Virus record (IMG/VR): IMGVR_UViG_3300050821_013430 | Location: 372,001-436,000 of that record | Length of the DNA stretch: 64,000 nt | Strand: one strand, 5' to 3' | Shown: in pieces, positions 1 to 64,000 of the stretch | How the letters are laid out: each line of letters opens with the position of its first letter | Position numbering within the stretch: the first letter of the stretch is position 1 | Program-made: the position numbers and the translations under genes | Notes under the pieces: model-generated | Told to the model about the DNA's origin: nothing | Databases searched by the model: none | What the model saw: the letters and a program-made list of their open reading frames with translations, nothing else

Positions 1-389
1 GCCCAAAACGAAACCGATGGCAATCCCACCCCATATCGCAGACCAGAACGCCACCTTTCTTGTCGAACGCCAGAACGGCGACCAATCCTTCTTCGGCTTG
101 GGGGCGGGCGGTTCTTCGGGGATATCCATTGCAGCGGGCTCCCTATAACTCGTCGTTGCTTCCACTTCGCCGGAACCGTTGCAATCGAGACACTTTTGCT
201 TACTCATGATTACACCTTCCCTTTCTTCCAACAGGCATTCCGAAACTCGGTCTCATCGAACTTTGGGTTGTCCCTGAACAGATCGACGAAGGCGTTGATG
301 ACATCCAACTTATGAACGCCGCAGCAAGCAGGCCCAATGATGTTGGCAATCTTGATGGCCTTGTCAAAGTCCTTTTGGCTGCTCATCGG

Positions 390-752
390 TCATTGCCCTT
401 TCAGAACGGCATCGACGCGCACCAACGCTCGTTCATCATCAGCCTTGTCGTTCTCTACATCCAAAGAGCCGTGGAAAACGATGCAGTCTCGGGCAACGAC
501 CAAAGCATCGCGCATTCTTTCAGTCTTCTCCTGCTCGTTATCCAAGGCATTGACCAATTCGACGGTATGTCCATCCGCAGCAACTTGCAACAGACGCACC
601 TTCTCTCGCAGTTTCAGTATCTCCCGAGCCATCTCGTGGCCCTCATAGGGGCCAAAGACTTCGGCCAACTCGACGAGTCGGTCTTCGGATACACCTTTCA
701 TTGTCTCGCTCCTTACTTGCTTGCCTTCATCAGAATCGGAACCAATCGACAA
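390..752 (-). CDS. hypothetical protein (coiled-coil)
   Basis: ORF in minus-strand tiling with SD-like upstream sequence. Confidence 0.55.
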   Translation of the reverse strand: MSIGSDSDEGKQVRSETMKGVSEDRLVELAEVFGPYEGHEMAREILKLREKVRLLQVAADGHTVELVNALDNEQEKTERMRDALVVARDCIVFHGSLDVENDKADDERALVRVDAVLKGQ

Positions 753-991
753 GTCAGTTTATGATCCTCGAATGTCTTAGGGTAGGAGAGAAATTCTCGA
801 CAATCTGGGCAGAAACCAGACAACTCCCCGTAATACCCAACCTCAAAGGAGAGGTAGAGTTTGACCAGCATCTCGATGGTCTGCTCCGGGGTGAGCGAAG
901 GTAGGCCGGTCGGGTGTTCTAACTTGCAGTTTGGCCGAAAGAACCAATGCCCAGATTCTTCCTGTCTGCATCCTTCGGGATGAGTGTTCAT
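713..991 (-). CDS. hypothetical protein, CxxC motif
   Basis: Start reset to MNTHP (GGAG-like SD upstream); CPDC motif. Confidence 0.45.
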   Translation of the reverse strand: MNTHPEGCRQEESGHWFFRPNCKLEHPTGLPSLTPEQTIEMLVKLYLSFEVGYYGELSGFCPDCREFLSYPKTFEDHKLTCRLVPILMKASK

Positions 992-1007
992 TGTCTTGCT
1001 CCTCGGG

Positions 1008-1262
1008 TTAGGGTCGGTAGTTGAAAGTGATAGACATCCCGGTGGTGTTGGGCTCGGTGCAGATATACACCTTCGACTTCCAGGGATAACAGCAGCGGAT
1101 GAATTTGCAGGACAAGGATTGGTCAGGCGTTTGGTAGATGCCCTTCTCGTAGTCGAAGGTACCCGCACACCCGCACATGCTCAACAACACCAATAGACCG
1201 ATATACCTCACCCAATAATGCGGGGCTATTCCTTGCGGACGTGTAGAAGCATCCGACACCAT
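1008..1262 (-). CDS. putative lipoprotein/membrane protein
   Basis: Hydrophobic stretch followed by MCGC lipobox-like motif. Confidence 0.45.
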   Translation of the reverse strand: MVSDASTRPQGIAPHYWVRYIGLLVLLSMCGCAGTFDYEKGIYQTPDQSLSCKFIRCCYPWKSKVYICTEPNTTGMSITFNYRP

Positions 1263-1264
1263 TG

Positions 1265-1400
1265 GTGATATACTCTCCGAATGGTTTTAGCCGTTCGAGA
1301 TTGTGCCATCAACGCTGAGAGCCTGCTTGCCACGCTTGCGCGTGGGCTTCGCAGGTCTTACCTCAACTCCGACAAGGGTTGATATCCCAACCCCGTTCTT
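1265..1400 (-). ncRNA. putative omegaRNA scaffold of TnpB
   Basis: Structured 3' end overlapping the tnpB C-terminus; terminal hairpin TCGAACGG/CCATTCGG then TCAC end; 5' boundary approximate. Confidence 0.55.
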
Positions 1401-2522
1401 GCTTTTCAGCAAGGACATACCTTGTGTATGAATGTTGATCGCGGCATTCGCATCACGATCGTGATGCGTGCCGCAGTTTGAGCAATCCCATTCTCGATCT
1501 TTTAGGTCGAGAGTCTCATTGATATGCTGGCAGCAAGAACAAGTCTTGCTGCTCGGATAGAAACGATCAATGAAGATCACCTTTGAGCCATACTTGCTGG
1601 CCATATAGACCAGTTTCTGAACGAAGGAGTAGAGGCCTAAGTCTCCAATCTTGCGACTACATAAGGCTTGCATCCCTTTCAGGTTGAGGGTCTCTAAGCA
1701 AATTGTCTCGTAGGTTTGCACCAATTGGTAAGCCAACTGCCAGTGAAAGTCTTTTCGTTGGTTGGCGATGTCGTCATGAGCCTTGGCAAGCGCACGAAGT
1801 GCGCGCTTGCTATTCCCACTACCCTTGACCTTACTATCTAACTGCTGATTGAGTCTCCTGATCTTCTTGCTGCTTTGCTTGAAGAACAAGGGAGATTGGA
1901 TCGCTGTACCATCACTTCCTGTCAGGAAGTTTTTGAGCCCGAAGTCGAAACCGACGCTTTTACCCGATCTGGTTTCTTGTTTGGACGCTTCCTGAAAGTC
2001 TGTGGTGATGTAGATGAACCATTCTCCTAATGAGTTCTTTTTGACGGTGAGGGTTTTGATCTTACCCTCCCAGTCTCGGTGCTTGTGAAACCGAAATGTC
2101 TTTCCTCCTCGGCCGTGATAACTTTGTCCGCTGATGTAGAGCGTGTTGTCATCGAGTAGTTTGTAGCCAGTATCTTGCCTGAATGTGATGCTCCGATACT
2201 TGGGCGTCTTCTTGAATTTAGGAGGAGAGGTTTTTACGCCACGTCTCAGATCGTCAAAGAAGTGATCATAGCCGATGTATATACGGTCAACAATCTGACG
2301 AGTGGCTGTAGCATTGATCATCTGCCAGGCAGAATTAGGCTCGTTTCGCCTATCTCGCACCAGCCCATACATGTCGTAGAGACTGATGTAGGTCTTATCC
2401 CGAGAATATGCTTCCCGCTTGGTCAAAAGAACCCAATTGTAGATGTCGCAAGCCACCGTGAGCAAGGCGTCCAAATAGCGGGTTTTGCGAGTGGTATAGA
2501 GTTTGTAGGCGTAGGTCTTCAT
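1287..2522 (-). CDS. tnpB: RNA-guided endonuclease TnpB (IS200/IS605 family)
   Basis: RuvC-I GFDFG, RuvC-II ETL, zinc finger PSSKTCSCC...CSNC, RuvC-III DRDANAAINI; catalytic D/E/D intact. Confidence 0.95.
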   Translation of the reverse strand: MKTYAYKLYTTRKTRYLDALLTVACDIYNWVLLTKREAYSRDKTYISLYDMYGLVRDRRNEPNSAWQMINATATRQIVDRIYIGYDHFFDDLRRGVKTSPPKFKKTPKYRSITFRQDTGYKLLDDNTLYISGQSYHGRGGKTFRFHKHRDWEGKIKTLTVKKNSLGEWFIYITTDFQEASKQETRSGKSVGFDFGLKNFLTGSDGTAIQSPLFFKQSSKKIRRLNQQLDSKVKGSGNSKRALRALAKAHDDIANQRKDFHWQLAYQLVQTYETICLETLNLKGMQALCSRKIGDLGLYSFVQKLVYMASKYGSKVIFIDRFYPSSKTCSCCQHINETLDLKDREWDCSNCGTHHDRDANAAINIHTQGMSLLKSKNGVGISTLVGVEVRPAKPTRKRGKQALSVDGTISNG

Positions 2523-2530
2523 CTCACCAT

Positions 2531-2559
2531 ATCGTAATCCTCTGAGAGATGGTTGTCAA
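2531..2559 (-). promoter_or_regulatory. sigma70-type promoter for tnpB
   Basis: TTGACA-17 bp-TACGAT, 8 nt before the ATG. Confidence 0.7.
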
Positions 2560-2960
2560 GTGATCTTCTTTGGAAGGTGTAGGTGCATACGACACCAATT
2601 GCAGTATACGCACACCTCTTCCGTTCCCTTCGTATGACATTGCACACCCACTTTCTTGAACGGACAGGTCTTGTCGTTCAGGTCGTGCGATAGAGAGTGA
2701 TGCACGCACTCCTGCACCATCTTGCGTTCCAATTCATTCCGTTCCTCAATCAATCGATTGATGCGACCATCCAGACGAATGAGTTGCAAGAGGTAATCGG
2801 GGAAGGGATCGATGGCGTCTTGCGGTTTAGGAGTAGGTATTGGATTGAGGGTGGTATCGGGCAATCGAATGTCTCCCACCTCTTCGAGAGAGCATCCCAG
2901 TAAAGAGGCTAATCCTTCCCAATTGACCGTTGCGGCCGTGTATCTATCACCACTGCTCAT
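2556..2960 (-). CDS. hypothetical protein with C-terminal Cys/His cluster
   Basis: ORF in tiling; coiled-coil followed by C..C..C..C. Confidence 0.6.
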   Translation of the reverse strand: MSSGDRYTAATVNWEGLASLLGCSLEEVGDIRLPDTTLNPIPTPKPQDAIDPFPDYLLQLIRLDGRINRLIEERNELERKMVQECVHHSLSHDLNDKTCPFKKVGVQCHTKGTEEVCVYCNWCRMHLHLPKKIT

Positions 2961-2963
2961 TGG

Positions 2964-3209
2964 TCATCCTCCTTCGTATTCATGGACACACTCAGATGAG
3001 GCTGATTTCGGATTGCTTGGATGCAACCCGCACTTGACACAGAGTTTGGCATCCCGCTTCTTGGGTGCTTCTTTGGCTACTACCTTCTCGGCCTCGGGGT
3101 ATTCATGAGCAAAGCCATATTGGCATCCTTTTCCAGGGTTTAGACACCAGGGACGCTTGTCGCTTTCGGGTCGAATGCAGAAGAGGCAGAGACGATCGCT
3201 CATTGGCAT
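2964..3209 (-). CDS. Cys-rich zinc-finger-like protein
   Basis: CLFC...C...C and CVKC...H motifs; start reset to MPMSD. Confidence 0.5.
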   Translation of the reverse strand: MPMSDRLCLFCIRPESDKRPWCLNPGKGCQYGFAHEYPEAEKVVAKEAPKKRDAKLCVKCGLHPSNPKSASSECVHEYEGG

Positions 3210-3225
3210 AACCTCGTATGAGTGT

Positions 3226-3612
3226 ATGAGTTCAGACTTGCTACTTGCTTTAGCGGAACACTTTGAGGCCCTCGCTATCGGCACCGTACATGACCTTGGC
3301 AAACGAAGACTACTTACCACCGTCCTCGAAGCCATTCGTTTGCGGAAAGACCCTTGGGAGCATACCAGCGCTCTCTTGAAAGGGGTAGATCGGAAGCAGG
3401 TTTCGGATGCCCTCTTCTACCTGTTCGAGTACGGGGAGATCACCTACAATCGGGAACACGGATATGCCTTAGTCCCGAAGTCCCAACAACCCAAACTCTC
3501 TCCTGAGAGCATCCGCCCCATTGAGAGAGATGTCGCCAAACAAGACAGGATCGCTCTGCAAAACCAGAGGCTATGGGACGCCATCCTGAATGCCAAGAAG
3601 CCTCAGCGATAG
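3226..3612 (+). CDS. putative winged-helix protein
   Basis: VDRKQVSDALFYLFEYGEITYNREHGYAL resembles a wHTH recognition helix plus wing; fills a gap in the minus-strand tiling. Confidence 0.4.
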   Translation: MSSDLLLALAEHFEALAIGTVHDLGKRRLLTTVLEAIRLRKDPWEHTSALLKGVDRKQVSDALFYLFEYGEITYNREHGYALVPKSQQPKLSPESIRPIERDVAKQDRIALQNQRLWDAILNAKKPQR

Positions 3613-3754
3613 ACCGAGGACAAGAGCACCAATTCCCAGGCGATGATGATAGCCGATATCCAAACGGCCCTCTCATAACCCATCTCCTTTCGATAGGCAT
3701 AGAAGGCGTAGATCAGAACGAGGATGGAAGCGCCACCAACCAGTAATGGCATCA

Positions 3755-4285
3755 TCATCGGTAAACGCCCATCTTCAATTGCGCCCGCATCTCTTCCGGT
3801 ATCTCCTGACCATTGCCCATGGCCAGTCTTTCGCAGTAAGCGCGGAAACTGTCGCCATCCACCCTGATATACTCACTTGTTCGTGAGACCGTAATGCTAT
3901 TACGAGTGCATAACTCGATGAACAGGGTAGCCATCTTCTCGAAGTAGCGATTACTTGCCACACCGAAGTCAGCACCACCAACGAGCCAATGATCCGCCTC
4001 TGGTAGGCTGCCGATGTACTTGAAGGCTGCTTTCATCGAACGCTCAATGTCCAACCTCTCCTCCGCAAACCTCTTGACTAATGGCTTGGCGCATTCCTTG
4101 AACAACTCCTCATAGTCAATCGGCTCCGGTGATGGAAGAAGTTTGGTAGTGATGACGGAGTGATCTCCTTCTTGATAGGGAGGGAGTTCGGGCGACTTCT
4201 TCTTCCGAGGAAACACGCCCATCCACCATCCCATCCCCGCAAAACCAATGAACAACAGCAGCGATAGCGTTATCACCATAGTCAT
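3755..4285 (-). CDS. membrane-anchored hypothetical protein
   Basis: N-terminal TM helix followed by a basic stop-transfer RKKK. Confidence 0.6.
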   Translation of the reverse strand: MTMVITLSLLLFIGFAGMGWWMGVFPRKKKSPELPPYQEGDHSVITTKLLPSPEPIDYEELFKECAKPLVKRFAEERLDIERSMKAAFKYIGSLPEADHWLVGGADFGVASNRYFEKMATLFIELCTRNSITVSRTSEYIRVDGDSFRAYCERLAMGNGQEIPEEMRAQLKMGVYR

Positions 4286-4650
4286 TCTCCCTTCAACCAA
4301 TTGAGTGCTCGTGCGAAGAAGCCAGGCTTCTTTGGCATCCTTCGTTGTTCGTCCATATCCTGATGGACATAGTAGAGACAATCGCCTTGGTCAGAGTTGA
4401 TGATCATTCCGCCATCATCCATCGCATAGACCTCGGCCTCGGCATACCCATACACCTTGACTTGATCATTGGCGAGGGCTTTGGCTTCCTCTTCGGAGAA
4501 TGCCGTTTGGATATGACTCAGGCCAGAGCCTGGTGGAATCGCCTTCACCGCATAGCGCATAGTCTTCTTCGACGCCTCGTAGTCCGCTGCCTCCGCACGC
4601 AGCATCGCCTGAAACTGCTCCTCATTGTCTTTCTCATCGTCTTGGTTCAT
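4282..4650 (-). CDS. hypothetical protein
   Basis: ATGA-coupled to neighbours. Confidence 0.55.
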   Translation of the reverse strand: MNQDDEKDNEEQFQAMLRAEAADYEASKKTMRYAVKAIPPGSGLSHIQTAFSEEEAKALANDQVKVYGYAEAEVYAMDDGGMIINSDQGDCLYYVHQDMDEQRRMPKKPGFFARALNWLKGE

Positions 4651-4976
4651 CGGACTTCCTCCTTCGGTATATGCCCGCCTGCCGCTTCCCAATAAGTGAA
4701 GCGTGTGGCCTCCCAAGAGAGAAGGGATCGATACCCATCATCCTTCAACATCCGTATCTTGCCGCAAAAGGCGCAGCGCCACACCGTTCCCTCATACAAG
4801 GGACGGAAGGTGATCCAATTCCAAAACCGATACCAGAGTCCGGGTGGTTCGCACTTATGCGGTTTGATCGGAGGCGGAGGTTTGCGGGCTCGGATGATCC
4901 CTCCGACTTTCAGAGGCACCACTTCGGTCTTGGCGAGAGTGTCCGGAATGCGATAGGGCTGAATCTCGTTGCTCAT
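4647..4976 (-). CDS. zinc-binding paralog family A protein
   Basis: PYR...HKC.PP...WRCxxC...W...GG pattern shared with 16946 and 22253. Confidence 0.6.
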   Translation of the reverse strand: MSNEIQPYRIPDTLAKTEVVPLKVGGIIRARKPPPPIKPHKCEPPGLWYRFWNWITFRPLYEGTVWRCAFCGKIRMLKDDGYRSLLSWEATRFTYWEAAGGHIPKEEVR

Positions 4977-5194
4977 TGCCGTTTTCCTCCCACCATAGTC
5001 AGTATATTGGCCACTACCGCTGTTCCTACAACGGTTTCCAACAACGCCTCTATACACTTCAAGTCGTTTGGACGCACTCCCTTCTTTCGGAGGGCTTTCA
5101 GGATACCGGCCTTGGCCTCCAATATCTCCTTGCCAGTTCTAAACACGGCCAATTGACGACGCTTCTTTCCCGTTCTCTTCGATGCCCTCTTCAT
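4973..5194 (-). CDS. basic hypothetical protein
   Basis: ATGA-coupled ORF. Confidence 0.45.
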   Translation of the reverse strand: MKRASKRTGKKRRQLAVFRTGKEILEAKAGILKALRKKGVRPNDLKCIEALLETVVGTAVVANILTMVGGKRQ

Positions 5195-5417
5195 TATCCT
5201 TCACCATACCCTTGGGTTGCCATAGGCTACCGTGTCAGTCTTCTTCCCACATTGTCCGCAGAGGTAGTGCTTGCCCCACTGAGAGGTGTAGGTCTTCCAA
5301 TAGTGGTCGCACCATAATCGTCGCCACAGAGAACACAGCCATTGGATCATATCTCACTCCTCCTATACGCCCTCAGGAAGCGTTTTGCCCTCAGGATGAC
5401 CCGAGAGACGTACCTAA

Positions 5418-5813
5418 TCAGTCCGAATTGATGGCGGGCTCATTAGGAGCGTCCGCACCCTCTTCCTCATCCTCGTCCCGCCCCGAGCGTTCGCGTTGCT
5501 CCTTCGTCCAATTCTCCCAATTGAAACTCTCATCATTGCCTCGGCGCGTATTGCAGAACCAATGGCTAATCGAGAGGTTATCCATCTCATCACTGCCACC
5601 CTTCGAGAGTGGGGTTTTGTGCTCGATTGTGGCAGCAGAGGGATTGACGTGTCTTTTGCAGACGAAACAGGGAACAATCCCGTCGTTTTGCTTGCTTAGG
5701 TACTTGTAGAGAGTTTCGCGACGGGAGGCGAGTTTTTCTCGTCGTAAGCGGGCGAGGGCTTTCTTGCTGGGCTTTCTCATGTCGAGGTCTATATCCCGCC
5801 GAATCAGGATCAA
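5418..5813 (-). CDS. HNH endonuclease
   Basis: CFVC...ATIEHKTPLSKGGSDEMDNLSISHWFCN: HNH signature. Confidence 0.85.
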   Translation of the reverse strand: MILIRRDIDLDMRKPSKKALARLRREKLASRRETLYKYLSKQNDGIVPCFVCKRHVNPSAATIEHKTPLSKGGSDEMDNLSISHWFCNTRRGNDESFNWENWTKEQRERSGRDEDEEEGADAPNEPAINSD

Positions 5814-6201
5814 TCCTTTTGATTGACCGACCCCTTGACACCTAATTCCGCAGATACCAGATCTGAGATGTCCTCACAAGTAGATCTTAGTCAGAAGTAG
5901 AGATGTAAGAGAGTGAGATCAGGGGCGGGTCTTCTTCTTGTCGGATAGGTAGACTACTATGTTCGCCACCACCGACCCCAGGAACATCAGGAAACCAACA
6001 CCAATCAGTATTAGAGGGACTAACATTGACTTGTTCCTTCCAATTGACGGTCATACCATCCACATATCCAAACCACGAACGCAGAGTAGAGCATCGCTGC
6101 TACTCCTGCTATCACCGTGTATTGCCACACATTCACTGTTGAGTAGAGAATGAACAGCACGCAGATCACTCTCACCCAACGGTGTAGGGAAGTGTAATGC
6201 T

Positions 6202-6702
6202 TCATCCAATCCCCAGCCATTGCAACGTCCGTCGCCATAGAGAAGGCATAGGAATGGGTTCTTGTACGCGTTCGTAGGTATGCGCGATCTTGGTAGCCTC
6301 TTGATTATCAGGATGTGGGCGCTCTCCCCAGCCGAAGCCAATGCGATCCTCTTTGCAGATTGGATGGATCTCCACTGGTTTGCATCGCTCCTGAATTGCC
6401 ATCCCCCAGAAGGTGAAGGCCAAAACCAAACTGGTCGTTCTCTCGATACAGTCTGCCAGAGGAACAACGATCTGCTTATGCTCGGGTAGTTGCTTGGACA
6501 CGATCCATCCCCTTTCGTATGTCCAATCGATGTAGTAGCGAGCGTAGATCGGGGGAGACTGTCCCTGACGAACGGGGAGGATGAGGGGGAGTTCGGGCAG
6601 GGTATGAGCCTGTCGATCTTTAGCTCTCGTTTCGTCCATCCAATGGGCATTGTAGACGGGAGGGAGGGGCTTCTTGGTTTGCTTAGTCGTATTGGTAGAC
6701 AT
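6202..6702 (-). CDS. hypothetical protein
   Basis: ORF in tiling with GGAG SD. Confidence 0.55.
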   Translation of the reverse strand: MSTNTTKQTKKPLPPVYNAHWMDETRAKDRQAHTLPELPLILPVRQGQSPPIYARYYIDWTYERGWIVSKQLPEHKQIVVPLADCIERTTSLVLAFTFWGMAIQERCKPVEIHPICKEDRIGFGWGERPHPDNQEATKIAHTYERVQEPIPMPSLWRRTLQWLGIG

Positions 6703-6714
6703 CGGTTCTTCTCC

Positions 6715-7329
6715 TCAGTTCCAGCCCATATACCACTGCACCGACGGAGCCAGGGCATTCTCGGTTTGACCGTTGGGGAAGGCGGTTTGAGCAGTGATTA
6801 CGCGGAACATAAAGCCCACCCTCCGATGATCTCGCTCACTCCAAGGGGCGATCCTCCAATCATACCCAATACCAATACCAATGTTGCCTCCCCAAGCGGT
6901 GGCGCTGGTCTCTGCTGCGAGAGAAACCGCGGAAACGCCACTGGTCAGTAGAATATGCAGGCCCCTATACGGCACGGGATACCAATCAAGATAGGGCCCA
7001 GCGCTAAACAGGTTGAGACTGACATCGTTGGAAGTCGGATGGTTTTGCACCCCATTGACGGTCACGGCCGTGACGATCGATGCCACTTCCGATCCATATA
7101 CCCCGAAGGCCAAACCCGGCAGAACATACCCACCGAGATAGGTCTCAAACGAGAGCGCAGGGCCTCCGACAGAAACGCCGCTCAAACTCTCGGCGTCTTG
7201 AACGGCCCCGATACCGAAACCTGCTCGGGCTTGAACATCTCCGATCTGGCGTTCTCGCTCTTGCGCATAGGCAGGAGCCACCATCGTTGTTGCCATTGCT
7301 ACCACCGCACACATCATTGTCTTCTTCAT
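6715..7329 (-). CDS. outer-membrane beta-barrel-like protein
   Basis: Sec signal (MKKTMM...AYA), amphipathic Gly/aromatic strands, aromatic C-terminus (WYMGWN). Confidence 0.65.
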   Translation of the reverse strand: MKKTMMCAVVAMATTMVAPAYAQERERQIGDVQARAGFGIGAVQDAESLSGVSVGGPALSFETYLGGYVLPGLAFGVYGSEVASIVTAVTVNGVQNHPTSNDVSLNLFSAGPYLDWYPVPYRGLHILLTSGVSAVSLAAETSATAWGGNIGIGIGYDWRIAPWSERDHRRVGFMFRVITAQTAFPNGQTENALAPSVQWYMGWN

Positions 7330-7368
7330 TGTCGTTCTCCTTTCAGTATTCCCGGCCGATCAAAACCA

Positions 7369-7424
7369 GAATGGCATTGATCTGCCATTGGACTCCTCGG
7401 CCCACTAACAGATCAATGCCATTC
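7369..7424. repeat. 16-bp perfect intergenic inverted repeat
   Basis: GAATGGCATTGATCTG / CAGATCAATGCCATTC with a 24-nt loop. Confidence 0.85.
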
Positions 7425-7467
7425 AGGCATGCTCCTTCCAGTCATGCCACGACTATGCTTACAGTGC

Positions 7468-8247
7468 TTATACCACGCTTACAGTGTCGATCATGGTAAT
7501 CGCTGGTGCAGGTGCAAGTCTTGCAAACTTGCGCTGATTGTCGAAGCCCAATTCCGCTGCCTCGACATCTCGTCTCCATTGCGGAACATTGGCCCCGAAG
7601 AGCAGTGTTTCCGTTCCTGGCCCGCCGATACGGATGACTACGCTGCCACCGACAGACAAAGTGAAAGGCGTCGAAACGCTATTCATGTAGGAGAACGGAG
7701 CGTTGGCTACCGTCGCCTTGCTGTTGAAGAAACTCTCGAACACGAAGTCGCTTACGGTAACTTCGACGCCGTTGATTACGATACCGTATGACACGTCCTC
7801 GACCGGGGTGCAAGCATCGAGCGCGTATGAGGTGTACCCGTCATCACAATAGGTGACATCAAACCGATTGAGGATCAGTTTGAGTATCTTGCGAGAGAGC
7901 GTTCCTGACACCGTATATTGATGCGGATTGGTGGGGTCTTGCACCATCACGGCTCCGCCGTTGTTTAGGATCTGATCAACGATCACGAACTCAGTGTCCT
8001 TGCCTCCTAAGGGATTGGTCACCACAGACGCGTTGCTGTCTATGATGGCGATTGTCCACGCCCAGTCAGGGGCTACCTGTCCCTTCGGGTAGAATTGGCA
8101 TCGTACATTCGAGATACGCCAAGCCGGTAGGAAGTGCAACCAGAGTTGGTTGTTGATTGCGTTTTGCATTGTTGCTACATCAACATCGTTGACGAGCGTT
8201 GAGTTGTTTACGATTGCTATTAGCATACTGTTCTCCTGTAAGGACAC
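7468..8247 (-). CDS. hypothetical protein, possibly a degenerate zincin-like fold
   Basis: 259 aa; TLSRKILKLI sits where related proteins usually show TLSHE (from recall); downstream CxxVE and VSDFV motifs. Confidence 0.55.
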   Translation of the reverse strand: MSLQENSMLIAIVNNSTLVNDVDVATMQNAINNQLWLHFLPAWRISNVRCQFYPKGQVAPDWAWTIAIIDSNASVVTNPLGGKDTEFVIVDQILNNGGAVMVQDPTNPHQYTVSGTLSRKILKLILNRFDVTYCDDGYTSYALDACTPVEDVSYGIVINGVEVTVSDFVFESFFNSKATVANAPFSYMNSVSTPFTLSVGGSVVIRIGGPGTETLLFGANVPQWRRDVEAAELGFDNQRKFARLAPAPAITMIDTVSVV

Positions 8248-8710
8248 TACTCTTACACGATCTCCATGATCGTTTTGTTGCTCCTCATCCTACAAGAGAT
8301 ACGCATATACACCCCCATTTCAGCGGGGTGAAAAGACGATTGTGGGATAACTCAGCAGTATCACCACCTTAGGGTAGAAGATAGTTGCTCGAATTACCGT
8401 CAATTGAGCATCGCCTCATCGTTTTGCCCTCTTTGGGAAGATAGGTCGGTCATACACCCACGACCACTTACCAATCGTGATAATCCAACTACTACCACCC
8501 TGAGACCATTGGAAACGAACTGCTCCAAACTTGTCCCAGCCGTATTGGGTGTAGGATGCGTCGCTCATTGTCGCCACCTGCTGCGTCCTTCGATCATCCA
8601 ATACCACTTGAATATGCTGATGACCCAAGTGGAATAGGCCACCCAACTTACCAGGGTGATATGGCACCACTTCGGGCCCCAGGTTTTGATCTGCATACCA
8701 GGAAGATCGT

Positions 8711-9079
8711 TCATCGGATGATCAGCCACTTGATTAGGATGGTCAGCCAGATGATACCCACGCCCGCAACATACCCCAGAAAGTCGGTGATGTTGTCGAA
8801 TGGCTGTTGCTTGGGCAGTTCGTAATTGGCGTCATACCAGAACTCCTTGACCGCGGCGAAGAGGATCATTCCGGCAGAGAGAATACCGATCACCATTAGG
8901 TTGGGAAGTGTTGGGTAGGCGATGATTGCGCCAATCGCCAGAATGAGTCCACACCAGCCAGAGTGGGCCATAAACGCAACGTAGTAGTTGTTGGCCATCC
9001 ATGAGTTGCTGATATGGGTTTTGAGCCAGGCTTGAATGCTGATGAGATGAGTTTTCAACCAGATGACGAAGTTGTTCAT
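8711..9079 (-). CDS. multi-pass membrane protein
   Basis: 3-4 hydrophobic helices. Confidence 0.6.
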   Translation of the reverse strand: MNNFVIWLKTHLISIQAWLKTHISNSWMANNYYVAFMAHSGWCGLILAIGAIIAYPTLPNLMVIGILSAGMILFAAVKEFWYDANYELPKQQPFDNITDFLGYVAGVGIIWLTILIKWLIIR

Positions 9080-9101
9080 TGACTTGCTCCTTTACTCAGC
9101 C

Positions 9102-9335
9102 TCATTGCCTAAGGAACGCGGCCTTGCTTACTGCTCGCGCTCGAATGCCCATCTCGTTTCTCTCGGTGAAGACCAGTTCCAACATCACGCATTGGGCAGC
9201 CCAATCAGCAATGCAGTCGTTGCATACATGCACTGATCCAATTCCTGATGCGTGTTGCATCACCTTGACTTTCAGAACGGTAGTTTTACAGAGGGCGCAG
9301 TAATGTCCATCGGCGACGCGGTAAGGAACGTCCAT
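9102..9335 (-). CDS. C4 zinc-finger protein
   Basis: CALC...CNDC. Confidence 0.5.
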   Translation of the reverse strand: MDVPYRVADGHYCALCKTTVLKVKVMQHASGIGSVHVCNDCIADWAAQCVMLELVFTERNEMGIRARAVSKAAFLRQ

Positions 9336-9336
9336 C

Positions 9337-9597
9337 TCAATGCACCTCGTATGTTGTTGGTTTGCCTTCCATCTTTGTCCTGATCCATTCCAATGCCTGC
9401 GTCTTCAATTCTCCCTCTGCGAAGGAGATGGTCTGCGGCATTCCGAAACGGATGAGGAAGTTGCTAAACTCCTCAATGGTGGATACCGAACACCAATCGC
9501 CCGGTGCAGCCTCCATCTTCGGATCGACGAAGAGGCGATACCCGAGCGTTCTCGGCTTGTAGATCTCGCTTTGATACTCCTTGTCCTTCTTACTCAT
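9337..9597 (-). CDS. hypothetical protein
   Basis: AGGAGAACGACCAATG start cassette. Confidence 0.5.
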   Translation of the reverse strand: MSKKDKEYQSEIYKPRTLGYRLFVDPKMEAAPGDWCSVSTIEEFSNFLIRFGMPQTISFAEGELKTQALEWIRTKMEGKPTTYEVH

Positions 9598-9824
9598 TGG
9601 TCGTTCTCCTTCTTCCAACACTTAGGGCATACATCGAAAGGAAACCACGGTGCCAGCCACTTCTCGCAAGTCTTTGTCTCACACTTCGACCAATCCAATC
9701 CACCGTTGTTAGGCATCTCACAGTCAGCAGTATCGCAGACACCGCAGTAGATCTCGTCGCCAATCGCGATAAACTCACTACCGCAATCCTCGCAGCAGTT
9801 TTCGCCAATCATCGTCTCACTCAT
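9594..9824 (-). CDS. Cys-rich zinc-binding protein
   Basis: Multiple CxxC motifs; GGAGAACGACAATG start. Confidence 0.55.
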   Translation of the reverse strand: MSETMIGENCCEDCGSEFIAIGDEIYCGVCDTADCEMPNNGGLDWSKCETKTCEKWLAPWFPFDVCPKCWKKENDQ

Positions 9825-10198
9825 TGTCGTTCTCCTTCCTCAATCCATAACACACCATTCGGATGGAACCTGAACCATATCCACGCCGCTAACTGTGCAG
9901 TACAATACCAGCGATAGTGTCGGACAACATCAGATGGGTAAGTGATCCGCCACATCACTTCTTCCTGAATTGGATGATGACGTCTGCATACGGATGCCCC
10001 TGCACATACCACCAGGCAGCCAGCCAGGCAGACCACTTCCAGCGGTAGTATCCGACCACGAACGGCATCTTGTCATCGCCTACTTCTCGGTCTCGCGCAA
10101 AGGTATCGACTACTCGCCAGTTCTTGGAGGCATTGGGATCGATGGTGGTAATGATGTCAGGAGTGCGATACGGTTGAGTCGTCATTGGATACGCTCTT

Positions 10199-10543
10199 TC
10201 ATGGCAACGAACACATCTGCACTTCTCGATTGGATCGCGAAGCCATTCCGCACGCCACTTGCTCTTTGGTCATCTTGTTGGAGCAGAAGGAGTAGAAGCG
10301 TCCAGTGGTGCCGTTGTCGCGAAACTCCTGATCGATCAATTCAGTAGCGACTTTCAGATGCAGCGCGTCATACTCGTGGTCGGGATCGAATTGAGTGGCG
10401 ATGGTCAGTGCGATGCTATGGGCGTAGAGCCGGTCGCAATCCTTGATGGACGCTTTGAGCGGCTTGTAGATGGCAGCATTGGAAGGATGGCGAGCGCATC
10501 CAAGGAAAGAGAGAACGAGGATGATGGGTAGATACTGCTTCAT
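10199..10543 (-). CDS. putative lipoprotein
   Basis: MKQYLPIILVLSFLG-C lipobox. Confidence 0.6.
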   Translation of the reverse strand: MKQYLPIILVLSFLGCARHPSNAAIYKPLKASIKDCDRLYAHSIALTIATQFDPDHEYDALHLKVATELIDQEFRDNGTTGRFYSFCSNKMTKEQVACGMASRSNREVQMCSLP

Positions 10544-11569
10544 GGTGATACTGCCTTTCAGTGGCACTTGTGGTTAGCAAGCCTTACGATGGCATATATG
10601 CCCATCTACGCATCTTACTCTATGATGATAGCAGTCTTTGATTCCGCCGTGATTATAGCAACTCGGATGCGCGGGATGACTGATACCATCGGATGGGGAT
10701 TTGGTATCGAAGAGGCAAGCGAGAACAAGGATGATGATGGCTGCCTTCATGACTTTTGGAAGCAGTCCAGAGAATTGATCAGTTTGACGCAACCCAATTC
10801 ATAACACGCCAAGCGTCTCCGTTCTCGATCTCCCCACTGAACTTGTCCAGCGAGGATGGTTAGATACTCGGCAGTCGGTTGAGAGATCACCACCAATCCA
10901 AATCTACCCAACAACCATCGTAGTAGTTTGGTCATAGGTCAAATCCTTCCAGTTCTTCGGCCCAATGCCGAAGTATGCGACTGATGGTGTGAGTGGGGCG
11001 CACGTCTCCCATAGGGGGATATGGCCAGAAGAGTAGGGAGACGATCCAGAGAAAGGCGACAATGCGAACGATGCGATGTTGGGTGGGGGTCATGGTGCTG
11101 CTTGTCCTCTATCTCTTACGCGTCCGGCAGATTGAGGATAGGGAGACAGTGAGTTTCGTTATGCTTCCTCACCTGATCGATGATCTTCCCCGCCCAGAAG
11201 TCGACATTGGCGATTGAACTCTCGCCGGTCGAGTATCGATAGGCGGAGAGATTGGCCTTGTTCCGCAGAAACAGGTAGGTATCGTCGACTTTCATCTTGC
11301 TGCTCCTATCTCGCGTGGTCGATACCAGCGCTTGTTCCTTCTACTATACAGCGGCCCTCTCGTTCGGAAGCCAAACTGCCGCTTCTCTCTCTTGCTTGGC
11401 CACATGATGCTGATGATAAAGCCAAACAGGATCAGTTGCAGGCATCTCGCAACGATCTTGAAACCGGCCGCAGTGTAATCCTCATCAGCAATGTTGAAGA
11501 CATCAAAGGATGGAATCAGGTTGATGGAATGCCAGCGGTGAACGGTAAAGTCCCAGTTGCTTGGCCTCA

Positions 11570-11797
11570 TCATACACCCCCGAGACGAATGACCCACCAC
11601 TCCGCGTCCGTCATCACCTGCACATCATCCACTCCCCATATCTTGTTGAACGCGTCGGTCAGATGTTCCTTGACCATCTCCGTGCACTTCTCGTCGCTCT
11701 CCTTGGCTTTGACGCTGATGTAGAGGGACATCTCGGGATCCAGTGGATCGTGCTTCTTGGATGAGAGGTGAAAGACCCAAACTCTTCGTTCGCTCAT
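11570..11797 (-). CDS. hypothetical protein
   Basis: ORF in tiling. Confidence 0.45.
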   Translation of the reverse strand: MSERRVWVFHLSSKKHDPLDPEMSLYISVKAKESDEKCTEMVKEHLTDAFNKIWGVDDVQVMTDAEWWVIRLGGV

Positions 11798-11990
11798 GGT
11801 CAATTCCGCTCCTGACTGCCTACGCTGGTGCAGGGGATCGGGTGCCATTCCTCACCGTTGAGCAGAAAGGCCACTTCCGTTTCGATGGTCGTATATACCT
11901 TGGCCTTGCTCAGGGACGGAGAGAAGACATCGGGAACGCCGGTGAAAAACTGTCCGTCCTTCTTGCGACGGATGACATAGACGAACTCGC

Positions 11991-12281
11991 TCATAGCCCC
12001 CTCCCTTGAATGCTAACCCAGCCCTCGGGCTTCTTCTCTTTGAGGTATCGGATGGTTTGGATGCCGAACCTCAGTGTCTCGTACATCTCCTCCAACTCAC
12101 GACGCTCCATAGAGATCGGATGAGTAATCCCTTTTTCCAGCGTTTCCACGATGCAGTATCCGCCATACACTTCGTCGTAATCGAGATGCCAGGTGCCAGG
12201 GTGATGTCCCACTTCCTTTCCCATCGCCCAGCAGTAATTCTCGAAGGCTCGGTTCAAGTTCTCTTCGGTAGGCCTCATCAC
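11991..12281 (-). CDS. hypothetical protein
   Basis: Coupled ORF in tiling. Confidence 0.55.
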   Translation of the reverse strand: MMRPTEENLNRAFENYCWAMGKEVGHHPGTWHLDYDEVYGGYCIVETLEKGITHPISMERRELEEMYETLRFGIQTIRYLKEKKPEGWVSIQGRGL

Positions 12282-12893
12282 TTTGCTCCTTGACTATTCT
12301 TCAACATGCCTCGCACGGTATACACCAGAAAGACAAACCACCCGCCTCCGCACACCACATACCCGATGTTATGCGGCAAACGGAACATCAGATAACTAGC
12401 CACGCAGGCGACCACAAACACTCCCACTACCGCGAGAGAATAGAGCACCGCTTTGATCCAGAGTTTCATTGTCGTTCTCCCTGTCTAATGAGGATCGTGT
12501 CGATCTTCGTATGCACGCTCGCCATCTCTTTGATCCCTATCTTTCTCTCTTGCTTCCAATGCTGCTACCTTCGCGCGTTCCTTGTCGAGCGAGGCAAGTA
12601 GTCCGCACGCGTGTCTCACCCGCATTGTCAGGACATCGTAATGTCGTTCGATGCCGAGAAACTCTCTGACATCTTGCTCCTCTTGCGGAGTTAGCGGATC
12701 GTGTTTCATTCGGGTGCTCCTTGAAAGGCAGTAGGATCGGCGAAGAAGAGTCGTTTGGCCGCGCCGAGATAGACCTTGCGAGCGGCAAGGTCTTTCTGAG
12801 AGGGCTCGCGCTTCTCGTGCGGCTTGTTGAGAATAGCGAGAGTGTCGAGAAGGACGAGTTTGTCGAGGACGAGAAACAGCATGGTCATTCCTT

Positions 12894-13376
12894 TCAGTTG
12901 CTCACCGGCACCATCGGGCTTTCCACGAAACCGTTCGGGAAGAAGTTGTCGAAGCATCCCACTGTCAACGCAAACCCGCTGCCGGGAGCGCTTTCGCTTG
13001 CCACCAAACTCACCGCCTCGCTCTTGTAGGCCAGATTGAGATTGGACGAATTGAGCGTGTAGTTGCCAACATACTGGGCATCCACCTCATTGGCTCCGCA
13101 AGACCACTCCTTGGGCGTGAAAGTGATGGTGCCGCTTGAAAAGCCGGTAGAGTTGAAGATGCCACTTTCGATCTGCACCTCTCCCTGCGTAGGTGAATAC
13201 AGGTAGAGGTCATATAGGGAGTAGGTTCCGTCCTTGTTGAGGGTGAGGCCGAGACCTTCCGTTCCATCGGCGGTGGTGTAGATCCAATTGGTGTAGGGCG
13301 TCAGGGCTGCATCGTTGCTTCCGAAGCACCCCGCACCGCACACCAGTATCGCGCACATCATCGTTCTCATTGTCAT
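12894..13376 (-). CDS. putative lipoprotein (beta-rich, lipocalin-like)
   Basis: ILVCGAG-C lipobox; beta-strand-rich mature part. Confidence 0.65.
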   Translation of the reverse strand: MTMRTMMCAILVCGAGCFGSNDAALTPYTNWIYTTADGTEGLGLTLNKDGTYSLYDLYLYSPTQGEVQIESGIFNSTGFSSGTITFTPKEWSCGANEVDAQYVGNYTLNSSNLNLAYKSEAVSLVASESAPGSGFALTVGCFDNFFPNGFVESPMVPVSN

Positions 13377-13383
13377 CGTCCTT

Positions 13384-13647
13384 TCACTTGACTTCTGGCA
13401 CGCACATTGTCGAAGCGCACTGGAAGATCATTGATCCGTCCTCGGTGTTGGGCGATTGAGACCAACTCTTCTCCACAAAGCCAGTCTTGCACACACCTCT
13501 TGCAGCCTTGGCACACTCTGCATAATCGGAACACACCACCTCTTTGTAGTCAGTCTCTCCGACTTGCTTGGTGGTGCTGCTCCAATGGGTGGGATTGCAT
13601 CCGAGCACGCTCACGCACGCCACCAAGCATAGCATTGTCGCTTTCAT
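13384..13647 (-). CDS. putative Cys-rich lipoprotein
   Basis: MKATMLCLVACVSVLG-C lipobox. Confidence 0.65.
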   Translation of the reverse strand: MKATMLCLVACVSVLGCNPTHWSSTTKQVGETDYKEVVCSDYAECAKAARGVCKTGFVEKSWSQSPNTEDGSMIFQCASTMCVPEVK

Positions 13648-14012
13648 TGACCCTTCTCCTTGCGCTCATTGATCTCCTTCGGCTCCGCAGTAAGCAGGAA
13701 GTCCACAATCGGATACGGAAGACGCTCCAACATCAACTCTTCGGCCTCGGTCGGAAGGATGGTGGTAATCGTATCGCCTTCCGCCAGATGCACATGATCC
13801 AACAACACCTCGATCTCTTCCACTTTACTCCATCCTTTGGCGAAAGTGAGAGGATCGGCAGTCAATCTCACACCGAACCATGTCCAACTCTCCTTGATCC
13901 GAGAGATGCGAAGGATGCGATACCAACTCAATTCATCGAGCAAGAAGGCGAACACCCTCTCACCATTGGCGAGAGCCTGTTCGGTTTGCTCACAACGTCC
14001 TGTCATTGTCAT
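13644..14012 (-). CDS. hypothetical protein
   Basis: Coupled ORF. Confidence 0.55.
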   Translation of the reverse strand: MTMTGRCEQTEQALANGERVFAFLLDELSWYRILRISRIKESWTWFGVRLTADPLTFAKGWSKVEEIEVLLDHVHLAEGDTITTILPTEAEELMLERLPYPIVDFLLTAEPKEINERKEKGQ

Positions 14013-14022
14013 TGAAGCCTCC

Positions 14023-14490
14023 TCAGGTTAGACGATCCCACACCATCTTGCATCCAGTACACACCCAGTTAGGCCCGCCTGCTGCATATGGGAAGGAGTT
14101 ATGGCACTTGATGCAAGTCGGGCCGCTTGTTGGTGCACCACTCCCGAAGTCCGCCAGAATGATGTTCTCGTGCCATAGCCACAACGAGAAGGTATACCGA
14201 TCGATCTGCGAATGGCGCGGATTGTTGGCATTCTGAGCGGCCGCGACATACGCCGGATCGGAGATCCGATTCCTTGCGGTGAACGGCATATCCGAATCAT
14301 CGATCCATCCCAGCAAGTATGGATTGAGCGGATCGGCCAGGTCTTGGAAGATGACCGTTGCTTCGCATACCACACCCGTAGGCGTGGCTGACATAGCGGT
14401 TTGACCTGGTGCGATAGTGTGCGGACGGAGGTAGACACGCACCTTGTCCCCAATTCTGAGTGTTCCTGGCAGTCCTCGACCTTCCTTCAT
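14023..14490 (-). CDS. SH3/KOW-like plus C-terminal zinc-ribbon protein (paralog of 36056)
   Basis: LRIGDKVRVY...LLGW...CIKC...CTGC. Confidence 0.6.
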   Translation of the reverse strand: MKEGRGLPGTLRIGDKVRVYLRPHTIAPGQTAMSATPTGVVCEATVIFQDLADPLNPYLLGWIDDSDMPFTARNRISDPAYVAAAQNANNPRHSQIDRYTFSLWLWHENIILADFGSGAPTSGPTCIKCHNSFPYAAGGPNWVCTGCKMVWDRLT

Positions 14491-14491
14491 A

Positions 14492-15091
14492 TCAAGCCTT
14501 CCTTCCTTGTTTGGAAAGACGCTCTTGGTACTGCTCATCGTTCTCCATCTGCAAGAACTCATCGTGCATCACATAGAGTCGTCGTCCGACCATCGCGACA
14601 GTAATGCGACCCACGGGAGAGTCCCATGTACGAGAAGCAAAGAACACTTGCGTCCTACCCACATTCGAGTGATTGATCTCGTGGAAGAGGTTCATCTTGA
14701 TGGTCTCCTGTTCGTTCTGCGCCATCATCTTGGCGTTGTGTCGTTTGGTGTTGCATCGCAGGCATATGCAAGCGCTGTCATGGGCGATACGCGTTCTCTT
14801 CCCCTTCTTATCAGGAGAAGGGGTGGTAGGATTGACCACTGCACGAAGGAACTCATCGACTTCTTCTTGCCACTCTTCGCTATCCATCACCTCCTTAGAT
14901 GATTGCTCGCGAAGTATGAAGCCAGCATGAGCAAGACGCTTCTGCATCTTGTCCGGAAGCAGTGAGGAACCCTCGACATGGAAGATGGTCTCCACTCGAT
15001 TGGTGGCTTTCTCGATCAGCAACACCAATCGAGAACGATGTTTGACGGGCGGTAGCGATTCCCGACGATCGGGCATATCCTGAAACGGCAT
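14492..15091 (-). CDS. hypothetical protein
   Basis: 199-aa ORF in tiling. Confidence 0.55.
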   Translation of the reverse strand: MPFQDMPDRRESLPPVKHRSRLVLLIEKATNRVETIFHVEGSSLLPDKMQKRLAHAGFILREQSSKEVMDSEEWQEEVDEFLRAVVNPTTPSPDKKGKRTRIAHDSACICLRCNTKRHNAKMMAQNEQETIKMNLFHEINHSNVGRTQVFFASRTWDSPVGRITVAMVGRRLYVMHDEFLQMENDEQYQERLSKQGRKA

Positions 15092-15103
15092 GGTAGTCCC
15101 CTT

Positions 15104-15586
15104 TCACTTGTCGTCAATGTCGTAATGGAAGCGGATGCACTTCTGTTTGGTGTCATCCCACCCCAACATCTTGGCATCGCGTTCGATGATAGAATCATCA
15201 TGACGATCCCAGATGCTAACGGAGCGAGTTGAGCCGCTGGTCTTGTATGTACCATCACGTTCGACAACGCAATTGGTAGGCTTTCCATCGCGATCGTATT
15301 CCACCAGGATAATACCGTCCTTGAAGTGTTCGTAGGCTGACTCTCGCTGTTGTCGATCGCAGGCGTGTGCCCAGGCAACGATACCGATCACACCGCCATA
15401 GACCAAACCAGAACCGCTAACACCAATGATAGCGAACTTCGCTATCTTGCCAGCGATCCTCTCGAACTTGCTTGGCTTCTTGATCTGCTCTTCGAGAGTC
15501 TTTTCCTCCATCTCCCGATAGTTGGTGATGGTGATCTTGCCTTCTCCCTTGCACTCTGTACAATCGATGGTCTTTGTCATGGTCAA
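15104..15586 (-). CDS. membrane protein with N-terminal CxxCxGxG
   Basis: CTECKGEG motif and one long hydrophobic segment. Confidence 0.6.
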   Translation of the reverse strand: MTMTKTIDCTECKGEGKITITNYREMEEKTLEEQIKKPSKFERIAGKIAKFAIIGVSGSGLVYGGVIGIVAWAHACDRQQRESAYEHFKDGIILVEYDRDGKPTNCVVERDGTYKTSGSTRSVSIWDRHDDSIIERDAKMLGWDDTKQKCIRFHYDIDDK

Positions 15587-15886
15587 TTACTCCTTGAAGT
15601 TGTAGCCATACGGGCGGATCGGATCGATGGTGGTTGGTAGCATCCATGTGGGTGTGTAGATGGTGGCAGGCATGGGATAGACTTCCTTCGGAGAGCCGCG
15701 AAGTCCTGGGATGCTGCCCTCAAACCAGACGGTGGAAGACGGATCAATGGTCGGAATGGGTGAAACCCAATGACGGAAGGCAAGCATGAGACCGAATAGC
15801 AGTTTCATCGGACACTCCTTTCAACGAAGATGCCTACCACGATCCCCGAGACAAACTCAGGGATCGGGCGTAGATACCTACGGTTA

Positions 15887-16165
15887 TCAGGCAGCGACCT
15901 TGTTCTTGTTGGCTCCTTGCACTCGCGCCTTGCAAGACCCAGTTTTCATGCCTCCCTTGCGCCCGGCTTCGCGCGCCTCTTCCCTATTCCATTCGTAGCC
16001 CGGTGCTCGCCCTGTTTCCGGATTGATGACATGGGCTGCTTTCCCGCCCTTGCGGCTTGCTTCGATACGCTGCTCCTTGGACAGAGCGGCAAACCCACGG
16101 GGCTTGCGCACCTTCGGAGCGGCGGGAGTTTCTTCGGTGGTCGTGTTGATGTTGTCGGTTTCCAT
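15887..16165 (-). CDS. KGG-repeat general stress protein-like
   Basis: RGFAALSKEQRIEASRKGG and EEAREAGRKGG repeats (YciG/GsiB-type). Confidence 0.8.
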   Translation of the reverse strand: METDNINTTTEETPAAPKVRKPRGFAALSKEQRIEASRKGGKAAHVINPETGRAPGYEWNREEAREAGRKGGMKTGSCKARVQGANKNKVAA

Positions 16166-16945
16166 GGTGGTGTCCTTTCGGTGTCAGATGTCAGTTGAAC
16201 CAGAAGTGCTTGATGATGATTGCGACTGCGAAGATAAGGGTGGTGATGACGAACATGCGCATGTCTTTATCCTCCTTTGCCGAGCGAGGAACTTCCGCAT
16301 CGACTTTGCCCATTCAACGATGCCAATGGCTAAGGTCTGTTCGCGAGAATGCTCCAATCTCACCAGTCCGTTGCCATTGCGAAGGAAGCAGGTCATCCAA
16401 ACCTCGACTCGTGCTCGTGGTCTTTGCGGGTTTTGGTGTCGATACCAGAACATGATCCACACTTGGATTCGCCATAGGCCGCATTCCGATTGCAGCCGGG
16501 TGTGTTGCAGCGTCTCTTGGCTCGATTACGAAACTTCCAGGGATGATCGCTTGATTGTCGTGGCATTGTTGTTCTCCCTTTCTACGCAGACCATTGACTT
16601 TGTGTATCGGACGGAGTGGCGTTCTGCCAGAACATCCGCCACATCAGCATGTAGTACCACCAGTAGGCCGCTCTATCGCCTACTCCGTTCTTCCGATGAT
16701 CCATCTTACGCCTTCCAGTAGTTGGGATTGCACTCTCGCAACTCGTTGTCGGTGGCTTCTTGCCATTGAAGCCTCCATTCGAGACAGAAGCCCCACCACT
16801 GATTGATCAGTTTGGCGCGCTTGTCCATCTCATCCTTCCTTTCCCTTCATGAATGACTGAATAGTCAGCCACATCATTGGCGCAGAGATGGCAAAGATGG
16901 CGATCAACAGGACATGTAGCCACGGATTATCGGTATGTACGGGGT

Positions 16946-17314
16946 TCATTCGGTACCGCCTTTCTCTTTCCACTCTTCTAACGACGACCTATCCCATCTC
17001 AGCCACACCCATCTATCTTTGGGCTCAATGGGGTACCTCAATACCAGTTTCCAGACTTCGTAGCACACATCGCACCTCCACAGATACCCCTCTTTCAGTC
17101 TGGATATCCGCCATCGATGAAGATAGAACATCCCCTCGGTAAGAGTATTACTGTCGCGTGGCTTCTCGCACACGTGGCGAGACACTGGACGCACTGAGAT
17201 CAATCCTGATTTTGGCCCAGTAGGCTTTGACTGCGGTGGGACTTCCGCCACCGCTCGATAAGGATGAACGATGATCTCATCATTACTCTTTGGCATTGTC
17301 TTTTCCTCCGTCAA
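16946..17314 (-). CDS. zinc-binding paralog family A protein
   Basis: HPYR...GLI...HVC.KP...WRCDVC...WKEKGG. Confidence 0.6.
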   Translation of the reverse strand: MTEEKTMPKSNDEIIVHPYRAVAEVPPQSKPTGPKSGLISVRPVSRHVCEKPRDSNTLTEGMFYLHRWRISRLKEGYLWRCDVCYEVWKLVLRYPIEPKDRWVWLRWDRSSLEEWKEKGGTE

Positions 17315-17699
17315 TGCAGGTCAGTTTCGGTTTGTTCTTCTCCTGCTTGGCCGGAGAAAGAGGCACGGTCTTATGGCCACCCTTCTCATCGGAGAAGATG
17401 ATGTTAGTTGGGCCCCAACGAGGTGCTATCTTGTTTGGCCAGAGTATGAATCCGTAGATTTTGGTCTTGGTCTCATCTATCATCGCTACTACATCTGCGT
17501 GCATCTCATCAAGGTTCTTTGCTTCTTGCGGCGTGATGCACAAAAACAGTACCGATGATGGTCTCTTTCGATAGTCTTTGGGCATCTCACCATTCTCTGT
17601 ACCGGGACACACAGAGTAGTTCTTCCTAACCAGTCCAGCAATGATCTTGTCGGTGCTCATGGCGGTCAGAAGAACAAAACACGCCATTGCTTCGCTCAT
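17283..17699 (-). CDS. hypothetical protein
   Basis: Coupled ORF. Confidence 0.5.
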   Translation of the reverse strand: MSEAMACFVLLTAMSTDKIIAGLVRKNYSVCPGTENGEMPKDYRKRPSSVLFLCITPQEAKNLDEMHADVVAMIDETKTKIYGFILWPNKIAPRWGPTNIIFSDEKGGHKTVPLSPAKQEKNKPKLTCIDGGKDNAKE

Positions 17700-18175
17700 A
17701 GCGCCCTCGCCAGTTCTTTGCCCAGAAGCATGGCCATCAGATCGGGTTTATGCACCTGCCACCACGCATCCCACGGCAGATCAATCACTCCCGCATTGTT
17801 GCAGGATGAGCATTCATCGAGTCCAAGACACATCGGACACTTCTCGGTGTATTCCGGTTCTTCTTCTTGCCAAGTCTCTGCGTCAGTATCGATGTAGAGA
17901 TTAGAAGGAACATCCTTGGTGGCATCAGAGATGAGTTTGCAGGCGGTTTGGAATCCGGGGTAGTTATCCCAATCGGAATCACCTTCCGCCGGATCACCGA
18001 AACTACCGTCTTTGACCGGGCCGTAAAAGAGATCGAAAGTGGATTGGTTGATCAATCGTTGCAGTGATAGATCAATGCCGTTATGCTGCACCGTCGGATG
18101 CTTCTCCATGAAGTCCTTGGCCCAGGATTTCAGCGTGCGTTCGTATGCCTTGTCAGTCTTGCCTGAGTTGCTCAT
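17696..18175 (-). CDS. hypothetical protein with CxxC pairs
   Basis: CPMC..CSSC; SD GAGGAG. Confidence 0.55.
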   Translation of the reverse strand: MSNSGKTDKAYERTLKSWAKDFMEKHPTVQHNGIDLSLQRLINQSTFDLFYGPVKDGSFGDPAEGDSDWDNYPGFQTACKLISDATKDVPSNLYIDTDAETWQEEEPEYTEKCPMCLGLDECSSCNNAGVIDLPWDAWWQVHKPDLMAMLLGKELARAL

Positions 18176-18545
18176 CGTACTCCTCCTCTTCCGGCTCCGT
18201 TGATTCCTCTTTCGGATCGGCATGATCAATCAGGTTGAACAACTCCACCTGATAGTAGGCCACCCACAAACGCACACGCTCGGGTACATCTCGATTGCCG
18301 ATCGCTTCAATCACACTCTCGTGCAGGTTTGACCACCCATCGGCGGTGAGATCGTTGGACAGGAAGGTGCCGCAAGAGACACAATGCTCCGGATGATCGG
18401 AGAAGAGGTCTTGATTAGGGCCCTGCGGAAGTAGATCGCTATCCTGAGTATCCTCCTGACCTTCGTTGAGGAAGCGGTTTCGGATCTCAATCCCGCAACC
18501 TCCGCAGTAATCCGACCCTTGATAATGGTAGGTATCGATGCTCAC
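18153..18545 (-). CDS. hypothetical protein with CxxC pairs
   Basis: YCGGC...CVSC; acidic tail. Confidence 0.55.
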   Translation of the reverse strand: MSIDTYHYQGSDYCGGCGIEIRNRFLNEGQEDTQDSDLLPQGPNQDLFSDHPEHCVSCGTFLSNDLTADGWSNLHESVIEAIGNRDVPERVRLWVAYYQVELFNLIDHADPKEESTEPEEEEYDEQLRQD

Positions 18546-18720
18546 TTGACTTCCTCCTCTACTTCGATCTCTTCAACAACATCCAGGTACTTGACCTGCT
18601 CATAGAGCACGAACACCTGAACGGTGGCTTCTTCCTCATCCTTGGCTTCGATGGCAAGGCTCTGAGGCTTGCATACGTCGGTGGTGTCTTTGAGACGTCC
18701 GCTGAAAGTAGCGATGAACT

Positions 18721-18963
18721 TCATGTCTTCACCTCGGAATGGATGTTGCCACACTGTGGGCATATGTCTGCGATGGGGCCTGGCTCGTCGTTTGCGAGCA
18801 ACTCACGCACCACGGGCTGGAAACACCGTTGCTTGCTAAACCGATCGGCCGCTTGTCGGGCAGAGGGCAAGTCCATCTTAGCCATCCCGTTCTCGCCCCT
18901 TGTTCCGTGTCCCCATAGCCATCGGTTTTCCTCCATGCACCAGACATTGTAGTCAGCCATCAC
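18721..18963 (-). CDS. hypothetical protein with CPQCGN tail
   Basis: Ends ADICPQCGNIHSEVKT. Confidence 0.55.
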   Translation of the reverse strand: MMADYNVWCMEENRWLWGHGTRGENGMAKMDLPSARQAADRFSKQRCFQPVVRELLANDEPGPIADICPQCGNIHSEVKT

Positions 18964-19205
18964 TTCACCTCTTGGTGGAAATTACCGCATTGAGGACAAG
19001 CGTCGTCCGAGACAACCTCGAAGCCATGCATTGACCATGCCCAATCTACGCCAATCAACTGAAAGGTGCCGTGATTGCTTTTGGTTCCTACCGCTCTAAT
19101 CACCTCATACACCCTTCCAATCACGAGATGCTTGGCTGCGGAAAAACCAACCAACCCATCATCCACAGAGATGCACTTGACTTTCATTGTCGTCTCCTTA
19201 CGCAC
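18960..19205 (-). CDS. SH3-like protein with CPQCGN tail
   Basis: MKVKC...LVIGRVYEV; ends DACPQCGNFHQEVK. Confidence 0.55.
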   Translation of the reverse strand: MRKETTMKVKCISVDDGLVGFSAAKHLVIGRVYEVIRAVGTKSNHGTFQLIGVDWAWSMHGFEVVSDDACPQCGNFHQEVK

Positions 19206-19852
19206 GAGCGCAGTTATGCGTGAAGTTTGGGTTAGTGCGGGCTTTTGGCCCAGCCTTCCTACGAATGCCTCTCAGAGCCCACCCACAATGATCACAGATG
19301 ACCCTGTACCGCGAATCATAGTGAGACCCTTCCCCTATCACGATGATGTCATGCCTCTTCAATTCCTCGCATTGCTTCGCACGGCACTCATTACACCTGT
19401 CGTAGATGTTGTTGAACGCCTTACCGCACCGTTTGCAGAATCGACTCTTAGACCTCGGTTGACGAGCCATTGTTGTCTCTCCTTATTGGGGCGATGGTGA
19501 TGACCATTGATCCACCACCTTATCGATCTGATGCCCCATGGTGTATCCCACGCCAAACGCCACGAGACACAAGCCTATCGCTATTATCCACTGCTTCATT
19601 GTAGTCCTCCGATGATCTTGATCTTGATCCATTGTGGTCTGATGTAGCCCGTGATACCAGTAGTGGGCTGGGCAAACTTGACCAATTCACCATGCATGCC
19701 CACTACTACGCACTCCGCGCCCTTGTCGTGCAGTCGAAAACGATCGCCTGCTTGGAACATGGATTACCTCGTTGTTGCGACGCACCCGAAGATCAGTCCA
19801 AGAACGATGGCAACAGAGTACCACCATATGAACTCCTGAGTTAGAGTATCTC

Positions 19853-20068
19853 TCACGGGTGATGCTGCTTGCATTGAGGACACGGATCGGAGATCAGATC
19901 CAATTCCGAATCTCTGAACCATCTTCTGTCTTCCGCGATCCCTTCAACCCACACCGTGATCGCGGAATTGGTGGCGACGACGACTCCTGTCTTACCTCGA
20001 AAGTCGGTTTTGGTGCAGGTTTCGTTCACCCTCACTCGTTGTCCAGGCTTGATGTCTTCGTATCTCAT
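19853..20068 (-). CDS. KOW/SH3-like protein with CPQC tail
   Basis: IKPGQRVRV...GKTGVVV; ends DPCPQCKQHHP. Confidence 0.55.
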   Translation of the reverse strand: MRYEDIKPGQRVRVNETCTKTDFRGKTGVVVATNSAITVWVEGIAEDRRWFRDSELDLISDPCPQCKQHHP

Positions 20069-20079
20069 CGTATCCTCCT

Positions 20080-20436
20080 TCAATCGGTATGAGCGGTTTC
20101 CTCGATGTCCTCGAACAACGATGTCTGCTCCTTTACCACCGCCCTGACATCGCAAGTGATCTTGAACCACTCGCCATGATCGATGCTTGTAGCGCAGGAT
20201 GCGATCTTCTTCTCCTCCGCACCGAAGGAGACCAGGATCTTGGTGGTCTCATCCAGTGCAGCAGAATCCCCCGTCCATACCAGGATGTTCTTGTGCTTCT
20301 GACCCACTTCCCATCCTGATCCGAGAACGGGAAGACAATCTCTGGCGTTCTCTTCGGTCTCGAACTCCAATGCGATCTGCGCCCAGTATGCACCGTGAAA
20401 GTGATGAGCGAGAATGCCCTTCGCTGTAATCACCAT
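20080..20436 (-). CDS. hypothetical protein
   Basis: ORF in tiling. Confidence 0.55.
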   Translation of the reverse strand: MVITAKGILAHHFHGAYWAQIALEFETEENARDCLPVLGSGWEVGQKHKNILVWTGDSAALDETTKILVSFGAEEKKIASCATSIDHGEWFKITCDVRAVVKEQTSLFEDIEETAHTD

Positions 20437-20768
20437 GATGTCTCCTTGATCGCCTTCGACACCTCATCCGCCGAGAAAGTCGCCTCATCCACTTCGAGAT
20501 AGGCTACTCGCAGGTTATGGTTGGCTGCGTCCGTTTCCAGTTTGACCAGTCTCTCGGGGGAAAGTGGATAGACCAACATCACCCGATGCACATACCCGTG
20601 CGTACCGCTCAGTACAATCGCTTTCATCTCACACCTCTCTGGCAACATTCGCCCTTCGCTTTGGTTTGACTACGATCTGCCACACATCGATGGCAGTAAT
20701 GCCCAAGTAAGACCCCGCACCGACACAAGATCGGCTGCAAGTCAGACGAAGGACAGACAACTTCCCTA

Positions 20769-21065
20769 TTACACGACTGACAGGTCATCGTCTTCTTCCT
20801 CTTCTCGTCTGCACCAATCATCGATGAACCCTTCCACCAGCCTCACCAACTCCATGTTGGCGATGCGGTGGCTTCCGCTTGACTTCTTGTTCCGTCCGTT
20901 CGTCCTGATATCAACTGCTAACTGCTCCAAGCGAATGTCATTCGGGTTTTCCACCCACAAGTCGGTGAGTTTCTGCATCACCGCGGCTTTCTGTTCGTCG
21001 GTATACTCCTTCTCTTCCGGGTCAGAGTGCATTACCAGCGCCTTTGACTGCTTGGGGAAGTGCAT
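20769..21065 (-). CDS. hypothetical protein
   Basis: SD GGAGG; in tiling. Confidence 0.5.
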   Translation of the reverse strand: MHFPKQSKALVMHSDPEEKEYTDEQKAAVMQKLTDLWVENPNDIRLEQLAVDIRTNGRNKKSSGSHRIANMELVRLVEGFIDDWCRREEEEDDDLSVV

Positions 21066-21078
21066 TCATCCTCCTTGG

Positions 21079-21579
21079 TTAGTCCGAAGAAGCATCGTTG
21101 CAAACGCACAAGTTTGCCGAATTGAGATGGCATTCGGGTGCGACGCAAGCAACATCAGAAGCGGCATCCGTTGCAGCGTCGGGACACACGCAAGTCCCTG
21201 GCACTGGCTGAACGCAAGGTGCTTTGCAAACGAAGGCGTCCTTGCTTCCCGCATCGAGATCACAAGGATCGAAGTTGAAGTCCTGCATCCATCCATTAGG
21301 AGTACAGGTAAACCACCAGTGGCTGGCCATACAGACAGTGCTAACTACACCGTTAGTGCAAGAGCCTTTCACCATGTTGCCTTGCGCATCCTTCATGTAA
21401 GCGCAAGTGCAGGCGTCGCTGCCATCCCCGAAACCGGGATAGAAGGCGGGAGAGCCATCCTGCAAGAAACTGGGGTATTGATTGGCATCGTCGGGGACAT
21501 CGGCCGGGACGTATTCGCTGCCCGAGGCGCAGGCCGAGATGGCGAGAGCGGAGAAGATGATCAGTGTTGTGTTCTTCAT
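21079..21579 (-). CDS. Cys-rich lipoprotein
   Basis: MKNTTLIIFSALAISA-C lipobox; about 14 Cys; DAG/DAA motifs. Confidence 0.7.
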   Translation of the reverse strand: MKNTTLIIFSALAISACASGSEYVPADVPDDANQYPSFLQDGSPAFYPGFGDGSDACTCAYMKDAQGNMVKGSCTNGVVSTVCMASHWWFTCTPNGWMQDFNFDPCDLDAGSKDAFVCKAPCVQPVPGTCVCPDAATDAASDVACVAPECHLNSANLCVCNDASSD

Positions 21580-21978
21580 TGAGGTGTTCCTTTCGAGTTG
21601 AGTGTTTCGATTGATGTCTATACGGTAGACATCTCCTTGATCTCTTCTTGGGAGGCTTCTTCCGTGTCGTGCATATCGAGCACGTCGTAGATTTCGTCCA
21701 GTAGCGAATCGGGTGAGCCGAGACACACCACCGGACTAACTTCCAGATGCATTCCTGCTTGTGCCGTAGCCTCTCTCACCTTCTCGGGGATGGTGTAGTC
21801 ATCTCCGACGATGTAGCGAGCGACCGTGATATCAGGGGTGCAGTAGGCGAGCCTTACTAACCTCATTGGATCATCCTCCCTTGTCAGTGATGGTGGCTAA
21901 GCATGAACAAGATCAGACAACCGTAAGCGATCCCAACGCCCAACAGAAAGAACGCTGCCTTCTCTTTGCGAGTCATCG

Positions 21979-22236
21979 TTATACTCCACTTTCAATCGGC
22001 TTGACAATGCTCAACTTCAACTCGAAGGTATGCCCAACTTCGTCAGTATCGGTATCGAAGAAGACGATCTTGGACTTTTGGAAGTCCACCACGCAGTGGG
22101 CGAAGATATGACCAGACTTGAAATCACCAACATCCACCTTCAACTTCGGCTTCTCGAAGGAGAGCACGCCTTCGTCCACTGAGTCCCAAGTTTCCCACGA
22201 GAAGAGTTGCCCTTCGATTCCCGTTTCGATGCTCAT
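21979..22236 (-). CDS. hypothetical protein
   Basis: AGGAGAACGGACAATG start. Confidence 0.55.
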   Translation of the reverse strand: MSIETGIEGQLFSWETWDSVDEGVLSFEKPKLKVDVGDFKSGHIFAHCVVDFQKSKIVFFDTDTDEVGHTFELKLSIVKPIESGV

Positions 22237-22252
22237 TGTCCGTTCTCCTTGT

Positions 22253-22765
22253 TCATTCCTCACCACCAGCCTCAATCCAGTTTTGGATGGTGGCAAGTTT
22301 CCACTCACACCCTTGGTTCCGCGATTCCAGCCAGACTTTCAGCATGTAGACGCTACCGCACGACGAACATCGCCACATTGATCCGATGCGGATCAACTCC
22401 ACCTTATTGCGCCAGAAGAATCTCCACCATCCGCCATTGACGATGATATGCCTGGCGCAGAGTTTATCGGTATCGGCGATCATCGAATTAGTCCCAGGCA
22501 AACCCTTTGTTCCAGGTGGTGAGCACTTATGAGGGATAGCCTCCGGCTTGACGTGGATCAATCCAAACTTGGGATTGGGCGGTGGTTGCACTGCCACACT
22601 GATATCTCGATAGGGATGCTTTTCGATGGCGGTAGTGTTCATCTTGATCTCTTCCTTCAACAGGCAGTCATTACAGAGCCTGCAAGCGAGGAGGTTGTCT
22701 TTCCACGGATAGAGGGTGCTCATTCGAGAGCACTTGTCGCAGGTGCCGCGATAGGTGGCCATCAC
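22253..22765 (-). CDS. zinc-binding paralog family A protein with extra N-terminal zinc finger
   Basis: CDKC..CRLC, then HPYR...HKC.PP...WRCSSC...WIEAGG. Confidence 0.6.
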   Translation of the reverse strand: MMATYRGTCDKCSRMSTLYPWKDNLLACRLCNDCLLKEEIKMNTTAIEKHPYRDISVAVQPPPNPKFGLIHVKPEAIPHKCSPPGTKGLPGTNSMIADTDKLCARHIIVNGGWWRFFWRNKVELIRIGSMWRCSSCGSVYMLKVWLESRNQGCEWKLATIQNWIEAGGEE

Positions 22766-23694
22766 TCACTTACTCCTGTTCTCCGGTTCGACCCAATCGA
22801 TCCCTAACACTCGAAACAGGTCTTCCTCATTCTCCCCGCCCAACTTCTCATCCCCACGCCACACACCATACTCATTGACCGTTAGACCTTTGACCTGCGC
22901 CATAGTCCTTACGAAGATGTTCCACTCCCTGCTACCAGTACAGTGATTCAGCAGCGCCCCATAACTCTCCCTACCTGCGAACCAGAAGTCGCACTGTATC
23001 CCACCTTCGTCCGGCAGAGTGATACTGATCCTCTTCTCACCACCCGAGATCACCTCAAACGCGATCTTTCCTTGCATCAGAGCGTAGGATAGGTCGATCA
23101 CTTTCGTCTTTGACTCGTCGATGCAAACGGCGATGTCGATATCCTTAGCCGTTTCCAGTTTGCGACGGATACTCCCACACACCGTTGCATCCAACACATT
23201 GGGCAACGCCAACATACACTCTCGCACCTTGTCTGCAATCCTCTTTGCATCCTCATATGGGATGCGCTTCGACTCTTTCTTGGTGGTAGCCAGCACCGCT
23301 TCCGTCAGTTTGGGATCAAGTTTCCCCTCTCGTGCCGCTTCCACCAACGCTTCGATGCCGCTATAACCCTCCTCATACAGACGCATTGCTCGCTTAGGGC
23401 CAATTCCATGCACCACCGTCATGGTCAGCATTCCAATCGGATAGTCAGCGGCAAGAGTCTCGTACTTCTCGCTGGTGCCGTGTTCCAGAAACTCGCGGAT
23501 CACTTCTCGGATACTGACACCAACACCACGAACCAGTTTCAGGTTGCGTCTTCGATCGATTCTCCGGCGTATTCCATTTCCAGGATGCTCTTGGCCGCTT
23601 TCTCGTAGGCTTCCGTCTTGAAGTGGTTTTCACCGTTGAGTGTTTTGAGTTGCGAGATCAGTTTGAGATGATCAGCGACCTCTTGGTTTCGCAT
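22766..23694 (-). CDS. polX: DNA polymerase X family protein (no PHP domain), interrupted by a -1 frameshift near 23543-23630
   Basis: N-terminal MRNQEVADHL...AYEKAA in one frame; HhH GVG and GIGPK, GSIRR..KDID and third Asp (QCDF) in the other frame. Confidence 0.85.
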
Positions 23695-23921
23695 TACAGC
23701 CTCCACTGTTTGGATATTGGGACTGGCAGTGGCGCGCCTTCCTTATGGGCGACCACCAGATAGACTTCCGGACGGATACGACTAACCTCGAAGTGTTCGT
23801 TGAGGTGGTTCTTGATGATCACTACGGTATGAGTGTCGATCATCCCCACCTTATGGAAGTCGATGAGGGTATCGATGATGTCTCGGGTGAGTTTGGCGGG
23901 TGGACGGGCGTAGATGAGCAC
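23694..23921 (-). CDS. hypothetical protein
   Basis: TAATG-coupled to polX. Confidence 0.5.
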   Translation of the reverse strand: MLIYARPPAKLTRDIIDTLIDFHKVGMIDTHTVVIIKNHLNEHFEVSRIRPEVYLVVAHKEGAPLPVPISKQWRL

Positions 23922-23950
23922 GGTACCTCCGTTTGGATTGTGGATTGACT

Positions 23951-24026
23951 TGGTGCGCCAGGCCAGATTTGAACTGGCAACTCTTCGCTTAGAAGGCGAA
24001 GTTTCTATCCGTTGAATTACTGGCGC
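23951..24026 (-). tRNA. tRNA-Arg(UCU)
   Basis: Acceptor GCGCCAG/CTGGCGC, anticodon arm TTCGC-CTTCTAA-GCGAA, T-loop TTCAAAT, encoded CCA. Confidence 0.92.
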
Positions 24027-24034
24027 AAACTACT

Positions 24035-24520
24035 TCACGGTGCGCTGAACGACTGCACCGTACAATACTTCGACCCCACGAACGTCATCACGACAGGATT
24101 GGGGGAGCCGATGTTGGGTAGATCACTGTCTGCATAAGACACGGTATAGGTCAGCGTCGTCCGATCCAACGACACCGACCACCCACCGAAGTCTGATGGT
24201 GGCACCACGTCCAAGACGATGGACAATGGTGCGGTGCCCCATCCTTTTTGCGTTGTACCGAACATTAGAGAGTCGGACGATTGCATGCTCGCCGAGGCAA
24301 CCGAGGCGGAAACAAAGACACTTCCGTCTGAATACTCCTCTGCTTCGTAGGTGATATACTGCTCGGCCATATTGATGTTGGCGAAGCCGGTGCAGTAGGT
24401 GGATTCCACCACGTAATCGGAAGCACCGGCCTCTCCGGACACACCATCTCTCCCATCTTTTCCGTTGGATGCGCATCCAGAGGCGATAAGACACGCGACA
24501 CCAATAGCGATCGTCCTCAT
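24035..24520 (-). CDS. lipoprotein with short collagen-like repeat (paralog of 27788)
   Basis: IASG-C lipobox; GKDGRDGVSGEAG; shared C-terminal domain. Confidence 0.7.
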   Translation of the reverse strand: MRTIAIGVACLIASGCASNGKDGRDGVSGEAGASDYVVESTYCTGFANINMAEQYITYEAEEYSDGSVFVSASVASASMQSSDSLMFGTTQKGWGTAPLSIVLDVVPPSDFGGWSVSLDRTTLTYTVSYADSDLPNIGSPNPVVMTFVGSKYCTVQSFSAP

Positions 24521-24561
24521 TGAAGTTCTCCTTTGGTTGTGTAAGTCTTCGGATCGGCTGA

Positions 24562-24717
24562 TATATAGTTCAGTGCAAGGAAACCGTTATAGCGATCAAG
24601 AGGCTATTCGCATCTGGCAAAACCAACAAGGAGATAGCCAAGAAGTTTGGTATGAAAGCCAGATACGTATGGCGTATCCGTACAGGAGAGATATGGTCTG
24701 ATCTTCAAGTCGAATAG
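24562..24717 (+). pseudogene. HTH fragment (homing-endonuclease C-terminal type), no canonical start
   Basis: Manual translation CKETVIAIKRLFASGKTNKEIAKKFGMKARYVWRIRTGEIWSDL; frame begins after a TGA. Confidence 0.5.
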
Positions 24718-24763
24718 ACTACCGATTCGACCCACCAATCACTTGATAGGCCGAGGCAGTAGC

Positions 24764-25288
24764 CTACAACGACTTGTTCACACTGATGTCAGCGTGCGCC
24801 GTAAGCGCGTAAGTCAGTGTCGGGCCATCACTGGGAATACTGCCAGTGAACCAGAAGTGCAACGACACCGGCCCACTTGACAGATACCGCAACATCGTTC
24901 CGTTGTCCATCGTAATGGGCAAGTTGACGCTGGTCGTTCCTGAAACATCCGTGTCGACCATCGTTGCTTCCGGCATTCCCCCTCCGTCTGTCTGAGGAGA
25001 CATCGTGATCTTGACATGGTTCATGAACGACAGATCACTTCCTGTGAGAACACTACTCGGGAAAGAGACACTGAGACCGCCGATCTTTCCCAGATTGGAA
25101 AGAGCACTACTGATGTCGTAGGTCTGCACCGTATCCACCGTTCCCGAAACACCCGGCGGAATAGGTACCGGACTTGCAGGAAGAGAGAAACTTTCGGAGA
25201 CAGAAGCATCATCCGAGGCAGTACCCTGTACGCATCCGATCGCACAGGCACACACGAGAGAGAGTAGAGAGAGTAGAGAGAGTTTCAT
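24764..25288 (-). CDS. putative lipoprotein
   Basis: ACAIG-C lipobox; beta-rich. Confidence 0.7.
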   Translation of the reverse strand: MKLSLLSLLSLVCACAIGCVQGTASDDASVSESFSLPASPVPIPPGVSGTVDTVQTYDISSALSNLGKIGGLSVSFPSSVLTGSDLSFMNHVKITMSPQTDGGGMPEATMVDTDVSGTTSVNLPITMDNGTMLRYLSSGPVSLHFWFTGSIPSDGPTLTYALTAHADISVNKSL

Positions 25289-25318
25289 TGGTCTTGATCT
25301 CCTTTCGAGTTTGATGGC

Positions 25319-25864
25319 TTAGAACAGCCACTGAAAGCCAATACCAACTGCTGGTGCAGCCGTGGCAGACAAGTGCGGATTGCCAACGCTGACATTGGCG
25401 GGAGGAGTGAAGGTGTTTTGGAATCCTGAGACATTGGCATCGAGATGCGTCAGACCTCCGCGGAAGTAGAAACGGAATCCCGTTCTCTTTCCAAACTCCA
25501 AACCGAGAAGCAGATTCTCGTAGGTGTAGGAAACACTCGGAGAGCCGTTGACGCCTGGCACCTGACCAGCCCAGAAACCTCCCACCTCACCAGTCAGCGT
25601 GAGAGACACGGGAAAGTTGAACGGATCGATAGTGGCCGAGCCTTTCATCCCGGGCGCGAGACCGTTGTAGGAGCCATAAACTCCCAACTTCAACTGTGGA
25701 ATCCACGGACTCATTACGAGCCCGAGGCTTCCACCAGAGGGAACACCGACATCGAGTCCAGCACCAAGTCTGAACTTGTTCCCTTCCGGTTCCCCCGCCA
25801 TCGCACTTCCTCCCATCGCCATCATCGCGACGAGACACATTCCGAATACCGTTCGCTTGATCAT
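25319..25864 (-). CDS. outer-membrane beta-barrel-like protein
   Basis: Signal peptide (..SAMA), alternating strands, C-terminal GFQWLF BAM-type signature. Confidence 0.7.
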   Translation of the reverse strand: MIKRTVFGMCLVAMMAMGGSAMAGEPEGNKFRLGAGLDVGVPSGGSLGLVMSPWIPQLKLGVYGSYNGLAPGMKGSATIDPFNFPVSLTLTGEVGGFWAGQVPGVNGSPSVSYTYENLLLGLEFGKRTGFRFYFRGGLTHLDANVSGFQNTFTPPANVSVGNPHLSATAAPAVGIGFQWLF

Positions 25865-26076
25865 TGAGTCGTCCTTTCGTTTCCGCAGTTTCGTTCGCAC
25901 GCCATTCGTGCGTTCCAACACTCACCCGTACACTCTGACTTCTGACTTGGTGTTCCTTTCTTGCACCGTCCCATACACTTGTCGCTTTCGATCTTGCACG
26001 CATCCACACAATCGAGTTTGTCCGTCGAAGTCGATCCGAACATCACGACAGTTAGCAGCAAGATCACGAGTCTCAT
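25861..26076 (-). CDS. secreted Cys-rich small protein
   Basis: Signal peptide; regularly spaced CxxxC helices. Confidence 0.55.
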   Translation of the reverse strand: MRLVILLLTVVMFGSTSTDKLDCVDACKIESDKCMGRCKKGTPSQKSECTGECWNARMACERNCGNERTTQ

Positions 26077-26345
26077 GCTCTCGCCCTTGCTTCTTGGCTC
26101 TCGTTGATGATCACGACCTTATCACCGCAGTATTCCTCGATGATGTGTCGTCCCTTGTCGCGACCACAAGCCACCCCCAACTCCTTACAGTAGTCCTTGA
26201 TAGAGCCACGGTATGGGCGGATGGTGTTGTTGCCACCATAAGCGGGATCACTCCACACGAAGTTCTCCCTGTGAGTGGTGGTTAGGAGCCACTCAGAGCC
26301 CCAGAACCAGATGAAGTTGGCTGAATCACTGCTTCTCAGACTCAT
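26073..26345 (-). CDS. hypothetical protein
   Basis: Coupled ORF. Confidence 0.55.
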   Translation of the reverse strand: MSLRSSDSANFIWFWGSEWLLTTTHRENFVWSDPAYGGNNTIRPYRGSIKDYCKELGVACGRDKGRHIIEEYCGDKVVIINESQEARARA

Positions 26346-26590
26346 CGCTTCTTCTCTTTCTCCGGTACGGTGTCAATTCGATGTTCTCCCTTCCAATTCG
26401 ACTCCACGATCTTGCCAGTGATGACGCGATCGCCATCCCTGACAGAGACCATGATCCCGACTCGTCTTGGCGGAAGGGCGATGAAGGTATAGTAGCGCGG
26501 AGAGACATTGCTCTCAGGGGCAAGAATGGTCAGGATCTCTTCGGTCATTGGGAATACCTCCGCGTTATCGAGTGAAGAACACGATGCCAC
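26342..26590 (-). CDS. hypothetical protein
   Basis: Coupled ORF. Confidence 0.45.
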   Translation of the reverse strand: MASCSSLDNAEVFPMTEEILTILAPESNVSPRYYTFIALPPRRVGIMVSVRDGDRVITGKIVESNWKGEHRIDTVPEKEKKR

Positions 26591-27372
26591 CGATGACCAC
26601 GAACCATCCGATGAAGATGAGTAGGGTCACCAAGGTTGCCAGTGGATTGTCGTCGTTTCCTTGAACCGTTGCGATAGGTCGATCACTGATCATTGCGTTG
26701 TTCCTTTCAGTCGAATCGTTGTCCCCCTCTTTGGATCGTAGACCACCACTCTTCCCGGAGGAGAATAGCGCGTAGCGACAAGTTGCGCTTCGTTCTCCCA
26801 TCCCCTCTCACCGGAACGAAGATAGCCATACTTGGCGCAGAAGAGCAGATCGCCCCAGGAGGTGTCATGTCGTAGGTACTTGCCATCGAAGAGGGGATGT
26901 TCGATGACGAAGAGAAGGACGCTCATGCCCACATGTCCCAGGACTCGCCGCAGTCGAGACACCTACGAGTAGGATATCCACCATCATCGCCTGACTTGAT
27001 GGTGCGGCGGTGTTTGCAGTGTTGCGTGATGGGAGGCTCGGGGAGACGAAGGCCTTTGACATGGGGCGCGAGATGATTCAGGTCTGGAACGCCCTGACGA
27101 GTGAGTTTGATCTTGGCTATTCGTTTCATCAACAGTCTCCTCTCATTGGGATTGTCCATTGAACCATCGCATCAAGCACCTTAGCAAGTCCTCTCGACAA
27201 TTAGTGCACAACCGGAGAGTACGAACTGGTATGTCGTTGACCCAAGTTGGTTGGAGATGAACGATATCGAAGGGAATGCTAGTCGCTTTTGCGGCAGATG
27301 AATCCACTCCACCATTAGTCAGATAGACGACGCGGGTTTCAGGCCACTTAGTCTTGCAACGCTGACAGGTTC

Positions 27373-27771
27373 TCATGTGTGTATGTACCCATCTTTCACT
27401 TCAACACCGACATACATCCCGCCCAACATGAACGAGTAGTGATCTTGCGACCACCTCAGTTGGCTAACGATTTCCTCGTATCGCTTCGGAAACGACTTCT
27501 TGATCGAATCGAGCACGACGGGTGGGATGTATCCCGTTCCATCGCAGGCATTGCAATCATCGAACACGGCATCTTTCAGTCCTGCCGATGGATTGCGCAC
27601 AATCTTCCCCAATGGAGCATAATAGCACCGCTCGTAATAGGAGCACTTTGGACATCGAATCGCGCTGCTCATTGTTGTTCCTTTCGTTGTCGCCAATACC
27701 GATATTCCTCCACCAGACCAATGCAGAAGGAACCGATCACACAGAGGAGAAGCCAGGTGAATTGCAGCCAA
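27373..27771 (-). CDS. DnaJ-type zinc-finger hypothetical protein
   Basis: CPKC...CNACDGTG; true start probably MSSAIR. Confidence 0.5.
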   Translation of the reverse strand: MAAIHLASPLCDRFLLHWSGGGISVLATTKGTTMSSAIRCPKCSYYERCYYAPLGKIVRNPSAGLKDAVFDDCNACDGTGYIPPVVLDSIKKSFPKRYEEIVSQLRWSQDHYSFMLGGMYVGVEVKDGYIHT

Positions 27772-27787
27772 TCACGAAGCCAACGGA

Positions 27788-28336
27788 TCATTGGGGAGCC
27801 GGGAAGGAGGTCATCGTACAATCCGTGCTCGGGAACAACAACACGATCGGCCCACCGTCGAGGTCGTCATCCTCATACGAGGCGCTGACCATCATTGCGT
27901 CTCGGTCTAAGGAAAGGACGAAGTATCCGAACTCTGCCGAAGGAACGAGATCCAACTCAATCACCAACGGAGTGGTGGCGTATCCTGTTTGAGTGGGAGC
28001 GAAGTAGGCGGAGTTGGATGCCGAGAGCGTACCATTGGACACCGTGGCGGAAACGAACATACTCCCACCGTAGAAGTGATCCGTTTGATACCGGAAGGCG
28101 ATGAGCGTGCTATCCATCGTTCCGTTCCCAATGCATTGGATGCTCTGATTGATGTAGTCCGAGGAGCCAGGATTGCCCTGAGGGCCCGCGTCTCCGGTCA
28201 TTCCCGTTGTTCCCGCCTCTCCGGTATCTCCCTTGGGGCCGGTGTTTCCTGCCGGGCCCTCGGGCCCTTCCGCCCCAACGGTAGTGCAGCCCATCGCCAA
28301 CATCGCCACCAATCCAATCATCGTCTTCATTGTCAT
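27788..28336 (-). CDS. collagen-like repeat lipoprotein
   Basis: LAMG-C lipobox; about 13 G-X-Y triplets; C-terminal domain paralogous to 24035. Confidence 0.8.
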   Translation of the reverse strand: MTMKTMIGLVAMLAMGCTTVGAEGPEGPAGNTGPKGDTGEAGTTGMTGDAGPQGNPGSSDYINQSIQCIGNGTMDSTLIAFRYQTDHFYGGSMFVSATVSNGTLSASNSAYFAPTQTGYATTPLVIELDLVPSAEFGYFVLSLDRDAMMVSASYEDDDLDGGPIVLLFPSTDCTMTSFPAPQ

Positions 28337-28905
28337 TCTCCTTTTGACCCAGTAGCCAAAACTCGGATCAACTTCGCCGGAACCCCACCTACCATCGTGT
28401 TTGGGGGGACATCTCTCGTCACTACCGCACCGCTTGCTACTACTGCACCCTCACCGATCTTGACGCCAGGAAGGATCTTGACACCACTTCCAATCCAAGC
28501 GCCATCGCCAATCGATACCGGAGCATAGGTTGCCTTCCCACATCGACGATGGGCATTCCCAGATTCATGGCTGACCGTCATAATCAGTACATGATGACCG
28601 ATCCCCACACGATCACCGATATCCACAGCCGCTCCCAGGTCAATATGAAACGGCCCGTTGATGTAAGCCTCCTCTCCAATCGTCAGGAGTTCCTTGGCAT
28701 CACCAAACCCGGTGATGTTGAGTTCTCCGTGGATTAGGGAAGACCGCCCAATGCGAAGACCCATTGCCCGAAGGAGGGTCGTCCGCACCCGATCGAAGGT
28801 CAATTGCGGTAAGGATCGAGAAACCAGCCTCCCACCTACCTTCCGAAGGTCGATCTTCGTTTCGTCGCGCACTACGTTGATGAGTTTGTTGACGTTGTAC
28901 TTCAT
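28333..28905 (-). CDS. hexapeptide-repeat (LbH) O-acetyltransferase
   Basis: IGDGAWIGSGVKILPGVKIGEGAVVASGAVVTRDVPPNTMVGGVPA signature. Confidence 0.9.
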   Translation of the reverse strand: MKYNVNKLINVVRDETKIDLRKVGGRLVSRSLPQLTFDRVRTTLLRAMGLRIGRSSLIHGELNITGFGDAKELLTIGEEAYINGPFHIDLGAAVDIGDRVGIGHHVLIMTVSHESGNAHRRCGKATYAPVSIGDGAWIGSGVKILPGVKIGEGAVVASGAVVTRDVPPNTMVGGVPAKLIRVLATGSKGE

Positions 28906-28908
28906 GAC

Positions 28909-29559
28909 TCAGTATCCGTTCGCACACCAGTAGGAAGTTAGGTTGCTCTGACACGACCCTGCATCGGGGCAAGGGGTATCGAGCGTGCAGTTTCCGGCTG
29001 ACGTCGGTGGGATCTGCACACCACCAGGGCAAGTCCAATACCACTCCCACTCCGATCCCATCCCACCATCGCTCTCGGGGAAGGTGAAGAGTTCTCCTCC
29101 ATAGACGGTACAGGTAGGTGTCTTGCAGATCAGGGCGGATAGTCCCAGATTGGCGAAGACGCTGCATTCCTCATTGGGGGCGCCGGTGGTGGATAGGATG
29201 CCTCCGTCTTGATCCCTGACATTGCCGTTGTTGCCACCATCCGCACCATCGATGTTGTAGGCGCGATACAGCCATTGCCCGCACGGATCCGTCCCATCGA
29301 AGGATCCCACCCCATAGAAGGCTCCGGTGGGGATCTCTGTACAGGCAGTACCACCGCTTGACGAGGAACTCGATCCTGAACTGCCGCTACTTCCACTACT
29401 GCCGGAAGACGAACCGCTTGATCCGCTTCCGCTTGACCCCGAGGATGACCCTCCCATATCATCGGGAGCGTCGCTTGCATTGCCTGCGTCGTTTTGGATG
29501 GCCCCACTACTGCCACCGCATCCGACGCATATCGATAGTAGCACCATTGTCGTCTTCAT
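28909..29559 (-). CDS. Ser/Gly-linker, Cys-rich lipoprotein
   Basis: SICVG-C lipobox; SSGSSG linker; DAG/DGG motifs. Confidence 0.7.
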   Translation of the reverse strand: MKTTMVLLSICVGCGGSSGAIQNDAGNASDAPDDMGGSSSGSSGSGSSGSSSGSSGSSGSSGSSSSSSGGTACTEIPTGAFYGVGSFDGTDPCGQWLYRAYNIDGADGGNNGNVRDQDGGILSTTGAPNEECSVFANLGLSALICKTPTCTVYGGELFTFPESDGGMGSEWEWYWTCPGGVQIPPTSAGNCTLDTPCPDAGSCQSNLTSYWCANGY

Positions 29560-30898
29560 CTTGATCCCTTTCGTTTCGCCAACTCAGATTGCTTGCACTT
29601 GTCCGGATGCTCTCTGCAAACGGCGGTGCTATGATGACCGCACCCGTCGCAGTAGTAGAGGTCAATCACCTCTATGGGTATCATCGGCTCCGTATCGCGC
29701 TCCGAATCCTTGTCCTTCACTGGCCAGTATCCGTACATCTCAGTACCGCCTTTCCTTCCGGGCCGGGATAGTTTCGTCCACCTCTCGCCATCCATCGATT
29801 GGATGGTTTCAGACACTCGCATCGATCTCCTTTGCAGTCTCCCCATACGTAGATCACCGGATGCTTATCACCTTCCGCGACATGATTGCCGGTATGCGGA
29901 GAACGGAGGGTGCAGGTGTATCCGTCCAGACCCAAAAACCGGGAGAGCCATCGCTGATCTCGCGCCCCGCACATAGAGGCATTGGTGCGATAAACGCTCA
30001 TTGGCTCACATGGTAGATGGTGAAACACACCCTACCTCCCGGCTCGCATATCTCATCGCCGGTGCAGCAGGTACCCTCTTCATTGCACTCCACGAAGCCA
30101 GGATCACAATGCAACACCGGCTCCTCTCGTTTCAATCCCTCTACCCACTGGTCATCTATGGGAGTCCAGGCGGGAGAGAGGAAGATAGCGGCTCCCAATG
30201 CGATGAACGATAGCGGAGCGTCTCTCATGGCTTCCTCGTGATCAGGTAGGTAATGGTGGTGAACATGAGGAAGGCCACGAAGACGAATGCTCCCCATCCT
30301 TCGGATTGGAGATCGCCAATGGATACCAACTTGAATGCCCCAACTCCGGAGGCGGTGGCACCGACTGCACCGACACACATGCACTTGAATACGCCCATCT
30401 TACTCCTCCGTGTATCCGTTGAACCAAGGGCCATACTTCTTCGTGCGTTCCTTCCCTTCCTTGGAAGTGGTCGTGCGCGAAGAGGAGTTTGCCTCGCTGC
30501 AAAACTCCTGAGCATCCGCCAATGTCAGTCCTTTGAGAAGAACCTTGTTGGGGCCGTTGAAGAAGAGGCGAATGACCTTGTAGGTGGCCATCACTCCACC
30601 AGACTATCCGGTACCCATGACTCTCCGATGGTATCGAAGTCGAGGATCATGGGCTCCAAGTCCCAGGACTTCTCTCCCTCGGCGCGAATGAGACGGATGC
30701 TCTCGCCGTTTTCGAGCCAGGAGATCTTCCAAACGGTTCGATCCTCTTCCGCGTATGCATGAGCAAACTCGAACCGAGCGAAACTTCTAAGCCCAGTAGT
30801 CTCTGATCTCGTCTGATACATGATGTTGTTCTCCTTTGGGTTAGACGCTTAGGGCGGGCCCCGGTTATGCGGAGCCCGAATGGAAGCGTATTACCTGA

Positions 30899-31174
30899 TT
30901 ACCACGACTGACGCGTTGCAGCCTTCAAGAACATCGCCCGAATCGCCTTTCGCTCCTTCTGCTCGCTTGCCCAATACCTCAGACATCCCATGCTGATGCC
31001 ACCCACGATCAGCACGAACATAGTCAGCGACATCGGCACCCCAAGGGAGCAAAGAGCGTAGATGACCACGAAGGGAACGACCACGGCAGCGGCGCCCCAC
31101 ACGATGGCCAGAACGGCAAACAGCGTCATGTCGAGCCCGATCATCGCCTTGAACGAATCCATCATCTGCTTCAT
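30899..31174 (-). CDS. two-TM membrane protein
   Basis: Two hydrophobic helices and a basic tail. Confidence 0.55.
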   Translation of the reverse strand: MKQMMDSFKAMIGLDMTLFAVLAIVWGAAAVVVPFVVIYALCSLGVPMSLTMFVLIVGGISMGCLRYWASEQKERKAIRAMFLKAATRQSW

Positions 31175-31362
31175 TGTCTCATCCTACCTTCCGTTGAATT
31201 GACTTGTTCCCCATCTGCATCCATAAGCGCTTGCGATCCACCACCGTAAGAATCCACTCGCCCCTCACCTCTTTGACTTCGCTGAGTACCTGAGTGATAC
31301 CAGAGCGCAAATTCCAGAGTGGGGAGTGTAAGGACAGAACGATCTTGTCTCCTACCTTCAAT

Positions 31363-31677
31363 TCACCCATTGGACTTTTCCTCCTGCACCTGACTGATTA
31401 CCGAACCATCCGAAGAATGCTTGAACGCGTAGAGCGAACAAGGGGATAACTCCCAGGTGCCGTACATCCCCGAGTAGCCATCATCGAACTTCACCTCATA
31501 CGGGTGATCCTTACCGTTGTACAAGCCAGTCTTGGTCTTATTCAGAGCAACGATGTTTCCAAAGGAATGCCCTGCGTGAATGATACGTTGTCCCACCCTG
31601 AATCGAAGCGTCTTCGGGTCGGGAAGTTCTACCTCTCCGGCAGGAACATCCAACCAATTGATCTCTGCGCTGATCAT
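31363..31677 (-). CDS. SH3-like protein (paralog of 43305)
   Basis: FRVGQRI...G.....N....GLY...D.PY.V.FD.GY. Confidence 0.6.
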   Translation of the reverse strand: MISAEINWLDVPAGEVELPDPKTLRFRVGQRIIHAGHSFGNIVALNKTKTGLYNGKDHPYEVKFDDGYSGMYGTWELSPCSLYAFKHSSDGSVISQVQEEKSNG

Positions 31678-31906
31678 GTCTTCTCCTCCCCCAATGCTTT
31701 ATTGAGGTTGTTCTGAGCGACGCATATCCGTTCTCGCAGGCGTCGTACCTCTTTCACCAGTACATGCAGGTCTCCACCTCCGCAGTAGTAATAACTACCA
31801 TCCTCGCGCCTAACGAGTTTGTGGATGCCGTTGGTGGTGCCGCAGATTCGACAGTTGTCCTCCGATGCGTATGTATACTCCAAACGCCGGAGTTGCTCTT
31901 CGTTGA

Positions 31907-32371
31907 TCATGACTCCGCCTTATTGTGGTATGAGCCATCTTTCCACCGATAGATTCCAGTGTAGATGACCAATTGTCCTTCGTTGTCTGTCTCGTATCCG
32001 TTCGGGTTATGCATCATCGTCCCTTCTACGATGTTGGCCCACGCTTCCGACAGAGTGAGAGCCTCTTCCGGCGGAGTAGGACAAGGAGCAACTGCTTTCA
32101 TCCCACCACCAGTCCGCTCAACGAGTTGAATCTCGCACATGTCCGCATACTCGTATTCGGCCCTGATGTCATCGTGCCAATAGATGGCAACCTTGTCTTC
32201 GCTGTTGCTGAGTACTCGACCATACTCCCCATCAACAACGTGGAGTACAATATCACCGACCACCAGACTCTCTGCTTGCTTTCTATCCATTGGACTCCAC
32301 CTCCACTTTGCCCATGTATGACATGTCGATGGGACGGTAATACTGTACCGCTTCCCAGCCATCGGCCACAA
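31907..32371 (-). CDS. SH3-like hypothetical protein
   Basis: LVVGDIVLHVVDGEYGRV; true start probably MDRKQ. Confidence 0.5.
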   Translation of the reverse strand: MWPMAGKRYSITVPSTCHTWAKWRWSPMDRKQAESLVVGDIVLHVVDGEYGRVLSNSEDKVAIYWHDDIRAEYEYADMCEIQLVERTGGGMKAVAPCPTPPEEALTLSEAWANIVEGTMMHNPNGYETDNEGQLVIYTGIYRWKDGSYHNKAES

Positions 32372-32512
32372 TGCCGATGTAGTCGTGCGGCTGCTCTTGA
32401 CTATTCCACTCTTTGACCACCGTACCGTACAGTTTGCGATTGCCGCAGCCTGTGGCGGAGCAGATGGTGTAGAGCCGATCGCCCTTCTTCAACGTCTTGA
32501 CAACATCGATGT

Positions 32513-33109
32513 TCATGGTCTGATCTCCTCCCTTCTTACAGTCGTTTCACTCCTCCGCAGGAATCCAAACGGCCCGTCCCAATCGTATTGGTGGGTCAAT
32601 AGCATGTCGAACAACTCCTTCTCAATGGCGCAGAACACTTCACCATGCATCTTATCCACGAAGATGGCTCGAAACGGACGACGCTCATTGTGGATATGGT
32701 GCGAGAGTTCGTGCAGCAGAATGATCAGATCATGCGACCCCATATAGATGGTGCGCTTGTATGCACGGTAGTAGCCTCCGCTATACTCATACCCCTCTTC
32801 CTTGCCGCGCACTTCCTTGATCGACTCTACACCCATCGCTTGGCATAGATCGTCGCACAACTTCTCCATTGCCTCGAAAGAGAGGATCTTGTGCGCATGC
32901 GCGTAAGTCCTGATGAACGTTCTCTCTTGTGCAAAACACGCACGATACTCCTCGTCCTTCGCTATACGCGCGTCTTCAATGAAGGGATGACCAGCCGGTA
33001 GTTTCCGTTTAGCGAGGTGATACCGATCCAATGGAGGATAGGTCATCAGATATGCTTGATGCAGTACCAACTTGATCTCTCGCCAGCCCATGTCAGTGCG
33101 CCACATCAA
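32513..33109 (-). CDS. SprT-like HEXXH metallopeptidase-like protein
   Basis: LLHELSHHIH...HGEVFC. Confidence 0.65.
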   Translation of the reverse strand: MMWRTDMGWREIKLVLHQAYLMTYPPLDRYHLAKRKLPAGHPFIEDARIAKDEEYRACFAQERTFIRTYAHAHKILSFEAMEKLCDDLCQAMGVESIKEVRGKEEGYEYSGGYYRAYKRTIYMGSHDLIILLHELSHHIHNERRPFRAIFVDKMHGEVFCAIEKELFDMLLTHQYDWDGPFGFLRRSETTVRREEIRP

Positions 33110-33494
33110 TCAGGTAGGAATGCTCCATCGCGTCGTCGTTCTCCACCAGGAAGAAGACGGTAGTTGGCTTCTCCACCTTGACATTCACCACGCACTTGTC
33201 TTGTGCAGCGATCTCCCCGCCCATCGCATATGCACGTGGACGTAGGTCAGGAAGAGTGCCGGTAGCGATCTCAACGCCGGATAGTTCCTCCATACGGATT
33301 CCGATGACCGCGCATGACATCGAGCCTTTGCCCCGCACCTCGAAGTGATAGCGCCCGACATGTGAGAGGTCGAGCACTGTCAATCGGAATGAGCCGGGGG
33401 AGAGGTCTTGGGTGGTGAGGTAGTCTTTGGCTTCTGCGGTGGAAGAGAGGGCGAGACAACCGATGAGAGCAATGGAGACGATAACGGGTTTCAT
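33093..33494 (-). CDS. secreted beta-rich protein
   Basis: Sec signal ending AEA. Confidence 0.6.
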   Translation of the reverse strand: MKPVIVSIALIGCLALSSTAEAKDYLTTQDLSPGSFRLTVLDLSHVGRYHFEVRGKGSMSCAVIGIRMEELSGVEIATGTLPDLRPRAYAMGGEIAAQDKCVVNVKVEKPTTVFFLVENDDAMEHSYLIDVAH

Positions 33495-33564
33495 TGGGTG
33501 GAATCTCCTTTGAGTGGTGTTTCCGATCCTGCCCCACCGAAAGAGTGAGGCAGACGCAGAGACG

Positions 33565-33999
33565 CTACTGACAGGCCGAGCCCCCGCTCACGCACACCTG
33601 GCCTGCTTGACAATATCTGCCATTGCCACAATCCACAGAATCGAGCGGGCGACAGGTATGATCGCTTCCGCACAACTCGTAGGGGCAATAATATCCGCCC
33701 GCGCAGCAATCTGAAGGAACCGGAATGCATCCCGTTCCACAAACCAGAGTGCCGTTGGGGCATCCACCGCCACCGCCTCCTCCACCACCGCCGAGACAAA
33801 CACCAGCACCGCAAACTGGAGCGCTGGGCGGACAACTTGTACCATTGCCGCAGCAAGTATACCCGGGGCCCGGAGTACAGGTGCCATCGCTGCATTGTGT
33901 TCCGCCACCTGGACACGGATCCACCGTGCAAGCCGTTTGGCTCGCCAGACCGATTCCGATGATCACCACCGACACCAAACCCATCATTGTCTTCTTCAT
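33565..33999 (-). CDS. Cys-rich repeat lipoprotein
   Basis: SQTA-C; repeated C..G..CC..G..CP modules; poly-Gly linker. Confidence 0.7.
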   Translation of the reverse strand: MKKTMMGLVSVVIIGIGLASQTACTVDPCPGGGTQCSDGTCTPGPGYTCCGNGTSCPPSAPVCGAGVCLGGGGGGGGGGCPNGTLVCGTGCIPVPSDCCAGGYYCPYELCGSDHTCRPLDSVDCGNGRYCQAGQVCVSGGSACQ

Positions 34000-34416
34000 C
34001 GCTCTACCCTTCTTTCCCTGTTGATCTCCGAAACCAGAATCCCATTCCGATAGTGGGCTACTGTCCCTCGCGAGGACTTATCCCACTGTTCCCAATTATC
34101 CACCGCCCCCATTCCAATGGCCTTAGCCAGTCGGATATAGCCAGCCGTGAAAATCAACTTCAAGTCGATGTTGGTCGTCATGGTATTACCTCCACAGTCC
34201 GAGTAAAGTGTCCCCCGGAAACTCGCCCCGGTCGGTGGTCAAAGAGTACATCCACCAGGTCGGGATAGATGGCAAGACAACCGCCCACATACTCTCGAAG
34301 TCCATACCGGGCCACCACCGTAGCGGGGCGCATGGTATGGGATATCGGCGTCGTCTTGTCATCCCGATAAAGCAGAGGATCGAAGACCATCACCCTACTC
34401 CCTGGCATGATGGTGC

Positions 34417-34800
34417 TCATCGCACCCACACTGCGGTCTGATTCAGCGGCTTGATATCCCCACTGGTCAAACCCGATGAAACCGAACAGGCGTATTGCTG
34501 TTGGTCGGTCAAAACCACCTCACCCCAACTCAATCCTTGTTCCTGGCAAACGAGATGGTGTCGTGCTACCGCCTGAGCGAAGTTGTCTTCCACATAGACA
34601 GCCGCACACAAACAGAAGGTTTGGGCCTGGCCACTCAATCCATTCATCTGTCGATTGCAGAAGTCCAGTGCCATCTTACCGAAGTCCTTATAGGTCTCCT
34701 GAGTGATGGGGGTGCAAGGGGTCATGGGAGGAGTGGGCGCAGGAGTAGCACTGCACCCAATTGACGACATCACCATCAGTACGGTCATATAGGCTTTCAT
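34417..34800 (-). CDS. putative lipoprotein
   Basis: MKAYMTVLMVMSSIG-C. Confidence 0.65.
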   Translation of the reverse strand: MKAYMTVLMVMSSIGCSATPAPTPPMTPCTPITQETYKDFGKMALDFCNRQMNGLSGQAQTFCLCAAVYVEDNFAQAVARHHLVCQEQGLSWGEVVLTDQQQYACSVSSGLTSGDIKPLNQTAVWVR

Positions 34801-35171
34801 TGGTCGTCTCCATTGCAGAGGTGAACGATGCCCGTTCCGTTGGGGCCTTGGCAACTCGACCCAACCTCACATTGGAGGTCATTGCAGTCGGTGGCCGAAT
34901 TGTCGGGAGCAAAGCATATCCAAGGGTATTGGAAGCCGGAAGCATCGGCAGGATAGACCCACATTCCCGTATCCTGATCGAAGGGATAACAGGGGTAGGT
35001 CTTGTCGTTCCAAAGTGCCGAATCCACATCATCGTGAGTGATGGTGCAGCACAGGTCGGAGTGATTGCCATCATCCGCCACATCCGGAGAGGCATCGAGG
35101 TTCTTGGTATAGGGATCGTCTGCGCCGCAACCCACGCTCACGAGCAGACAGATAGCAGTATAGGGTTTCAT
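34797..35171 (-). CDS. Cys-rich lipoprotein
   Basis: MKPYTAICLLVSVG-C. Confidence 0.65.
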   Translation of the reverse strand: MKPYTAICLLVSVGCGADDPYTKNLDASPDVADDGNHSDLCCTITHDDVDSALWNDKTYPCYPFDQDTGMWVYPADASGFQYPWICFAPDNSATDCNDLQCEVGSSCQGPNGTGIVHLCNGDDQ

Positions 35172-35172
35172 C

Positions 35173-35730
35173 TCAGTTGTCCTCGCAGAAGCCGGGGCTC
35201 TGATGATGCACCTGCGCGTATTGCAGTACATCGGCGCACATGACATGAGGTGCGGCAGGGCCAAGATCGGGATACATCACCGCAGCATGTTCCACATAGG
35301 TGTGGACTAAGCCCATGGCATGTCCCACCTCATGTTCTACCGTAGTGGTGAACTGATCGTCCGTTTCCACATCCGTCGGAAGCCACACACTACCCCAAGA
35401 GTTTCCACTCGGATACCAGTAGTAGTTGGTGTAGCCAATGTCGGAAGAGTTGGTGTCTTTCTCGATCTGCGCGCGCGTCTCCCCGTTGATGGAAATGGCA
35501 TTGACGCAGGTGCCATCATCGCAAGATCGATTCTCGAAGAAGACATCGAAGGAGATTCCGGAATTGGCTCCCTTAGCCTCCCACTCATTGAGACCATCCA
35601 ACACCAACTGCACACGATGTGGACTGAGGGTGGTCGGATTGATGTAGACTTGGTAGTGATTGGGCAGATGTCCACATCCAAACGATCCGAGAGTCATCAA
35701 TCCCACCATTCCGAGCGTGAACTTGTTCAT
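35173..35730 (-). CDS. matrixin-like (metzincin) metalloprotease lipoprotein
   Basis: SFG-C lipobox; HEVGHAMGLVH followed by Met-turn AVMYP. Confidence 0.85.
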   Translation of the reverse strand: MNKFTLGMVGLMTLGSFGCGHLPNHYQVYINPTTLSPHRVQLVLDGLNEWEAKGANSGISFDVFFENRSCDDGTCVNAISINGETRAQIEKDTNSSDIGYTNYYWYPSGNSWGSVWLPTDVETDDQFTTTVEHEVGHAMGLVHTYVEHAAVMYPDLGPAAPHVMCADVLQYAQVHHQSPGFCEDN

Positions 35731-35909
35731 TGGGCAACCCCTTCTTGCACATCAGCGGTTAGAGAGTTTGAGGTGGAGGGAGAATCCACTTGCATAGGCT
35801 CAACTTTGCAGTCGCGCCAATCCACCATGACCCCATTGGGAGTCATTAGAGCGATACCAGGAACACAAGCAGAAGAAGAGAGAAGAAAGAGCATGGCTAC
35901 CAGTTTCAT
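35727..35909 (-). CDS. small putative lipoprotein
   Basis: LLSSSA-C. Confidence 0.5.
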   Translation of the reverse strand: MKLVAMLFLLSSSACVPGIALMTPNGVMVDWRDCKVEPMQVDSPSTSNSLTADVQEGVAQ

Positions 35910-36055
35910 CGCTTGTTCTGCACTGGGAAGAGTTGATCAATGAGTGAGTTGGCGAAGGAGGTCATTCCTTCGATTGAGGCGATGAGGATCGCTTTCGCGA
36001 TATCCGCCACCACCACGAAGATGGTCTTGTTGGAGATCATGAGTACACCTCTCGG

Positions 36056-36496
36056 TTATCGGTTTCTGCATGAATAGCACCATAAGGTGCCATCCGGTCG
36101 ATTGGCTACTGCCATCGGGAAGAAGTTGCCGCACCCTCCACTACACGTTAGCCCATCGGGGCCTTGCATCTTGGAAGGGGCGGGGATGGTATCCGCGGTA
36201 GGAGATACGACATTGCCTCCCACCTCTTCGGCACATCGAGCACCCGATAGCCAGATGATCCGATCGAAAGTACCGACCGAGGTTGTCCATCCCTGATTAG
36301 GATTGCTGGCTTGATCGGCCCCCAGGAGAAACCGTTCTCCTGCCTTCCAACCCAAACAGACATCTACCCCATTGGAAGACTTGGATACCACGGTGGCGAT
36401 GTCTGTATGGGCAGTGATTCGATCCATCCACGAACCACCAGTGTCAGTATAGTAGCGTACCTTCTCTCCGATGGCGAAGGTAGATAGATACCTCAT
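36056..36496 (-). CDS. SH3/KOW-like plus C-terminal zinc-ribbon protein (paralog of 14023)
   Basis: FAIGEKVRYY...CLGW...CSGGC...CYSC. Confidence 0.6.
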   Translation of the reverse strand: MRYLSTFAIGEKVRYYTDTGGSWMDRITAHTDIATVVSKSSNGVDVCLGWKAGERFLLGADQASNPNQGWTTSVGTFDRIIWLSGARCAEEVGGNVVSPTADTIPAPSKMQGPDGLTCSGGCGNFFPMAVANRPDGTLWCYSCRNR

Positions 36497-36695
36497 GCTA
36501 CCCTCCGTCCCAGGGTAGGTCGAAGCAACTCCTCGATCCACTGATCCTGATTGGGACAACTCGGGTGGTATTCGTCCAGCCGATATCCTCGTCCCTTGAT
36601 CTCGTCGATCACGTCCTGCGGAATGCGGTTCTCGCTATTGGCAGCGAAGACCCCAATCACGCTGAGTGTCATCTTGTCTCGTAGCAGAATCACCT

Positions 36696-37022
36696 TCATG
36701 GTCTTACCCTACCCAACTTCCTGAGGACATTACCCGACACGTCGGGACTCGCGAACTTCTCTTCCCCCATCTCCCTCAACAGAGAGTCGATATCGATATT
36801 GATGGTAGGCCTCATCAAACAAGGCTTGGTTGGCTCCTCTTCCGCGAATTGCATCACCAACTCACCGAAGTCGGTCAAGGTGCGCGTGGTCGGAGGCTCC
36901 TCCGGAATCAGAGTGTCTCGGTCTTGGCTGGTGAGCCAACAGGTCTCGGAGCAGTAGCCCGTTAGGCCCACCATATCTCCGGTCGCCTCACAGTCGATGT
37001 TCTTGCACACTTGTCGTCCCAT
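36696..37022 (-). CDS. hypothetical Cys-containing protein
   Basis: AGGAGAAGACAATG start. Confidence 0.5.
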   Translation of the reverse strand: MGRQVCKNIDCEATGDMVGLTGYCSETCWLTSQDRDTLIPEEPPTTRTLTDFGELVMQFAEEEPTKPCLMRPTINIDIDSLLREMGEEKFASPDVSGNVLRKLGRVRP

Positions 37023-37222
37023 TGTCTTCTCCTCCTTTCAATGCAACAGATAGCCAACACCCCATCCCAGGTCATACCCCAGGAGAATCAGTCCTGCCCC
37101 AATCAACGCATAGAGAACCCAATTCGGAACCATCTTGTTCATGCCATCCTCCTTCATTGTTCGAGTCTACGCCGCTGCCCCCATGCACATACGCACATGA
37201 GGGCAGAAACGGAGAAGCGAAC

Positions 37223-37402
37223 CTACTTCTTGCCGTGAACCACTTTCAGGCTCACCAGAGCAAGGCCGGTGAAAAGGCAGAAGTACCAGGGAACTGCCAT
37301 CTGATTGACGTGGAAGGCGGGCGAGGCGAGCGTGGACTGCCAGTAATGAAAGGCGATGGCAGTCAGAGCAGCCGAAGCGACAAGTGCGAAGATCTTCTTC
37401 AT
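37223..37402 (-). CDS. small two-TM membrane protein (paralog of 46125); absent from ORF track
   Basis: Manual translation MKKIFALVASAALTAIAFHYWQSTLASPAFHVNQMAVPWYFCLFTGLALVSLKVVHGKK. Confidence 0.7.
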   Translation of the reverse strand: MKKIFALVASAALTAIAFHYWQSTLASPAFHVNQMAVPWYFCLFTGLALVSLKVVHGKK

Positions 37403-37485
37403 TGGGCTATCCGTCTCTTTCTTTGGGTTGTGTTGAGTTGTTGATCCCTAAGCGAGTTGAGTCCTAATCCCCCATAAGCAAGTCC

Positions 37486-37839
37486 CTACTTCCTCAATGC
37501 CCTTTCCGGCAAGGGAGGTGGTGAAGCCGCTTTCTTGTGCGATGCGCTGCTCTTGCGCTTCGGCGGTTCCGTAGGAGCCGGAATCCGAATCACTTCCGGC
37601 TGAGGGTCTTTCCCAGCATCCCTCACTGGGACGTTGCCTACCATAGCCTTGACCACCGTCCCACCATCGCCTACCCACGCCAGTTTCGCACCGTACAAGT
37701 GAAGGGCAAAGTTCGCCGAAGCGCGCTCCCACACTTGAACGACGGTATTGTCCACCAAAGTGAAGTCAATTCGGACTTGGTACTGATTGCCCCCTTTCGG
37801 GGGAACGCTGAATCCACGCGGAAGCGTGCTGATGTTCAT
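37486..37839 (-). CDS. hypothetical protein with Pro/Lys-rich tail
   Basis: AAAGGAG SD; follows a structured leader. Confidence 0.65.
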   Translation of the reverse strand: MNISTLPRGFSVPPKGGNQYQVRIDFTLVDNTVVQVWERASANFALHLYGAKLAWVGDGGTVVKAMVGNVPVRDAGKDPQPEVIRIPAPTEPPKRKSSASHKKAASPPPLPERALRK

Positions 37840-37867
37840 GTCTCGACTCTCCTTTCAGGTTGATTGC

Positions 37868-38037
37868 CGTAAGTCTGGCCACATCGACGGGGCGAGAGCG
37901 CGGATGTGTGGGGAGGGGATCCACGCTTCCTGCGACGACCGGATGTAGCCAGGCTTACGAGAGCCAAACCCAAACCCGTAGAAACGCCGATACCCGGCTA
38001 TCCGACAATCCAACGAAGGATCGGGATAGCCGGGTAT
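37868..38037 (-). ncRNA. structured intergenic RNA element (two long helices)
   Basis: 18-bp stem 37868-885/37942-959; 14-bp perfect stem 37990-38003/38024-037. Confidence 0.55.
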
Positions 38038-38066
38038 GAACCGGCCCGTATTCGGCGAATGTTCGG

Positions 38067-38585
38067 TTAGAACAGCCGCTTTTCGGCGTGGGCATCGAGG
38101 TCTCCCATCGCCTTTTCCGCGGAAGTACGCCTGGGGAAAGGCCCCCACGCGCGCTCACACGAACCGAGGTTGTCCGACGTCGGAGCCTTGTCCGTCTGAA
38201 CGATTCCGTAATCACTTCCGTCGTACACGACGTAAGACGGGCCCTTCGGCAGAATGGGGTGCACTCGCGTCCCGTCCTCATTCAGAGCGGGCTTTCGACC
38301 GCGCGGCTTGTATTCGCCGGAATCCTCCGACGTCTCCTCACCATTCTCGATCTTCTCCTTCATCGCCTCGAACTCCGAAACGAGATATCCGAGAACGCTG
38401 GCAACTGCCGGATCATTGGAATCCTCATTGGCTTCCGTGATCTTGGCAATCACCATGTTCAGGACGTTCACCCGAGGACTCGTGCGCGTCTTGCGCTCAC
38501 CAAACGACATCAGCTCTTCCATCGTACTTCTCCGTATGTTGGCTCCCAATGTGGGAGCGGTTTCGACCAACGGCTGAGGCAACAT
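38067..38585 (-). CDS. hypothetical protein (GC-rich, probable early gene)
   Basis: Downstream of a TTGTCA-16-TAGGTT promoter; start uncertain (38585 or MEELM). Confidence 0.6.
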   Translation of the reverse strand: MLPQPLVETAPTLGANIRRSTMEELMSFGERKTRTSPRVNVLNMVIAKITEANEDSNDPAVASVLGYLVSEFEAMKEKIENGEETSEDSGEYKPRGRKPALNEDGTRVHPILPKGPSYVVYDGSDYGIVQTDKAPTSDNLGSCERAWGPFPRRTSAEKAMGDLDAHAEKRLF

Positions 38586-38605
38586 GCCTTGACCGTCGCA
38601 CCCAT

Positions 38606-38633
38606 AACCTAAGCATTCCTTCGACATTGACAA
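38606..38633 (-). promoter_or_regulatory. sigma70-type promoter
   Basis: TTGTCA-16 bp-TAGGTT. Confidence 0.5.
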
Positions 38634-38657
38634 GCCCAATGCTGACGATTATGCCGA

Positions 38658-38672
38658 TGGCACGATCTTTGC
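38658..38672 (+). promoter_or_regulatory. sigma54-type (-24/-12) site
   Basis: TGGCACG-ATCT-TTGC, full consensus, intergenic. Confidence 0.6.
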
Positions 38673-38741
38673 CGAACAATGAGCCTCCGATACTCCCGAA
38701 GGCTCAGGCTCAGCCGTAGGCCTATGTCATCCTACCTTGCC

Positions 38742-39134
38742 TCACTCTTTCCCCTGCACCGCGTCAACCAGCACCTGCGTTCGCTTGGCACGCTTCTTGG
38801 CATCCCATTCCTTCCGGGCGACCAATGAGCAGGCATAGCACGCAGGTACCTTGTAGAGACCTCGGAAAGGGACAAGGTGATAAGCGGAGCGATTAGGGCT
38901 CCCACACACTTTGCAGCATTGGGCAGGACAAGGCTCACACGGCATTGCCTCCGCTCGTGCCACCTTTTCCGCCTTGTCGCATTCCTGCCGATACAGCAGG
39001 ATAGTCTGACTCAGTGTTGCCTGAGCCACCAGGTGCGCGTTCCTTTCCTCCGATGACCGCGACTTGTTCCCCAATTCCTTGTGCTGCTCGCGCAGGGCGC
39101 GGAGCCAATCGATCACTTGCTGGTCGTATCTCAC
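38742..39134 (-). CDS. coiled-coil plus zinc-finger protein
   Basis: CEPC...CKVC...CYAC. Confidence 0.55.
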   Translation of the reverse strand: MRYDQQVIDWLRALREQHKELGNKSRSSEERNAHLVAQATLSQTILLYRQECDKAEKVARAEAMPCEPCPAQCCKVCGSPNRSAYHLVPFRGLYKVPACYACSLVARKEWDAKKRAKRTQVLVDAVQGKE

Positions 39135-39226
39135 CTTTGACCTCCTTTGCCTACACTGTGGTTTGACCGCTACGACCTCATCCCCTCACCTTGTCCTACA
39201 CTCACTTCATTCGTGAGGTCTTCGAC

Positions 39227-39709
39227 CTACACCTTCACCCATTCCACCGTGCTCTTCCAGAACGGCGGAAGTCTTCTCTCCTTCAATCGTCGGTGCATAG
39301 CATACACCGCGGCGGGAGGACACCCGTGGATATTCCGCTGGGCGCACTTCGCCACCTCCTCCATCGTCCCACATCGGAGGGTAATGATCTCCGGCTCCCA
39401 CCCGAAGGCCAGTGAGGCTTGATAGTAAGGAGCGATCTCCCATGCCTCCGTATTGGTATTGCAGACCACGATCAAGGGAGGAGGAATATCCTTCCATGGA
39501 CACGCCACCTGCTCGATGAACCTACGGAAGCAATCAGCGTGCGCCTGTTCCAACTTGGACGGATCGAACTTGTAGTAGCCATCCGACATGGTGAAGAACT
39601 GATCGGCGCTGATTAGCGCCTTATGTCCGCTCGGCATAGGGAGACTATGTGCGTAGGTATCCTTCCCACTCCCAGGAATACCACTCATGATCACCACTCG
39701 CTTGCTCAT
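39227..39709 (-). CDS. P-loop polynucleotide kinase (AAA_33/N4BP2-like)
   Basis: MSGIPGSGKDT Walker A; ISADQFF; NTN..WE..PY; RNIHG.P. Confidence 0.85.
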   Translation of the reverse strand: MSKRVVIMSGIPGSGKDTYAHSLPMPSGHKALISADQFFTMSDGYYKFDPSKLEQAHADCFRRFIEQVACPWKDIPPPLIVVCNTNTEAWEIAPYYQASLAFGWEPEIITLRCGTMEEVAKCAQRNIHGCPPAAVYAMHRRLKERRLPPFWKSTVEWVKV

Positions 39710-39948
39710 TGTTTCACCTCCACCAACCGATACAACTTCTTGGTATCCGTGTCGTAGAGCAGCACCTCTCCGCCCACATCCTCTGCATCCGCATACACCA
39801 CATTGGGGCCATGTAGGTATTGGGCTAAGTAGGCGGAATCATACTTCCAGGCAGAGGAAAGCGGGCCCCATTGAAGATCGCTATTCAGAAACTGATTCAG
39901 ATGTTTGGGATGCCGAATCACCAGAGCCAGATCGTCGATGTATCTCAT
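39706..39948 (-). CDS. hypothetical protein containing the 32-bp repeat
   Basis: ATGA overlaps at both ends. Confidence 0.6.
   Translation of the reverse strand: MRYIDDLALVIRHPKHLNQFLNSDLQWGPLSSAWKYDSAYLAQYLHGPNVVYADAEDVGGEVLLYDTDTKKLYRLVEVKQ
39811..39842. repeat. 32-bp exact direct repeat, copy 1
   Basis: ATGTAGGTATTGGGCTAAGTAGGCGGAATCAT, identical to 51570-51601. Confidence 0.95.
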
Positions 39949-40256
39949 ACCCCCACCCTCTTCCTGTCCATCGCCACCGTGTGCATCACTCGCACCGTCT
40001 CGTACATCGAGGCTCCGGTGCGCTTGCTGTATGCCTTATAGGCATCCAACTTGCTCTTGCCCGCAAACCAGGCACGAAACTCCTCGGGGAGAGGGGTCGC
40101 GAATTGACCCTTGGCCACCTTGGTATCCACCCTCAGGTGAATCTCATCCTCCACCATCCCTTTCAGGGAAACCAATTCCTCGTCGCTGAGACTCTTGACC
40201 ACTTTCAGGGCCTTGTCTTCCTTCATCCCACTCTTCGGAGATTCCTTGGTAGTCAT
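39945..40256 (-). CDS. hypothetical protein
   Basis: Coupled ORF. Confidence 0.55.
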   Translation of the reverse strand: MTTKESPKSGMKEDKALKVVKSLSDEELVSLKGMVEDEIHLRVDTKVAKGQFATPLPEEFRAWFAGKSKLDAYKAYSKRTGASMYETVRVMHTVAMDRKRVGV

Positions 40257-40439
40257 CACATATCCTCCTTTGAGGGCAGTCGATACACTTTGGGCGTATC
40301 GTGATAGCAGCCTTCGCACACATCCCCAACGTACATGATCTTGTGGCCAGAAGTGGGCTGTTGGCAAGCGACAAGACCATCGACCCCGCCCTTGTTATGG
40401 TCTTGTTTGCAATGCAGACTCTCACAGTAGCAGGTCATC

Positions 40440-40742
40440 TCACACCTCCCATTCCGGGATCGTCCCGCCTGACATCACCGCCACACACCAGGAGTAGGCC
40501 TTGCTGAAAACTCCGTGTCCCTCGCACAAGGTGAGAGAGGCGATCTTGCTTGCCCACATCACGGAGATCGGATGACGGTTGAGGGCGGTGGTATTGAACT
40601 TGTCCCCCATCGACTCTTCCAACAGGGCTCGCAGGCGCGTAATATCCCGGGAAAAGGAATGCACCACTCCACTCAAATTGCAGGCGTTCTGAGAGGTGAA
40701 CACATCCTCCGCCAAATCCTTCATGGTACGATTGTCGTCCAT
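40440..40742 (-). CDS. hypothetical protein
   Basis: GGAGAACGACAATG start. Confidence 0.6.
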   Translation of the reverse strand: MDDNRTMKDLAEDVFTSQNACNLSGVVHSFSRDITRLRALLEESMGDKFNTTALNRHPISVMWASKIASLTLCEGHGVFSKAYSWCVAVMSGGTIPEWEV

Positions 40743-41536
40743 TGTCGTTCTCCCTTACTGTCGCTTGTCGAAGTAATCGGCAATCTCCGGGAGCAGGGCC
40801 ATCGCCAATGCGAAACCCGACGCCACGCCCACAACGATGAGAGCAACTACATGAGCAGCCATATCACACCTCCTCGAATTGAACGGGGTTTTGACGGTCT
40901 TGGAGTTTCCAAGCCTTGACGCAGAGAGCCACGGCAGCGCCCAAGAAAGAGAACGCGGTGATGAACAAGACCACAGCCAGGGAGAAGTGCGCAGGGAAGG
41001 TCATATAGCCCACACCCAGCGCAACGCATCCGGTCAGTTTGCCCATTACCAAGGCGCCGATAGCGAACCGATTGGTACGGATCACCTCGGGAGAAGGGGG
41101 AACTACTTGGTAGTACATGGTGAGACTTCCTTTCCTCAGGAACACAGCCAGGAAACCAGGCCCAATACCCCGGAACCGATCACCAGTCCAATCCCAATCA
41201 GGATCAGAATCCAGGCACCGAAGTAGGCGAGGCGGAACCAACTCACATGATGCTTATACACGCCCACCATCCTACTTCCCCTTACTCTCGAAGACGATAG
41301 GGGCCGGGATGCAATACTGAATCGCCCCATCGCACACCCACCCGTCCTTACAAACGGAATCATTGGCGCAGGCGGTAGGAGGAGGCTCCGCCATCGCTTC
41401 CACCAGAACCTGAGAAATGGCCAGGTCATGCCGAAGGCGCAGGTCATCCAACACCACCAGCCCCAAACTCAGAGAGCCGAGGAAGGAGGCGAGGATCACC
41501 CACTTGTACTCATACATACGCTGATAGAGGTTCATG

Positions 41537-41824
41537 TCAGACCTCTCCCAAGATGTCGAAGATGTTGGCCGTAGGAACCACCGGAGCGGCGGGGGTGGGA
41601 TGCTTGGCGTTGAGAGACTCCCAGCGGTTGAACTGCCCACGCACGATGACATTGCCGTTCTGATGCTTCAAAGTCTGCGCATTCCCCATCTCGGAGAACT
41701 TGGGCGGGGAAGCGGCACGATCCTGCGACACCGTGCCACGATTGTTGGATCGATTGTGGCGACGGAATCCCGACTTGCTCGCCTTGTTTTCCGACTTGTC
41801 CGCACTCTTGTTCTGCTTGGCCAT
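41537..41824 (-). CDS. basic low-complexity protein
   Basis: GGGAG SD; in tiling. Confidence 0.55.
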   Translation of the reverse strand: MAKQNKSADKSENKASKSGFRRHNRSNNRGTVSQDRAASPPKFSEMGNAQTLKHQNGNVIVRGQFNRWESLNAKHPTPAAPVVPTANIFDILGEV

Positions 41825-41860
41825 GGTAGTATCTCCCTATGCGTTGATTGGTTGAATTAC

Positions 41861-41902
41861 CTGCGATTGACTGCGAACGATTTCGCTCGGAATCAAACGC
41901 AG
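41861..41902. terminator. long imperfect intergenic hairpin
   Basis: CTGCG/CGCAG, TTGA/TCAA and CGAACGA/TCGCTCG stacked stems; function not established. Confidence 0.4.
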
Positions 41903-41953
41903 AGAATTAGAACCCAGGACGGAGCGGATATAGGTGTAGGTAAGGAGTTCAAC

Positions 41954-42634
41954 ATGAAGAGTATCGAACGAGAAAAGGCACGGGTTATGCGACAAGAAGG
42001 ACAGAGTGTTAGGGACATTGCTAAGGCGTTAGGGGTCGCCAGAAGTAGTGTCTCTGTATGGGTGAGGGATGTTGTACTTACTCAGGCGCAGATAGATGCG
42101 CTAACGACGCGCAATCCTATCTACGATAGGCAGCACAAGGGCGCGAAAGGAAGACAGCGATTAGCCAGGGAAGCACGCATTGAAGCCAGAAAAAACGGAC
42201 ACGAGGTAGCAAAACGAAAGGAATATCTGCACGCATTGGGATGTGGTCTGTACTGGGGCGAAGGAGCAAAGGATAGGGTAAGCTGTCAATTAGCCAACAG
42301 CGACCCATACTTACTGAAAGTATGGCTTCAATTCCTACATCAGTATTTCCCTGATGTGAAAACGACCCTGATCATCCATTGCTACACTGGCAACGGTCTA
42401 TCAGTTGAGGAGATAGAGAATTACTGGTCTGACACCCTCGGTATTCCTAAGGGCGATTTCAGGAAGACAAGAGTGAATCCAATAAGTAGAGCGAGCCTAC
42501 ACAAGAAGCCACAGAACACGCTTCTCTACGGTACAGCACATATCACTGCTAAGAAAGGGATGCGAATAGTTCAACACATCTTCGGGGCCATTGAGGAATA
42601 TGGTGGCTTCTCTACTGAGTTTGGGTTGGACTAA
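41954..42634 (+). CDS. HTH plus LAGLIDADG-like homing-endonuclease-type protein
   Basis: AAGGAG SD; N-terminal HTH (SVRDIAKALGVARSSVSVWV); LYWGEG...NSDP..L..W..FL. Confidence 0.75.
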   Translation: MKSIEREKARVMRQEGQSVRDIAKALGVARSSVSVWVRDVVLTQAQIDALTTRNPIYDRQHKGAKGRQRLAREARIEARKNGHEVAKRKEYLHALGCGLYWGEGAKDRVSCQLANSDPYLLKVWLQFLHQYFPDVKTTLIIHCYTGNGLSVEEIENYWSDTLGIPKGDFRKTRVNPISRASLHKKPQNTLLYGTAHITAKKGMRIVQHIFGAIEEYGGFSTEFGLD

Positions 42635-42640
42635 CTACAC

Positions 42641-42718
42641 TGGCGTCCCCATCCGGGCTCGAACCGGAACCAACAGATTGAAAGTCTGTCCGCCTAACCA
42701 GTTAGCAGATATGGGGAC
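42641..42718 (-). tRNA. tRNA-Glu(UUC)
   Basis: Acceptor GTCCCCA/TGGGGAC, G discriminator, ACAGA-CTTTCAA-TCTGT, T-loop TTCGAGC, CCA; slightly long D-arm. Confidence 0.88.
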
Positions 42719-42728
42719 ATACACTACT

Positions 42729-43109
42729 CTACTGCGGCACCAACTTCTTGATCATGTACTTGACCAAATCCCGATCAAAAGGCCACTCCTGTGTGGGAAT
42801 CTTGGCAGCAGTCAGCCATGACCGAATGATGGCCGCGCCTTTCCCACCCCAACTATGGCTCACTGCTTGTGCGGGATAGTAGGATGGATCGAGTTCATTC
42901 ACGATGAACTTCGCCACATCCTCCCCACTCCCATCTACGCCCAGGTCGTGATCCAACATCAGCAGACCGATCCGAACCGTCCCGGCTTGCAGAATCTCCT
43001 TCCCCTCATCGCAGGAGAAGGCATGCAAGACCACATGCCCCGCCGCGGTAAAGAGGTCTTCCGCCATGTCGTGCCGTGTCTGGTCATCATCCACGATCAG
43101 GATGTTCAT
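42729..43109 (-). CDS. stand-alone receiver-like domain (cyclic-phosphate-processing REC type)
   Basis: ILIVDDD...LDHDLG...G.DVA..I...VSHS; lacks the canonical REC Lys. Confidence 0.7.
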   Translation of the reverse strand: MNILIVDDDQTRHDMAEDLFTAAGHVVLHAFSCDEGKEILQAGTVRIGLLMLDHDLGVDGSGEDVAKFIVNELDPSYYPAQAVSHSWGGKGAAIIRSWLTAAKIPTQEWPFDRDLVKYMIKKLVPQ

Positions 43110-43304
43110 CTCACACCTCCTTCCCTTCCGGTTCCAGAAAGAACGCGTTGATGCGGCTCTCCTCCGTTTCCCCATCCCAGACCACATAGACCAACATGCC
43201 CCAAGTACGCTTACACACGCCCACCTTGACGTGCCACTCAGACTTGTTCTGAGCGGCGGAATGTCCCTGCACCCGATCTCCTGCCTTGACTGCGAAGAAC
43301 GCCA

Positions 43305-43550
43305 TTACCCCACCTCTCCTTTCAAGTCCTTCTCCATGTAGAAGTCCAGATACCCATTGTCGAAGAGTACGACATAGGGGTACTTGTCCGCCCGGTACAG
43401 CCCCTCCCGATTCTCATTCAGGCGAATCACCTCGCCCGGCCCATGTCCGTCCGGATAGACTCCGAAGACATGCGCCACCCGATCCCCCACCTTGAACTTC
43501 AATTCCGCCGTTTTGGGCACATTGCCTCTCGGCATCTGATATTGACTCAT
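43305..43550 (-). CDS. SH3-like protein (paralog of 31363)
   Basis: FKVGDRV...GEV..LN.N..GLY..DKYPYVV.FDNGY. Confidence 0.6.
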   Translation of the reverse strand: MSQYQMPRGNVPKTAELKFKVGDRVAHVFGVYPDGHGPGEVIRLNENREGLYRADKYPYVVLFDNGYLDFYMEKDLKGEVG

Positions 43551-43888
43551 CTCATCCTCCCAGCAGTGCATACACTGCGGTGAAACTGGCTACACAGATG
43601 TACATCGCCCGAAGAAGAGTGTCGGTAATGTCAATGTCATCCATTGTCCTACCTCTTCTTGGGTTGGGGTTCGTCGAAGTGTAATCCTTGCTCATGACTT
43701 CTCCCTCATCGGAGGCGCACTCCGGTAGATGTATGTAGTTGAGGCCAGGATGGCCCGTTCTCGTTCCTTCTGCCACCGGCCCCTCAGTGTCCGGTAATAG
43801 GCCCTCCCATCGAGGAACATACTTCGGCCCATGTAAAGCGACAGAACCGACCAGATGGCAGCAGCAATGCATGAGATGATGTACATGC

Positions 43889-44260
43889 TCACACCACCTC
43901 CCATCCCTGAGGATGCGTGGGATGGTAGTTGCAGGGGGTAGGAGCCCCACACTTGTCGCAGGTGTGGGATTGGCAGGAAGCACGGAAGAACTCCATCTCT
44001 CGCTCCCTATCCGAGGTCTGCCCCTTGGTGGGCTGAGGTGGGAGACTGGGCACTTTCCGCTCCAAGTGTCGGGGGAGGGAGGGTTGGGTGTCGGGACAGG
44101 CCTCGTCGACTTCCACGAAACGGTCTGCGGAGTAGGGCGCATATTCGCCACGATTGTCCTCCACTTCCAGCCATCCGGGCGAATAGGTGATAGCCCGATA
44201 CTCTCTCCCCACCGTTAGCGCCCCTTCCTGCTTGGCGTTATTGACGCACTTGACCTTCAT
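43889..44260 (-). CDS. SH3-like protein with C-terminal CxxC..C.YH
   Basis: MKVKCVNN...LTVGREY, similar to 18960. Confidence 0.55.
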   Translation of the reverse strand: MKVKCVNNAKQEGALTVGREYRAITYSPGWLEVEDNRGEYAPYSADRFVEVDEACPDTQPSLPRHLERKVPSLPPQPTKGQTSDREREMEFFRASCQSHTCDKCGAPTPCNYHPTHPQGWEVV

Positions 44261-44276
44261 TGTCCCACCTCTCCCT

Positions 44277-44867
44277 TCAATCGTCTTTGCAGAAGCCGTT
44301 GTTCTCATGGCGCAGGTTGGCATACTGCACCACATCCACGCACATGACATGAGGGGCTGCCTTCTGGTATTCAGGGAACATCAATGACACACCCGGTACG
44401 AAGGTGTGTTGAAGGCCTAACCCATGTCCCACTTCGTGCTGAGTGATGCCACTGAAACCTACAGCATCAATCCCATTCGCCTCCTCATCCGCCTCATCCC
44501 CAGGGACGAACACCCTCGCCCATTCGTGCCCCATGTGATCTGTCCAGTGATAGGTGGTACCCACTGCGTTAGGGTCTCCGGAGAGGCGCCGAATCTCCTC
44601 CACGCTCTCACTGGTAATGGAGAAGGCGTTGTCGCAGGACTCATCGCACATCCGCTCCTCAATCACCACATCGAAGGACAGCCCCACATTGGCAGCCTTG
44701 GACTCCCACTCATCCAGACTTTCGAGCACCATCTGCATGTGGGGTGGGTCGAAGTGGGGGCTGATGTAGACGGTGTAGTGCGAAGGAGGATTGGCGCAGG
44801 CGGTGCCGAAGACGGATGCGGCGAACATCCCCAGCAAACCACCCACACCTAATTCCAGGGTTTTCAT
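44277..44867 (-). CDS. matrixin-like metalloprotease lipoprotein (paralog of 35173)
   Basis: GTA-C; HEVGHGLGLQH; SLMFP Met-turn; shared AAPHVMC.DV.QYA. Confidence 0.85.
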   Translation of the reverse strand: MKTLELGVGGLLGMFAASVFGTACANPPSHYTVYISPHFDPPHMQMVLESLDEWESKAANVGLSFDVVIEERMCDESCDNAFSITSESVEEIRRLSGDPNAVGTTYHWTDHMGHEWARVFVPGDEADEEANGIDAVGFSGITQHEVGHGLGLQHTFVPGVSLMFPEYQKAAPHVMCVDVVQYANLRHENNGFCKDD

Positions 44868-45229
44868 CGACCTACCTCCTGGTACAGACCCACACTCAGT
44901 CTCCCAAACTCCCCCACCGCGCACATCTGGTGATAAAGGGCGAGGGCGTCATCCACTGTTGGGCACTTCTCCAAGACACCTTTGGTGCCTGTAAGGAGAT
45001 CAATGCCTCGAACGCACCACCGACCTTCTGGTAAGTGTCTGTATGCCCACTTGCGCGGACAGAGGAACCGTAGGCTCTCCTTCACCTTTCCGTTCAACTC
45101 CTCCGATGTCTCACCCTCTACCACTTGGAACAACTGTATCCAACGGTAGTCGTTGTGGGATTGCAGGGCTTCCACACTCTCGTATGGGAGACTTACCTGC
45201 TTGTCCCTGAAAACAGCCACGAATCTCAC
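44864..45229 (-). CDS. hypothetical protein
   Basis: Coupled ORF. Confidence 0.5.
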   Translation of the reverse strand: MRFVAVFRDKQVSLPYESVEALQSHNDYRWIQLFQVVEGETSEELNGKVKESLRFLCPRKWAYRHLPEGRWCVRGIDLLTGTKGVLEKCPTVDDALALYHQMCAVGEFGRLSVGLYQEVGR

Positions 45230-45474
45230 GGACTGCTCTTCTGGTCATAGGCCAGTTGCAGATTGAGCCAGAAGGCGACAGTAGAGCCTAACACCTTACT
45301 CAGGCGCTCGGCGATGTCGGGTGTGATGCTTGCTCGCTCATCCAGTAGCGCAACGATGGTGTAGGGAGGGATACCCGTTTGCCCCGCCAATTCCATTGCG
45401 CTCATGGTGAGAGGTTTGAGGTACTCCTCACGGATGACCTCACCAGGATGGATTCGTCGCATACCGTTCTTCAT
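45226..45474 (-). CDS. higA: HigA-family antitoxin (XRE HTH), orphan
   Basis: IHPGEVIREEYLKP...ITPDIAERLSKVLGSTVAFWLNLQLAYD. Confidence 0.85.
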   Translation of the reverse strand: MKNGMRRIHPGEVIREEYLKPLTMSAMELAGQTGIPPYTIVALLDERASITPDIAERLSKVLGSTVAFWLNLQLAYDQKSSP

Positions 45475-45719
45475 TGTCCTACCTTCAATTCCTTTTCGAT
45501 CTCTCCGAAGTCCCTGTCGTACTCTTCCCACGCCAGTACGATACCGTGGGAGGTGTTAGTCCAGCGCTTACCATTGAAGTCCAGGTAGGTGCCGGTGTTC
45601 TGATAATCGACCACCATTCGCGCCAACATCCGCTTGGAACGCAGCATGGTGGGGATGGGATCACATCCGGTGTACATGTGCTTACCCCTTCCTTCTCTTT
45701 CGGGGGAAATTGGCTCGAA

Positions 45720-45908
45720 TCAGTCGGAGGCATTCCTGCCAGGTGAGAACACCTGCGCCACCATCGTCCAAAACGACCCAGATGGGATCACACGCTGGGG
45801 GAGTGTTGAAGTATCCCCTGATGTATCCGTAAGTAGCCGTGGTATCGAAGTCTTGCCGCGGCTTGCTTACGGGTAGGGATGGCGAGCAGGCGAAGTAAGA
45901 TGACTGCC
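45720..45908 (-). ncRNA. structured intergenic RNA element
   Basis: About 16-bp stem 45827-45872 nested in further stems; 5' end carries GCAGTCATCTTAC. Confidence 0.45.
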
Positions 45909-45909
45909 T

Positions 45910-46119
45910 TCATTTCCCCTCCTCATACCACCTCAGGATGGCTTTGAGGGTTTCGGGGGAGAGGATGACACTTTGCATTCCCGCACCCTCACCCTGGGTG
46001 ATCTTGAAGGTGGATTCCCCATCATGTAGGGAAAGGTAGTCGATCCACTTGACCACCTCGACCTTGGGCGTCTCTTCCGCCCCACCACTGAAACACATCT
46101 TGTCGCCGATCTTGCGCAT
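45910..46119 (-). CDS. hypothetical protein
   Basis: GAGGTAAGG SD. Confidence 0.55.
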   Translation of the reverse strand: MRKIGDKMCFSGGAEETPKVEVVKWIDYLSLHDGESTFKITQGEGAGMQSVILSPETLKAILRWYEEGK

Positions 46120-46124
46120 GTTCC

Positions 46125-46307
46125 TTACCTCCCCTTCTTGGAATACACCGCCCGCAGCGAGACGATGGCCAGGGCTACGAACAGACAGGTGCTCCAGGCC
46201 ACTTCGAGGGTATTCAAGTTGAAGGCGGTGTGGGAGAGTGCGGGGAAGAAGAAGTACAGCATCCAGGTGGTGGCGATGGCAAACCCGATGGCAACGAACG
46301 CTTTCAT
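46125..46307 (-). CDS. small two-TM membrane protein (paralog of 37223)
   Basis: AF..N...V.W..CLF..LA.VSL..V..KK shared. Confidence 0.7.
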   Translation of the reverse strand: MKAFVAIGFAIATTWMLYFFFPALSHTAFNLNTLEVAWSTCLFVALAIVSLRAVYSKKGR

Positions 46308-46399
46308 GACATCCTCCGAGGTTGTGGGTGGTTGAACGCAAGTGAAACCTGCCAGCGAAGCGCCGCTTGAACAAGCGACAAGGTAAGATGACTGCGACC

Positions 46400-46696
46400 T
46401 CAGGCTGTCTTCGCCTCCTTGGCGAGCTCCCGACACACTCTGCACGGCTCCTTGTGGATGCAGGTGCCGGTCTCCTTCAATTCAGACGATTGGGCGGTGA
46501 TCTCGTACACCGTCTCCGCCTTGGGGAGCAGACCGTACTCCGAACTCGCGATGTAGGTCTTGGCAGTCGGGCCGGTGCCCAGGGTGAGAGTGGCGATCCC
46601 AGTGTAAGTAGACCAGTCCCCTTCCTTCCGATTGCCTGCCACCCCCGCCACGATTCGGAACCGTCCGTGATTGTCGTACTCGATGGTGAATTGCAT
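46400..46696 (-). CDS. hypothetical protein
   Basis: AAGGAG SD. Confidence 0.6.
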   Translation of the reverse strand: MQFTIEYDNHGRFRIVAGVAGNRKEGDWSTYTGIATLTLGTGPTAKTYIASSEYGLLPKAETVYEITAQSSELKETGTCIHKEPCRVCRELAKEAKTA

Positions 46697-46720
46697 GTGA
46701 GTATCTCCTTGTGTGGGTGG

Positions 46721-46996
46721 TTAGCGGCCGAGGTAGTCCAGCAGGTTCTCGTCTCCCCCGCCGAAGTCCTCTTCCCCACCTTGTGCGCTGCCTCGGTTGG
46801 CCTTGGGGATGATTGAGAACACGTTCATCGAAACGCGTACCTGTCCGTGCTCTCCGTCCTTTCCGCACACCCGCTGAGGGCCGCGGCTGCTGTAGATGAT
46901 CTGGCTCTTGCCGGTCTTGCTCTGTCCCACCTTCTGGCTCAAATCGAGCCGAATGGTGAGAATGTCTCCGTCCAGGCTCATATCGATCTCTTGCAT
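46721..46996 (-). CDS. small beta-rich conserved hypothetical protein
   Basis: LTIRLDLS..G.SKTGKS..I.SS.G. Confidence 0.6.
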   Translation of the reverse strand: MQEIDMSLDGDILTIRLDLSQKVGQSKTGKSQIIYSSRGPQRVCGKDGEHGQVRVSMNVFSIIPKANRGSAQGGEEDFGGGDENLLDYLGR

Positions 46997-47040
46997 GACA
47001 CTTGTTCTCCTTGTCGGTTGTTGTGGGTTGGATGTAGGGG

Positions 47041-47337
47041 TTAGGCGGACTTGAGCCACGCTGACATGTCCATGCTCTCCTCTCCCGTCTTGTAGACGGT
47101 CGAGGTGTTCTCCGGGTCGACGTTTCCGCCGTTCTGCTCCAATTCGTTCACCGTGTCGCCGAGGAGGAGGTTCAGCAGGGCGAAGCCGGAAGCATACTCC
47201 AAGACTACACGTCGGGCCTCATGGTAGTTGCCTTCCTCACCTCGGGTCTCGATCTCCGCCCGAACAGCCTTGCGGCTCAGGGCGCGAATGGGGGCGTTGC
47301 CGCAGTTGCTCTCAGCAATCCAATATGCCAGTTGCAT
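47041..47337 (-). CDS. hypothetical protein
   Basis: GGAG SD after a structured leader. Confidence 0.6.
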   Translation of the reverse strand: MQLAYWIAESNCGNAPIRALSRKAVRAEIETRGEEGNYHEARRVVLEYASGFALLNLLLGDTVNELEQNGGNVDPENTSTVYKTGEESMDMSAWLKSA

Positions 47338-47359
47338 GATGATCTCCGTTGTTGAGCCC

Positions 47360-47590
47360 CCTTGGGGGCGGTTGTCGTTTCGTATCCCAAGTTATCCCAG
47401 CAGTCAGCCCACATGAACGCAGAATGTGGCGGGGTATCGACGAGGCCCATTCCAGCCCCTCATCCCGTCTGACATTCCCACAATTACCCCCGTTGAAGGT
47501 AAAGCGGGGCTTTCATGTAGGCTGACTGCTGAGGGGCTCCCAACCGGAGCCCGCAGACCGAAACCCCCTAAGGGATACCCTTGGAGGCTT
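47360..47590 (-). ncRNA. multi-branch structured intergenic RNA
   Basis: 20-bp stem 47398-417/47512-531 (one G-U on minus); flanking hairpins GGGCTCC/GGAGCCC and GCCCCC/GGGGGC. Confidence 0.55.
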
Positions 47591-47602
47591 CAATCCGACA
47601 TC

Positions 47603-47848
47603 TCAGTCCAAGTGCCCACCCGTTCGGGGCGTAGGCACACCGTTGCTACCTCCGCCTACTTCCTGCCACGGCATTCCCGCATCATCCCAGGTTGGCGCCC
47701 CGCAAGGGATGCCTTGTTGATGCGCCGTGTAGCAGAAGTCAGGATACTGTTGCCCACCGTCATCCGCGGTGGGGGTGTAGTCTACCGGGCCCGCACCATA
47801 GGCGCAGCCGCTCAACATCACGCACGCTGCCATCAGGTATCGAGCCAT
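47603..47848 (-). CDS. small lipoprotein
   Basis: VMLSG-C; DDGG/DDAG motifs. Confidence 0.6.
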   Translation of the reverse strand: MARYLMAACVMLSGCAYGAGPVDYTPTADDGGQQYPDFCYTAHQQGIPCGAPTWDDAGMPWQEVGGGSNGVPTPRTGGHLD

Positions 47849-48126
47849 TGTTGCACCTTTGCTTCCTTTGCCTACAGTGTGGTTTTTGACGCCTTCGCAC
47901 TCTTCCGCACCTTATCCTACCTTTGCCTTCTCGAACTCCGCCAGGATCACATCCACCGATGCGATGGCTTCCTGCACCAATTCGGTCTCGATGCTGGCTT
48001 GCTCGATGTAGTCATCCGCACACATCAGCACCTTTTCCTTTCCCAGCCGGTGGATGGCAGGTAGATTGACTTCCTCCAAGGTGAGAATGCGACCGCAGAA
48101 GAAACAGCCGTAGATGTGGGCCATTG

Positions 48127-48444
48127 TCAGTACCCCATCTCGATTACTTCGTTCTCGGCCGCAATGTCAGCCTGCCTCCGACAGAAGGCGCAAGTGGGCT
48201 CACACATCCCATCGCATCCCACCTCCTCGGCTTCGGCGCTCAGGTCGAGCACCCCCGGCTCCTCCGCCATCGGCACCAGTTTCAGCACCTTGTCGTACAT
48301 CGTGTTCAGGGTGCCGTGCAGCTCCTTGTCCCCACACTCCGACATGTGGGCTCGGATGAGACGACGAAGCAGGCTCAGCTCCATCGCGGTGAATTGAGAG
48401 TCCATGTAGTCCTCCTGGGGTGGATGTGGTTGAATGTGCGCCAA
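48127..48444 (-). CDS. hypothetical protein with C-terminal Cys cluster
   Basis: Start probably MDSQF (GGAGG SD). Confidence 0.5.
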   Translation of the reverse strand: MAHIQPHPPQEDYMDSQFTAMELSLLRRLIRAHMSECGDKELHGTLNTMYDKVLKLVPMAEEPGVLDLSAEAEEVGCDGMCEPTCAFCRRQADIAAENEVIEMGY

Positions 48445-48537
48445 AGTCTGCCCCGGGCTCCCTATCTGTCCGCTTCTCTCCGGTGCGTGGGGGTCTATGG
48501 GTGGAGAGAGGCTAACAGGAGACCGAGGCAGACTTTG
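48442..48537 (-). ncRNA. structured intergenic element
   Basis: 11-bp perfect stem CAAAGTCTGCC/GGCAGACTTTG extended by nested stems. Confidence 0.45.
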
Positions 48538-48859
48538 ACGGGGGATGTGGCTAAATACCTACATCCCCCTACATGCGCCAGAAACACTTGTAGCCAGGAG
48601 CAGAACCGAAGTCCCACTCCCAGCTACTTGTCAGGGGAAGGAGAGCAAATGCTCACACTTCCGCCCATTGTCAGACAGACGGAGGAAGATGCGTACCACC
48701 TCCCCCGAGATGCCCCACTCCTCTCCCACATCGTAGGCCCAGGTAGAGAAGACGCAGCTATCGCCGATACGCACCTTGCGCTGAAAGGTAGGATGCCACA
48801 TCAGGGCCAGGCTGAACTGTACGGCGAGGTACTCCAAGGCACGGAGATGTAGGGTCATC

Positions 48860-49084
48860 TCAGTACCCCACCGGCATGAAACCTACACTCTTGCACTTGG
48901 GGCACTTGGGTGAGTCCTTGGTGATTCCCAGCCCGCGGTAGAAGGCCACACGATCGGCGGGCATAGGCTTCTTGTGATCCTTGTGCCCACATTCCTCACA
49001 CCGCCAGAACGGCTTGGGAGGTGTGATCTCACCTACGGGCATGTCGTCGCCGGACACGAAATCGTCATCGAAGTCGTTCATCAT
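48860..49084 (-). CDS. zinc-ribbon protein
   Basis: CEECG...CPKC. Confidence 0.6.
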   Translation of the reverse strand: MMNDFDDDFVSGDDMPVGEITPPKPFWRCEECGHKDHKKPMPADRVAFYRGLGITKDSPKCPKCKSVGFMPVGY

Positions 49085-49291
49085 CCCACCTCCGTGTAGT
49101 GAAAAGCGTACAGGTACGGGGGGCCATCCACCCGCACGTTCGTCCGTCGACGCACCCTCTTACCTTTGACCAACTCCTCGTACACGGGGAGCGGCTCCTG
49201 GGAGAAGATGCCATCTCGGCGCTGATGTAGGGAAGCAAGCGCCAATGCGACTACCTCGGCAGAAAAGACACCCATCATCCCACCTCCTCGT

Positions 49292-49702
49292 TCAATCCGT
49301 TGGACAACCCGACTCGTACCACATGGTACGAGCATCGTCTGCTCTGTCTTGCGCCACCTGACGTTGGTACTTGAGGTACGCAGCCAGGTGCTCCTTCTGC
49401 TCCGGTGTGGTACAAGCGTCCCCATCCACCACCAGAACCACGTTCTTGCCCCCACACACCTCACAGGGGACGTCGTACATCCCACCTCGTGAGAAGTAGG
49501 CTTCCCTTTCCTCACTGCCGGGCTCGAACGCCTCGTCGAACTCCTCTTGTGAGTAGGCGTGGTTGCCGATGCTCGGTGTCAGGTGAGTGCCGTGTCCATC
49601 GCACTTGGAGCACACTTCGTGCTTGTGTGGGAGGAGTGCGACCACCTCGTCCCCGGTTTCGACGTCGTGGTAGGTGACTTCCCGACTTTGGGGCCGCATC
49701 AT
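49292..49702 (-). CDS. DnaJ-type zinc-finger phage protein
   Basis: CSKCDGHG...YDVPCEVCGG. Confidence 0.6.
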   Translation of the reverse strand: MMRPQSREVTYHDVETGDEVVALLPHKHEVCSKCDGHGTHLTPSIGNHAYSQEEFDEAFEPGSEEREAYFSRGGMYDVPCEVCGGKNVVLVVDGDACTTPEQKEHLAAYLKYQRQVAQDRADDARTMWYESGCPTD

Positions 49703-50369
49703 CCCACCTCCTCCTCTTCCTCCTCACACTCGTCTTTGTCCTCTGCCATCATGCCCGACATATAGGCGACCGTGCGCCTGTCCTCGCACTCCGCCCACAC
49801 TTCCGCCATTTCCCGACGTTGATCCCTGGGAGCCTTCATTGTCATACCTCCTCACAACCTGCCATACCATATGATAGGCTGTGAGGAACTATCCCACATG
49901 CTGCCCCAAACGCAGAAAACACGAATCCCCAGAAAGGAGCCTTGTGGCCCCTTTCCAGGGTGAATGTAGGTGGATGCCCTACTTGACTCGTTCCGCCTCA
50001 CCTTGTGGGATGTCCTGCACCCCGAAGCGCTGCTGTAGGGTCATTGTCCCCATAGCGCCCAGGTTGTAGTCAAAGGTGACCACGGTGTGGGTTCCTTCCC
50101 GCTTGACTACGGTAACCTCCCACACTTGGCCATACTTGACCGAAAGGTGGGCGCGGATGGTAGGCGAGATGTCGTTCATTGTCCTACCTACCACGCCACC
50201 GCGACCAGACAAGCCACCACGTAGGCCAGTGCCGCACCATAGGCGATGATGTTGTTCATTGTGTGTCTTCTCCCTTCGTGTCGGTTGGGAAACTACAACG
50301 GCCCCAAACCTCCCGTGTATGGGAAGTTAGGGGCCGGAGGGTAGTTCTCCTACCTTGTAGGCTGGGAAC

Positions 50370-50885
50370 CTACTTCGCCGCGGGGGGAGTCACCTTGACG
50401 CAAAGCGTCTTGGATGCGTCCGCAAGGCGCGTCACGACGAAACCGAGTTCCTTACAGCGGATCGCGACTTGCTCGATCGCCATTCCGCTCTCGAATGCCT
50501 CGGAAAGCGCCGAACACGGCACGTTGTACGACCCGGGGAAACCGCCGAGCGAGGCACGCAAGCCAGCGGAAAGCCCGTTGTACTCGGCGCGGCGCGTCTC
50601 GTACTCTTCCGCATACGGCCCCATGAGATTCGCCAGATCCGCGCGAATCTGTTTCTCGGCCTCGCGCTTCCGCTCGGTCGCCATGAACGAAAGCGACTTG
50701 ATCACGCGATCGTTGACGGTACGGATCGTGTCGGGAGTCAGCACCTTGTCGCCGAGAGCCTTGCCGTTGGGCCAGGCATTGGCGAAGATTGCGTGCAAGG
50801 TCGACAGTGCCTCGGTCGCCGCGCTCTCTTCCGTCTCGGAAAGGACCAGAACCTTGTTACTCGTGTCGCTGGGAATCATGGCCAT
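50370..50885 (-). CDS. hypothetical protein, first gene of the leftward region (GC-rich)
   Basis: CAGGAG SD; downstream of a TTGCGC-17-TAGGTT promoter. Confidence 0.7.
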   Translation of the reverse strand: MAMIPSDTSNKVLVLSETEESAATEALSTLHAIFANAWPNGKALGDKVLTPDTIRTVNDRVIKSLSFMATERKREAEKQIRADLANLMGPYAEEYETRRAEYNGLSAGLRASLGGFPGSYNVPCSALSEAFESGMAIEQVAIRCKELGFVVTRLADASKTLCVKVTPPAAK

Positions 50886-50948
50886 GATGACGTATCTCCT
50901 GTTATGTCCCATGTGGGACGGTTGGGTTACTACTGAACGCTACTGCTA

Positions 50949-51091
50949 CGTAGCGGTTAGAACCTAAGGCGCCGCGAAGCACCGCGCAACGTGGCATACT
51001 ACTTGCCTTAGATGCTAACCGCTACGGGAAACGATGTAGGGGGAACCTATACAGTGTGGCTCGACTCCTTACATCGTTTCCGTATCCTGGT
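50949..51091. repeat. two tandem long inverted repeats
   Basis: CGTAGCGGTTAG...CTAACCGCTACG (12 plus 7 bp) and GGAAACGATGTA...TACATCGTTTCC (12 bp). Confidence 0.8.
50957..50989 (-). promoter_or_regulatory. sigma70-type promoter (-35/-10 at 50984-89 and 50961-66)
   Basis: TTGCGC-17 bp-TAGGTT. Confidence 0.5.
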
Positions 51092-51569
51092 AGGATGCTA
51101 TCTCTACCTGATAGTCCAGTGTCGTTTTCTCCCTATGTTTTCGGGGGGTTAGGAAGGACGGGACACGTAACGAGTATCCGACCTAACACTAGACAGGATG
51201 ACCTGGCCCTACTCTAGCCTACCTTGTGGCAGACCACGCACCCACTATGTGGGACATCTTCCGCCTCCGCTTTCATCGCCCCACCTTGCACCCCTTACGG
51301 GGTATGCATGTAAGACGCTAGGACGTTTGGCGCCGATGTAGGACTATTAGGTTGTCAGGGAGCAGAGGTCATCCAACATCCTACCTTGTCCCACGTTGCG
51401 ACCACGGATGTAGCGCGCGGTGCGGGAGGGTAGGTTGCGGGAGAGGACCACGATACAGACATAGATAGCACGTGCTATGCCAAGAGAGGGTAGAGGCTAA
51501 CTATGCGGAATCATTGGAGAGGCACCTGATGTAGGGCAAGGTGGGATGGGGGCGGGAGCCCAGGGTACG

Positions 51570-51601
51570 ATGTAGGTATTGGGCTAAGTAGGCGGAATCA
51601 T
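51570..51601. repeat. 32-bp exact direct repeat, copy 2
   Basis: Identical to 39811-39842; a degenerate third copy lies at 51495-51517. Confidence 0.95.
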
Positions 51602-51678
51602 TGGGGATAGGGTTGGGGTATGGGGCCCCCAGGGTGGGGGAGCCTACCCTCACCCCCAGGGTAGGGGTCTTGCCTACC

Positions 51679-52049
51679 TGGTACAGTTGTTGTATGGGAT
51701 AGAAGCATGCCAAGCCTAGAGGGTAGGGGGAGGTAGGACAGGGCGGGGATGGCCGGTATCTTGCACCGGATAAACTCATGCCAAGGGTGCCGTGTAGTAC
51801 AAGGTGGGAGATGTAGGGCAAGGTCGGGCGGTGCAAAACCCATGCCAAGTGGTAGGATAAGGTGGTTTGGGGCCGGTTGGCATTGAAACTGCAAGGGAAA
51901 GGAACATGCCAAGGGCTTTTGGTAGGAAGTTGTAGGAGATGGTAGGTTTCTCGAGGAATGGCATAGGTATTGCAGGGGAAAGAAGGATACCAGCAGAAAG
52001 GTGGGATATTGTAGTTGGTATGGGGATTGCAAGGACAAGAAGCATGCCA
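51679..52049 (+). repeat. array of 34-bp units with sigma54 -24/-12 geometry
   Basis: TGGY-N8-TG(C/T)A-N11-(C/G)AT(G/A)CCA at 51679, 51750, 51878, 51959 and 52016; partial unit ending 51847. Confidence 0.8.
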
Positions 52050-52465
52050 TAGGGGGCTGGAGCCCCCGTTTCCTGGGAGGTAGGCCAGGGTGGGGCGGTG
52101 TGGGCCTCCCAAACAGGGGTAAAACACTCTTCCGCCCGCCTTCAACACTAATCCCTCCCATTCAATCAAACCCTGCTCGACACTAATCTGACTATCCTAT
52201 CCGCCCCACCAATCCTACCATTCCTAAACACCCCTCAATCTATTCCACCTTACCTTACTGCCCGAAACTACTCCTCCTATAAGGCCCTAGGAAGCGTCGC
52301 ACCTTAGAACGTAGGGGGATGTCAATCTCAGTCGAAAGCGTCCTATAACTAAGCCTAGCCCCACTAATAGGCCATCTACCCACCACCGCCACTTCAAATC
52401 AGACCCCCTCAACCCTCAAAACCTGGATAATTCGCCGAACTGCAAAATTGACGCCGGAAACCGAA

Positions 52466-52482
52466 TGCAAGAATCGTGCCAA
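52466..52482 (-). promoter_or_regulatory. sigma54-type (-24/-12) site
   Basis: TTGGCACGATTCTTGCA, full consensus. Confidence 0.65.
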
Positions 52483-52500
52483 AATGTAAGCGTCAAATGA

Positions 52501-52749
52501 ATGGAATTAGATACTTCAACTCTTGGAGGTGCCATTCTTTGCGGTAAGGACAGCCCGACATCGGTATTGGCTGCTGCCGCGGGACTCCTGAACAAGAGGA
52601 AGACGACAGATGGGACAGCCTTTGGATTGAAAATCGTGCCAGGAGATCATGAGCGAGAGGATCCGCGTAAAATGGAGAGTGGGGCGAGAGCCCTAAACCT
52701 TATTAGGAGGAATAAGACGCTCGGAAAGGATCGTAATATCATCATCTGA
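52501..52749 (+). CDS. hypothetical protein
   Basis: First ORF right of the non-coding region. Confidence 0.45.
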   Translation: MELDTSTLGGAILCGKDSPTSVLAAAAGLLNKRKTTDGTAFGLKIVPGDHEREDPRKMESGARALNLIRRNKTLGKDRNIII

Positions 52750-52923
52750 AAACTCCTCATCACCCACAAACCAACTATATTCTCTCTCACGACCAACATA
52801 AACACCGTTCTCCCACCTATTACCTTCAATATAGGTATAAGAAGCGATGCGGGGCTCATATTTCTTATCCTTATCTTGAATCCAATAGTATCCTAATTCT
52901 CTAAGTGGCGTCTTGCTTCCCAT
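52693..52923 (-). CDS. hypothetical protein
   Basis: Start reset to MGSKTP (AAGGA SD). Confidence 0.45.
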   Translation of the reverse strand: MGSKTPLRELGYYWIQDKDKKYEPRIASYTYIEGNRWENGVYVGREREYSWFVGDEEFSDDDITILSERLIPPNKV

Positions 52924-52998
52924 ATGGTGTCCTTTGTTATTGACATGGTAAATCCAAGAGAATAAGAAGTCAAGAGGATAAAATGACATTGGGAAGAG

Positions 52999-53904
52999 AT
53001 GCTGAAAACTGGAATCATTACCGCCCCACCCGCTATGGTGAGAGACATCAGCGACTTCGTGGTAGGAGCTTATGCTACACGGATCCTGGAAAACTTTGAG
53101 GAGAAGAGATTCCCACGGAACAAAGAAAGTATGGCGATACGAACCGTGCTGGAAGCGTTGGCCGAACGAAGCGGCAAGAAAATGATCATCCACCAGATAG
53201 ACTTCGCCTACTACTTTGCGAAATTGAATTTTGATGATTGGGATGGGCCGGTGGGACCTGGGGAGAAGATAAAAGAAGTGCTAGGAGAGCACGGAGTAGT
53301 AGGAGTAAAGTGCTATGAAGTCTTCTACCCTACAATGGACAAACATCCACGACCGGGAGCTAATGCTCAATGGAGCTATAACTTCCAAATCACCACCTAT
53401 GCAGAATTGCCAATGGCTCAGAATCTGCAAGACTTTCGTCAATTGACCTTGGATTTGCAAGGGAAACAGAATGAGCTGAAGGTAACGGTGGCCCATGAAC
53501 TCATTCATATGGTCCAGTATATCATTCAGATAATGCGAGGATTGAAAGAGATAGGAGGACTACCTGCTGAGAAAGTCAGGCATTCGGCCCCTCCCTTGGT
53601 TGATCCGAGCATCCCTTATCACTTACGGGATGAAGAGTTTTACACCAGTTTGGCGGATACCATTGAAACCTTTATGGAGCATGTTCGGAATGTGCCGGTG
53701 GAATACCGGGAAATAGCACTGCGGAGCTTTTTGAACCTACCATTCGCGGCGAGCAGAGATGCTCGGAAGAATTTGGTTGTTAGCACTTTCTTCGAGAAGA
53801 TGCATAAGGATGATCCGAAAAGATGGGCGGAGTATGCCAAGAAGTTTGTGAAGCATTTGAGTCAGCATCCGGAAATCATGGGAATGGAAAGCGCTGCGGA
53901 ATAA
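52999..53904 (+). CDS. HEXXH zincin-like protein
   Basis: VAHELIHMVQY...EEF. Confidence 0.65.
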   Translation: MLKTGIITAPPAMVRDISDFVVGAYATRILENFEEKRFPRNKESMAIRTVLEALAERSGKKMIIHQIDFAYYFAKLNFDDWDGPVGPGEKIKEVLGEHGVVGVKCYEVFYPTMDKHPRPGANAQWSYNFQITTYAELPMAQNLQDFRQLTLDLQGKQNELKVTVAHELIHMVQYIIQIMRGLKEIGGLPAEKVRHSAPPLVDPSIPYHLRDEEFYTSLADTIETFMEHVRNVPVEYREIALRSFLNLPFAASRDARKNLVVSTFFEKMHKDDPKRWAEYAKKFVKHLSQHPEIMGMESAAE

Positions 53905-53987
53905 AGCATTACGCGCTGCATAAAAAGGCATCTCTTGTTTGAGGTCCTTAGAAACATCCCTCAAAATCTTCCAAAAAGGCTGCACAT

Positions 53988-54710
53988 ATGAATTTGTTGA
54001 AGGCTCTGTTGATTGCTTGTTTGTCGATTTTCAGTTTCGGTTGTGGTACCAGTATGCACGTCAGTGGGCAAGTTAGTGTGCCAAACTTGATGAGTAAGAC
54101 GGTAGTACTAACTACTTATGTGATGAATGAAGATGATGGTACCGCCTCAGTAAAACCATATTGCAGCGGAGTCTTTATTTCGGAACGGGAGATTTTGACA
54201 GCAAGACATTGCGCGGCAGCGATAGCAGAAAAGGATAACGTGGAAGAGTTGGATAAGCTTCCAATGCACTACACCTTAGCCTCCGAAGCGGTAGGCGTTG
54301 GCAAGGAGCCTGCTGCGATGCATTTGGCCTTCGTGGTCAAAGAAGATAAGGACAAAGATTTGGCACTACTGCTATTGCCGAAACAAGGGATTCCGGCTCA
54401 TGGAATTGCGCGAATCGCGGACGAGATGCCCGCACTGGGCGAAGCGGTGGAAGTTATTGGAACGCCCACGGGAAATTATTTTACTTTGAGCCACGGCTAT
54501 GTTGCGGCAGTCAGAGAAGACTATCATGATCGAAAAGGTACCTTTTTGCAAGTGAGTGGTAATGGCATCTACTTCGGCAACAGTGGCGGACCTGCTTACA
54601 ATGAAAAAGGTGAGCTGGTCGGGATTGCAGACTTTTTGAGTATGAGATTGCCCGGCAGCGTTTTCTTTGTGGCAGTACCGGAACTGAAAGAGTTTATCGA
54701 AGAAGTCTAA
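53988..54710 (+). CDS. trypsin-like (S1) serine protease lipoprotein
   Basis: SFG-C; LTARHC, DLALL and GNSGGP catalytic triad. Confidence 0.9.
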   Translation: MNLLKALLIACLSIFSFGCGTSMHVSGQVSVPNLMSKTVVLTTYVMNEDDGTASVKPYCSGVFISEREILTARHCAAAIAEKDNVEELDKLPMHYTLASEAVGVGKEPAAMHLAFVVKEDKDKDLALLLLPKQGIPAHGIARIADEMPALGEAVEVIGTPTGNYFTLSHGYVAAVREDYHDRKGTFLQVSGNGIYFGNSGGPAYNEKGELVGIADFLSMRLPGSVFFVAVPELKEFIEEV

Positions 54711-54726
54711 CGACTGCTTGTAAGCC

Positions 54727-55338
54727 ATGAAATTTTGGTTGTTGATAGACTTGTGCTTAGCCCTTCTTTGTGTGGGGTGCTATCATAACTTCTACCAATA
54801 CACCCGAGTTGCCCCAACAGAGATAAGTTGGCGGATTATTTCGGTCTATGTCGATCGTGGTTTTACGGAACAAGAAAAGATAGAAGTCGTCAATGCTATC
54901 ATGCAGTGGAATTATGTTCTCAATAACTACATCCAATTACGAATAGAATCCTTTGATGCAACCTTCGATGAGGATAGTGTTGCGGGAATACAAGAGAAGC
55001 GGGGATACATGTTCCGGAAAATTTCTGAGTCGGAAGCCTGCGCCTTGAAAGAATGCTCCGATGAAACCTTAGCCTTTGTTAATGGAATAGGAAGCAGAGG
55101 CGATACCGTTTATGTCATTGGCGGAAGAGAACGGGAAGAAAAACTAAGAGGCGTAGTAATGCATGAAATCGGGCACCTGATGGGCGTCAGACATATTGAA
55201 GGTACCTTGATGGACGAAAACTACGACCCCATTACCTTTCAATGCGTGGATCGAATTACCGAAAGGTGGGCAGCGTATCGACAAGGACTGGACCCCAATA
55301 AATTGAACTATTGTATCATTGGAGATGATCCGAACTAA
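54727..55338 (+). CDS. matrixin-like metalloprotease lipoprotein
   Basis: CVG-C; HEIGHLMGVRH; TLMD Met-turn. Confidence 0.85.
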   Translation: MKFWLLIDLCLALLCVGCYHNFYQYTRVAPTEISWRIISVYVDRGFTEQEKIEVVNAIMQWNYVLNNYIQLRIESFDATFDEDSVAGIQEKRGYMFRKISESEACALKECSDETLAFVNGIGSRGDTVYVIGGREREEKLRGVVMHEIGHLMGVRHIEGTLMDENYDPITFQCVDRITERWAAYRQGLDPNKLNYCIIGDDPN

Positions 55339-55982
55339 GTAGAACTGGAATCCGAATCATCGTAATAGGTGTCATAGATTTCTCTGGTTAGACCCATATC
55401 TAAAACTACCGGATGTTTTCCATTAGTTCCATAACTGGAAATCCGTGCCAAATCCCCCGGCAAAACCCTAAATGTCTTGCTGAGTCTTACAAGGTCTTGA
55501 TAGAGTTCAGTCTTAGCAATTCGCTCAAAATTGTTGGGTTTCTCGTGCTCGCCATTGGAAAGGTCTCTCAAACCATATCGAAGAGCGTCTCCGAACTGCT
55601 TGAAATCAATGCCGGTCATTTGCTCAAAATCCTTCTCATTGATCTTCTCTAAAAAAGGAGCCACCCGCCAGTAGCCCTGCTTGTCAGCAAAAATGGTAGG
55701 ATTGATATATTTGGATTTCATTCCAGGATCGGATTCCACCTTATTTTGGGCTAGGCCTTTTTTGTTCTTGGCCAGTTTTAGCACTTGACCGTCGGGAAGT
55801 TTATAGATGATACGGGCTGATCCAGAAGAGAGGTGCTCCGTATGCTTCTCAGCATATTCAATACGATCCTTGAAATGCTCTAACTGAGACAGTTGAGAAA
55901 GAATGGTTTTGGTATCTTCGACACTAACCTTGACCAATTGTTGGTAAAAAGTGGCTAACCGGGCAAGGGAGTTATAGTTCAT
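55335..55982 (-). CDS. protein-kinase-like fold protein
   Basis: SSGSARIIY Gly loop, VLK, GDL catalytic Asp, VVLDMG (DFG-like). Confidence 0.65.
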   Translation of the reverse strand: MNYNSLARLATFYQQLVKVSVEDTKTILSQLSQLEHFKDRIEYAEKHTEHLSSGSARIIYKLPDGQVLKLAKNKKGLAQNKVESDPGMKSKYINPTIFADKQGYWRVAPFLEKINEKDFEQMTGIDFKQFGDALRYGLRDLSNGEHEKPNNFERIAKTELYQDLVRLSKTFRVLPGDLARISSYGTNGKHPVVLDMGLTREIYDTYYDDSDSSST

Positions 55983-56098
55983 GATCTTTTGGACAAGAAA
56001 GTTATTCTGCTGCTAGCATTGTTACGACAGAAATTTGATATCCATTTGATATATCGAATTATTGCCCTTGATCTAGGCATGATCCATCATTCTCATAT

Positions 56099-57220
56099 AT
56101 GCAGCGAACAGTTTCCGTCCCAGTCAATGTCCCAACAGGCTTTCTTGATTACTTGAAGACCTGCTCGGTCATCTTCAATAGGCATATCGATTGGGCCTTC
56201 GAGAACTATACCTACAACAAGATCAAGGCCCACCAAGCCCTCTACTACCCTATTCGGGCAGAGTTCCCAGAGATACCTTCCTCGGTCTTGCAGGCTATCC
56301 GAGATACTGCTGTGGAGGCTGTAAAAGCCATCGACTTCAAGTTCAAGCCCACCAAGAAGCCCCATTCAGCAGTTAGATACAATGCTCGAACCATATCTCT
56401 TCGTGGCAATTTGCTCTCGTTCTCTTGGTCGGGCGATAGGATCAAGCAGTTAATCAAACTGCCTACTTTCTTCACCAATCGCTATAAGGACTGGAAGTTC
56501 CAATCAGCCACCATCGGCTATGACAAGCGGAAAGCCCAAGTCAGAGCCAACCTTACTTTTACTTACCCCACTCCTCCTATCGTTCAGACTGACAACTCTG
56601 ATCGAATAGTTGGGGCAGATCGAGGCTTGCACAACATCATCTCGCTGTCGGATGGTACTCTGTTCAATGCCTCTCGTGTTCGAGCCCAGAAACGCAAGTT
56701 CCTGTATGTAAAACGACAGCTCCAAGCAAAAGGCACTCGATCATCAAAGCGTCTCCTCAAAAAGAGATCAGGTCGAGAAATGCGGTTCAGCTCGGATGTC
56801 AATCATTGTCTATCCAAGAAGTTGGTCAATCTTCCGTATGATGTGTTCGTCCTCGAAAACCTTGCGGGTATCCGTAAACGAAACAAGGGTCGAAAACTCA
56901 ACGGCTGGCTGTCTAACTGGACATTCTTTCAGTTAGAGCAGTTCATCGGGTACAAGACAGAAGCACTTGGCAAGCAAGTAGTCAAGGTGGATGCCCGCTA
57001 TACCAGTCAGAAATGCTCAGACTGTGGGAATACAGACAAAGCAAGTAGGAAGGGCTCTCGATACTTATGCGTTGAATGTGGGCATGCGGAGCATGCCGAT
57101 ATCAACGCCGCTAAGAATATCAAGGCCAACTACACTCTCTCCTTGGCTGCAAAGAACAAGGAGCAGGCTCTCGTCAATGAGCCAAATGCCTCGGTCGCAA
57201 GATCAGAGGCAAGTTATTAG
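56099..57220 (+). CDS. tnpB: RNA-guided endonuclease TnpB
   Basis: VGADRG, LENL, YTSQKCSDC...CVEC, ADINAAKNI; catalytic D/E/D intact. Confidence 0.95.
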   Translation: MQRTVSVPVNVPTGFLDYLKTCSVIFNRHIDWAFENYTYNKIKAHQALYYPIRAEFPEIPSSVLQAIRDTAVEAVKAIDFKFKPTKKPHSAVRYNARTISLRGNLLSFSWSGDRIKQLIKLPTFFTNRYKDWKFQSATIGYDKRKAQVRANLTFTYPTPPIVQTDNSDRIVGADRGLHNIISLSDGTLFNASRVRAQKRKFLYVKRQLQAKGTRSSKRLLKKRSGREMRFSSDVNHCLSKKLVNLPYDVFVLENLAGIRKRNKGRKLNGWLSNWTFFQLEQFIGYKTEALGKQVVKVDARYTSQKCSDCGNTDKASRKGSRYLCVECGHAEHADINAAKNIKANYTLSLAAKNKEQALVNEPNASVARSEASY

Positions 57221-57239
57221 TTTTCTGATAACGCTTGAC
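57150..57239 (+). ncRNA. putative omegaRNA scaffold
   Basis: Overlaps the tnpB 3' end; terminal hairpin 57213-57232 then TTGAC; 5' boundary approximate. Confidence 0.5.
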
Positions 57240-57266
57240 ACACCAAAATGCGGAATAAGGCAGGGG

Positions 57267-57911
57267 TTAGGCGAAGAGAGAGCAAGTATCAAAATCATCC
57301 AATTGATTAGGAAGTTGTTCGACATCTAAGAGTCGTTGAAATCGAAGAGGACAATCCAATGGATCATAACTGAAATTACGACTCCGTATTCCTCTTTGCA
57401 TTTTACGAGGAGTGATCTCGATAACCGACTCTTTTCGCGATACAAAATTGATAGCCCTATACTCTTTCTTTTCTTTCACCAGAATGGCATTCTCATAGAA
57501 AACTGGTATCTCAGAGTATTGGGCTTTTTTCAGATCGAGATCAAAAGATTTGGAACTATAACGATATGCGACGCAACTACCGCAGGTACGATGAAAATTG
57601 ATGGCATTGATGGCTTGACTTTTCTTACGAAAGGATTGAAACTTCTCTAAATCAACGCTACTTTGCGACTCGGAGAAATAAGGAGACAAGTAAAAGTCAT
57701 TCGAGGTCAAATCGTAATGTACTTCTATTTGGAAATCAGTTCGACGAGAACTCATCGGATAACCGGTAATAGAAAATGTTCCAATGGCACGCTCGGCCTC
57801 AAGAGCCACTAGTTGAGGTGTCCAAGTATTGAGAGTCAATTCTAACACCAATGTCCCACTACAAAGGGGACAGTTAGTTCGATAATCGAGAAAGTTTTGT
57901 AGAGTAGTCAT
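57267..57911 (-). CDS. hypothetical protein with CxxC pairs
   Basis: CPLC...CGSC. Confidence 0.6.
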   Translation of the reverse strand: MTTLQNFLDYRTNCPLCSGTLVLELTLNTWTPQLVALEAERAIGTFSITGYPMSSRRTDFQIEVHYDLTSNDFYLSPYFSESQSSVDLEKFQSFRKKSQAINAINFHRTCGSCVAYRYSSKSFDLDLKKAQYSEIPVFYENAILVKEKKEYRAINFVSRKESVIEITPRKMQRGIRSRNFSYDPLDCPLRFQRLLDVEQLPNQLDDFDTCSLFA

Positions 57912-57951
57912 CTATCCCAGTCTAAATGCCGGGAGAAGAGATGTCAATGCC

Positions 57952-58428
57952 TTAGCCTAATTGATCGACTACTTGCTTGATTAGGCCGTGCTCATTCTGC
58001 CAATTTTGCACATCTTCGGGAGTATGTTCCTGAGGGGTATGAAGCATTTTTTCGAGCCAATTCATTCTGCCCTTGAAAGCCGGAGAATTTGCATACCAAA
58101 CGCCCATCTCATCGAGAGTGGGTTTTTGACCGCTCCTAATTTTATTGGAGAGGGTTTGGAAGAAGGAAAAAAGTGCCCTGCCTGTAAGATGTTGCTGGGG
58201 AACTGGGACCGTGGTAGGGGTGGCAGGCTTTGGCGCAGGAATACTTGGCGCTGCTTTAGGGGCTTCTGGCACCTGTACATTCGAGGGATCGAACTGTACA
58301 TACTGGCCAGGGCCGGTCATTTGCTTCAATTCCTGAGAATATCTCTTGAGATAGCTCTCGGGGGTTCCGAATCGAGCCAATTTCTCGAATAGTTCAATTT
58401 TCTTCTTCAGATCGTCAAAGTTTTGCAT
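57952..58428 (-). CDS. hypothetical protein with Pro-rich linker
   Basis: 158-aa ORF; GAGGA SD. Confidence 0.65.
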   Translation of the reverse strand: MQNFDDLKKKIELFEKLARFGTPESYLKRYSQELKQMTGPGQYVQFDPSNVQVPEAPKAAPSIPAPKPATPTTVPVPQQHLTGRALFSFFQTLSNKIRSGQKPTLDEMGVWYANSPAFKGRMNWLEKMLHTPQEHTPEDVQNWQNEHGLIKQVVDQLG

Positions 58429-58463
58429 AGGGATTCCTCTTAGCTTATCGTAATGTCAGAATA

Positions 58464-59411
58464 TTAGTCGCCTTCGGTGCCTTGGTCAATGGAATTGTCC
58501 TCTGCTTCCAATTCACTTACGGTCAGGTCATCTTCATCAATATCTTCCGCAAGACCCCCAAACATATCGTCTCCAATTTGATGAACGTCATGATCTTCAT
58601 CGTCGTCGTCATGATGATGGTGGTGGTGATGATGGTGCTCGGATTCTTCAGAATTATCAACATCAGTATCAGTATCAGTATCAACTTCATCATCCTCGTC
58701 GGGAGTGGCTTCCACTTCTTCTAGAAGATTGGGGCCGTGATGTCGTCGGTGTTCGTCTCCCTCAAATTCAACCTCGCCCCTAAACTTACCCTCGGCCTCG
58801 AAGTCGTCATCATCCCCAAACATATCAGCATCCCCATGATCATGCTCCTCGAATTCTTCTTCTATGGTATGACATCCATGATGATGCTCCCGAACCTCAA
58901 ATCTACCGTATTTATCCTTGTCATCAACATCCAAAATGTATTCATCATTAGGATTATCTCTATCACGAGGAGGATCATCTAGATCTTGATGGTGGTAATG
59001 GGCCCGATCCGTTAGCTCATCGCTAATGGTTGGAGGGGGACGATGACGATGCTCGAAATGGATCCTATCTCCCGCAATCAATCCCTGGAGATACATCTTG
59101 TCGATAGAGGTGGTGAAACGAGTAGGCCCTACTTTATTATGGAGAATATAGGCCAAACCGGCTTTCAGGAATAAAACGATATCAGCCAGGTGTCGGTTAG
59201 TACAATCTGAAAGGTCCCTCAATACCAAAACTCGAAGATGATTGAGATGGATATTCAGAGGATAGTTAGGATCGGCAACGACTCGGGCATCAAACTCTGC
59301 GGCAGTAATAATCTCGGTAAGATAGAGTTGTCGGGTAAGAACATCTTGGATCTGTTGTACAACATCTGTGTTGGTAAAAATGATAGCGGGAGGAAAGCAA
59401 TGATGGCGCAT
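58464..59411 (-). CDS. protein with acidic and His-rich disordered C-terminus
   Basis: Globular N-terminal ~100 aa; D/E-rich tail containing HHHHHHHHH. Confidence 0.7.
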   Translation of the reverse strand: MRHHCFPPAIIFTNTDVVQQIQDVLTRQLYLTEIITAAEFDARVVADPNYPLNIHLNHLRVLVLRDLSDCTNRHLADIVLFLKAGLAYILHNKVGPTRFTTSIDKMYLQGLIAGDRIHFEHRHRPPPTISDELTDRAHYHHQDLDDPPRDRDNPNDEYILDVDDKDKYGRFEVREHHHGCHTIEEEFEEHDHGDADMFGDDDDFEAEGKFRGEVEFEGDEHRRHHGPNLLEEVEATPDEDDEVDTDTDTDVDNSEESEHHHHHHHHHDDDDEDHDVHQIGDDMFGGLAEDIDEDDLTVSELEAEDNSIDQGTEGD

Positions 59412-59785
59412 TATTTCCTCGCCGCGAGTCGATAAAACTCTTGGGCCATGGCTACCACGTTAGTTCCGGCAGAAGATTGACCCTCAGTAGAATGCTTGAT
59501 CTTTTCCTGCATAAGAAGGTCATCAACCTCCATTTTGACGACCAACATCATTTCGGAAAGATCGCTGTTGCCCTTGACTCCGTAGCTGATAGCCATATCC
59601 TTAGCGTGGTCGAGAGATTGTTCTAATTCCTGAGCATTAGCATATTCTGGGCGTTCTAAAAACATCGAAAGCCGATTAATAACCCTATCGAGACGTGGAT
59701 CATGAGCGCTGAGCTGGTACAAGGTTTCTATGATCCGTTTCAATACAGGCAGGATGACCTTAGATTTGAGCAAATTCACCAACAT
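59411..59785 (-). CDS. helical hypothetical protein
   Basis: TAATG-coupled to 58464; start reset to MLVNL. Confidence 0.55.
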   Translation of the reverse strand: MLVNLLKSKVILPVLKRIIETLYQLSAHDPRLDRVINRLSMFLERPEYANAQELEQSLDHAKDMAISYGVKGNSDLSEMMLVVKMEVDDLLMQEKIKHSTEGQSSAGTNVVAMAQEFYRLAARK

Positions 59786-59843
59786 AGAAAGATACGAAAT
59801 TATAGCCCTTGACACGGAAAGTAGAGATGAATAAAATAGGGGC

Positions 59844-60410
59844 ATGGAAACACCAACATATAAATTTGCTCTCAGAAAAGATTTAGAAGGGGAGGAAAAG
59901 ATCGAATTTTTACCTACCCGTGCCGAACCAAAGGCCAGCGGCTGGGATGTGAGAGCCGCTCAGGAAGATCGAAAACCAGTCATATTGAAACCATTCGAGC
60001 ATACTAAAATCCAATTAGGATTTCGTGCTTTTTGCCCAGAAAATTATTGGTATGAATTGAAACCACGCTCCTCTTCTTTCGCTAAAAAGAATTTGCACTG
60101 TTTATATGGTACAATTGATGAGACCTATGAAAATGAATTAGTACTAGCGGTACAATACATTCCTTTCTTCGAGTTGGAATCCGATGTCGATGTTGAGTAT
60201 GGTTATTACGGCGATAGTCGTACAACTGTTGGAATTAGAGTGGTTGCTCCCGATTTGGTAATCAATTTCGGCGATGCCATCGGACAAATCGTACCGGTCA
60301 AACGACAGGAAATGCAGGCGGAACAAATCACCAATGCAGATTATGATGCGCTGTGCAAGGAGCGGGGTGGAGTACGTGGGGAAGGCGGATTCGGGAGCAC
60401 CGGAAAATGA
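59844..60410 (+). CDS. dut: trimeric dUTPase
   Basis: SGWDV, PRSS, GTIDETY, AIGQ and RGEGGFGSTG motifs I-V. Confidence 0.93.
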   Translation: METPTYKFALRKDLEGEEKIEFLPTRAEPKASGWDVRAAQEDRKPVILKPFEHTKIQLGFRAFCPENYWYELKPRSSSFAKKNLHCLYGTIDETYENELVLAVQYIPFFELESDVDVEYGYYGDSRTTVGIRVVAPDLVINFGDAIGQIVPVKRQEMQAEQITNADYDALCKERGGVRGEGGFGSTGK

Positions 60411-60985
60411 TATTCGATAAGACCCAGCTACCCTCTTGCGATGGGCTGACAGAAAAACCCAATGTTTGGATACAAACCTATACCGGGAAGAAATTCTATC
60501 CCCTTAACCCAAAGATTGAAGATATTTCAATCGAAGATGCTGCCCATTCACTTTCGATGTTGTGCAGATTTACCGGGCACTCCCGCGTTTTTTATAGTGT
60601 GGCGGATCATTCCATCAGGGTTTCTTATCTGTGTAAACCAGAAAATCAATTATACGGACTATTGCATGATTTAAGTGAGTACATTCTCAACGACGTAAGC
60701 TCTCCGTTAAAACGATCCGGACACTTCGATGATTACCGAAAGATCGAAAAGAATTTGCAAACGCTGATTTGTCGAAAGTTTGGACTCGCAGAAGAAGAGC
60801 CGCTAGAAGTCAAAGTGGCTGATTTGACTATGTTGGCGACCGAAGCACGCGATCTACTTCCCGGCGGACCCCACCCGGACTTTCGTTTGGAATATGTGCC
60901 CCTGCCAACAGTTATTATTCCCCTGTCGCCAGCAGAGGCGGAACGACAATTTTTGGCTCGATATAGAGAATTGACGGGAGTATAG
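60407..60985 (+). CDS. HD-domain phosphohydrolase (YfbR/YfdR-like)
   Basis: AHSLSMLCRFTGH...YSVADH...LLHD.SE...D; ATGA-coupled to dut. Confidence 0.85.
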   Translation: MIFDKTQLPSCDGLTEKPNVWIQTYTGKKFYPLNPKIEDISIEDAAHSLSMLCRFTGHSRVFYSVADHSIRVSYLCKPENQLYGLLHDLSEYILNDVSSPLKRSGHFDDYRKIEKNLQTLICRKFGLAEEEPLEVKVADLTMLATEARDLLPGGPHPDFRLEYVPLPTVIIPLSPAEAERQFLARYRELTGV

Positions 60986-60986
60986 T

Positions 60987-61724
60987 ATGAGTGAATGGAA
61001 TTGCGAAGAATGCGGACAGGATGTCAGAGAGCCCAGTAAGGGCTGCAAAAGTTGTAATCCCGGCTGTTTCCCAGAGCCACTAACTTATGAGGAAGAACAA
61101 CATCTTCGTTATGTTCTAGTCCACGAAAATGACCCCCGTAAGGTGGCTCAGATAAATCGTGAGGATTTTACCGATCCCAAAGCAACGATAGAAGAAGCTA
61201 TGCGATTACAAAAGGAAGAGGGCTACCATTCAATAGTCATATTTGAGAATGGAACACGACACGCCACTATATCTAATGGCGGGCCAGAACGGGTCTATTG
61301 GGAAGAGGAGGGGCCGCGACTATTGGCCACTTTGGATCAGGCACAATCAAAAATCGTAGAATTACTCGATGGGCATTTGAATATACTACATCGTCGGATA
61401 GATGAACTTCGTGCAGATAGCCTGCGCGGCGATAATGAAACTATTGCTGCCCAGAACGAAGAGATTACATTGATGCGTCATCAGATCAAAAAATTAGAGG
61501 GAAAAACTATGACAGAGAAGAAGTTTGTTTATGTGGTGAGTGCAAAATCAGAAGGATGTGATGATTATGGTCCTTGGGTCTTTGCTAAAAAACCTTCGAT
61601 GAAACAGTTAGAGAAGTTTCTGCGAGAAAAGTGCGAGGAGGATTTTACCGAGGAAAATGATGGGCCCGGTGAATGGGGTAGTTATTTGTATATTACTGGG
61701 CCAAACGAAGCAGAAGTGCTATGA
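60987..61724 (+). CDS. hypothetical protein (zinc ribbon plus coiled coil)
   Basis: CEEC..CKSC; long helical segment. Confidence 0.6.
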   Translation: MSEWNCEECGQDVREPSKGCKSCNPGCFPEPLTYEEEQHLRYVLVHENDPRKVAQINREDFTDPKATIEEAMRLQKEEGYHSIVIFENGTRHATISNGGPERVYWEEEGPRLLATLDQAQSKIVELLDGHLNILHRRIDELRADSLRGDNETIAAQNEEITLMRHQIKKLEGKTMTEKKFVYVVSAKSEGCDDYGPWVFAKKPSMKQLEKFLREKCEEDFTEENDGPGEWGSYLYITGPNEAEVL

Positions 61725-61742
61725 GTAAGGTAGTATAGTAGT

Positions 61743-62171
61743 ATGCAGATCAACGAAGCGGGCAAAACTTATACCATTAGCGTCAAAGAGAACGGCGACA
61801 AGTTTTGGTATTACAAGGGGAAATTGCATCGAGAACAAGGCCCCAGCATAGAACTAGCCAACGGGTCAAATGCTTACTATTGGGAAGGAGAGAAAATCAA
61901 ATGCTCTTCCCAACAAGAGTTTGACAAGGCCATTGCTATCAAAAAACAAGCGGCCACAAAGAAATATTGGGATGTGCGTGTTGAGTGTACCCTCCCAGCC
62001 ACGCTTAGTTATCGCATCTTCGCTGCTTCACCAGAAGAAGCGATAGCACTCATCAACAGTTCTCAACCCACTCAGGTCAAATACAAACTGATTGGCAAGA
62101 AAAGCCTCAAGGCAACCGTTTATGACGCGGGCTGTTCGGTCATCAAACTCGTTAAAAACCTACTCAAATAA
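61743..62171 (+). CDS. LHRExGP-repeat protein
   Basis: FWYYKGKLHREQGPSIELANG motif. Confidence 0.65.
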   Translation: MQINEAGKTYTISVKENGDKFWYYKGKLHREQGPSIELANGSNAYYWEGEKIKCSSQQEFDKAIAIKKQAATKKYWDVRVECTLPATLSYRIFAASPEEAIALINSSQPTQVKYKLIGKKSLKATVYDAGCSVIKLVKNLLK

Positions 62172-62172
62172 T

Positions 62173-62649
62173 ATGGAAGCCCTGAACAATAACTTCATTG
62201 TCAAAGATACTGCCAGAGGCAAGGGAGTTTTTGCTAAGGTCGATCTCACTGCAAATCAGACTGTAATGGAATTTACGGGGCCGCTGCTAAACGCTACGCA
62301 AGTAAATAAAATGCCTACCGCCAATTACTTACAGATTGGGCCAAATACCTTTATAGGAATGTCGGGCAAAAATGATGATATGGTGAGTCATTCTTGTTCT
62401 CCAAATTGTGCTGTTGTGATTGGTGCTGAAAGGGCCTTCCTCAAAACCTTGTATGTTATCAAAGTAGATACTGAGATTACTTTCGACTATTCAATTACAT
62501 CTACTGGCATTCCTGCTTGGTCGATGGTCTGCCGGTGTGGTACCTACGGATGTCGTAAGAAAATCAGCGGATACGATTCCCTTGACAGTAAAACCAAAGA
62601 GTATTACAAATCGTTAGGCGTTGTGCCTAAGTATGTGGAGAATGAATAA
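62173..62649 (+). CDS. SET-domain protein (lysine methyltransferase-like) with post-SET zinc cluster
   Basis: RGKGVFA, SHSCSPN, EITFDY, CRCGTYGC. Confidence 0.88.
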   Translation: MEALNNNFIVKDTARGKGVFAKVDLTANQTVMEFTGPLLNATQVNKMPTANYLQIGPNTFIGMSGKNDDMVSHSCSPNCAVVIGAERAFLKTLYVIKVDTEITFDYSITSTGIPAWSMVCRCGTYGCRKKISGYDSLDSKTKEYYKSLGVVPKYVENE

Positions 62650-63314
62650 TGGGACTGAAATACTATGTGATGGATTTGGAGACGACTGGATTAAATTCAG
62701 CGTATCACGAAATTACTGAGATTAGCATTATTCGGGCTGATGACAGAATGCAACTAACTCGTATGGTGCGTTGCGACTATCCTGAGAGGGCTAATTTAGA
62801 CGCTCTGCTCATTACCAAAAAGACATTGGCTGATTTAGCGATAGGAGATGAGAAGGGTGCGGTGGTAGAAAGAATTGACCGCTTTCTGAACGAAGATGGT
62901 TTAGAGCCCAATGGGCGTTGCTTTATTGGCCACAATGTGATTTCCTTTGACAAGAAGTTTATTCACGCCCTTTATGAAGGACTGGGTAGGGAGTGTCCTG
63001 TTTCTTTTTGGTTGGACACTATTCATCTAACTCAAAGTTTCCTCAAAACCGCCGATCTCTCAACTCTTCAAATCAAGAAAACGGCAACGGGAAAACCATC
63101 CAAGAAATTGCAAGACGCTTGTGATATGTTGGGAATCGAAAAGATTGCCGAAGCTCACGCATCCAAAGCAGACACTCGTAATACCTATTTACTTTGGAGA
63201 AAACTAATGGATATTGGAATTGATCATCTTCCTCATATCAAATCATTCCCGCACTGCCTCAAAGAAGACGAAGACCTGATTGATTTTGATCAGACCGATC
63301 TCGAAAGCACATGA
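62649..63314 (+). CDS. DEDDh 3'-5' exonuclease (DnaQ-like)
   Basis: MDLETTG, GHN..FD, AHAS.AD; TAATG-coupled to SET gene. Confidence 0.9.
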   Translation: MGLKYYVMDLETTGLNSAYHEITEISIIRADDRMQLTRMVRCDYPERANLDALLITKKTLADLAIGDEKGAVVERIDRFLNEDGLEPNGRCFIGHNVISFDKKFIHALYEGLGRECPVSFWLDTIHLTQSFLKTADLSTLQIKKTATGKPSKKLQDACDMLGIEKIAEAHASKADTRNTYLLWRKLMDIGIDHLPHIKSFPHCLKEDEDLIDFDQTDLEST

Positions 63315-63961
63315 CGGTCAAGACTCTTGCCAACATCTATTTGGAAATGGAACCCCATATCAAATTGGCTGGCTCCTATACACATCAACGAAAACGGCTC
63401 CCTCTCGTTATTCGTGCTTGTAGGCTTAAGCCTTATGATTGGGTATTTGGAAAATGGAAGAGCAAATTAGCTCTACATCGACACTGGGTCGATGAATGGG
63501 GGAATAGTCTTTTATTAGTTGGTTCTCGTCTTACCAAAATCATTCCCTATGATTTAGAATTGGATACCACTAAAATTGTAGGCACCGACCTATACGAATA
63601 TCTTCCTCCTTCCAAACTCCTCAAAATCAGCAAGAACATTTTTATCTTGGCTGGCAAGGATGAAGATCAGTATTCCGATCATTTCATCGTAGCATTCTAC
63701 GGGATTGACGGGTTTCTAAGAGTTCGCAGTTGTTTGCACGATCAATGGAACATCTGCCCACCAGTGCTACTCGGAATAAAGACACTATACTCTATCGTTG
63801 ATCATATTGGCGAAGAAGGTTGCAAGGAAGTACCTGCGCAGGAAACAATTCTGTATTCCTGTGCTAAACAACAAACTTGGATTAGCGACTGCGAGTTTGG
63901 TGGGGAATTTGTCGCTACAATGAAACAGTATGCTCCAACAGTTTTGGAGTACTTATCCTAA
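63311..63961 (+). CDS. hypothetical protein
   Basis: ATGA-coupled; 216 aa. Confidence 0.65.
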   Translation: MTVKTLANIYLEMEPHIKLAGSYTHQRKRLPLVIRACRLKPYDWVFGKWKSKLALHRHWVDEWGNSLLLVGSRLTKIIPYDLELDTTKIVGTDLYEYLPPSKLLKISKNIFILAGKDEDQYSDHFIVAFYGIDGFLRVRSCLHDQWNICPPVLLGIKTLYSIVDHIGEEGCKEVPAQETILYSCAKQQTWISDCEFGGEFVATMKQYAPTVLEYLS

Positions 63962-64000
63962 GGAGAAACGATGGTTAGCAGCGAGTTAGAGTTCGATGGT

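Follow-up and report, generated by a model that had tools for sequence, protein, structure and literature searches.

The soil megaphage analysed here encodes far more lipoproteins and other exported proteins than comparable phages, and its lipoprotein genes lie in a GC-rich, hypervariable arm of the genome. That the genes are genuine, belong to the phage and exceed chance expectation by a wide margin is shown, as is the retention of the lipobox across many distant relatives in two families; we consider it highly probable that the gene products are true phage-encoded exported envelope proteins. For these proteins we infer a role directed at the envelope as the likeliest and most reasonable reading.

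The phage genome and its arm

We analysed a 64,000-nucleotide stretch of DNA (the window) from a record that represents a tailed megaphage from soil, 472,749 bp long and complete by CheckV (100%). Its identity as phage DNA, assumed in a preliminary description of the window, is borne out by the presence of terminase, portal, virion structural protein, DnaB, helicase and ligase genes on this one record. The window covers the most variable and most GC-rich end of an arm of approximately 180 kb (genome 243-427 kb, almost 40% of the genome) that is made up of small genes, over 400 in number and for the most part orphans, arrayed on the same strand, and that holds all of the phage's tRNA genes. GC content rises from approximately 40% outside the arm to 50-58% within it, a gradient reaching 10-18 points above the core, and averages 45% over the whole genome. 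A relative, G002, whose terminase is 63% identical, likewise combines a core with a GC-raised arm; conserved phage modules syntenic with G002 flank the arm on both sides, and the arm has the same strand as these flanks. Read depth in the assembly graph is similar on either side of the GC boundary, where the sole branch is an internal 32-nt repeat, and a second assembly (ENA) contains a 472,404-bp contig of nearly the same length with the same gene present. Gene starts carry strong GGAGG-type ribosome-binding sites, and the six phage tRNAs all read A/U-rich codons (AGA, AUA, UUG, GGA, GAA), which suggests a GC-rich host; the host would be a diderm, Shine-Dalgarno-using bacterium, probably richer in GC than the phage.

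Lipoprotein signals in the window and their controls

Lipoprotein signals were called in genes of at least 50 aa with a purpose-made heuristic, not SignalP. By this measure 16 of the 133 called genes in the window (12%) carry a lipoprotein signal, whereas shuffled N-termini yield 0.65 on average and at most 4, confirming the earlier impression of an unusually large lipoprotein and secreted set. The arm as a whole yields 27 such genes of 374 (~7%) and the conserved core none of 278, and a strand control across the arm gave 32 matches on the coding strand and 0 on the non-coding strand. With the same pipeline the rate was 3.9% here and 2.9% in G002, as against 0.3% in G004, which is more distantly related, and 0.9% in Atu_ph07, an Agrobacterium jumbo phage of matching size.

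All 18 lipoprotein ORFs named in the preliminary description are present where it placed them, and under an arm-trained codon model each outscores the other five frames across its span, with weak scores only for 25861, a secreted ORF, and 35727. Fourteen have clean type II signals, with a K/R n-region, hydrophobic core and lipobox of the form [LVI..][..][GAS]C whose Cys is at residue 13-24 (10199, 13384, 21079, 24035, 24764, 27788, 28909, 34417, 34797, 35173, 35727, 47603, 53988, 54727), and the signals of the remaining four are weaker: 1008 (GTG start), 12894 (GAGC), 44277 (GTAC, Glu in the n-region) and 33565 (QTAC). For five genes (21079-21579, 34417-34800, 34797-35171, 44277-44867 and 10199-10543) the signal requires an internal ATG rather than the start of the longest ORF. 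Clustering of the exported genes at 24.0-26.1, 27.8-29.6 and 33.1-35.9 kb is real. The shared features ascribed to the set held in part: the proteins are Cys-rich (4.5%, compared with 2.1% for the rest of the window proteins; p = 0.003), but DAG/DGG motifs occur in just 5 of 18 and long Ser/Gly runs in two or three. Mature parts have an even number of Cys in 14 of 18 cases by script, or 15 of 18 after hand correction of the 1008 cleavage site, and this parity together with the Cys excess fits disulfide-bonded exported proteins.

Families and features of the exported proteins

Relatives or known domains could be recognised for three groups, namely a collagen-like lipoprotein family, small metzincins and an HtrA-like serine protease:

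24035..24520, minus strand: collagen-like lipoprotein with a conserved C-terminal beta-barrel domain; paralogue of 27788-28330
27788..28330, minus strand: collagen-like lipoprotein with G-X-Y repeats at residues 21-58 (Pfam Collagen, 1.4e-6), its C-terminal domain shared with 24035
35173..35730, minus strand: small MMP-like metzincin lipoprotein, 185 aa, with HEVGHAMGLVH and a Met-turn (Pfam Peptidase_M10 and Reprolysin, weak)
44277..44867, minus strand: metzincin lipoprotein, 196 aa, 45% identical to 35173
54727..55338, plus strand: metzincin lipoprotein, 203 aa, with HEIGHLMGVRH
53988..54710, plus strand: HtrA/DegS-like serine-protease lipoprotein, 240 aa, lacking a PDZ domain (Pfam Trypsin_2, 6e-19)

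The C-terminal beta-barrel domain of the collagen-like lipoproteins is new, and faintly recalls barrel domains of neisserial surface lipoproteins. Distant relatives of this family number 259; the majority carry a lipobox, and phage contexts predominate among them. The lipobox is kept in 104 of 148 distant relatives. Relatives on 446-kb, 110-kb and 106-kb contigs lie in similar small-gene arrays, and one is a moron-like gene on the opposite strand of a 35-kb phage-like, temperate-looking contig.

Small MMP-like metzincins number six paralogues in the arm, five with a lipobox and the sixth with an N-terminal membrane anchor; three of the six fall below the Pfam cut-off. They share the HExxHxxGxxH/D zinc site and the Met-turn with bacterial MMP-like metzincins (Peptidase_M10) such as karilysin of Tannerella forsythia, and a profile of the six matched karilysin and MMP catalytic domains at 1e-8, although this match spans just ~50 residues around the zinc site. 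What sets the phage paralogues apart is a very small size (~150-180 aa mature), a lipid anchor, an N-terminal half of their own and a C-terminal Cys pair. The ESM Atlas neighbours of 35173..35730 are matrixin clusters, many of them viral. For the serine protease 53988..54710, the nearest solved structures are Deg/HtrA proteases (4.5e-8).

For the remaining lipoproteins of the window no relatives were detected:

1008..1211, minus strand: candidate small lipoprotein, GTG start, MRYIGLLVLLSMCGC|AG; the weakest of the set
10199..10543, minus strand: lipoprotein, 114 aa, MKQYLPIILVLSFLGC|A, mature part with 4 Cys; no Pfam or PHROG family
12894..13370, minus strand: probable lipoprotein, 158 aa, atypical lipobox GAGC, coding score 41.8; weak Ig-like (Big_3_5) hint
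13384..13647, minus strand: small Cys-rich lipoprotein, 87 aa
21079..21579, minus strand: Cys-rich lipoprotein, 166 aa, 14 Cys in the mature part, internal ATG as true start; no family in Pfam, NCBIfam or PHROG
24764..25288, minus strand: lipoprotein, 174 aa, also called as a 174-aa gene by other pipelines; no detectable relatives
28909..29559, minus strand: lipoprotein, 216 aa, with the lipid Cys, a 35-residue Ser/Gly linker and a 10-Cys C-terminal domain in succession; no family in Pfam, NCBIfam or PHROG
34417..34800, minus strand: lipoprotein, 127 aa, 6 Cys, final gene in an operon of four lipoprotein genes, overlapping the upstream gene by 4 bp
34797..35171, minus strand: Cys-rich lipoprotein, 124 aa, 8 Cys
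35727..35909, minus strand: small lipoprotein, 60 aa, with a 4-bp overlap with the metzincin gene and weak coding support
47603..47848, minus strand: small Pro/Gly-rich lipoprotein, 81 aa

The frame of 1008..1211 is the best of six (score 12.3), ahead of the plus-strand ORF 984-1196. Most window lipoproteins had no relatives in a search of 5.8 billion proteins, in GenBank phages or in PHROGs, and the roles assigned to them are therefore purely inferential.

Other exported proteins accompany the lipoproteins, as does one cytoplasmic context gene:

6715..7329, minus strand: beta-rich 204-aa protein behind a Sec-type signal (…APAYA|QE), coding score 30; no match in a Pfam scan
25319..25864, minus strand: outer-membrane beta-barrel protein, 181 aa, with a Sec signal and a C-terminal beta-signal (…GIGFQWLF, terminal Phe)
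25861..26076, minus strand: small secreted Cys-rich protein, 71 aa, 10 Cys, weak coding support (score 6); the Logan annotation also has a 71-aa gene
33093..33494, minus strand: secreted protein, 133 aa, with a Sec signal (…STAEA|KD)
33565..33999, minus strand: secreted Cys/Gly-rich protein, 144 aa, 20 Cys, with the atypical lipobox-like QTAC
28333..28764, minus strand: cytoplasmic hexapeptide-repeat acyltransferase (Pfam Hexapep, 3e-12), encoded between two lipoprotein genes

Both 25861 and 33093, proposed earlier as further secreted ORFs, do look like Sec/SPI substrates, whereas the beta-barrel protein 25319-25864 and the product of 6715-7329, possibly an outer-membrane or periplasmic protein, had been missed. 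Feature and structure matches of 25319..25864 in the ESM Atlas are to OMP_b-brl, OmpW and autotransporter barrels (TM up to 0.76). The product of 33565..33999 may be cleaved by signal peptidase I instead of undergoing lipobox processing, and the acyltransferase may modify a surface sugar.

Discussion

Taken as a whole, the best explanation of these findings is a megaphage arm that exports envelope proteins which remodel the surface of a diderm host, an account to which we give an even chance. To leave the cytoplasm, the exported arm products would rely on Sec, Lgt/LspA, Lol and Bam of the host. They comprise approximately 30 lipoproteins together with six metzincins, an HtrA-like protease, Cys-rich periplasmic proteins with disulfide bonds and one or more outer-membrane beta-barrels. 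After synthesis in the infected cell, they would fill the periplasm and outer membrane and alter the cell surface, where receptors might be masked or cleaved and surface polymers modified, such that a long-lived infected cell would be shielded from other phages and later progeny from adsorption to debris. That exclusion or receptor remodelling is the main purpose of the set is plausible, at slightly under even odds.

It is very improbable that host or foreign DNA was mis-joined to a phage contig to give the arm, or that the lipoboxes arose by chance in spurious small ORFs. The GC jump and the mostly orphan genes would fit such an artefact, as would the treatment of the same phage in another sample (G001), which IMG/VR cut exactly at the GC boundary and labelled 'provirus'; however, the syntenic flanks, shared strand, similar depth and second assembly argue against mis-joining, the window holds no bacterial housekeeping genes among those scanned, and the shuffle and opposite-strand controls, codon model and conserved families speak against chance lipoboxes. 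We also think it unlikely that part of the set serves lysis and release, with o-spanin-like lipoproteins and with metzincin or HtrA proteases that late in infection cut outer-membrane-to-peptidoglycan tethers or capsule proteins. The lipoproteins 47603 and 35727 are o-spanin-like in size, genes for an SLT lysin (genome 301,446), a 69-aa lipoprotein (300,854) and a membrane-anchored metzincin (300,073) adjoin elsewhere in the arm, and a plus-strand block at 52.5-55.3 kb combines two protease lipoproteins with its own upstream control region. Yet the SLT-type lysin candidates lie outside the window, a Pfam scan of part of the window ORFs found no lysin, holin or i-spanin-like partner beside the lipoproteins, one cassette accounts for two or three genes rather than thirty, and the collagen-like family is also moron-like in a temperate-looking phage. 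The proteases might have a part in lysis or other targets. An outward action of the exported proteins on other organisms or substrates, for example with proteases, adhesins or antagonistic factors secreted to the advantage of the infected cell ('virocell'), is conceivable but improbable; the six MMP-like proteases and the HtrA-like protease, the possibly surface-exposed collagen-like lipoproteins with their faintly neisserial-like barrel, and the acyltransferase among the lipoprotein genes are consistent with it.

The preliminary description had called the proteins myxobacterial in style and proposed export of cargo to neighbouring cells. In Myxococcus, a lipobox and outer-membrane sorting suffice for transfer, and sitA genes sit on Mx-alpha prophage-like mobile elements; cultured myxobacteria have a GC content of ~68-70%. 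SitA proteins are lipoprotein toxins delivered by TraA/TraB outer-membrane exchange (PMC5562445; PMC8546572), built from a ~375-aa escort domain and a C-terminal nuclease and paired with an immunity gene (PMC8546572). With this precedent, phage lipoproteins could pass between myxobacterial kin, pre-conditioning neighbours or delivering SitA-like toxic cargo, a scenario that we regard as quite unlikely. In its favour are the soil origin of the sample and the tRNA set; resemblances to SitA are the lipoboxes and, in 28909, a disordered linker after the lipid Cys. The sole pointers to Myxococcota are the nearest ESM Atlas clusters, mostly of that phylum, for a metzincin (features) and the beta-barrel (structure, top three), but the Atlas itself treats such taxa as leads only, and the same lists hold Acidobacteriota, Bacteroidota, Bdellovibrionota and many viral clusters. 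A search of known Myxococcus phages gave no match, and genome (45%) and arm GC (52-58%) both lie below the level of cultured myxobacteria. The Cys-rich proteins match no NCBIfam model, and thus a myxobacterial Cys-rich repeat family was not detected; with DAG/DGG and Ser/Gly features also rare, the myxobacterial label is not supported. Nor is the idea of SitA-like cargo supported, as the window lipoproteins, at 60-240 aa in total, are too short for an escort domain plus nuclease, and Pfam, NCBIfam and PHROG scans found no toxin domain or immunity signature.

The proposed surface remodelling has parallels in single lipoproteins of small phages that block or mask receptors, such as Llp of T5, Cor of phi80, N15 and T1-like phages, Bor of lambda and Ltp of the Streptococcus phage TP-J34, which act on the surface of the infected or lysogenic cell. 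Like these, the window genes are phage genes with type II signal peptides whose products would reach the envelope by the host lipoprotein pathway, and one of the collagen-like relatives is a moron-like gene. Pfam and PHROG scans revealed no sequence resemblance of the window proteins to Llp, Cor or Bor, and whereas the phages that carry Llp, Cor, Bor or Ltp have one such gene each, this phage has approximately 30, plus beta-barrel proteins and proteases. At the level of the genome, T4-like phages have hyperplastic regions and poxviruses have terminal regions that encode secreted host-interaction proteins. By analogy only, the megaphage resembles both in joining a conserved core to a region of small genes that turn over fast, are lineage-specific and show enrichment for exported host-interaction proteins; it differs from them in the ~180-kb size of its arm, in the GC gradient that rises above the core, and in the location of all its tRNA genes within the arm.

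Genome architecture and membership of the arm

The 472,749-bp IMG/VR virus record of which the window forms bases 372,001-436,000 (here G000) has a CheckV completeness of 100%. Among its products are a large terminase, a portal and a virion structural protein, along with two helicases (one of them DnaB-like) and a NAD ligase; with this complement of terminase, portal, virion structural protein and replication genes, it therefore represents a tailed megaphage, as the preliminary description had supposed in speaking of a phage. GenBank phages offer only relatives of its terminase that are 27% identical, from Bacillus siphoviruses, and IMG/VR holds many, including the 432,844-bp record G002 (63% identity) and the 221-kb record G001 (100%). 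The genome falls into two parts. Positions 1-243 kb and 427-473 kb form a core of 37-45% GC with large genes syntenic with G002; the intervening arm (243-427 kb) has 46-58% GC and more than 400 small genes, nearly all on the minus strand and few in common with G002, which has no match for any called gene between 356.8 and 427.3 kb of G000. G002 shares this layout, with a core of 30% GC and an arm of up to 45%. All six tRNA genes of G000 lie in the arm, and the lipoprotein genes named in the preliminary description occupy its most variable, most GC-rich end together with a short plus-strand block at 52.5-55.3 kb of the window.

The accessory arm stands 10-18 GC points above the core in both G000 (243-427 kb) and G002 (241-432 kb), and in both it shows a steady GC gradient that peaks at the most variable end. 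Possible explanations are that early genes have a host-like codon usage, that the arm was recently acquired from GC-rich donors, or that a mutational regime is at work. The core also encodes giant proteins of up to 2,443 aa (G000 92195-99244, 20502-31939, 55480-61272, 445746-452283 and 456864-466870). Long collagen G-X-Y repeats were aligned directly in 92195-99244 and 464450-466870; these are probably fibres. A local rise of GC to 52% coincides with, and is due to, the collagen gene at 92-99 kb.

The membership of the arm in the phage came into question because IMG/VR labels G001 (IMGVR_UViG_3300021407_000383, from another sample, equal to G000 ~22-243 kb, 52% complete) a 'provirus' and has trimmed it precisely where GC changes between core and arm, at 243 kb. 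The same label is found on four of the five large relatives checked, and provirus trimming appears to discard such arms as 'host'. Several observations argue for contiguity: conserved phage modules border the arm on both sides; on either side of the right-hand boundary the Logan unitigs of the source run are similar in depth (12.3 versus 9.1), and the graph branches there only at a 32-nt exact repeat that has its second copy within G000 itself (window 39,811); an ENA assembly contains a 472,404-bp contig with the same lipoprotein gene; and window 23,771-26,520 matches, at 100% identity throughout, 2.75 kb of a 3.5-kb contig from another JGI sample. We regard a chimeric join as highly improbable. 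The repeat, ATGTAGGTATTGGGCTAAGTAGGCGGAATCAT, occurs directly at window 39811-39842 and 51570-51601, with a 69% copy at 51483, and interrupts the k=31 unitigs of the source run.

An arsenal of exported proteins

We scored lipoprotein signals by a positive n-region, an uncharged hydrophobic core, a lipobox [LVI][ASTVI][GAS]C and a Cys at about residue 15-35, using PROSITE-like and G+LPP-like patterns and a heuristic of our own. All 18 ORFs that the preliminary description had named as lipoproteins exist where it placed them, and 14, by our reading, carry textbook type II signals once the right start codon is chosen; the signals of 1008, 12894, 33565 and 44277 are atypical. Its two further secreted ORFs, 25861 and 33093, both resemble signal-peptidase-I substrates, and two exported ORFs that it had overlooked, 25319-25864 and 6715-7329, have Sec signals.

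The heuristic passes 16 of the 133 called window genes, compared with a mean of 0.65 and a maximum of 4 for shuffled N-termini, and it passes 27 of 374 genes in the arm and 0 of 278 in the core. An opposite-strand control over the arm counted 32 matches on the coding strand and none on the non-coding one. By a codon model whose training set was arm genes, some of the tested genes among them, every named ORF is the best of six frames over its own span, including 1008 and 10199, both of which the initial gene calling had replaced by antisense ORFs. With one crude pipeline applied throughout, predicted lipoproteins make up 3.9% of genes in G000, 2.9% in G002, 0.3% in the more distant relative G004 and 0.9% in the 490-kb Agrobacterium phage Atu_ph07 (seven raw matches, about four convincing). 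From these controls and comparisons we conclude that the arsenal is real and unusual; the preliminary claim of one is borne out apart from the details of its motifs, since DAG/DGG motifs occur in only 5 of the 18 proteins and Ser/Gly linkers in only 2-3, and neither is general.

The mature parts are enriched in Cys (4.5% versus 2.1%, p = 0.003). Counted by script, Cys numbers are even in 14 of the 18, odd in 3 and nil in 1; after hand correction of the 1008 cleavage site they are even in 15 of the 17 that contain Cys. Enrichment and even parity fit a prediction of oxidative folding outside the cytoplasm. Most of the lipoproteins are orphans, with no family in Pfam, NCBIfam or PHROG; the orphans found no matches in GenBank phages, 35173 found none in IMG/VR, and in a word-indexed search of 5.8 billion proteins 24035 and 35173 each retrieved only themselves. 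Four lipoprotein genes form a tight operon (35727-35173-34797-34417) in which neighbours overlap by 4 bp at two of the three junctions and are separated by 1 bp at the other, and a hexapeptide acyltransferase gene lies between two lipoprotein genes. As no LspA gene was found in G000, export and lipidation must use host machinery.

Collagen-like lipoproteins, metzincins and an outer-membrane barrel

The paralogues 24035 and 27788 (37% identical) each combine a lipobox, collagen G-X-Y repeats and a C-terminal domain of ~115 aa. An exhaustive profile search with this domain recovered 259 cluster representatives; of the 148 that were fetched, a lipobox is present in 104 and collagen runs in 94, and C-x-x-N-x-Y forms the C-terminus of most. 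AlphaFold with the family alignment predicts the domain to be a small closed beta-barrel (pLDDT 92), the single-sequence model of 27788 being unusable (pLDDT 35). Fold searches with the pLDDT 92 model gave nothing over noise in PDB or Atlas, and clear structural similarity was seen only to A0A250ILU9, a cluster of AlphaFold DB annotated 'collagen-like protein'. We also considered kinship with the phage's own giant collagen-repeat fibre proteins and rejected it, as they have only the common G-X-Y repeats and not the C-terminal domain. In three of six genomic contexts examined the gene belongs to a long array of small orphan genes, all on one strand, on contigs of 446 kb, 110 kb and 106 kb, the 110-kb contig (L132) having Peptidase_M10 and TnpB genes as well, like G000; a fourth, on a 53-kb contig, has the gene order of the 106-kb array. 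In the fifth the gene is moron-like, lying on the opposite strand of a phage-like contig of 35 kb, and the sixth has a chromosomal setting.

G000 encodes six metzincins, all small and all in the arm, three of them in the window (35173, 44277 and 54727). All six paralogues keep H, E, G and H without exception in the zinc site HExxHxxGxxH/D, whose third ligand is supplied by H in four of them and by D in the other two; the Met of the Met-turn (Met152 in 35173 numbering) is likewise invariant. Each has a C-terminal Cys, and five have a lipobox and one an N-terminal membrane anchor. A profile of the family matches karilysin and MMP catalytic domains (1e-8); three of the six loci exceed the 24-bit Pfam threshold of Peptidase_M10 and three fall slightly below it, with only the C-terminal third of the model covered. 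A seventh protease, 53988, has an HtrA/DegS-like serine-protease domain with a lipobox. Elsewhere in the arm, an SLT-domain gene, a gene for a 69-aa lipoprotein and that for the membrane-anchored metzincin lie side by side (G000 300073-301676, minus strand), a candidate lysis cassette outside the window.

ORF 25319-25864 has no Pfam match and all the marks of an outer-membrane barrel: a Sec signal, amphipathic beta-strands and a C-terminal beta-signal with a final aromatic residue (…GIGFQWLF). In the ESM Atlas it falls among small outer-membrane barrels, with structure matches at TM 0.72-0.76.

Other features of the window and of G000

Further annotated genes (window or G000 coordinates, with strand where given)
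window 1287-2522, minus, and 56099-57220, plus; G000 149200-150411 and 312047-313069: four diverged TnpB genes (OrfB_IS605 / Cas12f-like TNB)
window 22766-23503, minus: family X DNA polymerase (pol beta palm and thumb)
window 23539-23694, minus: small HHH_8 ORF, apparently split from the family X polymerase
window 41534-42634, strand opposite the receiver-domain gene: HTH protein
window 42729-43109, minus: stand-alone receiver-domain protein (cREC_REC, 1e-7), adjoining tRNA-Glu
G000 264766-265881, minus: 371-aa lipoprotein with a plant-type Phi_1/EXORDIUM domain (6e-25)
G000 330987-334646, minus: 1219-aa protein with a MazE/AbrB-like match
G000 353968-356187, minus: ClpC/ClpB-like AAA+ chaperone, 739 aa

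The polymerase/HHH_8 pair is closely followed, on its downstream side, by tRNA-Arg and the first lipoprotein cluster, and a TnpB similar to those of G000 occurs in the arm-like array of the otherwise unrelated 110-kb contig. The gene-free stretch at 50.9-52.5 kb contains five spaced copies of a ~34-nt motif, TGGCAT-N5-TTGCA-N12-CATGCCA (window 51679-52049, plus strand), which matches the sigma-54 -24/-12 consensus. The cluster, the only one of its kind in G000, sits at a flip of gene orientation, a GC drop from 57% to 47% and the minimum of cumulative GC skew, and it could represent tandem sigma-54 promoters of the plus-strand protease-lipoprotein block, origin iterons or regulator sites.

Host and role of the exported proteins

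The host is a soil organism, and the public runs containing G000 sequence are soil metagenomes. It should be diderm, since one of the phage's proteins is an outer-membrane barrel bearing a beta-signal, and should use Shine-Dalgarno sites; GGAGG-type motifs precede the starts of arm genes as a 5-mer in 38% of cases and as at least a 4-mer in 64%. It is probably GC-richer than the phage, whose tRNAs read AGA, AUA, UUG, GGA and GAA. Among the nearest ESM Atlas clusters of the metzincin and the barrel protein Myxococcota are the commonest, other phyla and many viral clusters being interleaved, in a tool that grades taxa as leads only. A genome-collection scan with the ClpC-like gene of the arm returned 37-44% identity to actinomycete Clp proteins, which is uninformative and contradicts the diderm signals.

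It is known that a single lipoprotein can serve a phage to block the receptor it uses itself or to keep rivals out, and Llp, Cor and Bor mask or modify receptors or the surface. Most economically, the arm would supply envelope-acting accessory proteins: lipoproteins and the barrel protein would take up positions within or beneath the outer membrane, the periplasm would be the site of action of the proteases and Cys-rich proteins, and the joint effect would be that receptors and surface polymers are masked, cleaved or modified. What single lipoproteins are known to do would thereby be scaled up, a long replication cycle making protection of the infected cell worthwhile. Such a role is plausible, and to this extent the preliminary interpretation holds.

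Lysis could explain at most a few of these genes: the SLT candidate at 301 kb does adjoin a small lipoprotein and a metzincin, but both SLT lysin candidates (G000 301,446 and 124,052) lie outside the window, and a Pfam scan of part of the window ORFs recognised no lysin or i-spanin-like neighbour of the kind an o-spanin (Rz1-like) arrangement has. No T4-type lysozyme was found in G000. Transfer by outer-membrane exchange would require a myxobacterial host with TraA/TraB. The suggestion that the lipoproteins are cargo like the SitA toxins of Myxococcus fails on size and domain content. SitA proteins consist of a lipobox, a family-specific escort domain of ~375 aa and a C-terminal nuclease with an adjacent immunity gene (escort domain: PMC8546572), whereas the window lipoproteins total 60-240 aa and, in Pfam, NCBIfam and PHROGs, contain no nuclease or toxin domain.

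Discussion

The envelope-acting reading can be extended, tentatively, to the whole clade. Its arm of ~180 kb, fast in turnover and elevated in GC, might be an envelope-rebuilding 'secretome', the collagen-like family a widespread phage-borne module for remodelling or exclusion, and, with a myxobacterial host, outer-membrane exchange might passively spread the proteins to uninfected kin; taken jointly, we consider these propositions possible and rather doubtful. Our literature search found no description of this megaphage clade or of lipoprotein arsenals in huge phages. As provirus-trimming pipelines cut off exactly such an arm, these repertoires are probably under-counted in viral databases. 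The analysis also yields testable families, a collagen-like lipoprotein with a new domain and mini-metzincin lipoproteins, both of which recur in other huge-phage contigs.

In contrast to phages with single lipoproteins, G000 would export about thirty lipoproteins, outer-membrane barrels and seven proteases, which, if true, is an undertaking of a different order. Very large, long-cycle phages would then reprogramme the envelope of their host in much the way that the cell surface is reprogrammed by large eukaryotic viruses, and the secretome arm may be likened, as a bacterial-virus counterpart, to the terminal regions of poxviruses, full of secreted host-interaction proteins.

What the first reader, a model, noticed from the sequence alone, without database searches (positions are those of the whole stretch)
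1265..2559. Minimal TnpB element whose target motif supplies its own -35 box
Seen: the left end is only 32 nt (2523-2554), with no obvious TnpA hairpin. The flanking TTGAC plus the first element base forms TTGACA, 17 bp from TACGAT inside the element, with the ATG 8 nt later (leaderless-like). Deleting 1265-2554 gives ...ACT TGA CCA ATG GTG..., the same TGA-CCA-ATG junction found natively at 2958-2966, which supports these boundaries and a TTGAC TAM. The predicted guide is CAATGGTGTCGGATGCTTCT. Established: TnpB cuts element-free alleles next to the TAM. Inference: tnpB is transcribed only once inserted at its TAM, and spreads by homing between co-infecting phages.
Basis: partly seen in the sequence, partly recalled or inferred. 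Interest (0 to 1): 0.6.

Follow-up and report, generated by a model that had tools for sequence, protein, structure and literature searches.

The report
Phage TnpB gene with minimal promoter
A 473-kb soil phage carries an intact RNA-guided nuclease gene (TnpB) with its guide RNA but no transposase, expressed from a very compact promoter; this is an ordinary kind of element, and the idea that its DNA target motif doubles as part of that promoter is possible but not shown.

Summary
The sequence facts hold. Window 1287-2522 (-) encodes an intact 411-aa TnpB. A conserved omegaRNA scaffold ends at 1265, a right boundary fixed by about 40 independent relatives. TTGACA-17-TACGAT lies 8 nt before the ATG, and no left-end hairpin is present. 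The 473-kb phage encodes no TnpA, so peel-and-paste transposition is excluded.

Three related elements in other phage-like contigs have the same arrangement: TTGAC, then a -10 hexamer 16-17 nt on, then the ATG (8 nt on in two of them, 20 in L007). However:
- The same leaderless promoter type drives at least four other genes of this phage.
- In related TnpB elements it lies inside a longer left end.
- Hairpin-bearing relatives are flanked by TTAC, not TTGAC.
- TAM-contact positions do not separate the two groups.

So TTGAC is clearly a -35 box; whether it is also the target-supplied TAM is unproven. No empty site was found in any collection, for this element or its relatives. "Transcribed only once inserted" is doubtful, because the gene is co-oriented with upstream genes and no terminator lies between them. 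TnpA-independent homing is plausible and already described in the literature. Verdict: a new member of a known kind.

The parts
1287..2522 (-). tnpB coding sequence, 411 aa, intact
   Evidence: ORF list. Pfam OrfB_IS605 and Cas12f1-like TNB. D193, E277, D357 and C328/C331/C347/C350 are invariant among 20 relatives. Aligns to solved ISDra2 TnpB over residues 2-369, E 1.3e-33.
1265..1400 (-). predicted omegaRNA scaffold, overlapping the 3' end of tnpB and ending at the right end of the element
   Evidence: In a 20-sequence alignment, 13 of 20 consensus pairs show compensatory changes. The long-range pair 1382-1386 with 1267-1271 covaries in this element. The single-sequence fold gives z -3.59. 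No Rfam family covers it.
1274..1300 (-). right-end subterminal hairpin with a one-base bulge, followed by the terminal GTATATCAC (1273-1265)
   Evidence: Homologous to the hairpin plus AGTATGTCAA terminus of about 40 relatives. The same bulged stem is present in L007 and e2.
1245..1264 (-). predicted guide segment (flanking DNA after the right end; includes the start codon of the next gene)
   Evidence: Follows from the right boundary at 1265. Unique in the genome. The ten 16-mer matches in IMG/VR are chance hits with no TTGAC or TTAC in front.
2523..2554 (-).
   Evidence: Read directly. DNA fold z 0.22. The left boundary is inferred, not demonstrated.
   Evidence: Promoter scan, 10 of 12. 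TTGAC sits at the same position in L007, L008 and L253. It matches this phage's own promoter class.
2531..2536 (-). -10 box TACGAT, 17 nt after the -35 box and 8 nt before the ATG
   Evidence: L008 and L253 have the same 8-nt distance to the ATG.
2556..2960 (-). upstream phage ORF (134 aa, orphan); its TGA stop lies inside TTGAC and is in frame with tnpB
   Evidence: Its only database match is itself, on 3 contigs.
1008..1262 (-). downstream phage ORF (84 aa, lipoprotein-like N-terminus); its ATG lies 2 nt after the right end
   Evidence: Called as a gene in L006.

Best explanation
This is an intact tnpB-plus-omegaRNA gene with no transposase. It belongs to the IS608-like branch of IS200/IS605 (IS1341 type) and to a clade found so far only on phage-like contigs.

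Anatomy:
- The right end is canonical. It has a subterminal hairpin, a terminal motif and a scaffold ending at 1265. The next roughly 16-20 nt of phage DNA serve as the guide.
- The left end is reduced to a complete compact sigma-70-type promoter (TTGACA, 17 nt, TACGAT) with the ATG 8 nt after the -10 box. The mRNA is therefore probably leaderless.
- By the published behaviour of TnpB, that mRNA is probably also the omegaRNA precursor.
- The promoter is of the same type that this phage uses for several other genes. TTGAC is therefore first of all a -35 box of the gene's own promoter.

Consequences:
- With no TnpA in the genome and no left-end hairpin, the element cannot move by peel-and-paste.
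- It can persist by vertical inheritance. If a suitable TAM precedes the target in element-free genomes, it could also persist by TnpB cutting of those genomes followed by recombinational copying (homing).

Shown here: the gene, catalytic residues, RNA covariation, right boundary, promoter geometry, absence of TnpA and of a left-end hairpin.
Inferred: leaderless transcription, nuclease activity, homing.
For: - TnpB domains and invariant RuvC and zinc-finger residues.
- Right boundary from about 40 independent relatives.
- 13 of 20 scaffold pairs have compensatory changes.
- No Y1 TnpA or serine recombinase in a record rated 100% complete.
- No left-end hairpin.
- Promoter scores 10 of 12 and is the best in 6 kb.
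- Other genes of the same genome show the same geometry of C-TTGACA, N16/17, TAnnnT, 6-8 nt, ATG. They are a dUTPase-like gene, a GIY-YIG/NUMOD3 endonuclease and two orphans; one shares the context ATCACTTGACA.
- Compact promoter-plus-start geometry occurs in 22 of 165 non-redundant TnpB loci. It is internal to the left end in L256, L036 and L135.
- The 11 closest relatives (49-66% identity) form a 100/100 clade of phage-like metagenomic contigs. The best hit among 185,579 species genomes is 43%.
- TnpB processing its own mRNA into omegaRNA is published (PMC10278001, abstract).
Against: - All four short-left-end elements have a perfect TTGAC exactly where similarity to each other begins. This is also what a target-supplied TAM would give.
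- In this element, deleting 1265-2554 leaves a tidy stop, 3 nt, start junction.
- No transcription data exist; no RNA run holds the locus.
- Activity of the nuclease is untested.
- The enrichment of leaderless promoter sites in the genome is modest.
Confidence: 0.6

Rival explanations
1. TTGAC is the transposon-adjacent motif and belongs to the target, not the element. The element brings only the A, the spacer and the -10 box, so a working promoter exists only after insertion next to the TAM. The element spreads by TnpB cutting of TTGAC-plus-target in co-infecting element-free phages, followed by recombination.
For: - TTGAC lies at the edge of shared sequence in e1, L007, L008 and L253, with a -10 hexamer 16-17 nt on.
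- Left-end spacers are unrelated between e1, L007 and L008, which suggests selection on the hexamers only.
- The stop codon of the upstream ORF lies inside TTGAC, and the reconstructed junction looks like a normal gene junction.
- The right-end terminus (TCAC, TCAT or TCAA) differs from TTGAC, as self-avoidance requires (same logic in PMC11043419).
- TGAC is one base from the family motif TTAC, and TAM flexibility is documented for another TnpB.
- TnpA-independent homing into plasmids or phages is discussed in PMC13565253.
Against: - Hairpin-bearing relatives of the same clade are flanked by TTAC with T at -3 in all five.
- L253 groups with TTAC-type elements (99/96 support), yet its left end is 28 nt identical to that of L008. 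This points to exchange of a promoter module.
- No residue in WED/REC distinguishes TTGAC-type from TTAC-type proteins. The position equivalent to ISDra2 K76, which reads G at -3, is T in both e1 and TTAC-type L012.
- The sister pair e2/L011 has no TTGAC.
- C at -1 and -3 before TTGAC is shared by all four elements. C at -1 (10 of 12) and, less often, at -3 (7 of 12) also precedes this phage's other promoters, so the conserved unit extends into the supposed flank.
- Read-through from upstream genes is not blocked.
- No empty site was found anywhere.
Confidence: 0.27
2. A stranded remnant. A canonical IS605/IS608-type insertion lost its left end (TTAC, linker, hairpin) by deletion down to the internal promoter. 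It now persists only by vertical inheritance, with no role for the nuclease.
For: - Canonical relatives carry an internal promoter with the same 17-nt and 8-nt geometry downstream of the hairpin (L256).
- L007's tnpB has a frameshift near codon 30.
- The element is fixed in every contig that holds the locus.
Against: - The ORF is intact and all catalytic and zinc residues are kept.
- Scaffold pairs, including the terminal long-range pair, covary in this very copy.
- The short-left-end design recurs in four elements at different sites, which would need repeated similar truncations.
- The clade has persisted in phage-like contigs down to 49% identity.
Confidence: 0.1
3. A domesticated weapon. 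The phage keeps the nuclease to cut competing related phages at the locus (marker exclusion), rather than as a selfish homing element.
For: - It uses the same promoter type as ordinary phage genes.
- The phage holds four diverse TnpB-like genes plus HNH and GIY-YIG endonucleases.
- Killing of competitors by homing nucleases is described for phages (PMC13565253).
Against: - The mechanism is indistinguishable from homing with the data at hand.
- No related phage carrying the target was found.
Confidence: 0.08

Closest known systems
IS608 / IS605 group of the IS200/IS605 family
   Same: - Same TnpB family.
- The right end has a subterminal hairpin about 10 nt from a terminus of the ...GTATGTCAA type.
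- Closest hairpin-bearing relatives (L012, L256, L257, L258) show TTAC, then about 18-19 nt, then a hairpin at the left end. Some also carry a Y1 TnpA. TTAC as the IS608 target is stated in PMC13565253; the spacing rules are from my own knowledge of IS608.
   Different: - No tnpA.
- No left-end hairpin.
- The flank reads TTGAC, not TTAC.
- The right terminus is TCAC, not TCAA.
IS1341-type (tnpB-only) elements
   Same: Encodes only TnpB with its omegaRNA. It depends on others, or on homing, for any mobility (group definition in PMC13565253).
   Different: The left end is reduced to a 32-nt promoter segment. It lives in a jumbo phage, within a clade seen only on phage-like contigs.
ISDra2 TnpB-omegaRNA (TTGAT TAM), solved structures 8bf8/8exa/8h1j
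   Same: Same domain order, RuvC triad and zinc finger. The scaffold is derived from the gene's 3' end plus the right end, with the guide at the 3' end. TTGAC differs from TTGAT only at the last base.
   Different: Most of ISDra2's TAM-contact residues are not conserved at the aligned positions here (e.g. K76 aligns with A71 or T72); only Q80 is plausibly kept as Q76 after a one-residue shift. The TAM cannot be read off by homology.
Free-standing homing endonuclease genes of phages (Seg/Mob of T4) and 'transposon non-restorative homing'
   Same: A nuclease gene sits between conserved phage genes and could cut genomes lacking it and be copied in during co-infection (PMC13565253). A GIY-YIG/NUMOD3 gene in the same phage uses the same promoter type.
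   Different: The target is recognised by RNA. No polymorphic or empty site has been observed, so homing is not demonstrated.
TldR (nuclease-dead TnpB-like repressors)
   Same: A TnpB relative with an adjacent guide RNA, near promoter motifs.
   Different: The catalytic residues are intact here, so it is not a TldR.

Membership tests
IS200/IS605 family, TnpB (OMEGA nuclease) | OrfB_IS605 RuvC-like domain plus zinc-ribbon TNB domain | tested here: met
   Pfam E 1.6e-21 and 7.1e-23, both above the curated cut-offs.
IS200/IS605 family, TnpB (OMEGA nuclease) | Complete RuvC D-E-D triad and CxxC...CxxC zinc finger | tested here: met
   D193, E277, D357, C328, C331, C347 and C350 are invariant in 20 relatives. 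They align with the ISDra2 motifs.
IS200/IS605 family, TnpB (OMEGA nuclease) | omegaRNA scaffold overlapping the 3' end of tnpB and ending at the right end | tested here: met
   Conserved consensus structure with 13 of 20 pairs showing compensatory changes. Expression was not testable because no RNA run holds the locus.
IS200/IS605 family, transposable unit | Right-end subterminal hairpin and conserved terminal motif | tested here: met
IS200/IS605 family, transposable unit | Left-end subterminal hairpin similar to the right-end one | tested here: not met
   DNA fold z 0.22 for this element against -3.7 for canonical L256.
IS200/IS605 family, transposable unit | Y1 (HUH) TnpA in cis or in the same genome | tested here: not met
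   No PF01797 and no PF00239 match in the 472,749-bp record; the control genomes were positive. The host genome is unknown.
IS200/IS605 family, transposable unit | Conserved target/TAM motif immediately 5' of the left end | tested here: inconclusive
   TTGAC is present in all four short-left-end elements. It coincides with the -35 box, differs from the clade's TTAC, and is absent from the sister pair e2/L011.
Homing element | Presence/absence polymorphism with precise boundaries at a homologous site | tested here: not met
   All contigs with the flanking genes carry the element. Junction patterns are absent from the viral and metagenome collections and from two soil runs. The same holds for L007, L008 and L253.
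Homing element | Nuclease cuts the element-free allele | not testable with these tools
   Needs a cleavage or interference assay.
Sigma-70-type leaderless promoter | -35 and -10 hexamers at 16-18 nt, with the start codon within about 10 nt of the -10 box | tested here: met
   The same design is seen at four other genes of the genome.
Sigma-70-type leaderless promoter | Mapped transcription start at or next to the ATG | not testable with these tools
   No RNA data.

The most novel reading that the evidence does not exclude
In a phage-resident lineage of TnpB elements, the left end has been pared down until the transposon-adjacent motif itself serves as the -35 box. The nuclease and its guide RNA are then made from a promoter that is completed by the target site. 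The element spreads between co-infecting phages purely by RNA-guided homing, with no transposase.
Probability: 0.25. Interest if true: 0.65.

Novelty: new member of a known kind. Interest (0 to 1): 0.4.

Why it matters
If TTGAC proved to be both TAM and -35 box, it would be a neat case of a mobile element whose expression is wired to its own target motif. It would also be a natural example of a TnpB element that lives by homing alone in phages.

As the evidence stands, the locus adds the following:
- A well-delimited TnpB/omegaRNA pair from a phage-restricted clade, with a defined guide.
- Evidence that such genes adopt the phage's own leaderless promoter type.
- A concrete, cheap test system (a TAM screen plus a promoter fusion).

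It does not yet change what is known about TnpB biology.

Tried and rejected
Empty-site searches (all negative):
- The upstream 134-aa protein has no relative among 5.8 billion proteins apart from itself, and none in viral contigs.
- The exact junction pattern is absent from viral contigs, and a gapped version is absent from metagenome contigs.
- Two soil runs, held only as contigs, show only occupied junctions and no joints.
- Gapped junction patterns for L007, L008 and L253 are absent from viral contigs.
- Every contig with the flanking proteins of L008 and L253 carries the TnpB.
- The guide 16-mer gives only chance hits in viral contigs.

Other lines tried:
- INPHARED blastn of window 1-5000: no match.
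- Rfam: no omegaRNA family, only chance hits.
- Specificity-determining residues between the TTGAC and TTAC groups: none in WED/REC.
- A shared left terminus between e1 and its paralogue e2 (TTGACAACCATC against TTGA-AACCATC): not significant, p about 0.08.
- 'Same native junction' argument: TGACCAATG occurs 7 times against 3.6 expected.
- A supposed HNH presence/absence difference between the window and L006 was only a gene-calling difference; the two are 100% identical over 11.2 kb.
- Searching the L008 record for further copies of its promoter module failed because the record is not held.

Considered and rejected:
- TldR, because the catalytic residues are intact.
- IS607 type, because there is no serine recombinase and the ends are IS608-like.

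Full report
WHAT IS THERE

The window is bases 372,001-436,000 of a 472,749-bp virus record rated 100% complete. On the minus strand, 1287-2522 is a 411-aa ORF with Pfam OrfB_IS605 and Cas12f1-like TNB domains.
- In an alignment with 19 relatives, the RuvC residues D193, E277 and D357 and the four zinc-finger cysteines are invariant.
- The protein aligns over residues 2-369 with the solved ISDra2 TnpB, E 1.3e-33.

The gene lies between two small co-oriented phage ORFs: 2556-2960 (134 aa) and 1008-1262 (84 aa). Neither has a Pfam match. The same 11.2 kb occurs, 100% identical, in a second sample.

RIGHT END AND GUIDE RNA

About 40 independent relatives from viral and metagenomic contigs end with a hairpin followed by ...GAGTATGTCAA. 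After that motif their flanks differ.

A 20-sequence alignment of the last 170 nt gives a consensus structure in which 13 of 20 pairs show compensatory changes. A long-range pair between the terminal GTATATC and an upstream GATATC covaries in this copy. The single sequence folds better than all 200 shuffles, z -3.59. Rfam has no model for this RNA.

The guide is therefore the flank from 1264 downwards. It is unique in the genome.

LEFT END AND PROMOTER

TTGACA (2559-2554), a 17-nt spacer, TACGAT (2536-2531), 8 nt, then the ATG is exactly as described. It is the best sigma-70-like site in window 1-6000, at 10 of 12.
- The 32 nt form no hairpin (z 0.22), unlike the left end of a canonical relative (z -3.7).
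- The phage genome encodes no Y1 TnpA and no serine recombinase.
- By the established mechanism of IS608-type transposition, which needs both hairpins and TnpA, this copy cannot transpose.

RELATIVES

The 11 closest TnpBs (49-66% identity) come from the phage's own genome and from phage-like metagenomic contigs. They form a 100/100 clade. The best match among 185,579 species genomes is 43%.

Within the clade:
- L012 and L258 carry a Y1 TnpA.
- L012, L256, L257 and L258 show TTAC, about 18-19 nt, then a hairpin at the left end, which is IS608 geometry.
- Four elements have a short, hairpin-less left end: this one, L007, L008 and L253. All four have TTGAC followed 16-17 nt later by a -10-like hexamer (TACGAT, TACAAT, TATATT, TATATT).
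- This one, L008 and L253 each have exactly 8 nt from the -10 box to the ATG.
- The spacers of this element, L007 and L008 are unrelated, so the hexamers look selected.

WHY THE TAM CLAIM REMAINS OPEN

1. The short-left-end type is not one lineage. L253 groups with the TTAC-type L012 and L257 (99/96 support). Yet it shares 28 identical bases, from TTGAC to TATATT, with L008, whose protein is only 58% identical. That looks like exchange of a promoter module.

2. No residue in the TAM-binding WED/REC region separates TTGAC-type from TTAC-type proteins. By the HMMER alignment shifted one residue to match the conserved tryptophan, the position matching ISDra2 K76, which reads G at -3 (PMC10097598), is T in both this protein and TTAC-type L012.

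3. The sister pair of this element (the paralogue e2 and L011) shares a different left end with no TTGAC and no conserved flank motif.

4. The promoter is not peculiar to the element. At least four other genes of this phage have C-TTGACA, 16-17 nt, TAnnnT, 6-7 nt, ATG:
   - a dUTPase-like gene (window 59844-60410);
   - an orphan (window 57267-57911);
   - a 107-aa orphan whose promoter context ATCACTTGACA is identical to this one;
   - a GIY-YIG/NUMOD3 endonuclease.
   The C at -1, shared by all four short-left-end elements, precedes 10 of 12 of this phage's TTGACA promoters (C at -3 in 7 of 12). The conserved unit therefore reaches into the supposed flank.

5. Compact promoter-plus-start geometry occurs in 22 of 165 non-redundant TnpB loci. 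In L256, L036 and L135 it lies inside a longer, hairpin-bearing left end.

- A perfect TTGAC in all four elements.
- A right terminus (TCAC, TCAT or TCAA) that differs from it, as self-avoidance requires (same logic in PMC11043419).
- The tidy stop, 3 nt, start junction left by deleting 1265-2554. That 9-mer, however, occurs 7 times in the genome against 3.6 expected.

EMPTY SITES

None was found.
- The upstream protein exists only on contigs that carry the element.
- Junction patterns are absent from the viral and metagenome collections.
- Two soil runs, held only as contigs, show only occupied junctions.
- The relatives L007, L008 and L253 are also always occupied.

The left boundary, the TAM and homing therefore all stay inferred.

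TRANSCRIPTION ONLY AFTER INSERTION

This is doubtful. The gene is co-oriented with the upstream genes, and no terminator-like site lies between them on the minus strand. Read-through transcripts are therefore expected. What the promoter adds is a leaderless start for an ATG that lacks a well-placed ribosome-binding site. By published work, such a transcript would also be one that TnpB can process into omegaRNA (PMC10278001). No RNA data exist for the locus.

HOMING

With no TnpA and no left-end hairpin, RNA-guided cutting of element-free genomes followed by recombination is the only route of spread left. TnpA-independent 'non-restorative homing' into homologous chromosomes, phages or plasmids is already set out in the literature (PMC13565253). 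It is a reasonable inference, but neither demonstrated nor new in concept.

VERDICT

- Best reading (about 0.6): an intact, phage-resident, TnpA-independent TnpB/omegaRNA gene whose left end is a complete phage-type leaderless promoter.
- Novelty: a new member of a known kind.

Noticed in passing
window 56099-57220 (+): A second, distant TnpB-like gene (373 aa; Pfam TNB 5.1e-22, OrfB_IS605 3.1e-06; about 30% identical to the first). The genome holds four TnpB-like genes in all, the others at genome 311.9 kb (66% identical paralogue) and 149.3 kb (34%).
   Followed up: partly
window 57947 (-35 start, minus strand; gene 57267-57911) and window 59809 (plus strand; gene 59844-60410): Two divergent genes, an orphan and a dUTPase-like protein. 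Both have C-TTGACA, 17 nt, TAnnnT, 6-7 nt, ATG. They belong to a leaderless promoter class of this phage that also drives a GIY-YIG/NUMOD3 homing endonuclease at genome 276272-277246.
   Followed up: partly
window 5418-5813 (-): An HNH endonuclease gene (Pfam HNH 4.8e-09) lies 3 kb upstream of tnpB.
   Followed up: no
window 23954-24026 (-) and 42646-42716 (-): Two tRNA genes found by Rfam.
   Followed up: no
window 2556-2558 and 2520-2522 (-): The TGA stop of the upstream 134-aa ORF is in frame with the tnpB ATG, 11 sense codons apart. Read-through would give a fusion protein. This is probably chance, at one in three.
   Followed up: no
window 1245-1264 (-) compared with L008:4092-4111: The predicted guides of this element and of L008 (53% identical TnpB, unrelated flanking proteins) share 13 of 20 bases (17 of 30), then nothing. 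Pairs that similar make up 0.13% of 5,356 flank pairs. This is unexplained.
   Followed up: partly
L008:2863-2890 and L253:1465-1492: Two TnpB genes in one 39.7-kb phage-like contig are 58% identical as proteins and sit in different subclades. They nevertheless share 28 identical bases from TTGAC to the -10 box.
   Followed up: yes
L007:4934-5001: The closest foreign relative (63% identical) has a frameshift near codon 30 of tnpB. It also has a CCTCCC-TTGAC-GGGAGG hairpin straddling the putative left boundary.
   Followed up: partly
whole genome (G000): TTGAC is twice as frequent on the plus strand (848) as on the minus strand (440). The cause was not examined.
   Followed up: no

What the first reader, a model, noticed from the sequence alone, without database searches (positions are those of the whole stretch)
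7369..51091. Long intergenic helices punctuate the leftward region, several sharing a CTACAT/ATGTGG helix
Seen: long stems (11-20 bp, mostly extended by stacked stems) at 7369-7424, 37868-959, 37990-38037, 41861-902, 45827-872, 47398-531, 48442-537, 50949-51026 and 51027-91, mostly without U-tails. On the minus strand the same U-G-containing helix (5' CUACAU...AUGUGG 3') occurs at 16868-920, 37868-959 and 47398-531, and flipped at 48541-67. The 3' arms GGCCAGACU, GGGCUGACU and GGGCAGACU are alike. Established: T7 and SP82 early polycistronic RNAs are cut by RNase III at intergenic stems. Inference: a shared processing or stabilisation signal, or a binding site for a phage RNA-binding protein.
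Basis: partly seen in the sequence, partly recalled or inferred. Interest (0 to 1): 0.6.

Follow-up and report, generated by a model that had tools for sequence, protein, structure and literature searches.

The report
Sense-strand RNA hairpins between megaphage genes
A 473-kb soil phage carries unusually long RNA stem-loops in the gaps between its small promoter-proximal genes; three share one conserved basal helix, and they are most likely RNA processing or stability signals of a known general kind, with no cleavage shown.

Summary
The window is part of a 472,749-bp IMG/VR phage record in which nearly all genes from 0 to 424 kb lie on the minus strand.

- **Real:** ten fold far better than shuffles (z -4.2 to -8.1).
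- **Chance:** 16868-920 (z +0.3) sits inside a small ORF.
- **Different things:** 41861-902 is a palindrome between divergent genes, one of them an HTH regulator. 45827-872 lies in a 41-codon ORF and folds better on the plus strand.

The "shared helix" is really a three-member family:
- A: 37867-960
- B: 47396-533
- C: 48439-540

All three have the same basal helix, with two invariant U·G pairs and five compensatory pair changes. No other copy exists in the genome, in five related phage records, or in Rfam.

Within the window, noncoding strand-specific structures favour the sense strand 8 to 0, so these act as RNA.

The best reading is intergenic RNA processing or stabilising elements. The simple hairpins may be leaky terminators, and A/B/C may be recognition sites for a dsRNA nuclease such as host RNase III or for a binding protein.

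No cross-species covariation and no RNA ends could be obtained. Interest is modest.

The parts
37867..37960 (-). Element A. A 94-nt RNA with a 17-18 bp basal helix and a C-rich apical loop. It ends 27 nt before the start codon at 37839.
   Evidence: -44.8 kcal/mol, z -6.3. Matches the basal-helix pattern. R1 score 104.6 bits as a training sequence.
47396..47533 (-). Element B. A 138-nt RNA with a 22-bp closing helix (two of the pairs U·G) around a three-way junction. It ends 58 nt before the start codon at 47337.
   Evidence: -70.2 kcal/mol, z -6.3. Minus strand -75.3 against plus strand -66.5. Pattern match.
48439..48540 (-). Element C. A 102-nt RNA with an 18-bp basal helix and a C-rich loop. 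It ends 33 nt before the AGGAGG-ATG at 48405.
   Evidence: -49.1 kcal/mol, z -5.6. Pattern match. Downstream ORF shown.
37990..38037 (-). Simple long hairpin (14+6 bp), 29 nt after the stop codon at 38067 and 30 nt before element A. It is followed by a weak U-rich stretch.
   Evidence: -33.4 kcal/mol, z -7.4. Sequence context.
7369..7424 (-). The longest simple hairpin (19+5 bp, three G·U pairs), midway between genes 7468-8226 and 6715-7329. Its tail is UGGUUUUGAU.
   Evidence: -36.6 kcal/mol, z -8.1. With flanks, minus strand -49.8 against plus strand -32.6.
47555..47596 (-). 19-bp hairpin with 5 G·U pairs, starting just after the stop codon of gene 47603-47818.
   Evidence: Minus strand -26.4 against plus strand -12.4.
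47534..47552 (-). 7-bp GC hairpin between the 47555 hairpin and element B.
47356..47369 (-). 5-bp GC hairpin between element B and the Shine-Dalgarno sequence of gene 47041-47337.
48590..48627 (-). 17-bp hairpin with a UUCG loop, 5 G·U pairs and the tail AAGUGUUUCU. Terminator-like.
   Evidence: Minus strand -25.4 against plus strand -11.1. Flagged by the terminator scan.
48540..48569 (-). It has an A·C mismatch on the minus strand and a G·U on the plus strand.
   Evidence: -19.9 against -19.3, so no strand preference. z -4.2.
49927..49960 (-). 15-bp hairpin with a tetraloop and the tail AUUCGUGUUU. Terminator-like.
49850..49886 (-). 16-bp hairpin in the same gap, just upstream of the next start codon.
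50299..50336 (-). 15-bp hairpin in the gap 50180-50369.
   Evidence: -28.7 kcal/mol.
50949..51026 (-). Leader hairpin (12+9 bp), 63 nt upstream of the first leftward gene, which starts at 50885.
   Evidence: -42.9 kcal/mol, z -5.7. No strand preference. RNA-library contigs stop on either side of it.
51027..51081 (.). Leader hairpin abutting the previous one with no spacer. It folds slightly better on the plus strand.
   Evidence: z -4.4. Plus strand -28.5 against minus strand -23.8.
24714..24767 (-). 23-bp hairpin with 6 G·U pairs at the 3' end of gene 24764-25288.
   Evidence: Minus strand -32.3 against plus strand -10.8.
41861..41902 (.). Imperfect 17-bp palindrome in the 128-nt gap between divergent genes. 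It is probably an operator or 5'UTR element and not part of the family.
   Evidence: HTH_38 hit in the plus-strand ORF. Start codons located.
45827..45872 (+). Hairpin inside a 41-codon minus-strand ORF. It is more stable on the plus strand and its status is unclear.
16868..16920 (-). Not a structure. It is a chance CTACAT/ATGTGG pair inside a small ORF.
   Evidence: z +0.32. ORF seen.
50886..52692 (-). 1.8-kb noncoding control region at the head of the leftward gene array. It holds the promoter-like TGGCAYG motifs.

Best explanation
The helices are cis-acting RNA structures in the sense (minus-strand) transcripts of the promoter-proximal, small-gene part of a very long leftward gene array.

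The intergenic spacers are built as cassettes. One or two simple, long, G·U-rich hairpins follow the upstream stop codon. In three spacers a larger element (A, B or C) then ends 27-58 nt before the next start codon.

Inferred roles:
- The simple hairpins attenuate transcription and/or protect upstream mRNA 3' ends.
- A/B/C are recognised through their shared basal helix, roughly 5'-UCRn(n)AGYCWGSCU...GGSCWGACU(n)nYGG-3' with two invariant U·G pairs. The recogniser would be a dsRNA-specific factor, most simply the host's RNase III, as at the T7 early intergenic sites. Alternatively it is a phage RNA-binding protein.
- Cleavage would separate cistrons and leave stem halves that set mRNA stability and translation.

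Shown: the structures, their positions, the sense-strand bias and the shared helix. Inferred: transcription, recognition and cleavage.
For: - **Stability.** z -4.2 to -8.1 for ten stems.
- **Excess and clustering.** Perfect noncoding inverted repeats are in excess and cluster in genome 367-423 kb.
- **RNA level, sense strand.** A symmetric scan of both strands finds noncoding structures favoured by 6 kcal/mol or more on one strand 8:0 for minus inside the window, and 11:2 over 360-424.7 kb. Individual hairpins carry 3-6 G·U pairs that become A·C mismatches on the other strand.
- **Shared helix.** The pattern AGYCWGSC...GSCWGRCT hits only A, B and C in 473 kb. Of 13 aligned pairs, 7 are invariant, including a U·G, and 5 change on both sides. 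A 14th pair, U·G, is also invariant by inspection.
- **Mutual similarity.** The three pairwise similarities are among the top 6 of 378 hairpin pairs, about p 0.01 for a closed triangle.
- **Not a duplication.** The flanking genes are unrelated, so the similarity does not come from a segmental duplication.
- **Helix length.** Helices of 17-24 bp match the two-turn substrate of bacterial RNase III. Most T7 transcripts carry such a site (PMC3867540).
- **Few U-tails**.
- **RNA library.** A soil metatranscriptome holds contigs identical to 50716-50917 and 51097-51424. These flank the two leader hairpins but do not include them.
Against: - No RNA ends or cleavage were observed. The RNA-library contigs are shallow (depth 2-7), could be DNA carry-over, and stop 16 and 32 nt away from the stems, not inside them.
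- There is no covariation from relatives. The compensatory changes among A/B/C follow partly from each having been picked as a hairpin.
- The minus strand also folds better in coding DNA (29 against 16 dense structures), so part of the strand bias is compositional.
- A, C and the leader hairpins show no strand preference.
- The phage has no RNase III or dsRBD gene, and the host is unknown.
- Related megaphages lack A/B/C.
Confidence: 0.4

Rival explanations
1. The hairpins are transcription terminators or attenuators without canonical U-tracts, or with weak distal ones. They meter read-through along the array, as the stem-loops of T4-type PeSL cassettes do.
For: Several simple hairpins sit 3-44 nt after stop codons. 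They are followed by short U-rich stretches: UGGUUUUGAU after 7369, GUUUCU after 37990 and 48590, and GUGUUU after 49927. Two pass the terminator scan. PeSL stem-loops were shown to terminate transcription (PMC2839356).
Against: Terminator-like sites are not enriched (9 found against 11.8 expected). A/B/C and the leader hairpins have no U-tail. They sit just upstream of Shine-Dalgarno sequences, after a first hairpin. Stems of 17-24 bp enclosing 50-100 nt are atypical for intrinsic terminators.
Confidence: 0.2
2. The elements act at the DNA level. They would be recombination or cassette boundaries that shuffle small genes (PeSL-like), relics of inverted-repeat mobile elements, or protein-binding palindromes.
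For: A/B/C flank unrelated ORFan genes. They lie in a region that shares few genes with the syntenic relative G002. 41861-902 lies between divergent genes next to an HTH regulator. A, C and the leader hairpins fold equally well on both strands.
Against: Apart from the basal helix there is no sequence repeat family. No target-site duplications are visible. Sigma-70-like promoters are depleted (3 found against 8.7 expected). The invariant U·G pairs and G·U-rich stems would be mismatches in DNA cruciforms.
Confidence: 0.12
3. A/B/C are stand-alone stable small RNAs cut out of the transcripts, for example decoys or regulators. They would then be more than cleavage signals.
For: They measure 94-138 nt and have a long closing helix, like processed RNAs. 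A and C have C-rich apical loops containing CCUCC-like runs that could pair with Shine-Dalgarno sequences. B has a three-way junction.
Against: Their interiors share no sequence or architecture. There is no Rfam match. The phage has no Ro60 or RtcB partner for a Y-RNA-like reading. No RNA contig covers them, although the RNA run hardly covers the stretch at all.
Confidence: 0.1
4. The structures have no function. They would be by-products of high GC content and G-rich sense-strand composition, picked out by eye.
For: GC is highest here, at 55-58%. The minus strand folds better in coding DNA too. One listed stem is chance. The 6-mer match alone is expected by chance among about ten stems.
Against: Dinucleotide shuffles never reach the observed energies. 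Perfect repeats of 11-16 bp lie only in noncoding gaps of this region. The triple similarity of A/B/C has p of about 0.01.
Confidence: 0.08

Closest known systems
RNase III processing sites of the phage T7 early region (R0.3-R1.3), and the analogous SP82 sites
   Same: They are intergenic stem-loops in polycistronic phage transcripts. Helices span about two turns. The phage relies on the host enzyme. From memory of the T7 and SP82 literature, several sites within one phage resemble each other. PMC3867540 supports the 22-bp idealised substrate and the statement that most T7 transcripts carry a site.
   Different: No cleavage has been shown here. The T7 sites have a characteristic internal loop at the scissile bond, whereas A/B/C have a nearly perfect basal helix around a large variable interior. 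The host and its RNase III specificity are unknown. Only three elements share sequence.
PeSL (promoter-early stem-loop) cassettes of T4-type phages (PMC2839356, PMC4122927)
   Same: They are structured intergenic cassettes placed immediately upstream of small ORFan genes in a plastic genome region. They end with a Shine-Dalgarno sequence and start codon, and their stem-loops act as attenuators.
   Different: PeSLs contain a strong sigma-70-like promoter and are conserved over about 100 bp. Here sigma-70-like sites are depleted. The spacers leave no room for a promoter. Only a basal helix is shared, among three elements.
REP/BIME-type intergenic hairpins that protect upstream mRNA from 3' exonucleases
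   Same: They are stable hairpins just after stop codons, lack U-tails, and sometimes occur in arrays.
   Different: REPs are a high-copy sequence family. These hairpins are each unique in sequence.
HK022 put RNAs (two adjacent stem-loops that make RNA polymerase terminator-resistant)
   Same: The two abutting leader hairpins at 51081-50949 lie between the promoter-like region and the first gene of a very long array. This resemblance is recalled from memory only.
   Different: There is no sequence or covariation evidence. A/B/C lie after terminator-like hairpins, not before them. Not testable here.

Membership tests
Bacterial RNase III processing site | Coaxial double helix of about 20-22 bp (two A-form turns) | tested here: met
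   Helix lengths: 7369 has 19+5 bp, 37990 has 14+6, B has 22, A has 17-18, C has 18, 50949 has 12+9 and 48590 has 17. The criterion is taken from PMC3867540.
Bacterial RNase III processing site | Staggered cleavage leaving 2-nt 3' overhangs within the helix | not testable with these tools
   Only assembled contigs of one RNA run were available. They stop 16 and 32 nt outside the leader stems.
Bacterial RNase III processing site | Proximal and distal boxes free of antideterminant base pairs for the cognate enzyme | not tested
   The host, and therefore the enzyme's specificity, is unknown. The phage encodes no RNase III.
Intrinsic (factor-independent) terminator | GC-rich stem with a short loop, followed at once by a U-tract (at least 5 U in 8) | tested here: not met
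Only 48590-48627 and 49927-49960 pass. The site count is not above shuffles.
PeSL cassette (T4-type phages) | Strong sigma-70-like early promoter inside the cassette | tested here: not met
   Three promoter-like sites in 17 kb against 8.7 expected, and none in the structured spacers.
PeSL cassette (T4-type phages) | Sequence conservation among copies over about 100 bp | tested here: not met
   blastn-short finds no repeats among the spacers. Only 13-18 basal pairs are shared by three elements.
MITE or other inverted-repeat mobile element | Multiple copies with similar interiors and target-site duplications | tested here: not met
   The interiors are unrelated and there are no flanking direct repeats.
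Any Rfam family (including Y RNA, put-like or riboswitch families) | Covariance-model match at or above the gathering score | tested here: not met
   Only two tRNAs reach the gathering score. Permissive scans give chance-level hits only. The phage has no Ro60 or RtcB gene.

The most novel reading that the evidence does not exclude
A, B and C define a new phage cis-RNA motif. It is a roughly 18-bp basal helix with two invariant U·G wobble pairs 12-13 bp apart and a conserved AGYC/GACU box, closing a variable interior. A dedicated factor, possibly phage-encoded, would read it to cut or gate the first cistrons of a 424-kb unidirectional transcription programme.
Probability: 0.2. Interest if true: 0.6.

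Novelty: new member of a known kind. Interest (0 to 1): 0.35.

Why it matters
Megaphages of 400-500 kb are known almost only from metagenomes, and how they express hundreds of same-strand genes is unknown. If these spacers are processing or attenuation signals, they mark where the long leftward transcripts are cut or metered. The shared A/B/C helix would then be a concrete, testable recognition element.

The structures themselves resemble what T7, SP82 and T4-type phages already do, so they are not surprising in kind. With only one genome and no RNA ends, the claim stays at the level of well-supported structure with inferred function.

Tried and rejected
- **Repeat family or MITE.** blastn-short of every stem against the genome found only self-hits.
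- **IS200/IS605 ends or omega RNA.** The two TnpB genes lie 5 kb or more from any listed stem.
- **Rfam.** No family matched.
- **Y RNA with Ro60.** The phage has no TROVE or RtcB gene.
- **Phage-encoded RNase III or dsRBD protein.** None found.
- **Sigma-54 activator.** The only PF00158 hit is a ClpB-like chaperone. There is no sigma-54 gene.
- **Covariation in relatives.**
  - Proteins flanking A and B have no relatives in IMG/VR.
  - The metagenome scan returned only the same phage at 99.994% identity.
  - The gene downstream of B has no homologue.
  - Homologues of the gene upstream of 7369 exist in other megaphages, but in other contexts and without the hairpin.
- **Covariance model R1 built from A/B/C.** It found only its training copies in the genome and nothing in five related records.
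- **Syntenic relative G002.** The 394-kb record was fetched whole. Its core is syntenic at about 45-55% amino-acid identity, but the small-gene region shares few genes and no flanking pairs.
- **Public phage records.** No DNA similarity was found.
- **My own scans.** A genome-wide energy scan with loose criteria was uninformative.

Full report
**Context.** The window is bases 372,001-436,000 of a 472,749-bp IMG/VR virus record rated complete. It derives from soil metagenomes. I laid the whole record in the script box and called genes with a crude codon-usage caller of my own, so gene coordinates are approximate.

Almost every gene from 0 to about 424 kb is on the minus strand. From 240 to 424 kb the genes are small, about 100 aa on average. 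GC rises steadily from 46% to 56% towards a 1.8-kb noncoding stretch at window 50886-52692. No public phage record resembles the region.

**The observation.** Every named coordinate holds the stated inverted repeat. Ten of the eleven fold far better than 200 dinucleotide shuffles, with z from -4.2 to -8.1. The exception is 16868-920 (z +0.32), which lies inside a small ORF.

The excess is real genome-wide:
- There are 113 perfect inverted repeats of 10 bp or more, against 47-65 in five shuffles.
- The nine repeats of 11 bp or more that lie wholly in noncoding DNA all fall in genome 367-423 kb.

Two listed stems are different things:
- 41861-902 lies in the 128-nt gap between a minus-strand gene starting at 41824 and a plus-strand HTH-domain gene starting at 41953. 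It is best read as an operator-type palindrome.
- 45827-872 lies inside a 41-codon ORF that is coupled to the upstream gene by an ATGA overlap. It folds much better on the plus strand.

The spacers at 47338-47602 and 48338-48648 are almost completely filled with three or four consecutive helices.

**The shared helix.** The CUACAU...AUGUGG pair is weak evidence. It occurs 11 times on the minus strand, and CTACAT is frequent in coding sequence, usually as CTACATC. Comparing the elements in full shows more.

A (37867-960), B (47396-533) and C (48439-540) share the whole base of the helix. It reads approximately 5'-U C R n (n) A G Y C W G S C U ... G G S C W G A C U (n) n Y G G-3'. A pattern for its core hits these three places and nothing else in 473 kb.

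On the alignment, 13 basal pairs give:
- 7 invariant pairs, including the closing U·G;
- 5 pairs changed on both sides;
- 1 mismatch cell.

Among 28 strong hairpins from the whole genome, the three mutual similarities of A, B and C are among the six best of 378 pairs. My estimate for such a closed triangle is about p 0.01. The pattern was derived from the elements themselves, and each was picked as a hairpin, so these figures describe the similarity and are not an independent test.

The interiors are unrelated: 58-110 nt, with C-rich loops in A and C and a three-way junction in B. The flanking genes are also unrelated. So this is not a segmental duplication. A covariance model built from the three finds no further copy in the genome or in five related phage records.

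**RNA or DNA, and which strand.** I scanned both strands of genome 360-424.7 kb with the same criteria.
- Noncoding dense structures number 20 on the minus strand and 12 on the plus strand.
- Those that favour the scanned strand by 6 kcal/mol or more number 11 on minus and 2 on plus.
- Inside the window the count is 8 to 0.
- The two plus-specific ones lie outside the window, in another noncoding stretch that carries plus-strand promoter-like motifs.

Individual hairpins hold 3-6 G·U pairs that become A·C mismatches on the other strand. For example, 48590-627 folds at -25.4 against -11.1, and 24714-67 at -32.3 against -10.8.

Part of this bias is compositional, because coding DNA also folds better on the minus strand (29 against 16). 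A, C and the two leader hairpins show no preference. Taken together, the data favour function as sense-strand RNA for most of the helices.

**What they do.**
- *Terminators.* Canonical terminators are not the answer for the named stems. Only two unnamed hairpins pass the terminator scan, and such sites are not enriched. Several simple hairpins do sit 3-44 nt after a stop codon and are followed by short U-rich runs, so leaky termination or 3'-end protection is plausible for that subclass.
- *A/B/C.* They lie after such a hairpin and end 27-58 nt before the next start codon. The spacer leaves no room for a promoter, and sigma-70-like sites are depleted.
- *Helix length.* Helices of 17-24 bp match the two-turn substrate of bacterial RNase III, which processes most T7 transcripts (PMC3867540).
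- *Enzyme source.* The phage has no RNase III or dsRBD gene, so a host enzyme would be used, as in T7.

I therefore rate [quoted passage not shown] as the best explanation, at about 0.4. The rivals are attenuators (0.2), DNA-level cassette boundaries (0.12), stand-alone small RNAs (0.1) and no function (0.08).

**Expression evidence.** One soil metatranscriptome from another study holds contigs identical to 50716-50917 and 51097-51424. These cover the first gene and the leader upstream of the two abutting hairpins (51081-50949), but not the hairpins themselves.

This fits leftward transcription from the promoter-like cluster. It also fits loss of the hairpin segment through processing or poor reverse transcription. 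However, depth is only 2-7, contigs cannot show ends or strand, DNA carry-over is not excluded, and I had no second call to lay a control stretch.

**Relatives.** Covariation across species could not be tested.
- The metagenome scan returned only the same phage at 99.994% identity.
- Homologues of the gene upstream of 7369 occur in other megaphages in different contexts, without the hairpin.
- The 394-kb record G002 is syntenic in the core at about 45-55% amino-acid identity. It shares few genes and no flanking pairs in the small-gene region.

**Comparison with known systems.**
- *T7/SP82 RNase III sites.* These are the nearest functional analogues. Membership cannot be claimed, because cleavage is untested.
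- *PeSL cassettes of T4-type phages* (PMC2839356). They share the placement before ORFan genes. Their defining promoter and their roughly 100-bp conservation were tested here and not met.
- *REP-like, MITE, Rfam and Y-RNA readings.* All were tested and not met.

**Verdict.** The one new item is a three-member RNA motif with a conserved wobble-containing basal helix. Interest is modest at 0.35.

Noticed in passing
window 50886-52692 (minus strand), and genome 369,458-369,660 (plus strand; window -2542 to -2340): A 1.8-kb noncoding region heads the leftward array. It carries five minus-strand TGGCAYR-N4-T..C motifs at 51698-52481 (four of them 64-71 nt apart), out of eight window-wide on both strands against 2.2 expected. 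By eye there are about eight TGGCAYG copies on this strand. Two have the full sigma-54 -24/-12 consensus (TGGCATGGGTTTTGCA and TGGCACGATTCTTGCA). Two more full-consensus copies lie on the plus strand about 55 kb away, beside plus-strand-specific structures. The phage has no sigma-54 gene and no enhancer-binding protein; its only PF00158 hit is ClpB-like. These could be promoters or iterons.
   Followed up: partly
whole record; window 1-52000: Nearly all genes from 0 to 424 kb lie on one strand. GC declines smoothly from about 56% next to the noncoding region to about 38% far downstream. The cumulative GC-skew minimum lies at window 50-51 kb, which could mark an origin or a main divergence point. 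The syntenic relative G002 shows no such gradient.
   Followed up: partly
window 51570-51601 and 39811-39842 (minus strand): An exact 32-nt repeat, ATGATTCCGCCTACTTAGCCCAATACCTACAT, occurs at both places. A third copy of its first 20 nt, with 2 mismatches, lies at 51495-51514. The source assembly breaks at the repeat. Its function is unknown.
   Followed up: partly
window 51097-51424: A noncoding leader segment appears in a soil metatranscriptome at higher contig depth (7.1) than the first gene (2.2). It may be an abundant leader or a noncoding RNA.
   Followed up: no
window 1287-2522 (-) and 56099-57220 (+): Two TnpB-type (OrfB_IS605 plus Cas12f1-like TNB) genes lie inside the phage. Their omega RNAs and element ends were not examined.
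   Followed up: no
window 6715-7329 (-): The product has a signal peptide (MKKTMMCAVVAMATTMVAPAYAQ) and a glycine- and aromatic-rich, beta-barrel-like sequence ending in an aromatic-rich tail. This hints at an outer-membrane protein and a Gram-negative host.
   Followed up: no
window 22766-23503 (-); 23951-24026 (-); 42641-42718 (-): The small-gene region also holds a family X (Pol beta-like) DNA polymerase, plus tRNA-Arg(TCT) and tRNA-Glu(TTC) genes.
   Followed up: no
window 45677-45912 (minus strand): After the 41-codon ORF that contains the 45827 hairpin, another frame stays open for about 74 codons. It has a protein-like sequence but no ATG or GTG start, only a late TTG. A frameshift or a miscalled start is possible.
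   Followed up: no
genome 360,612-360,694 and 370,640-370,701 (window -11388 to -11306 and -1360 to -1299): Further long, strongly minus-strand-specific noncoding helices lie just outside the window. One is 83 nt with an 18-bp base, the other a 62-nt hairpin. They belong to the same class but lack the A/B/C box.
   Followed up: partly
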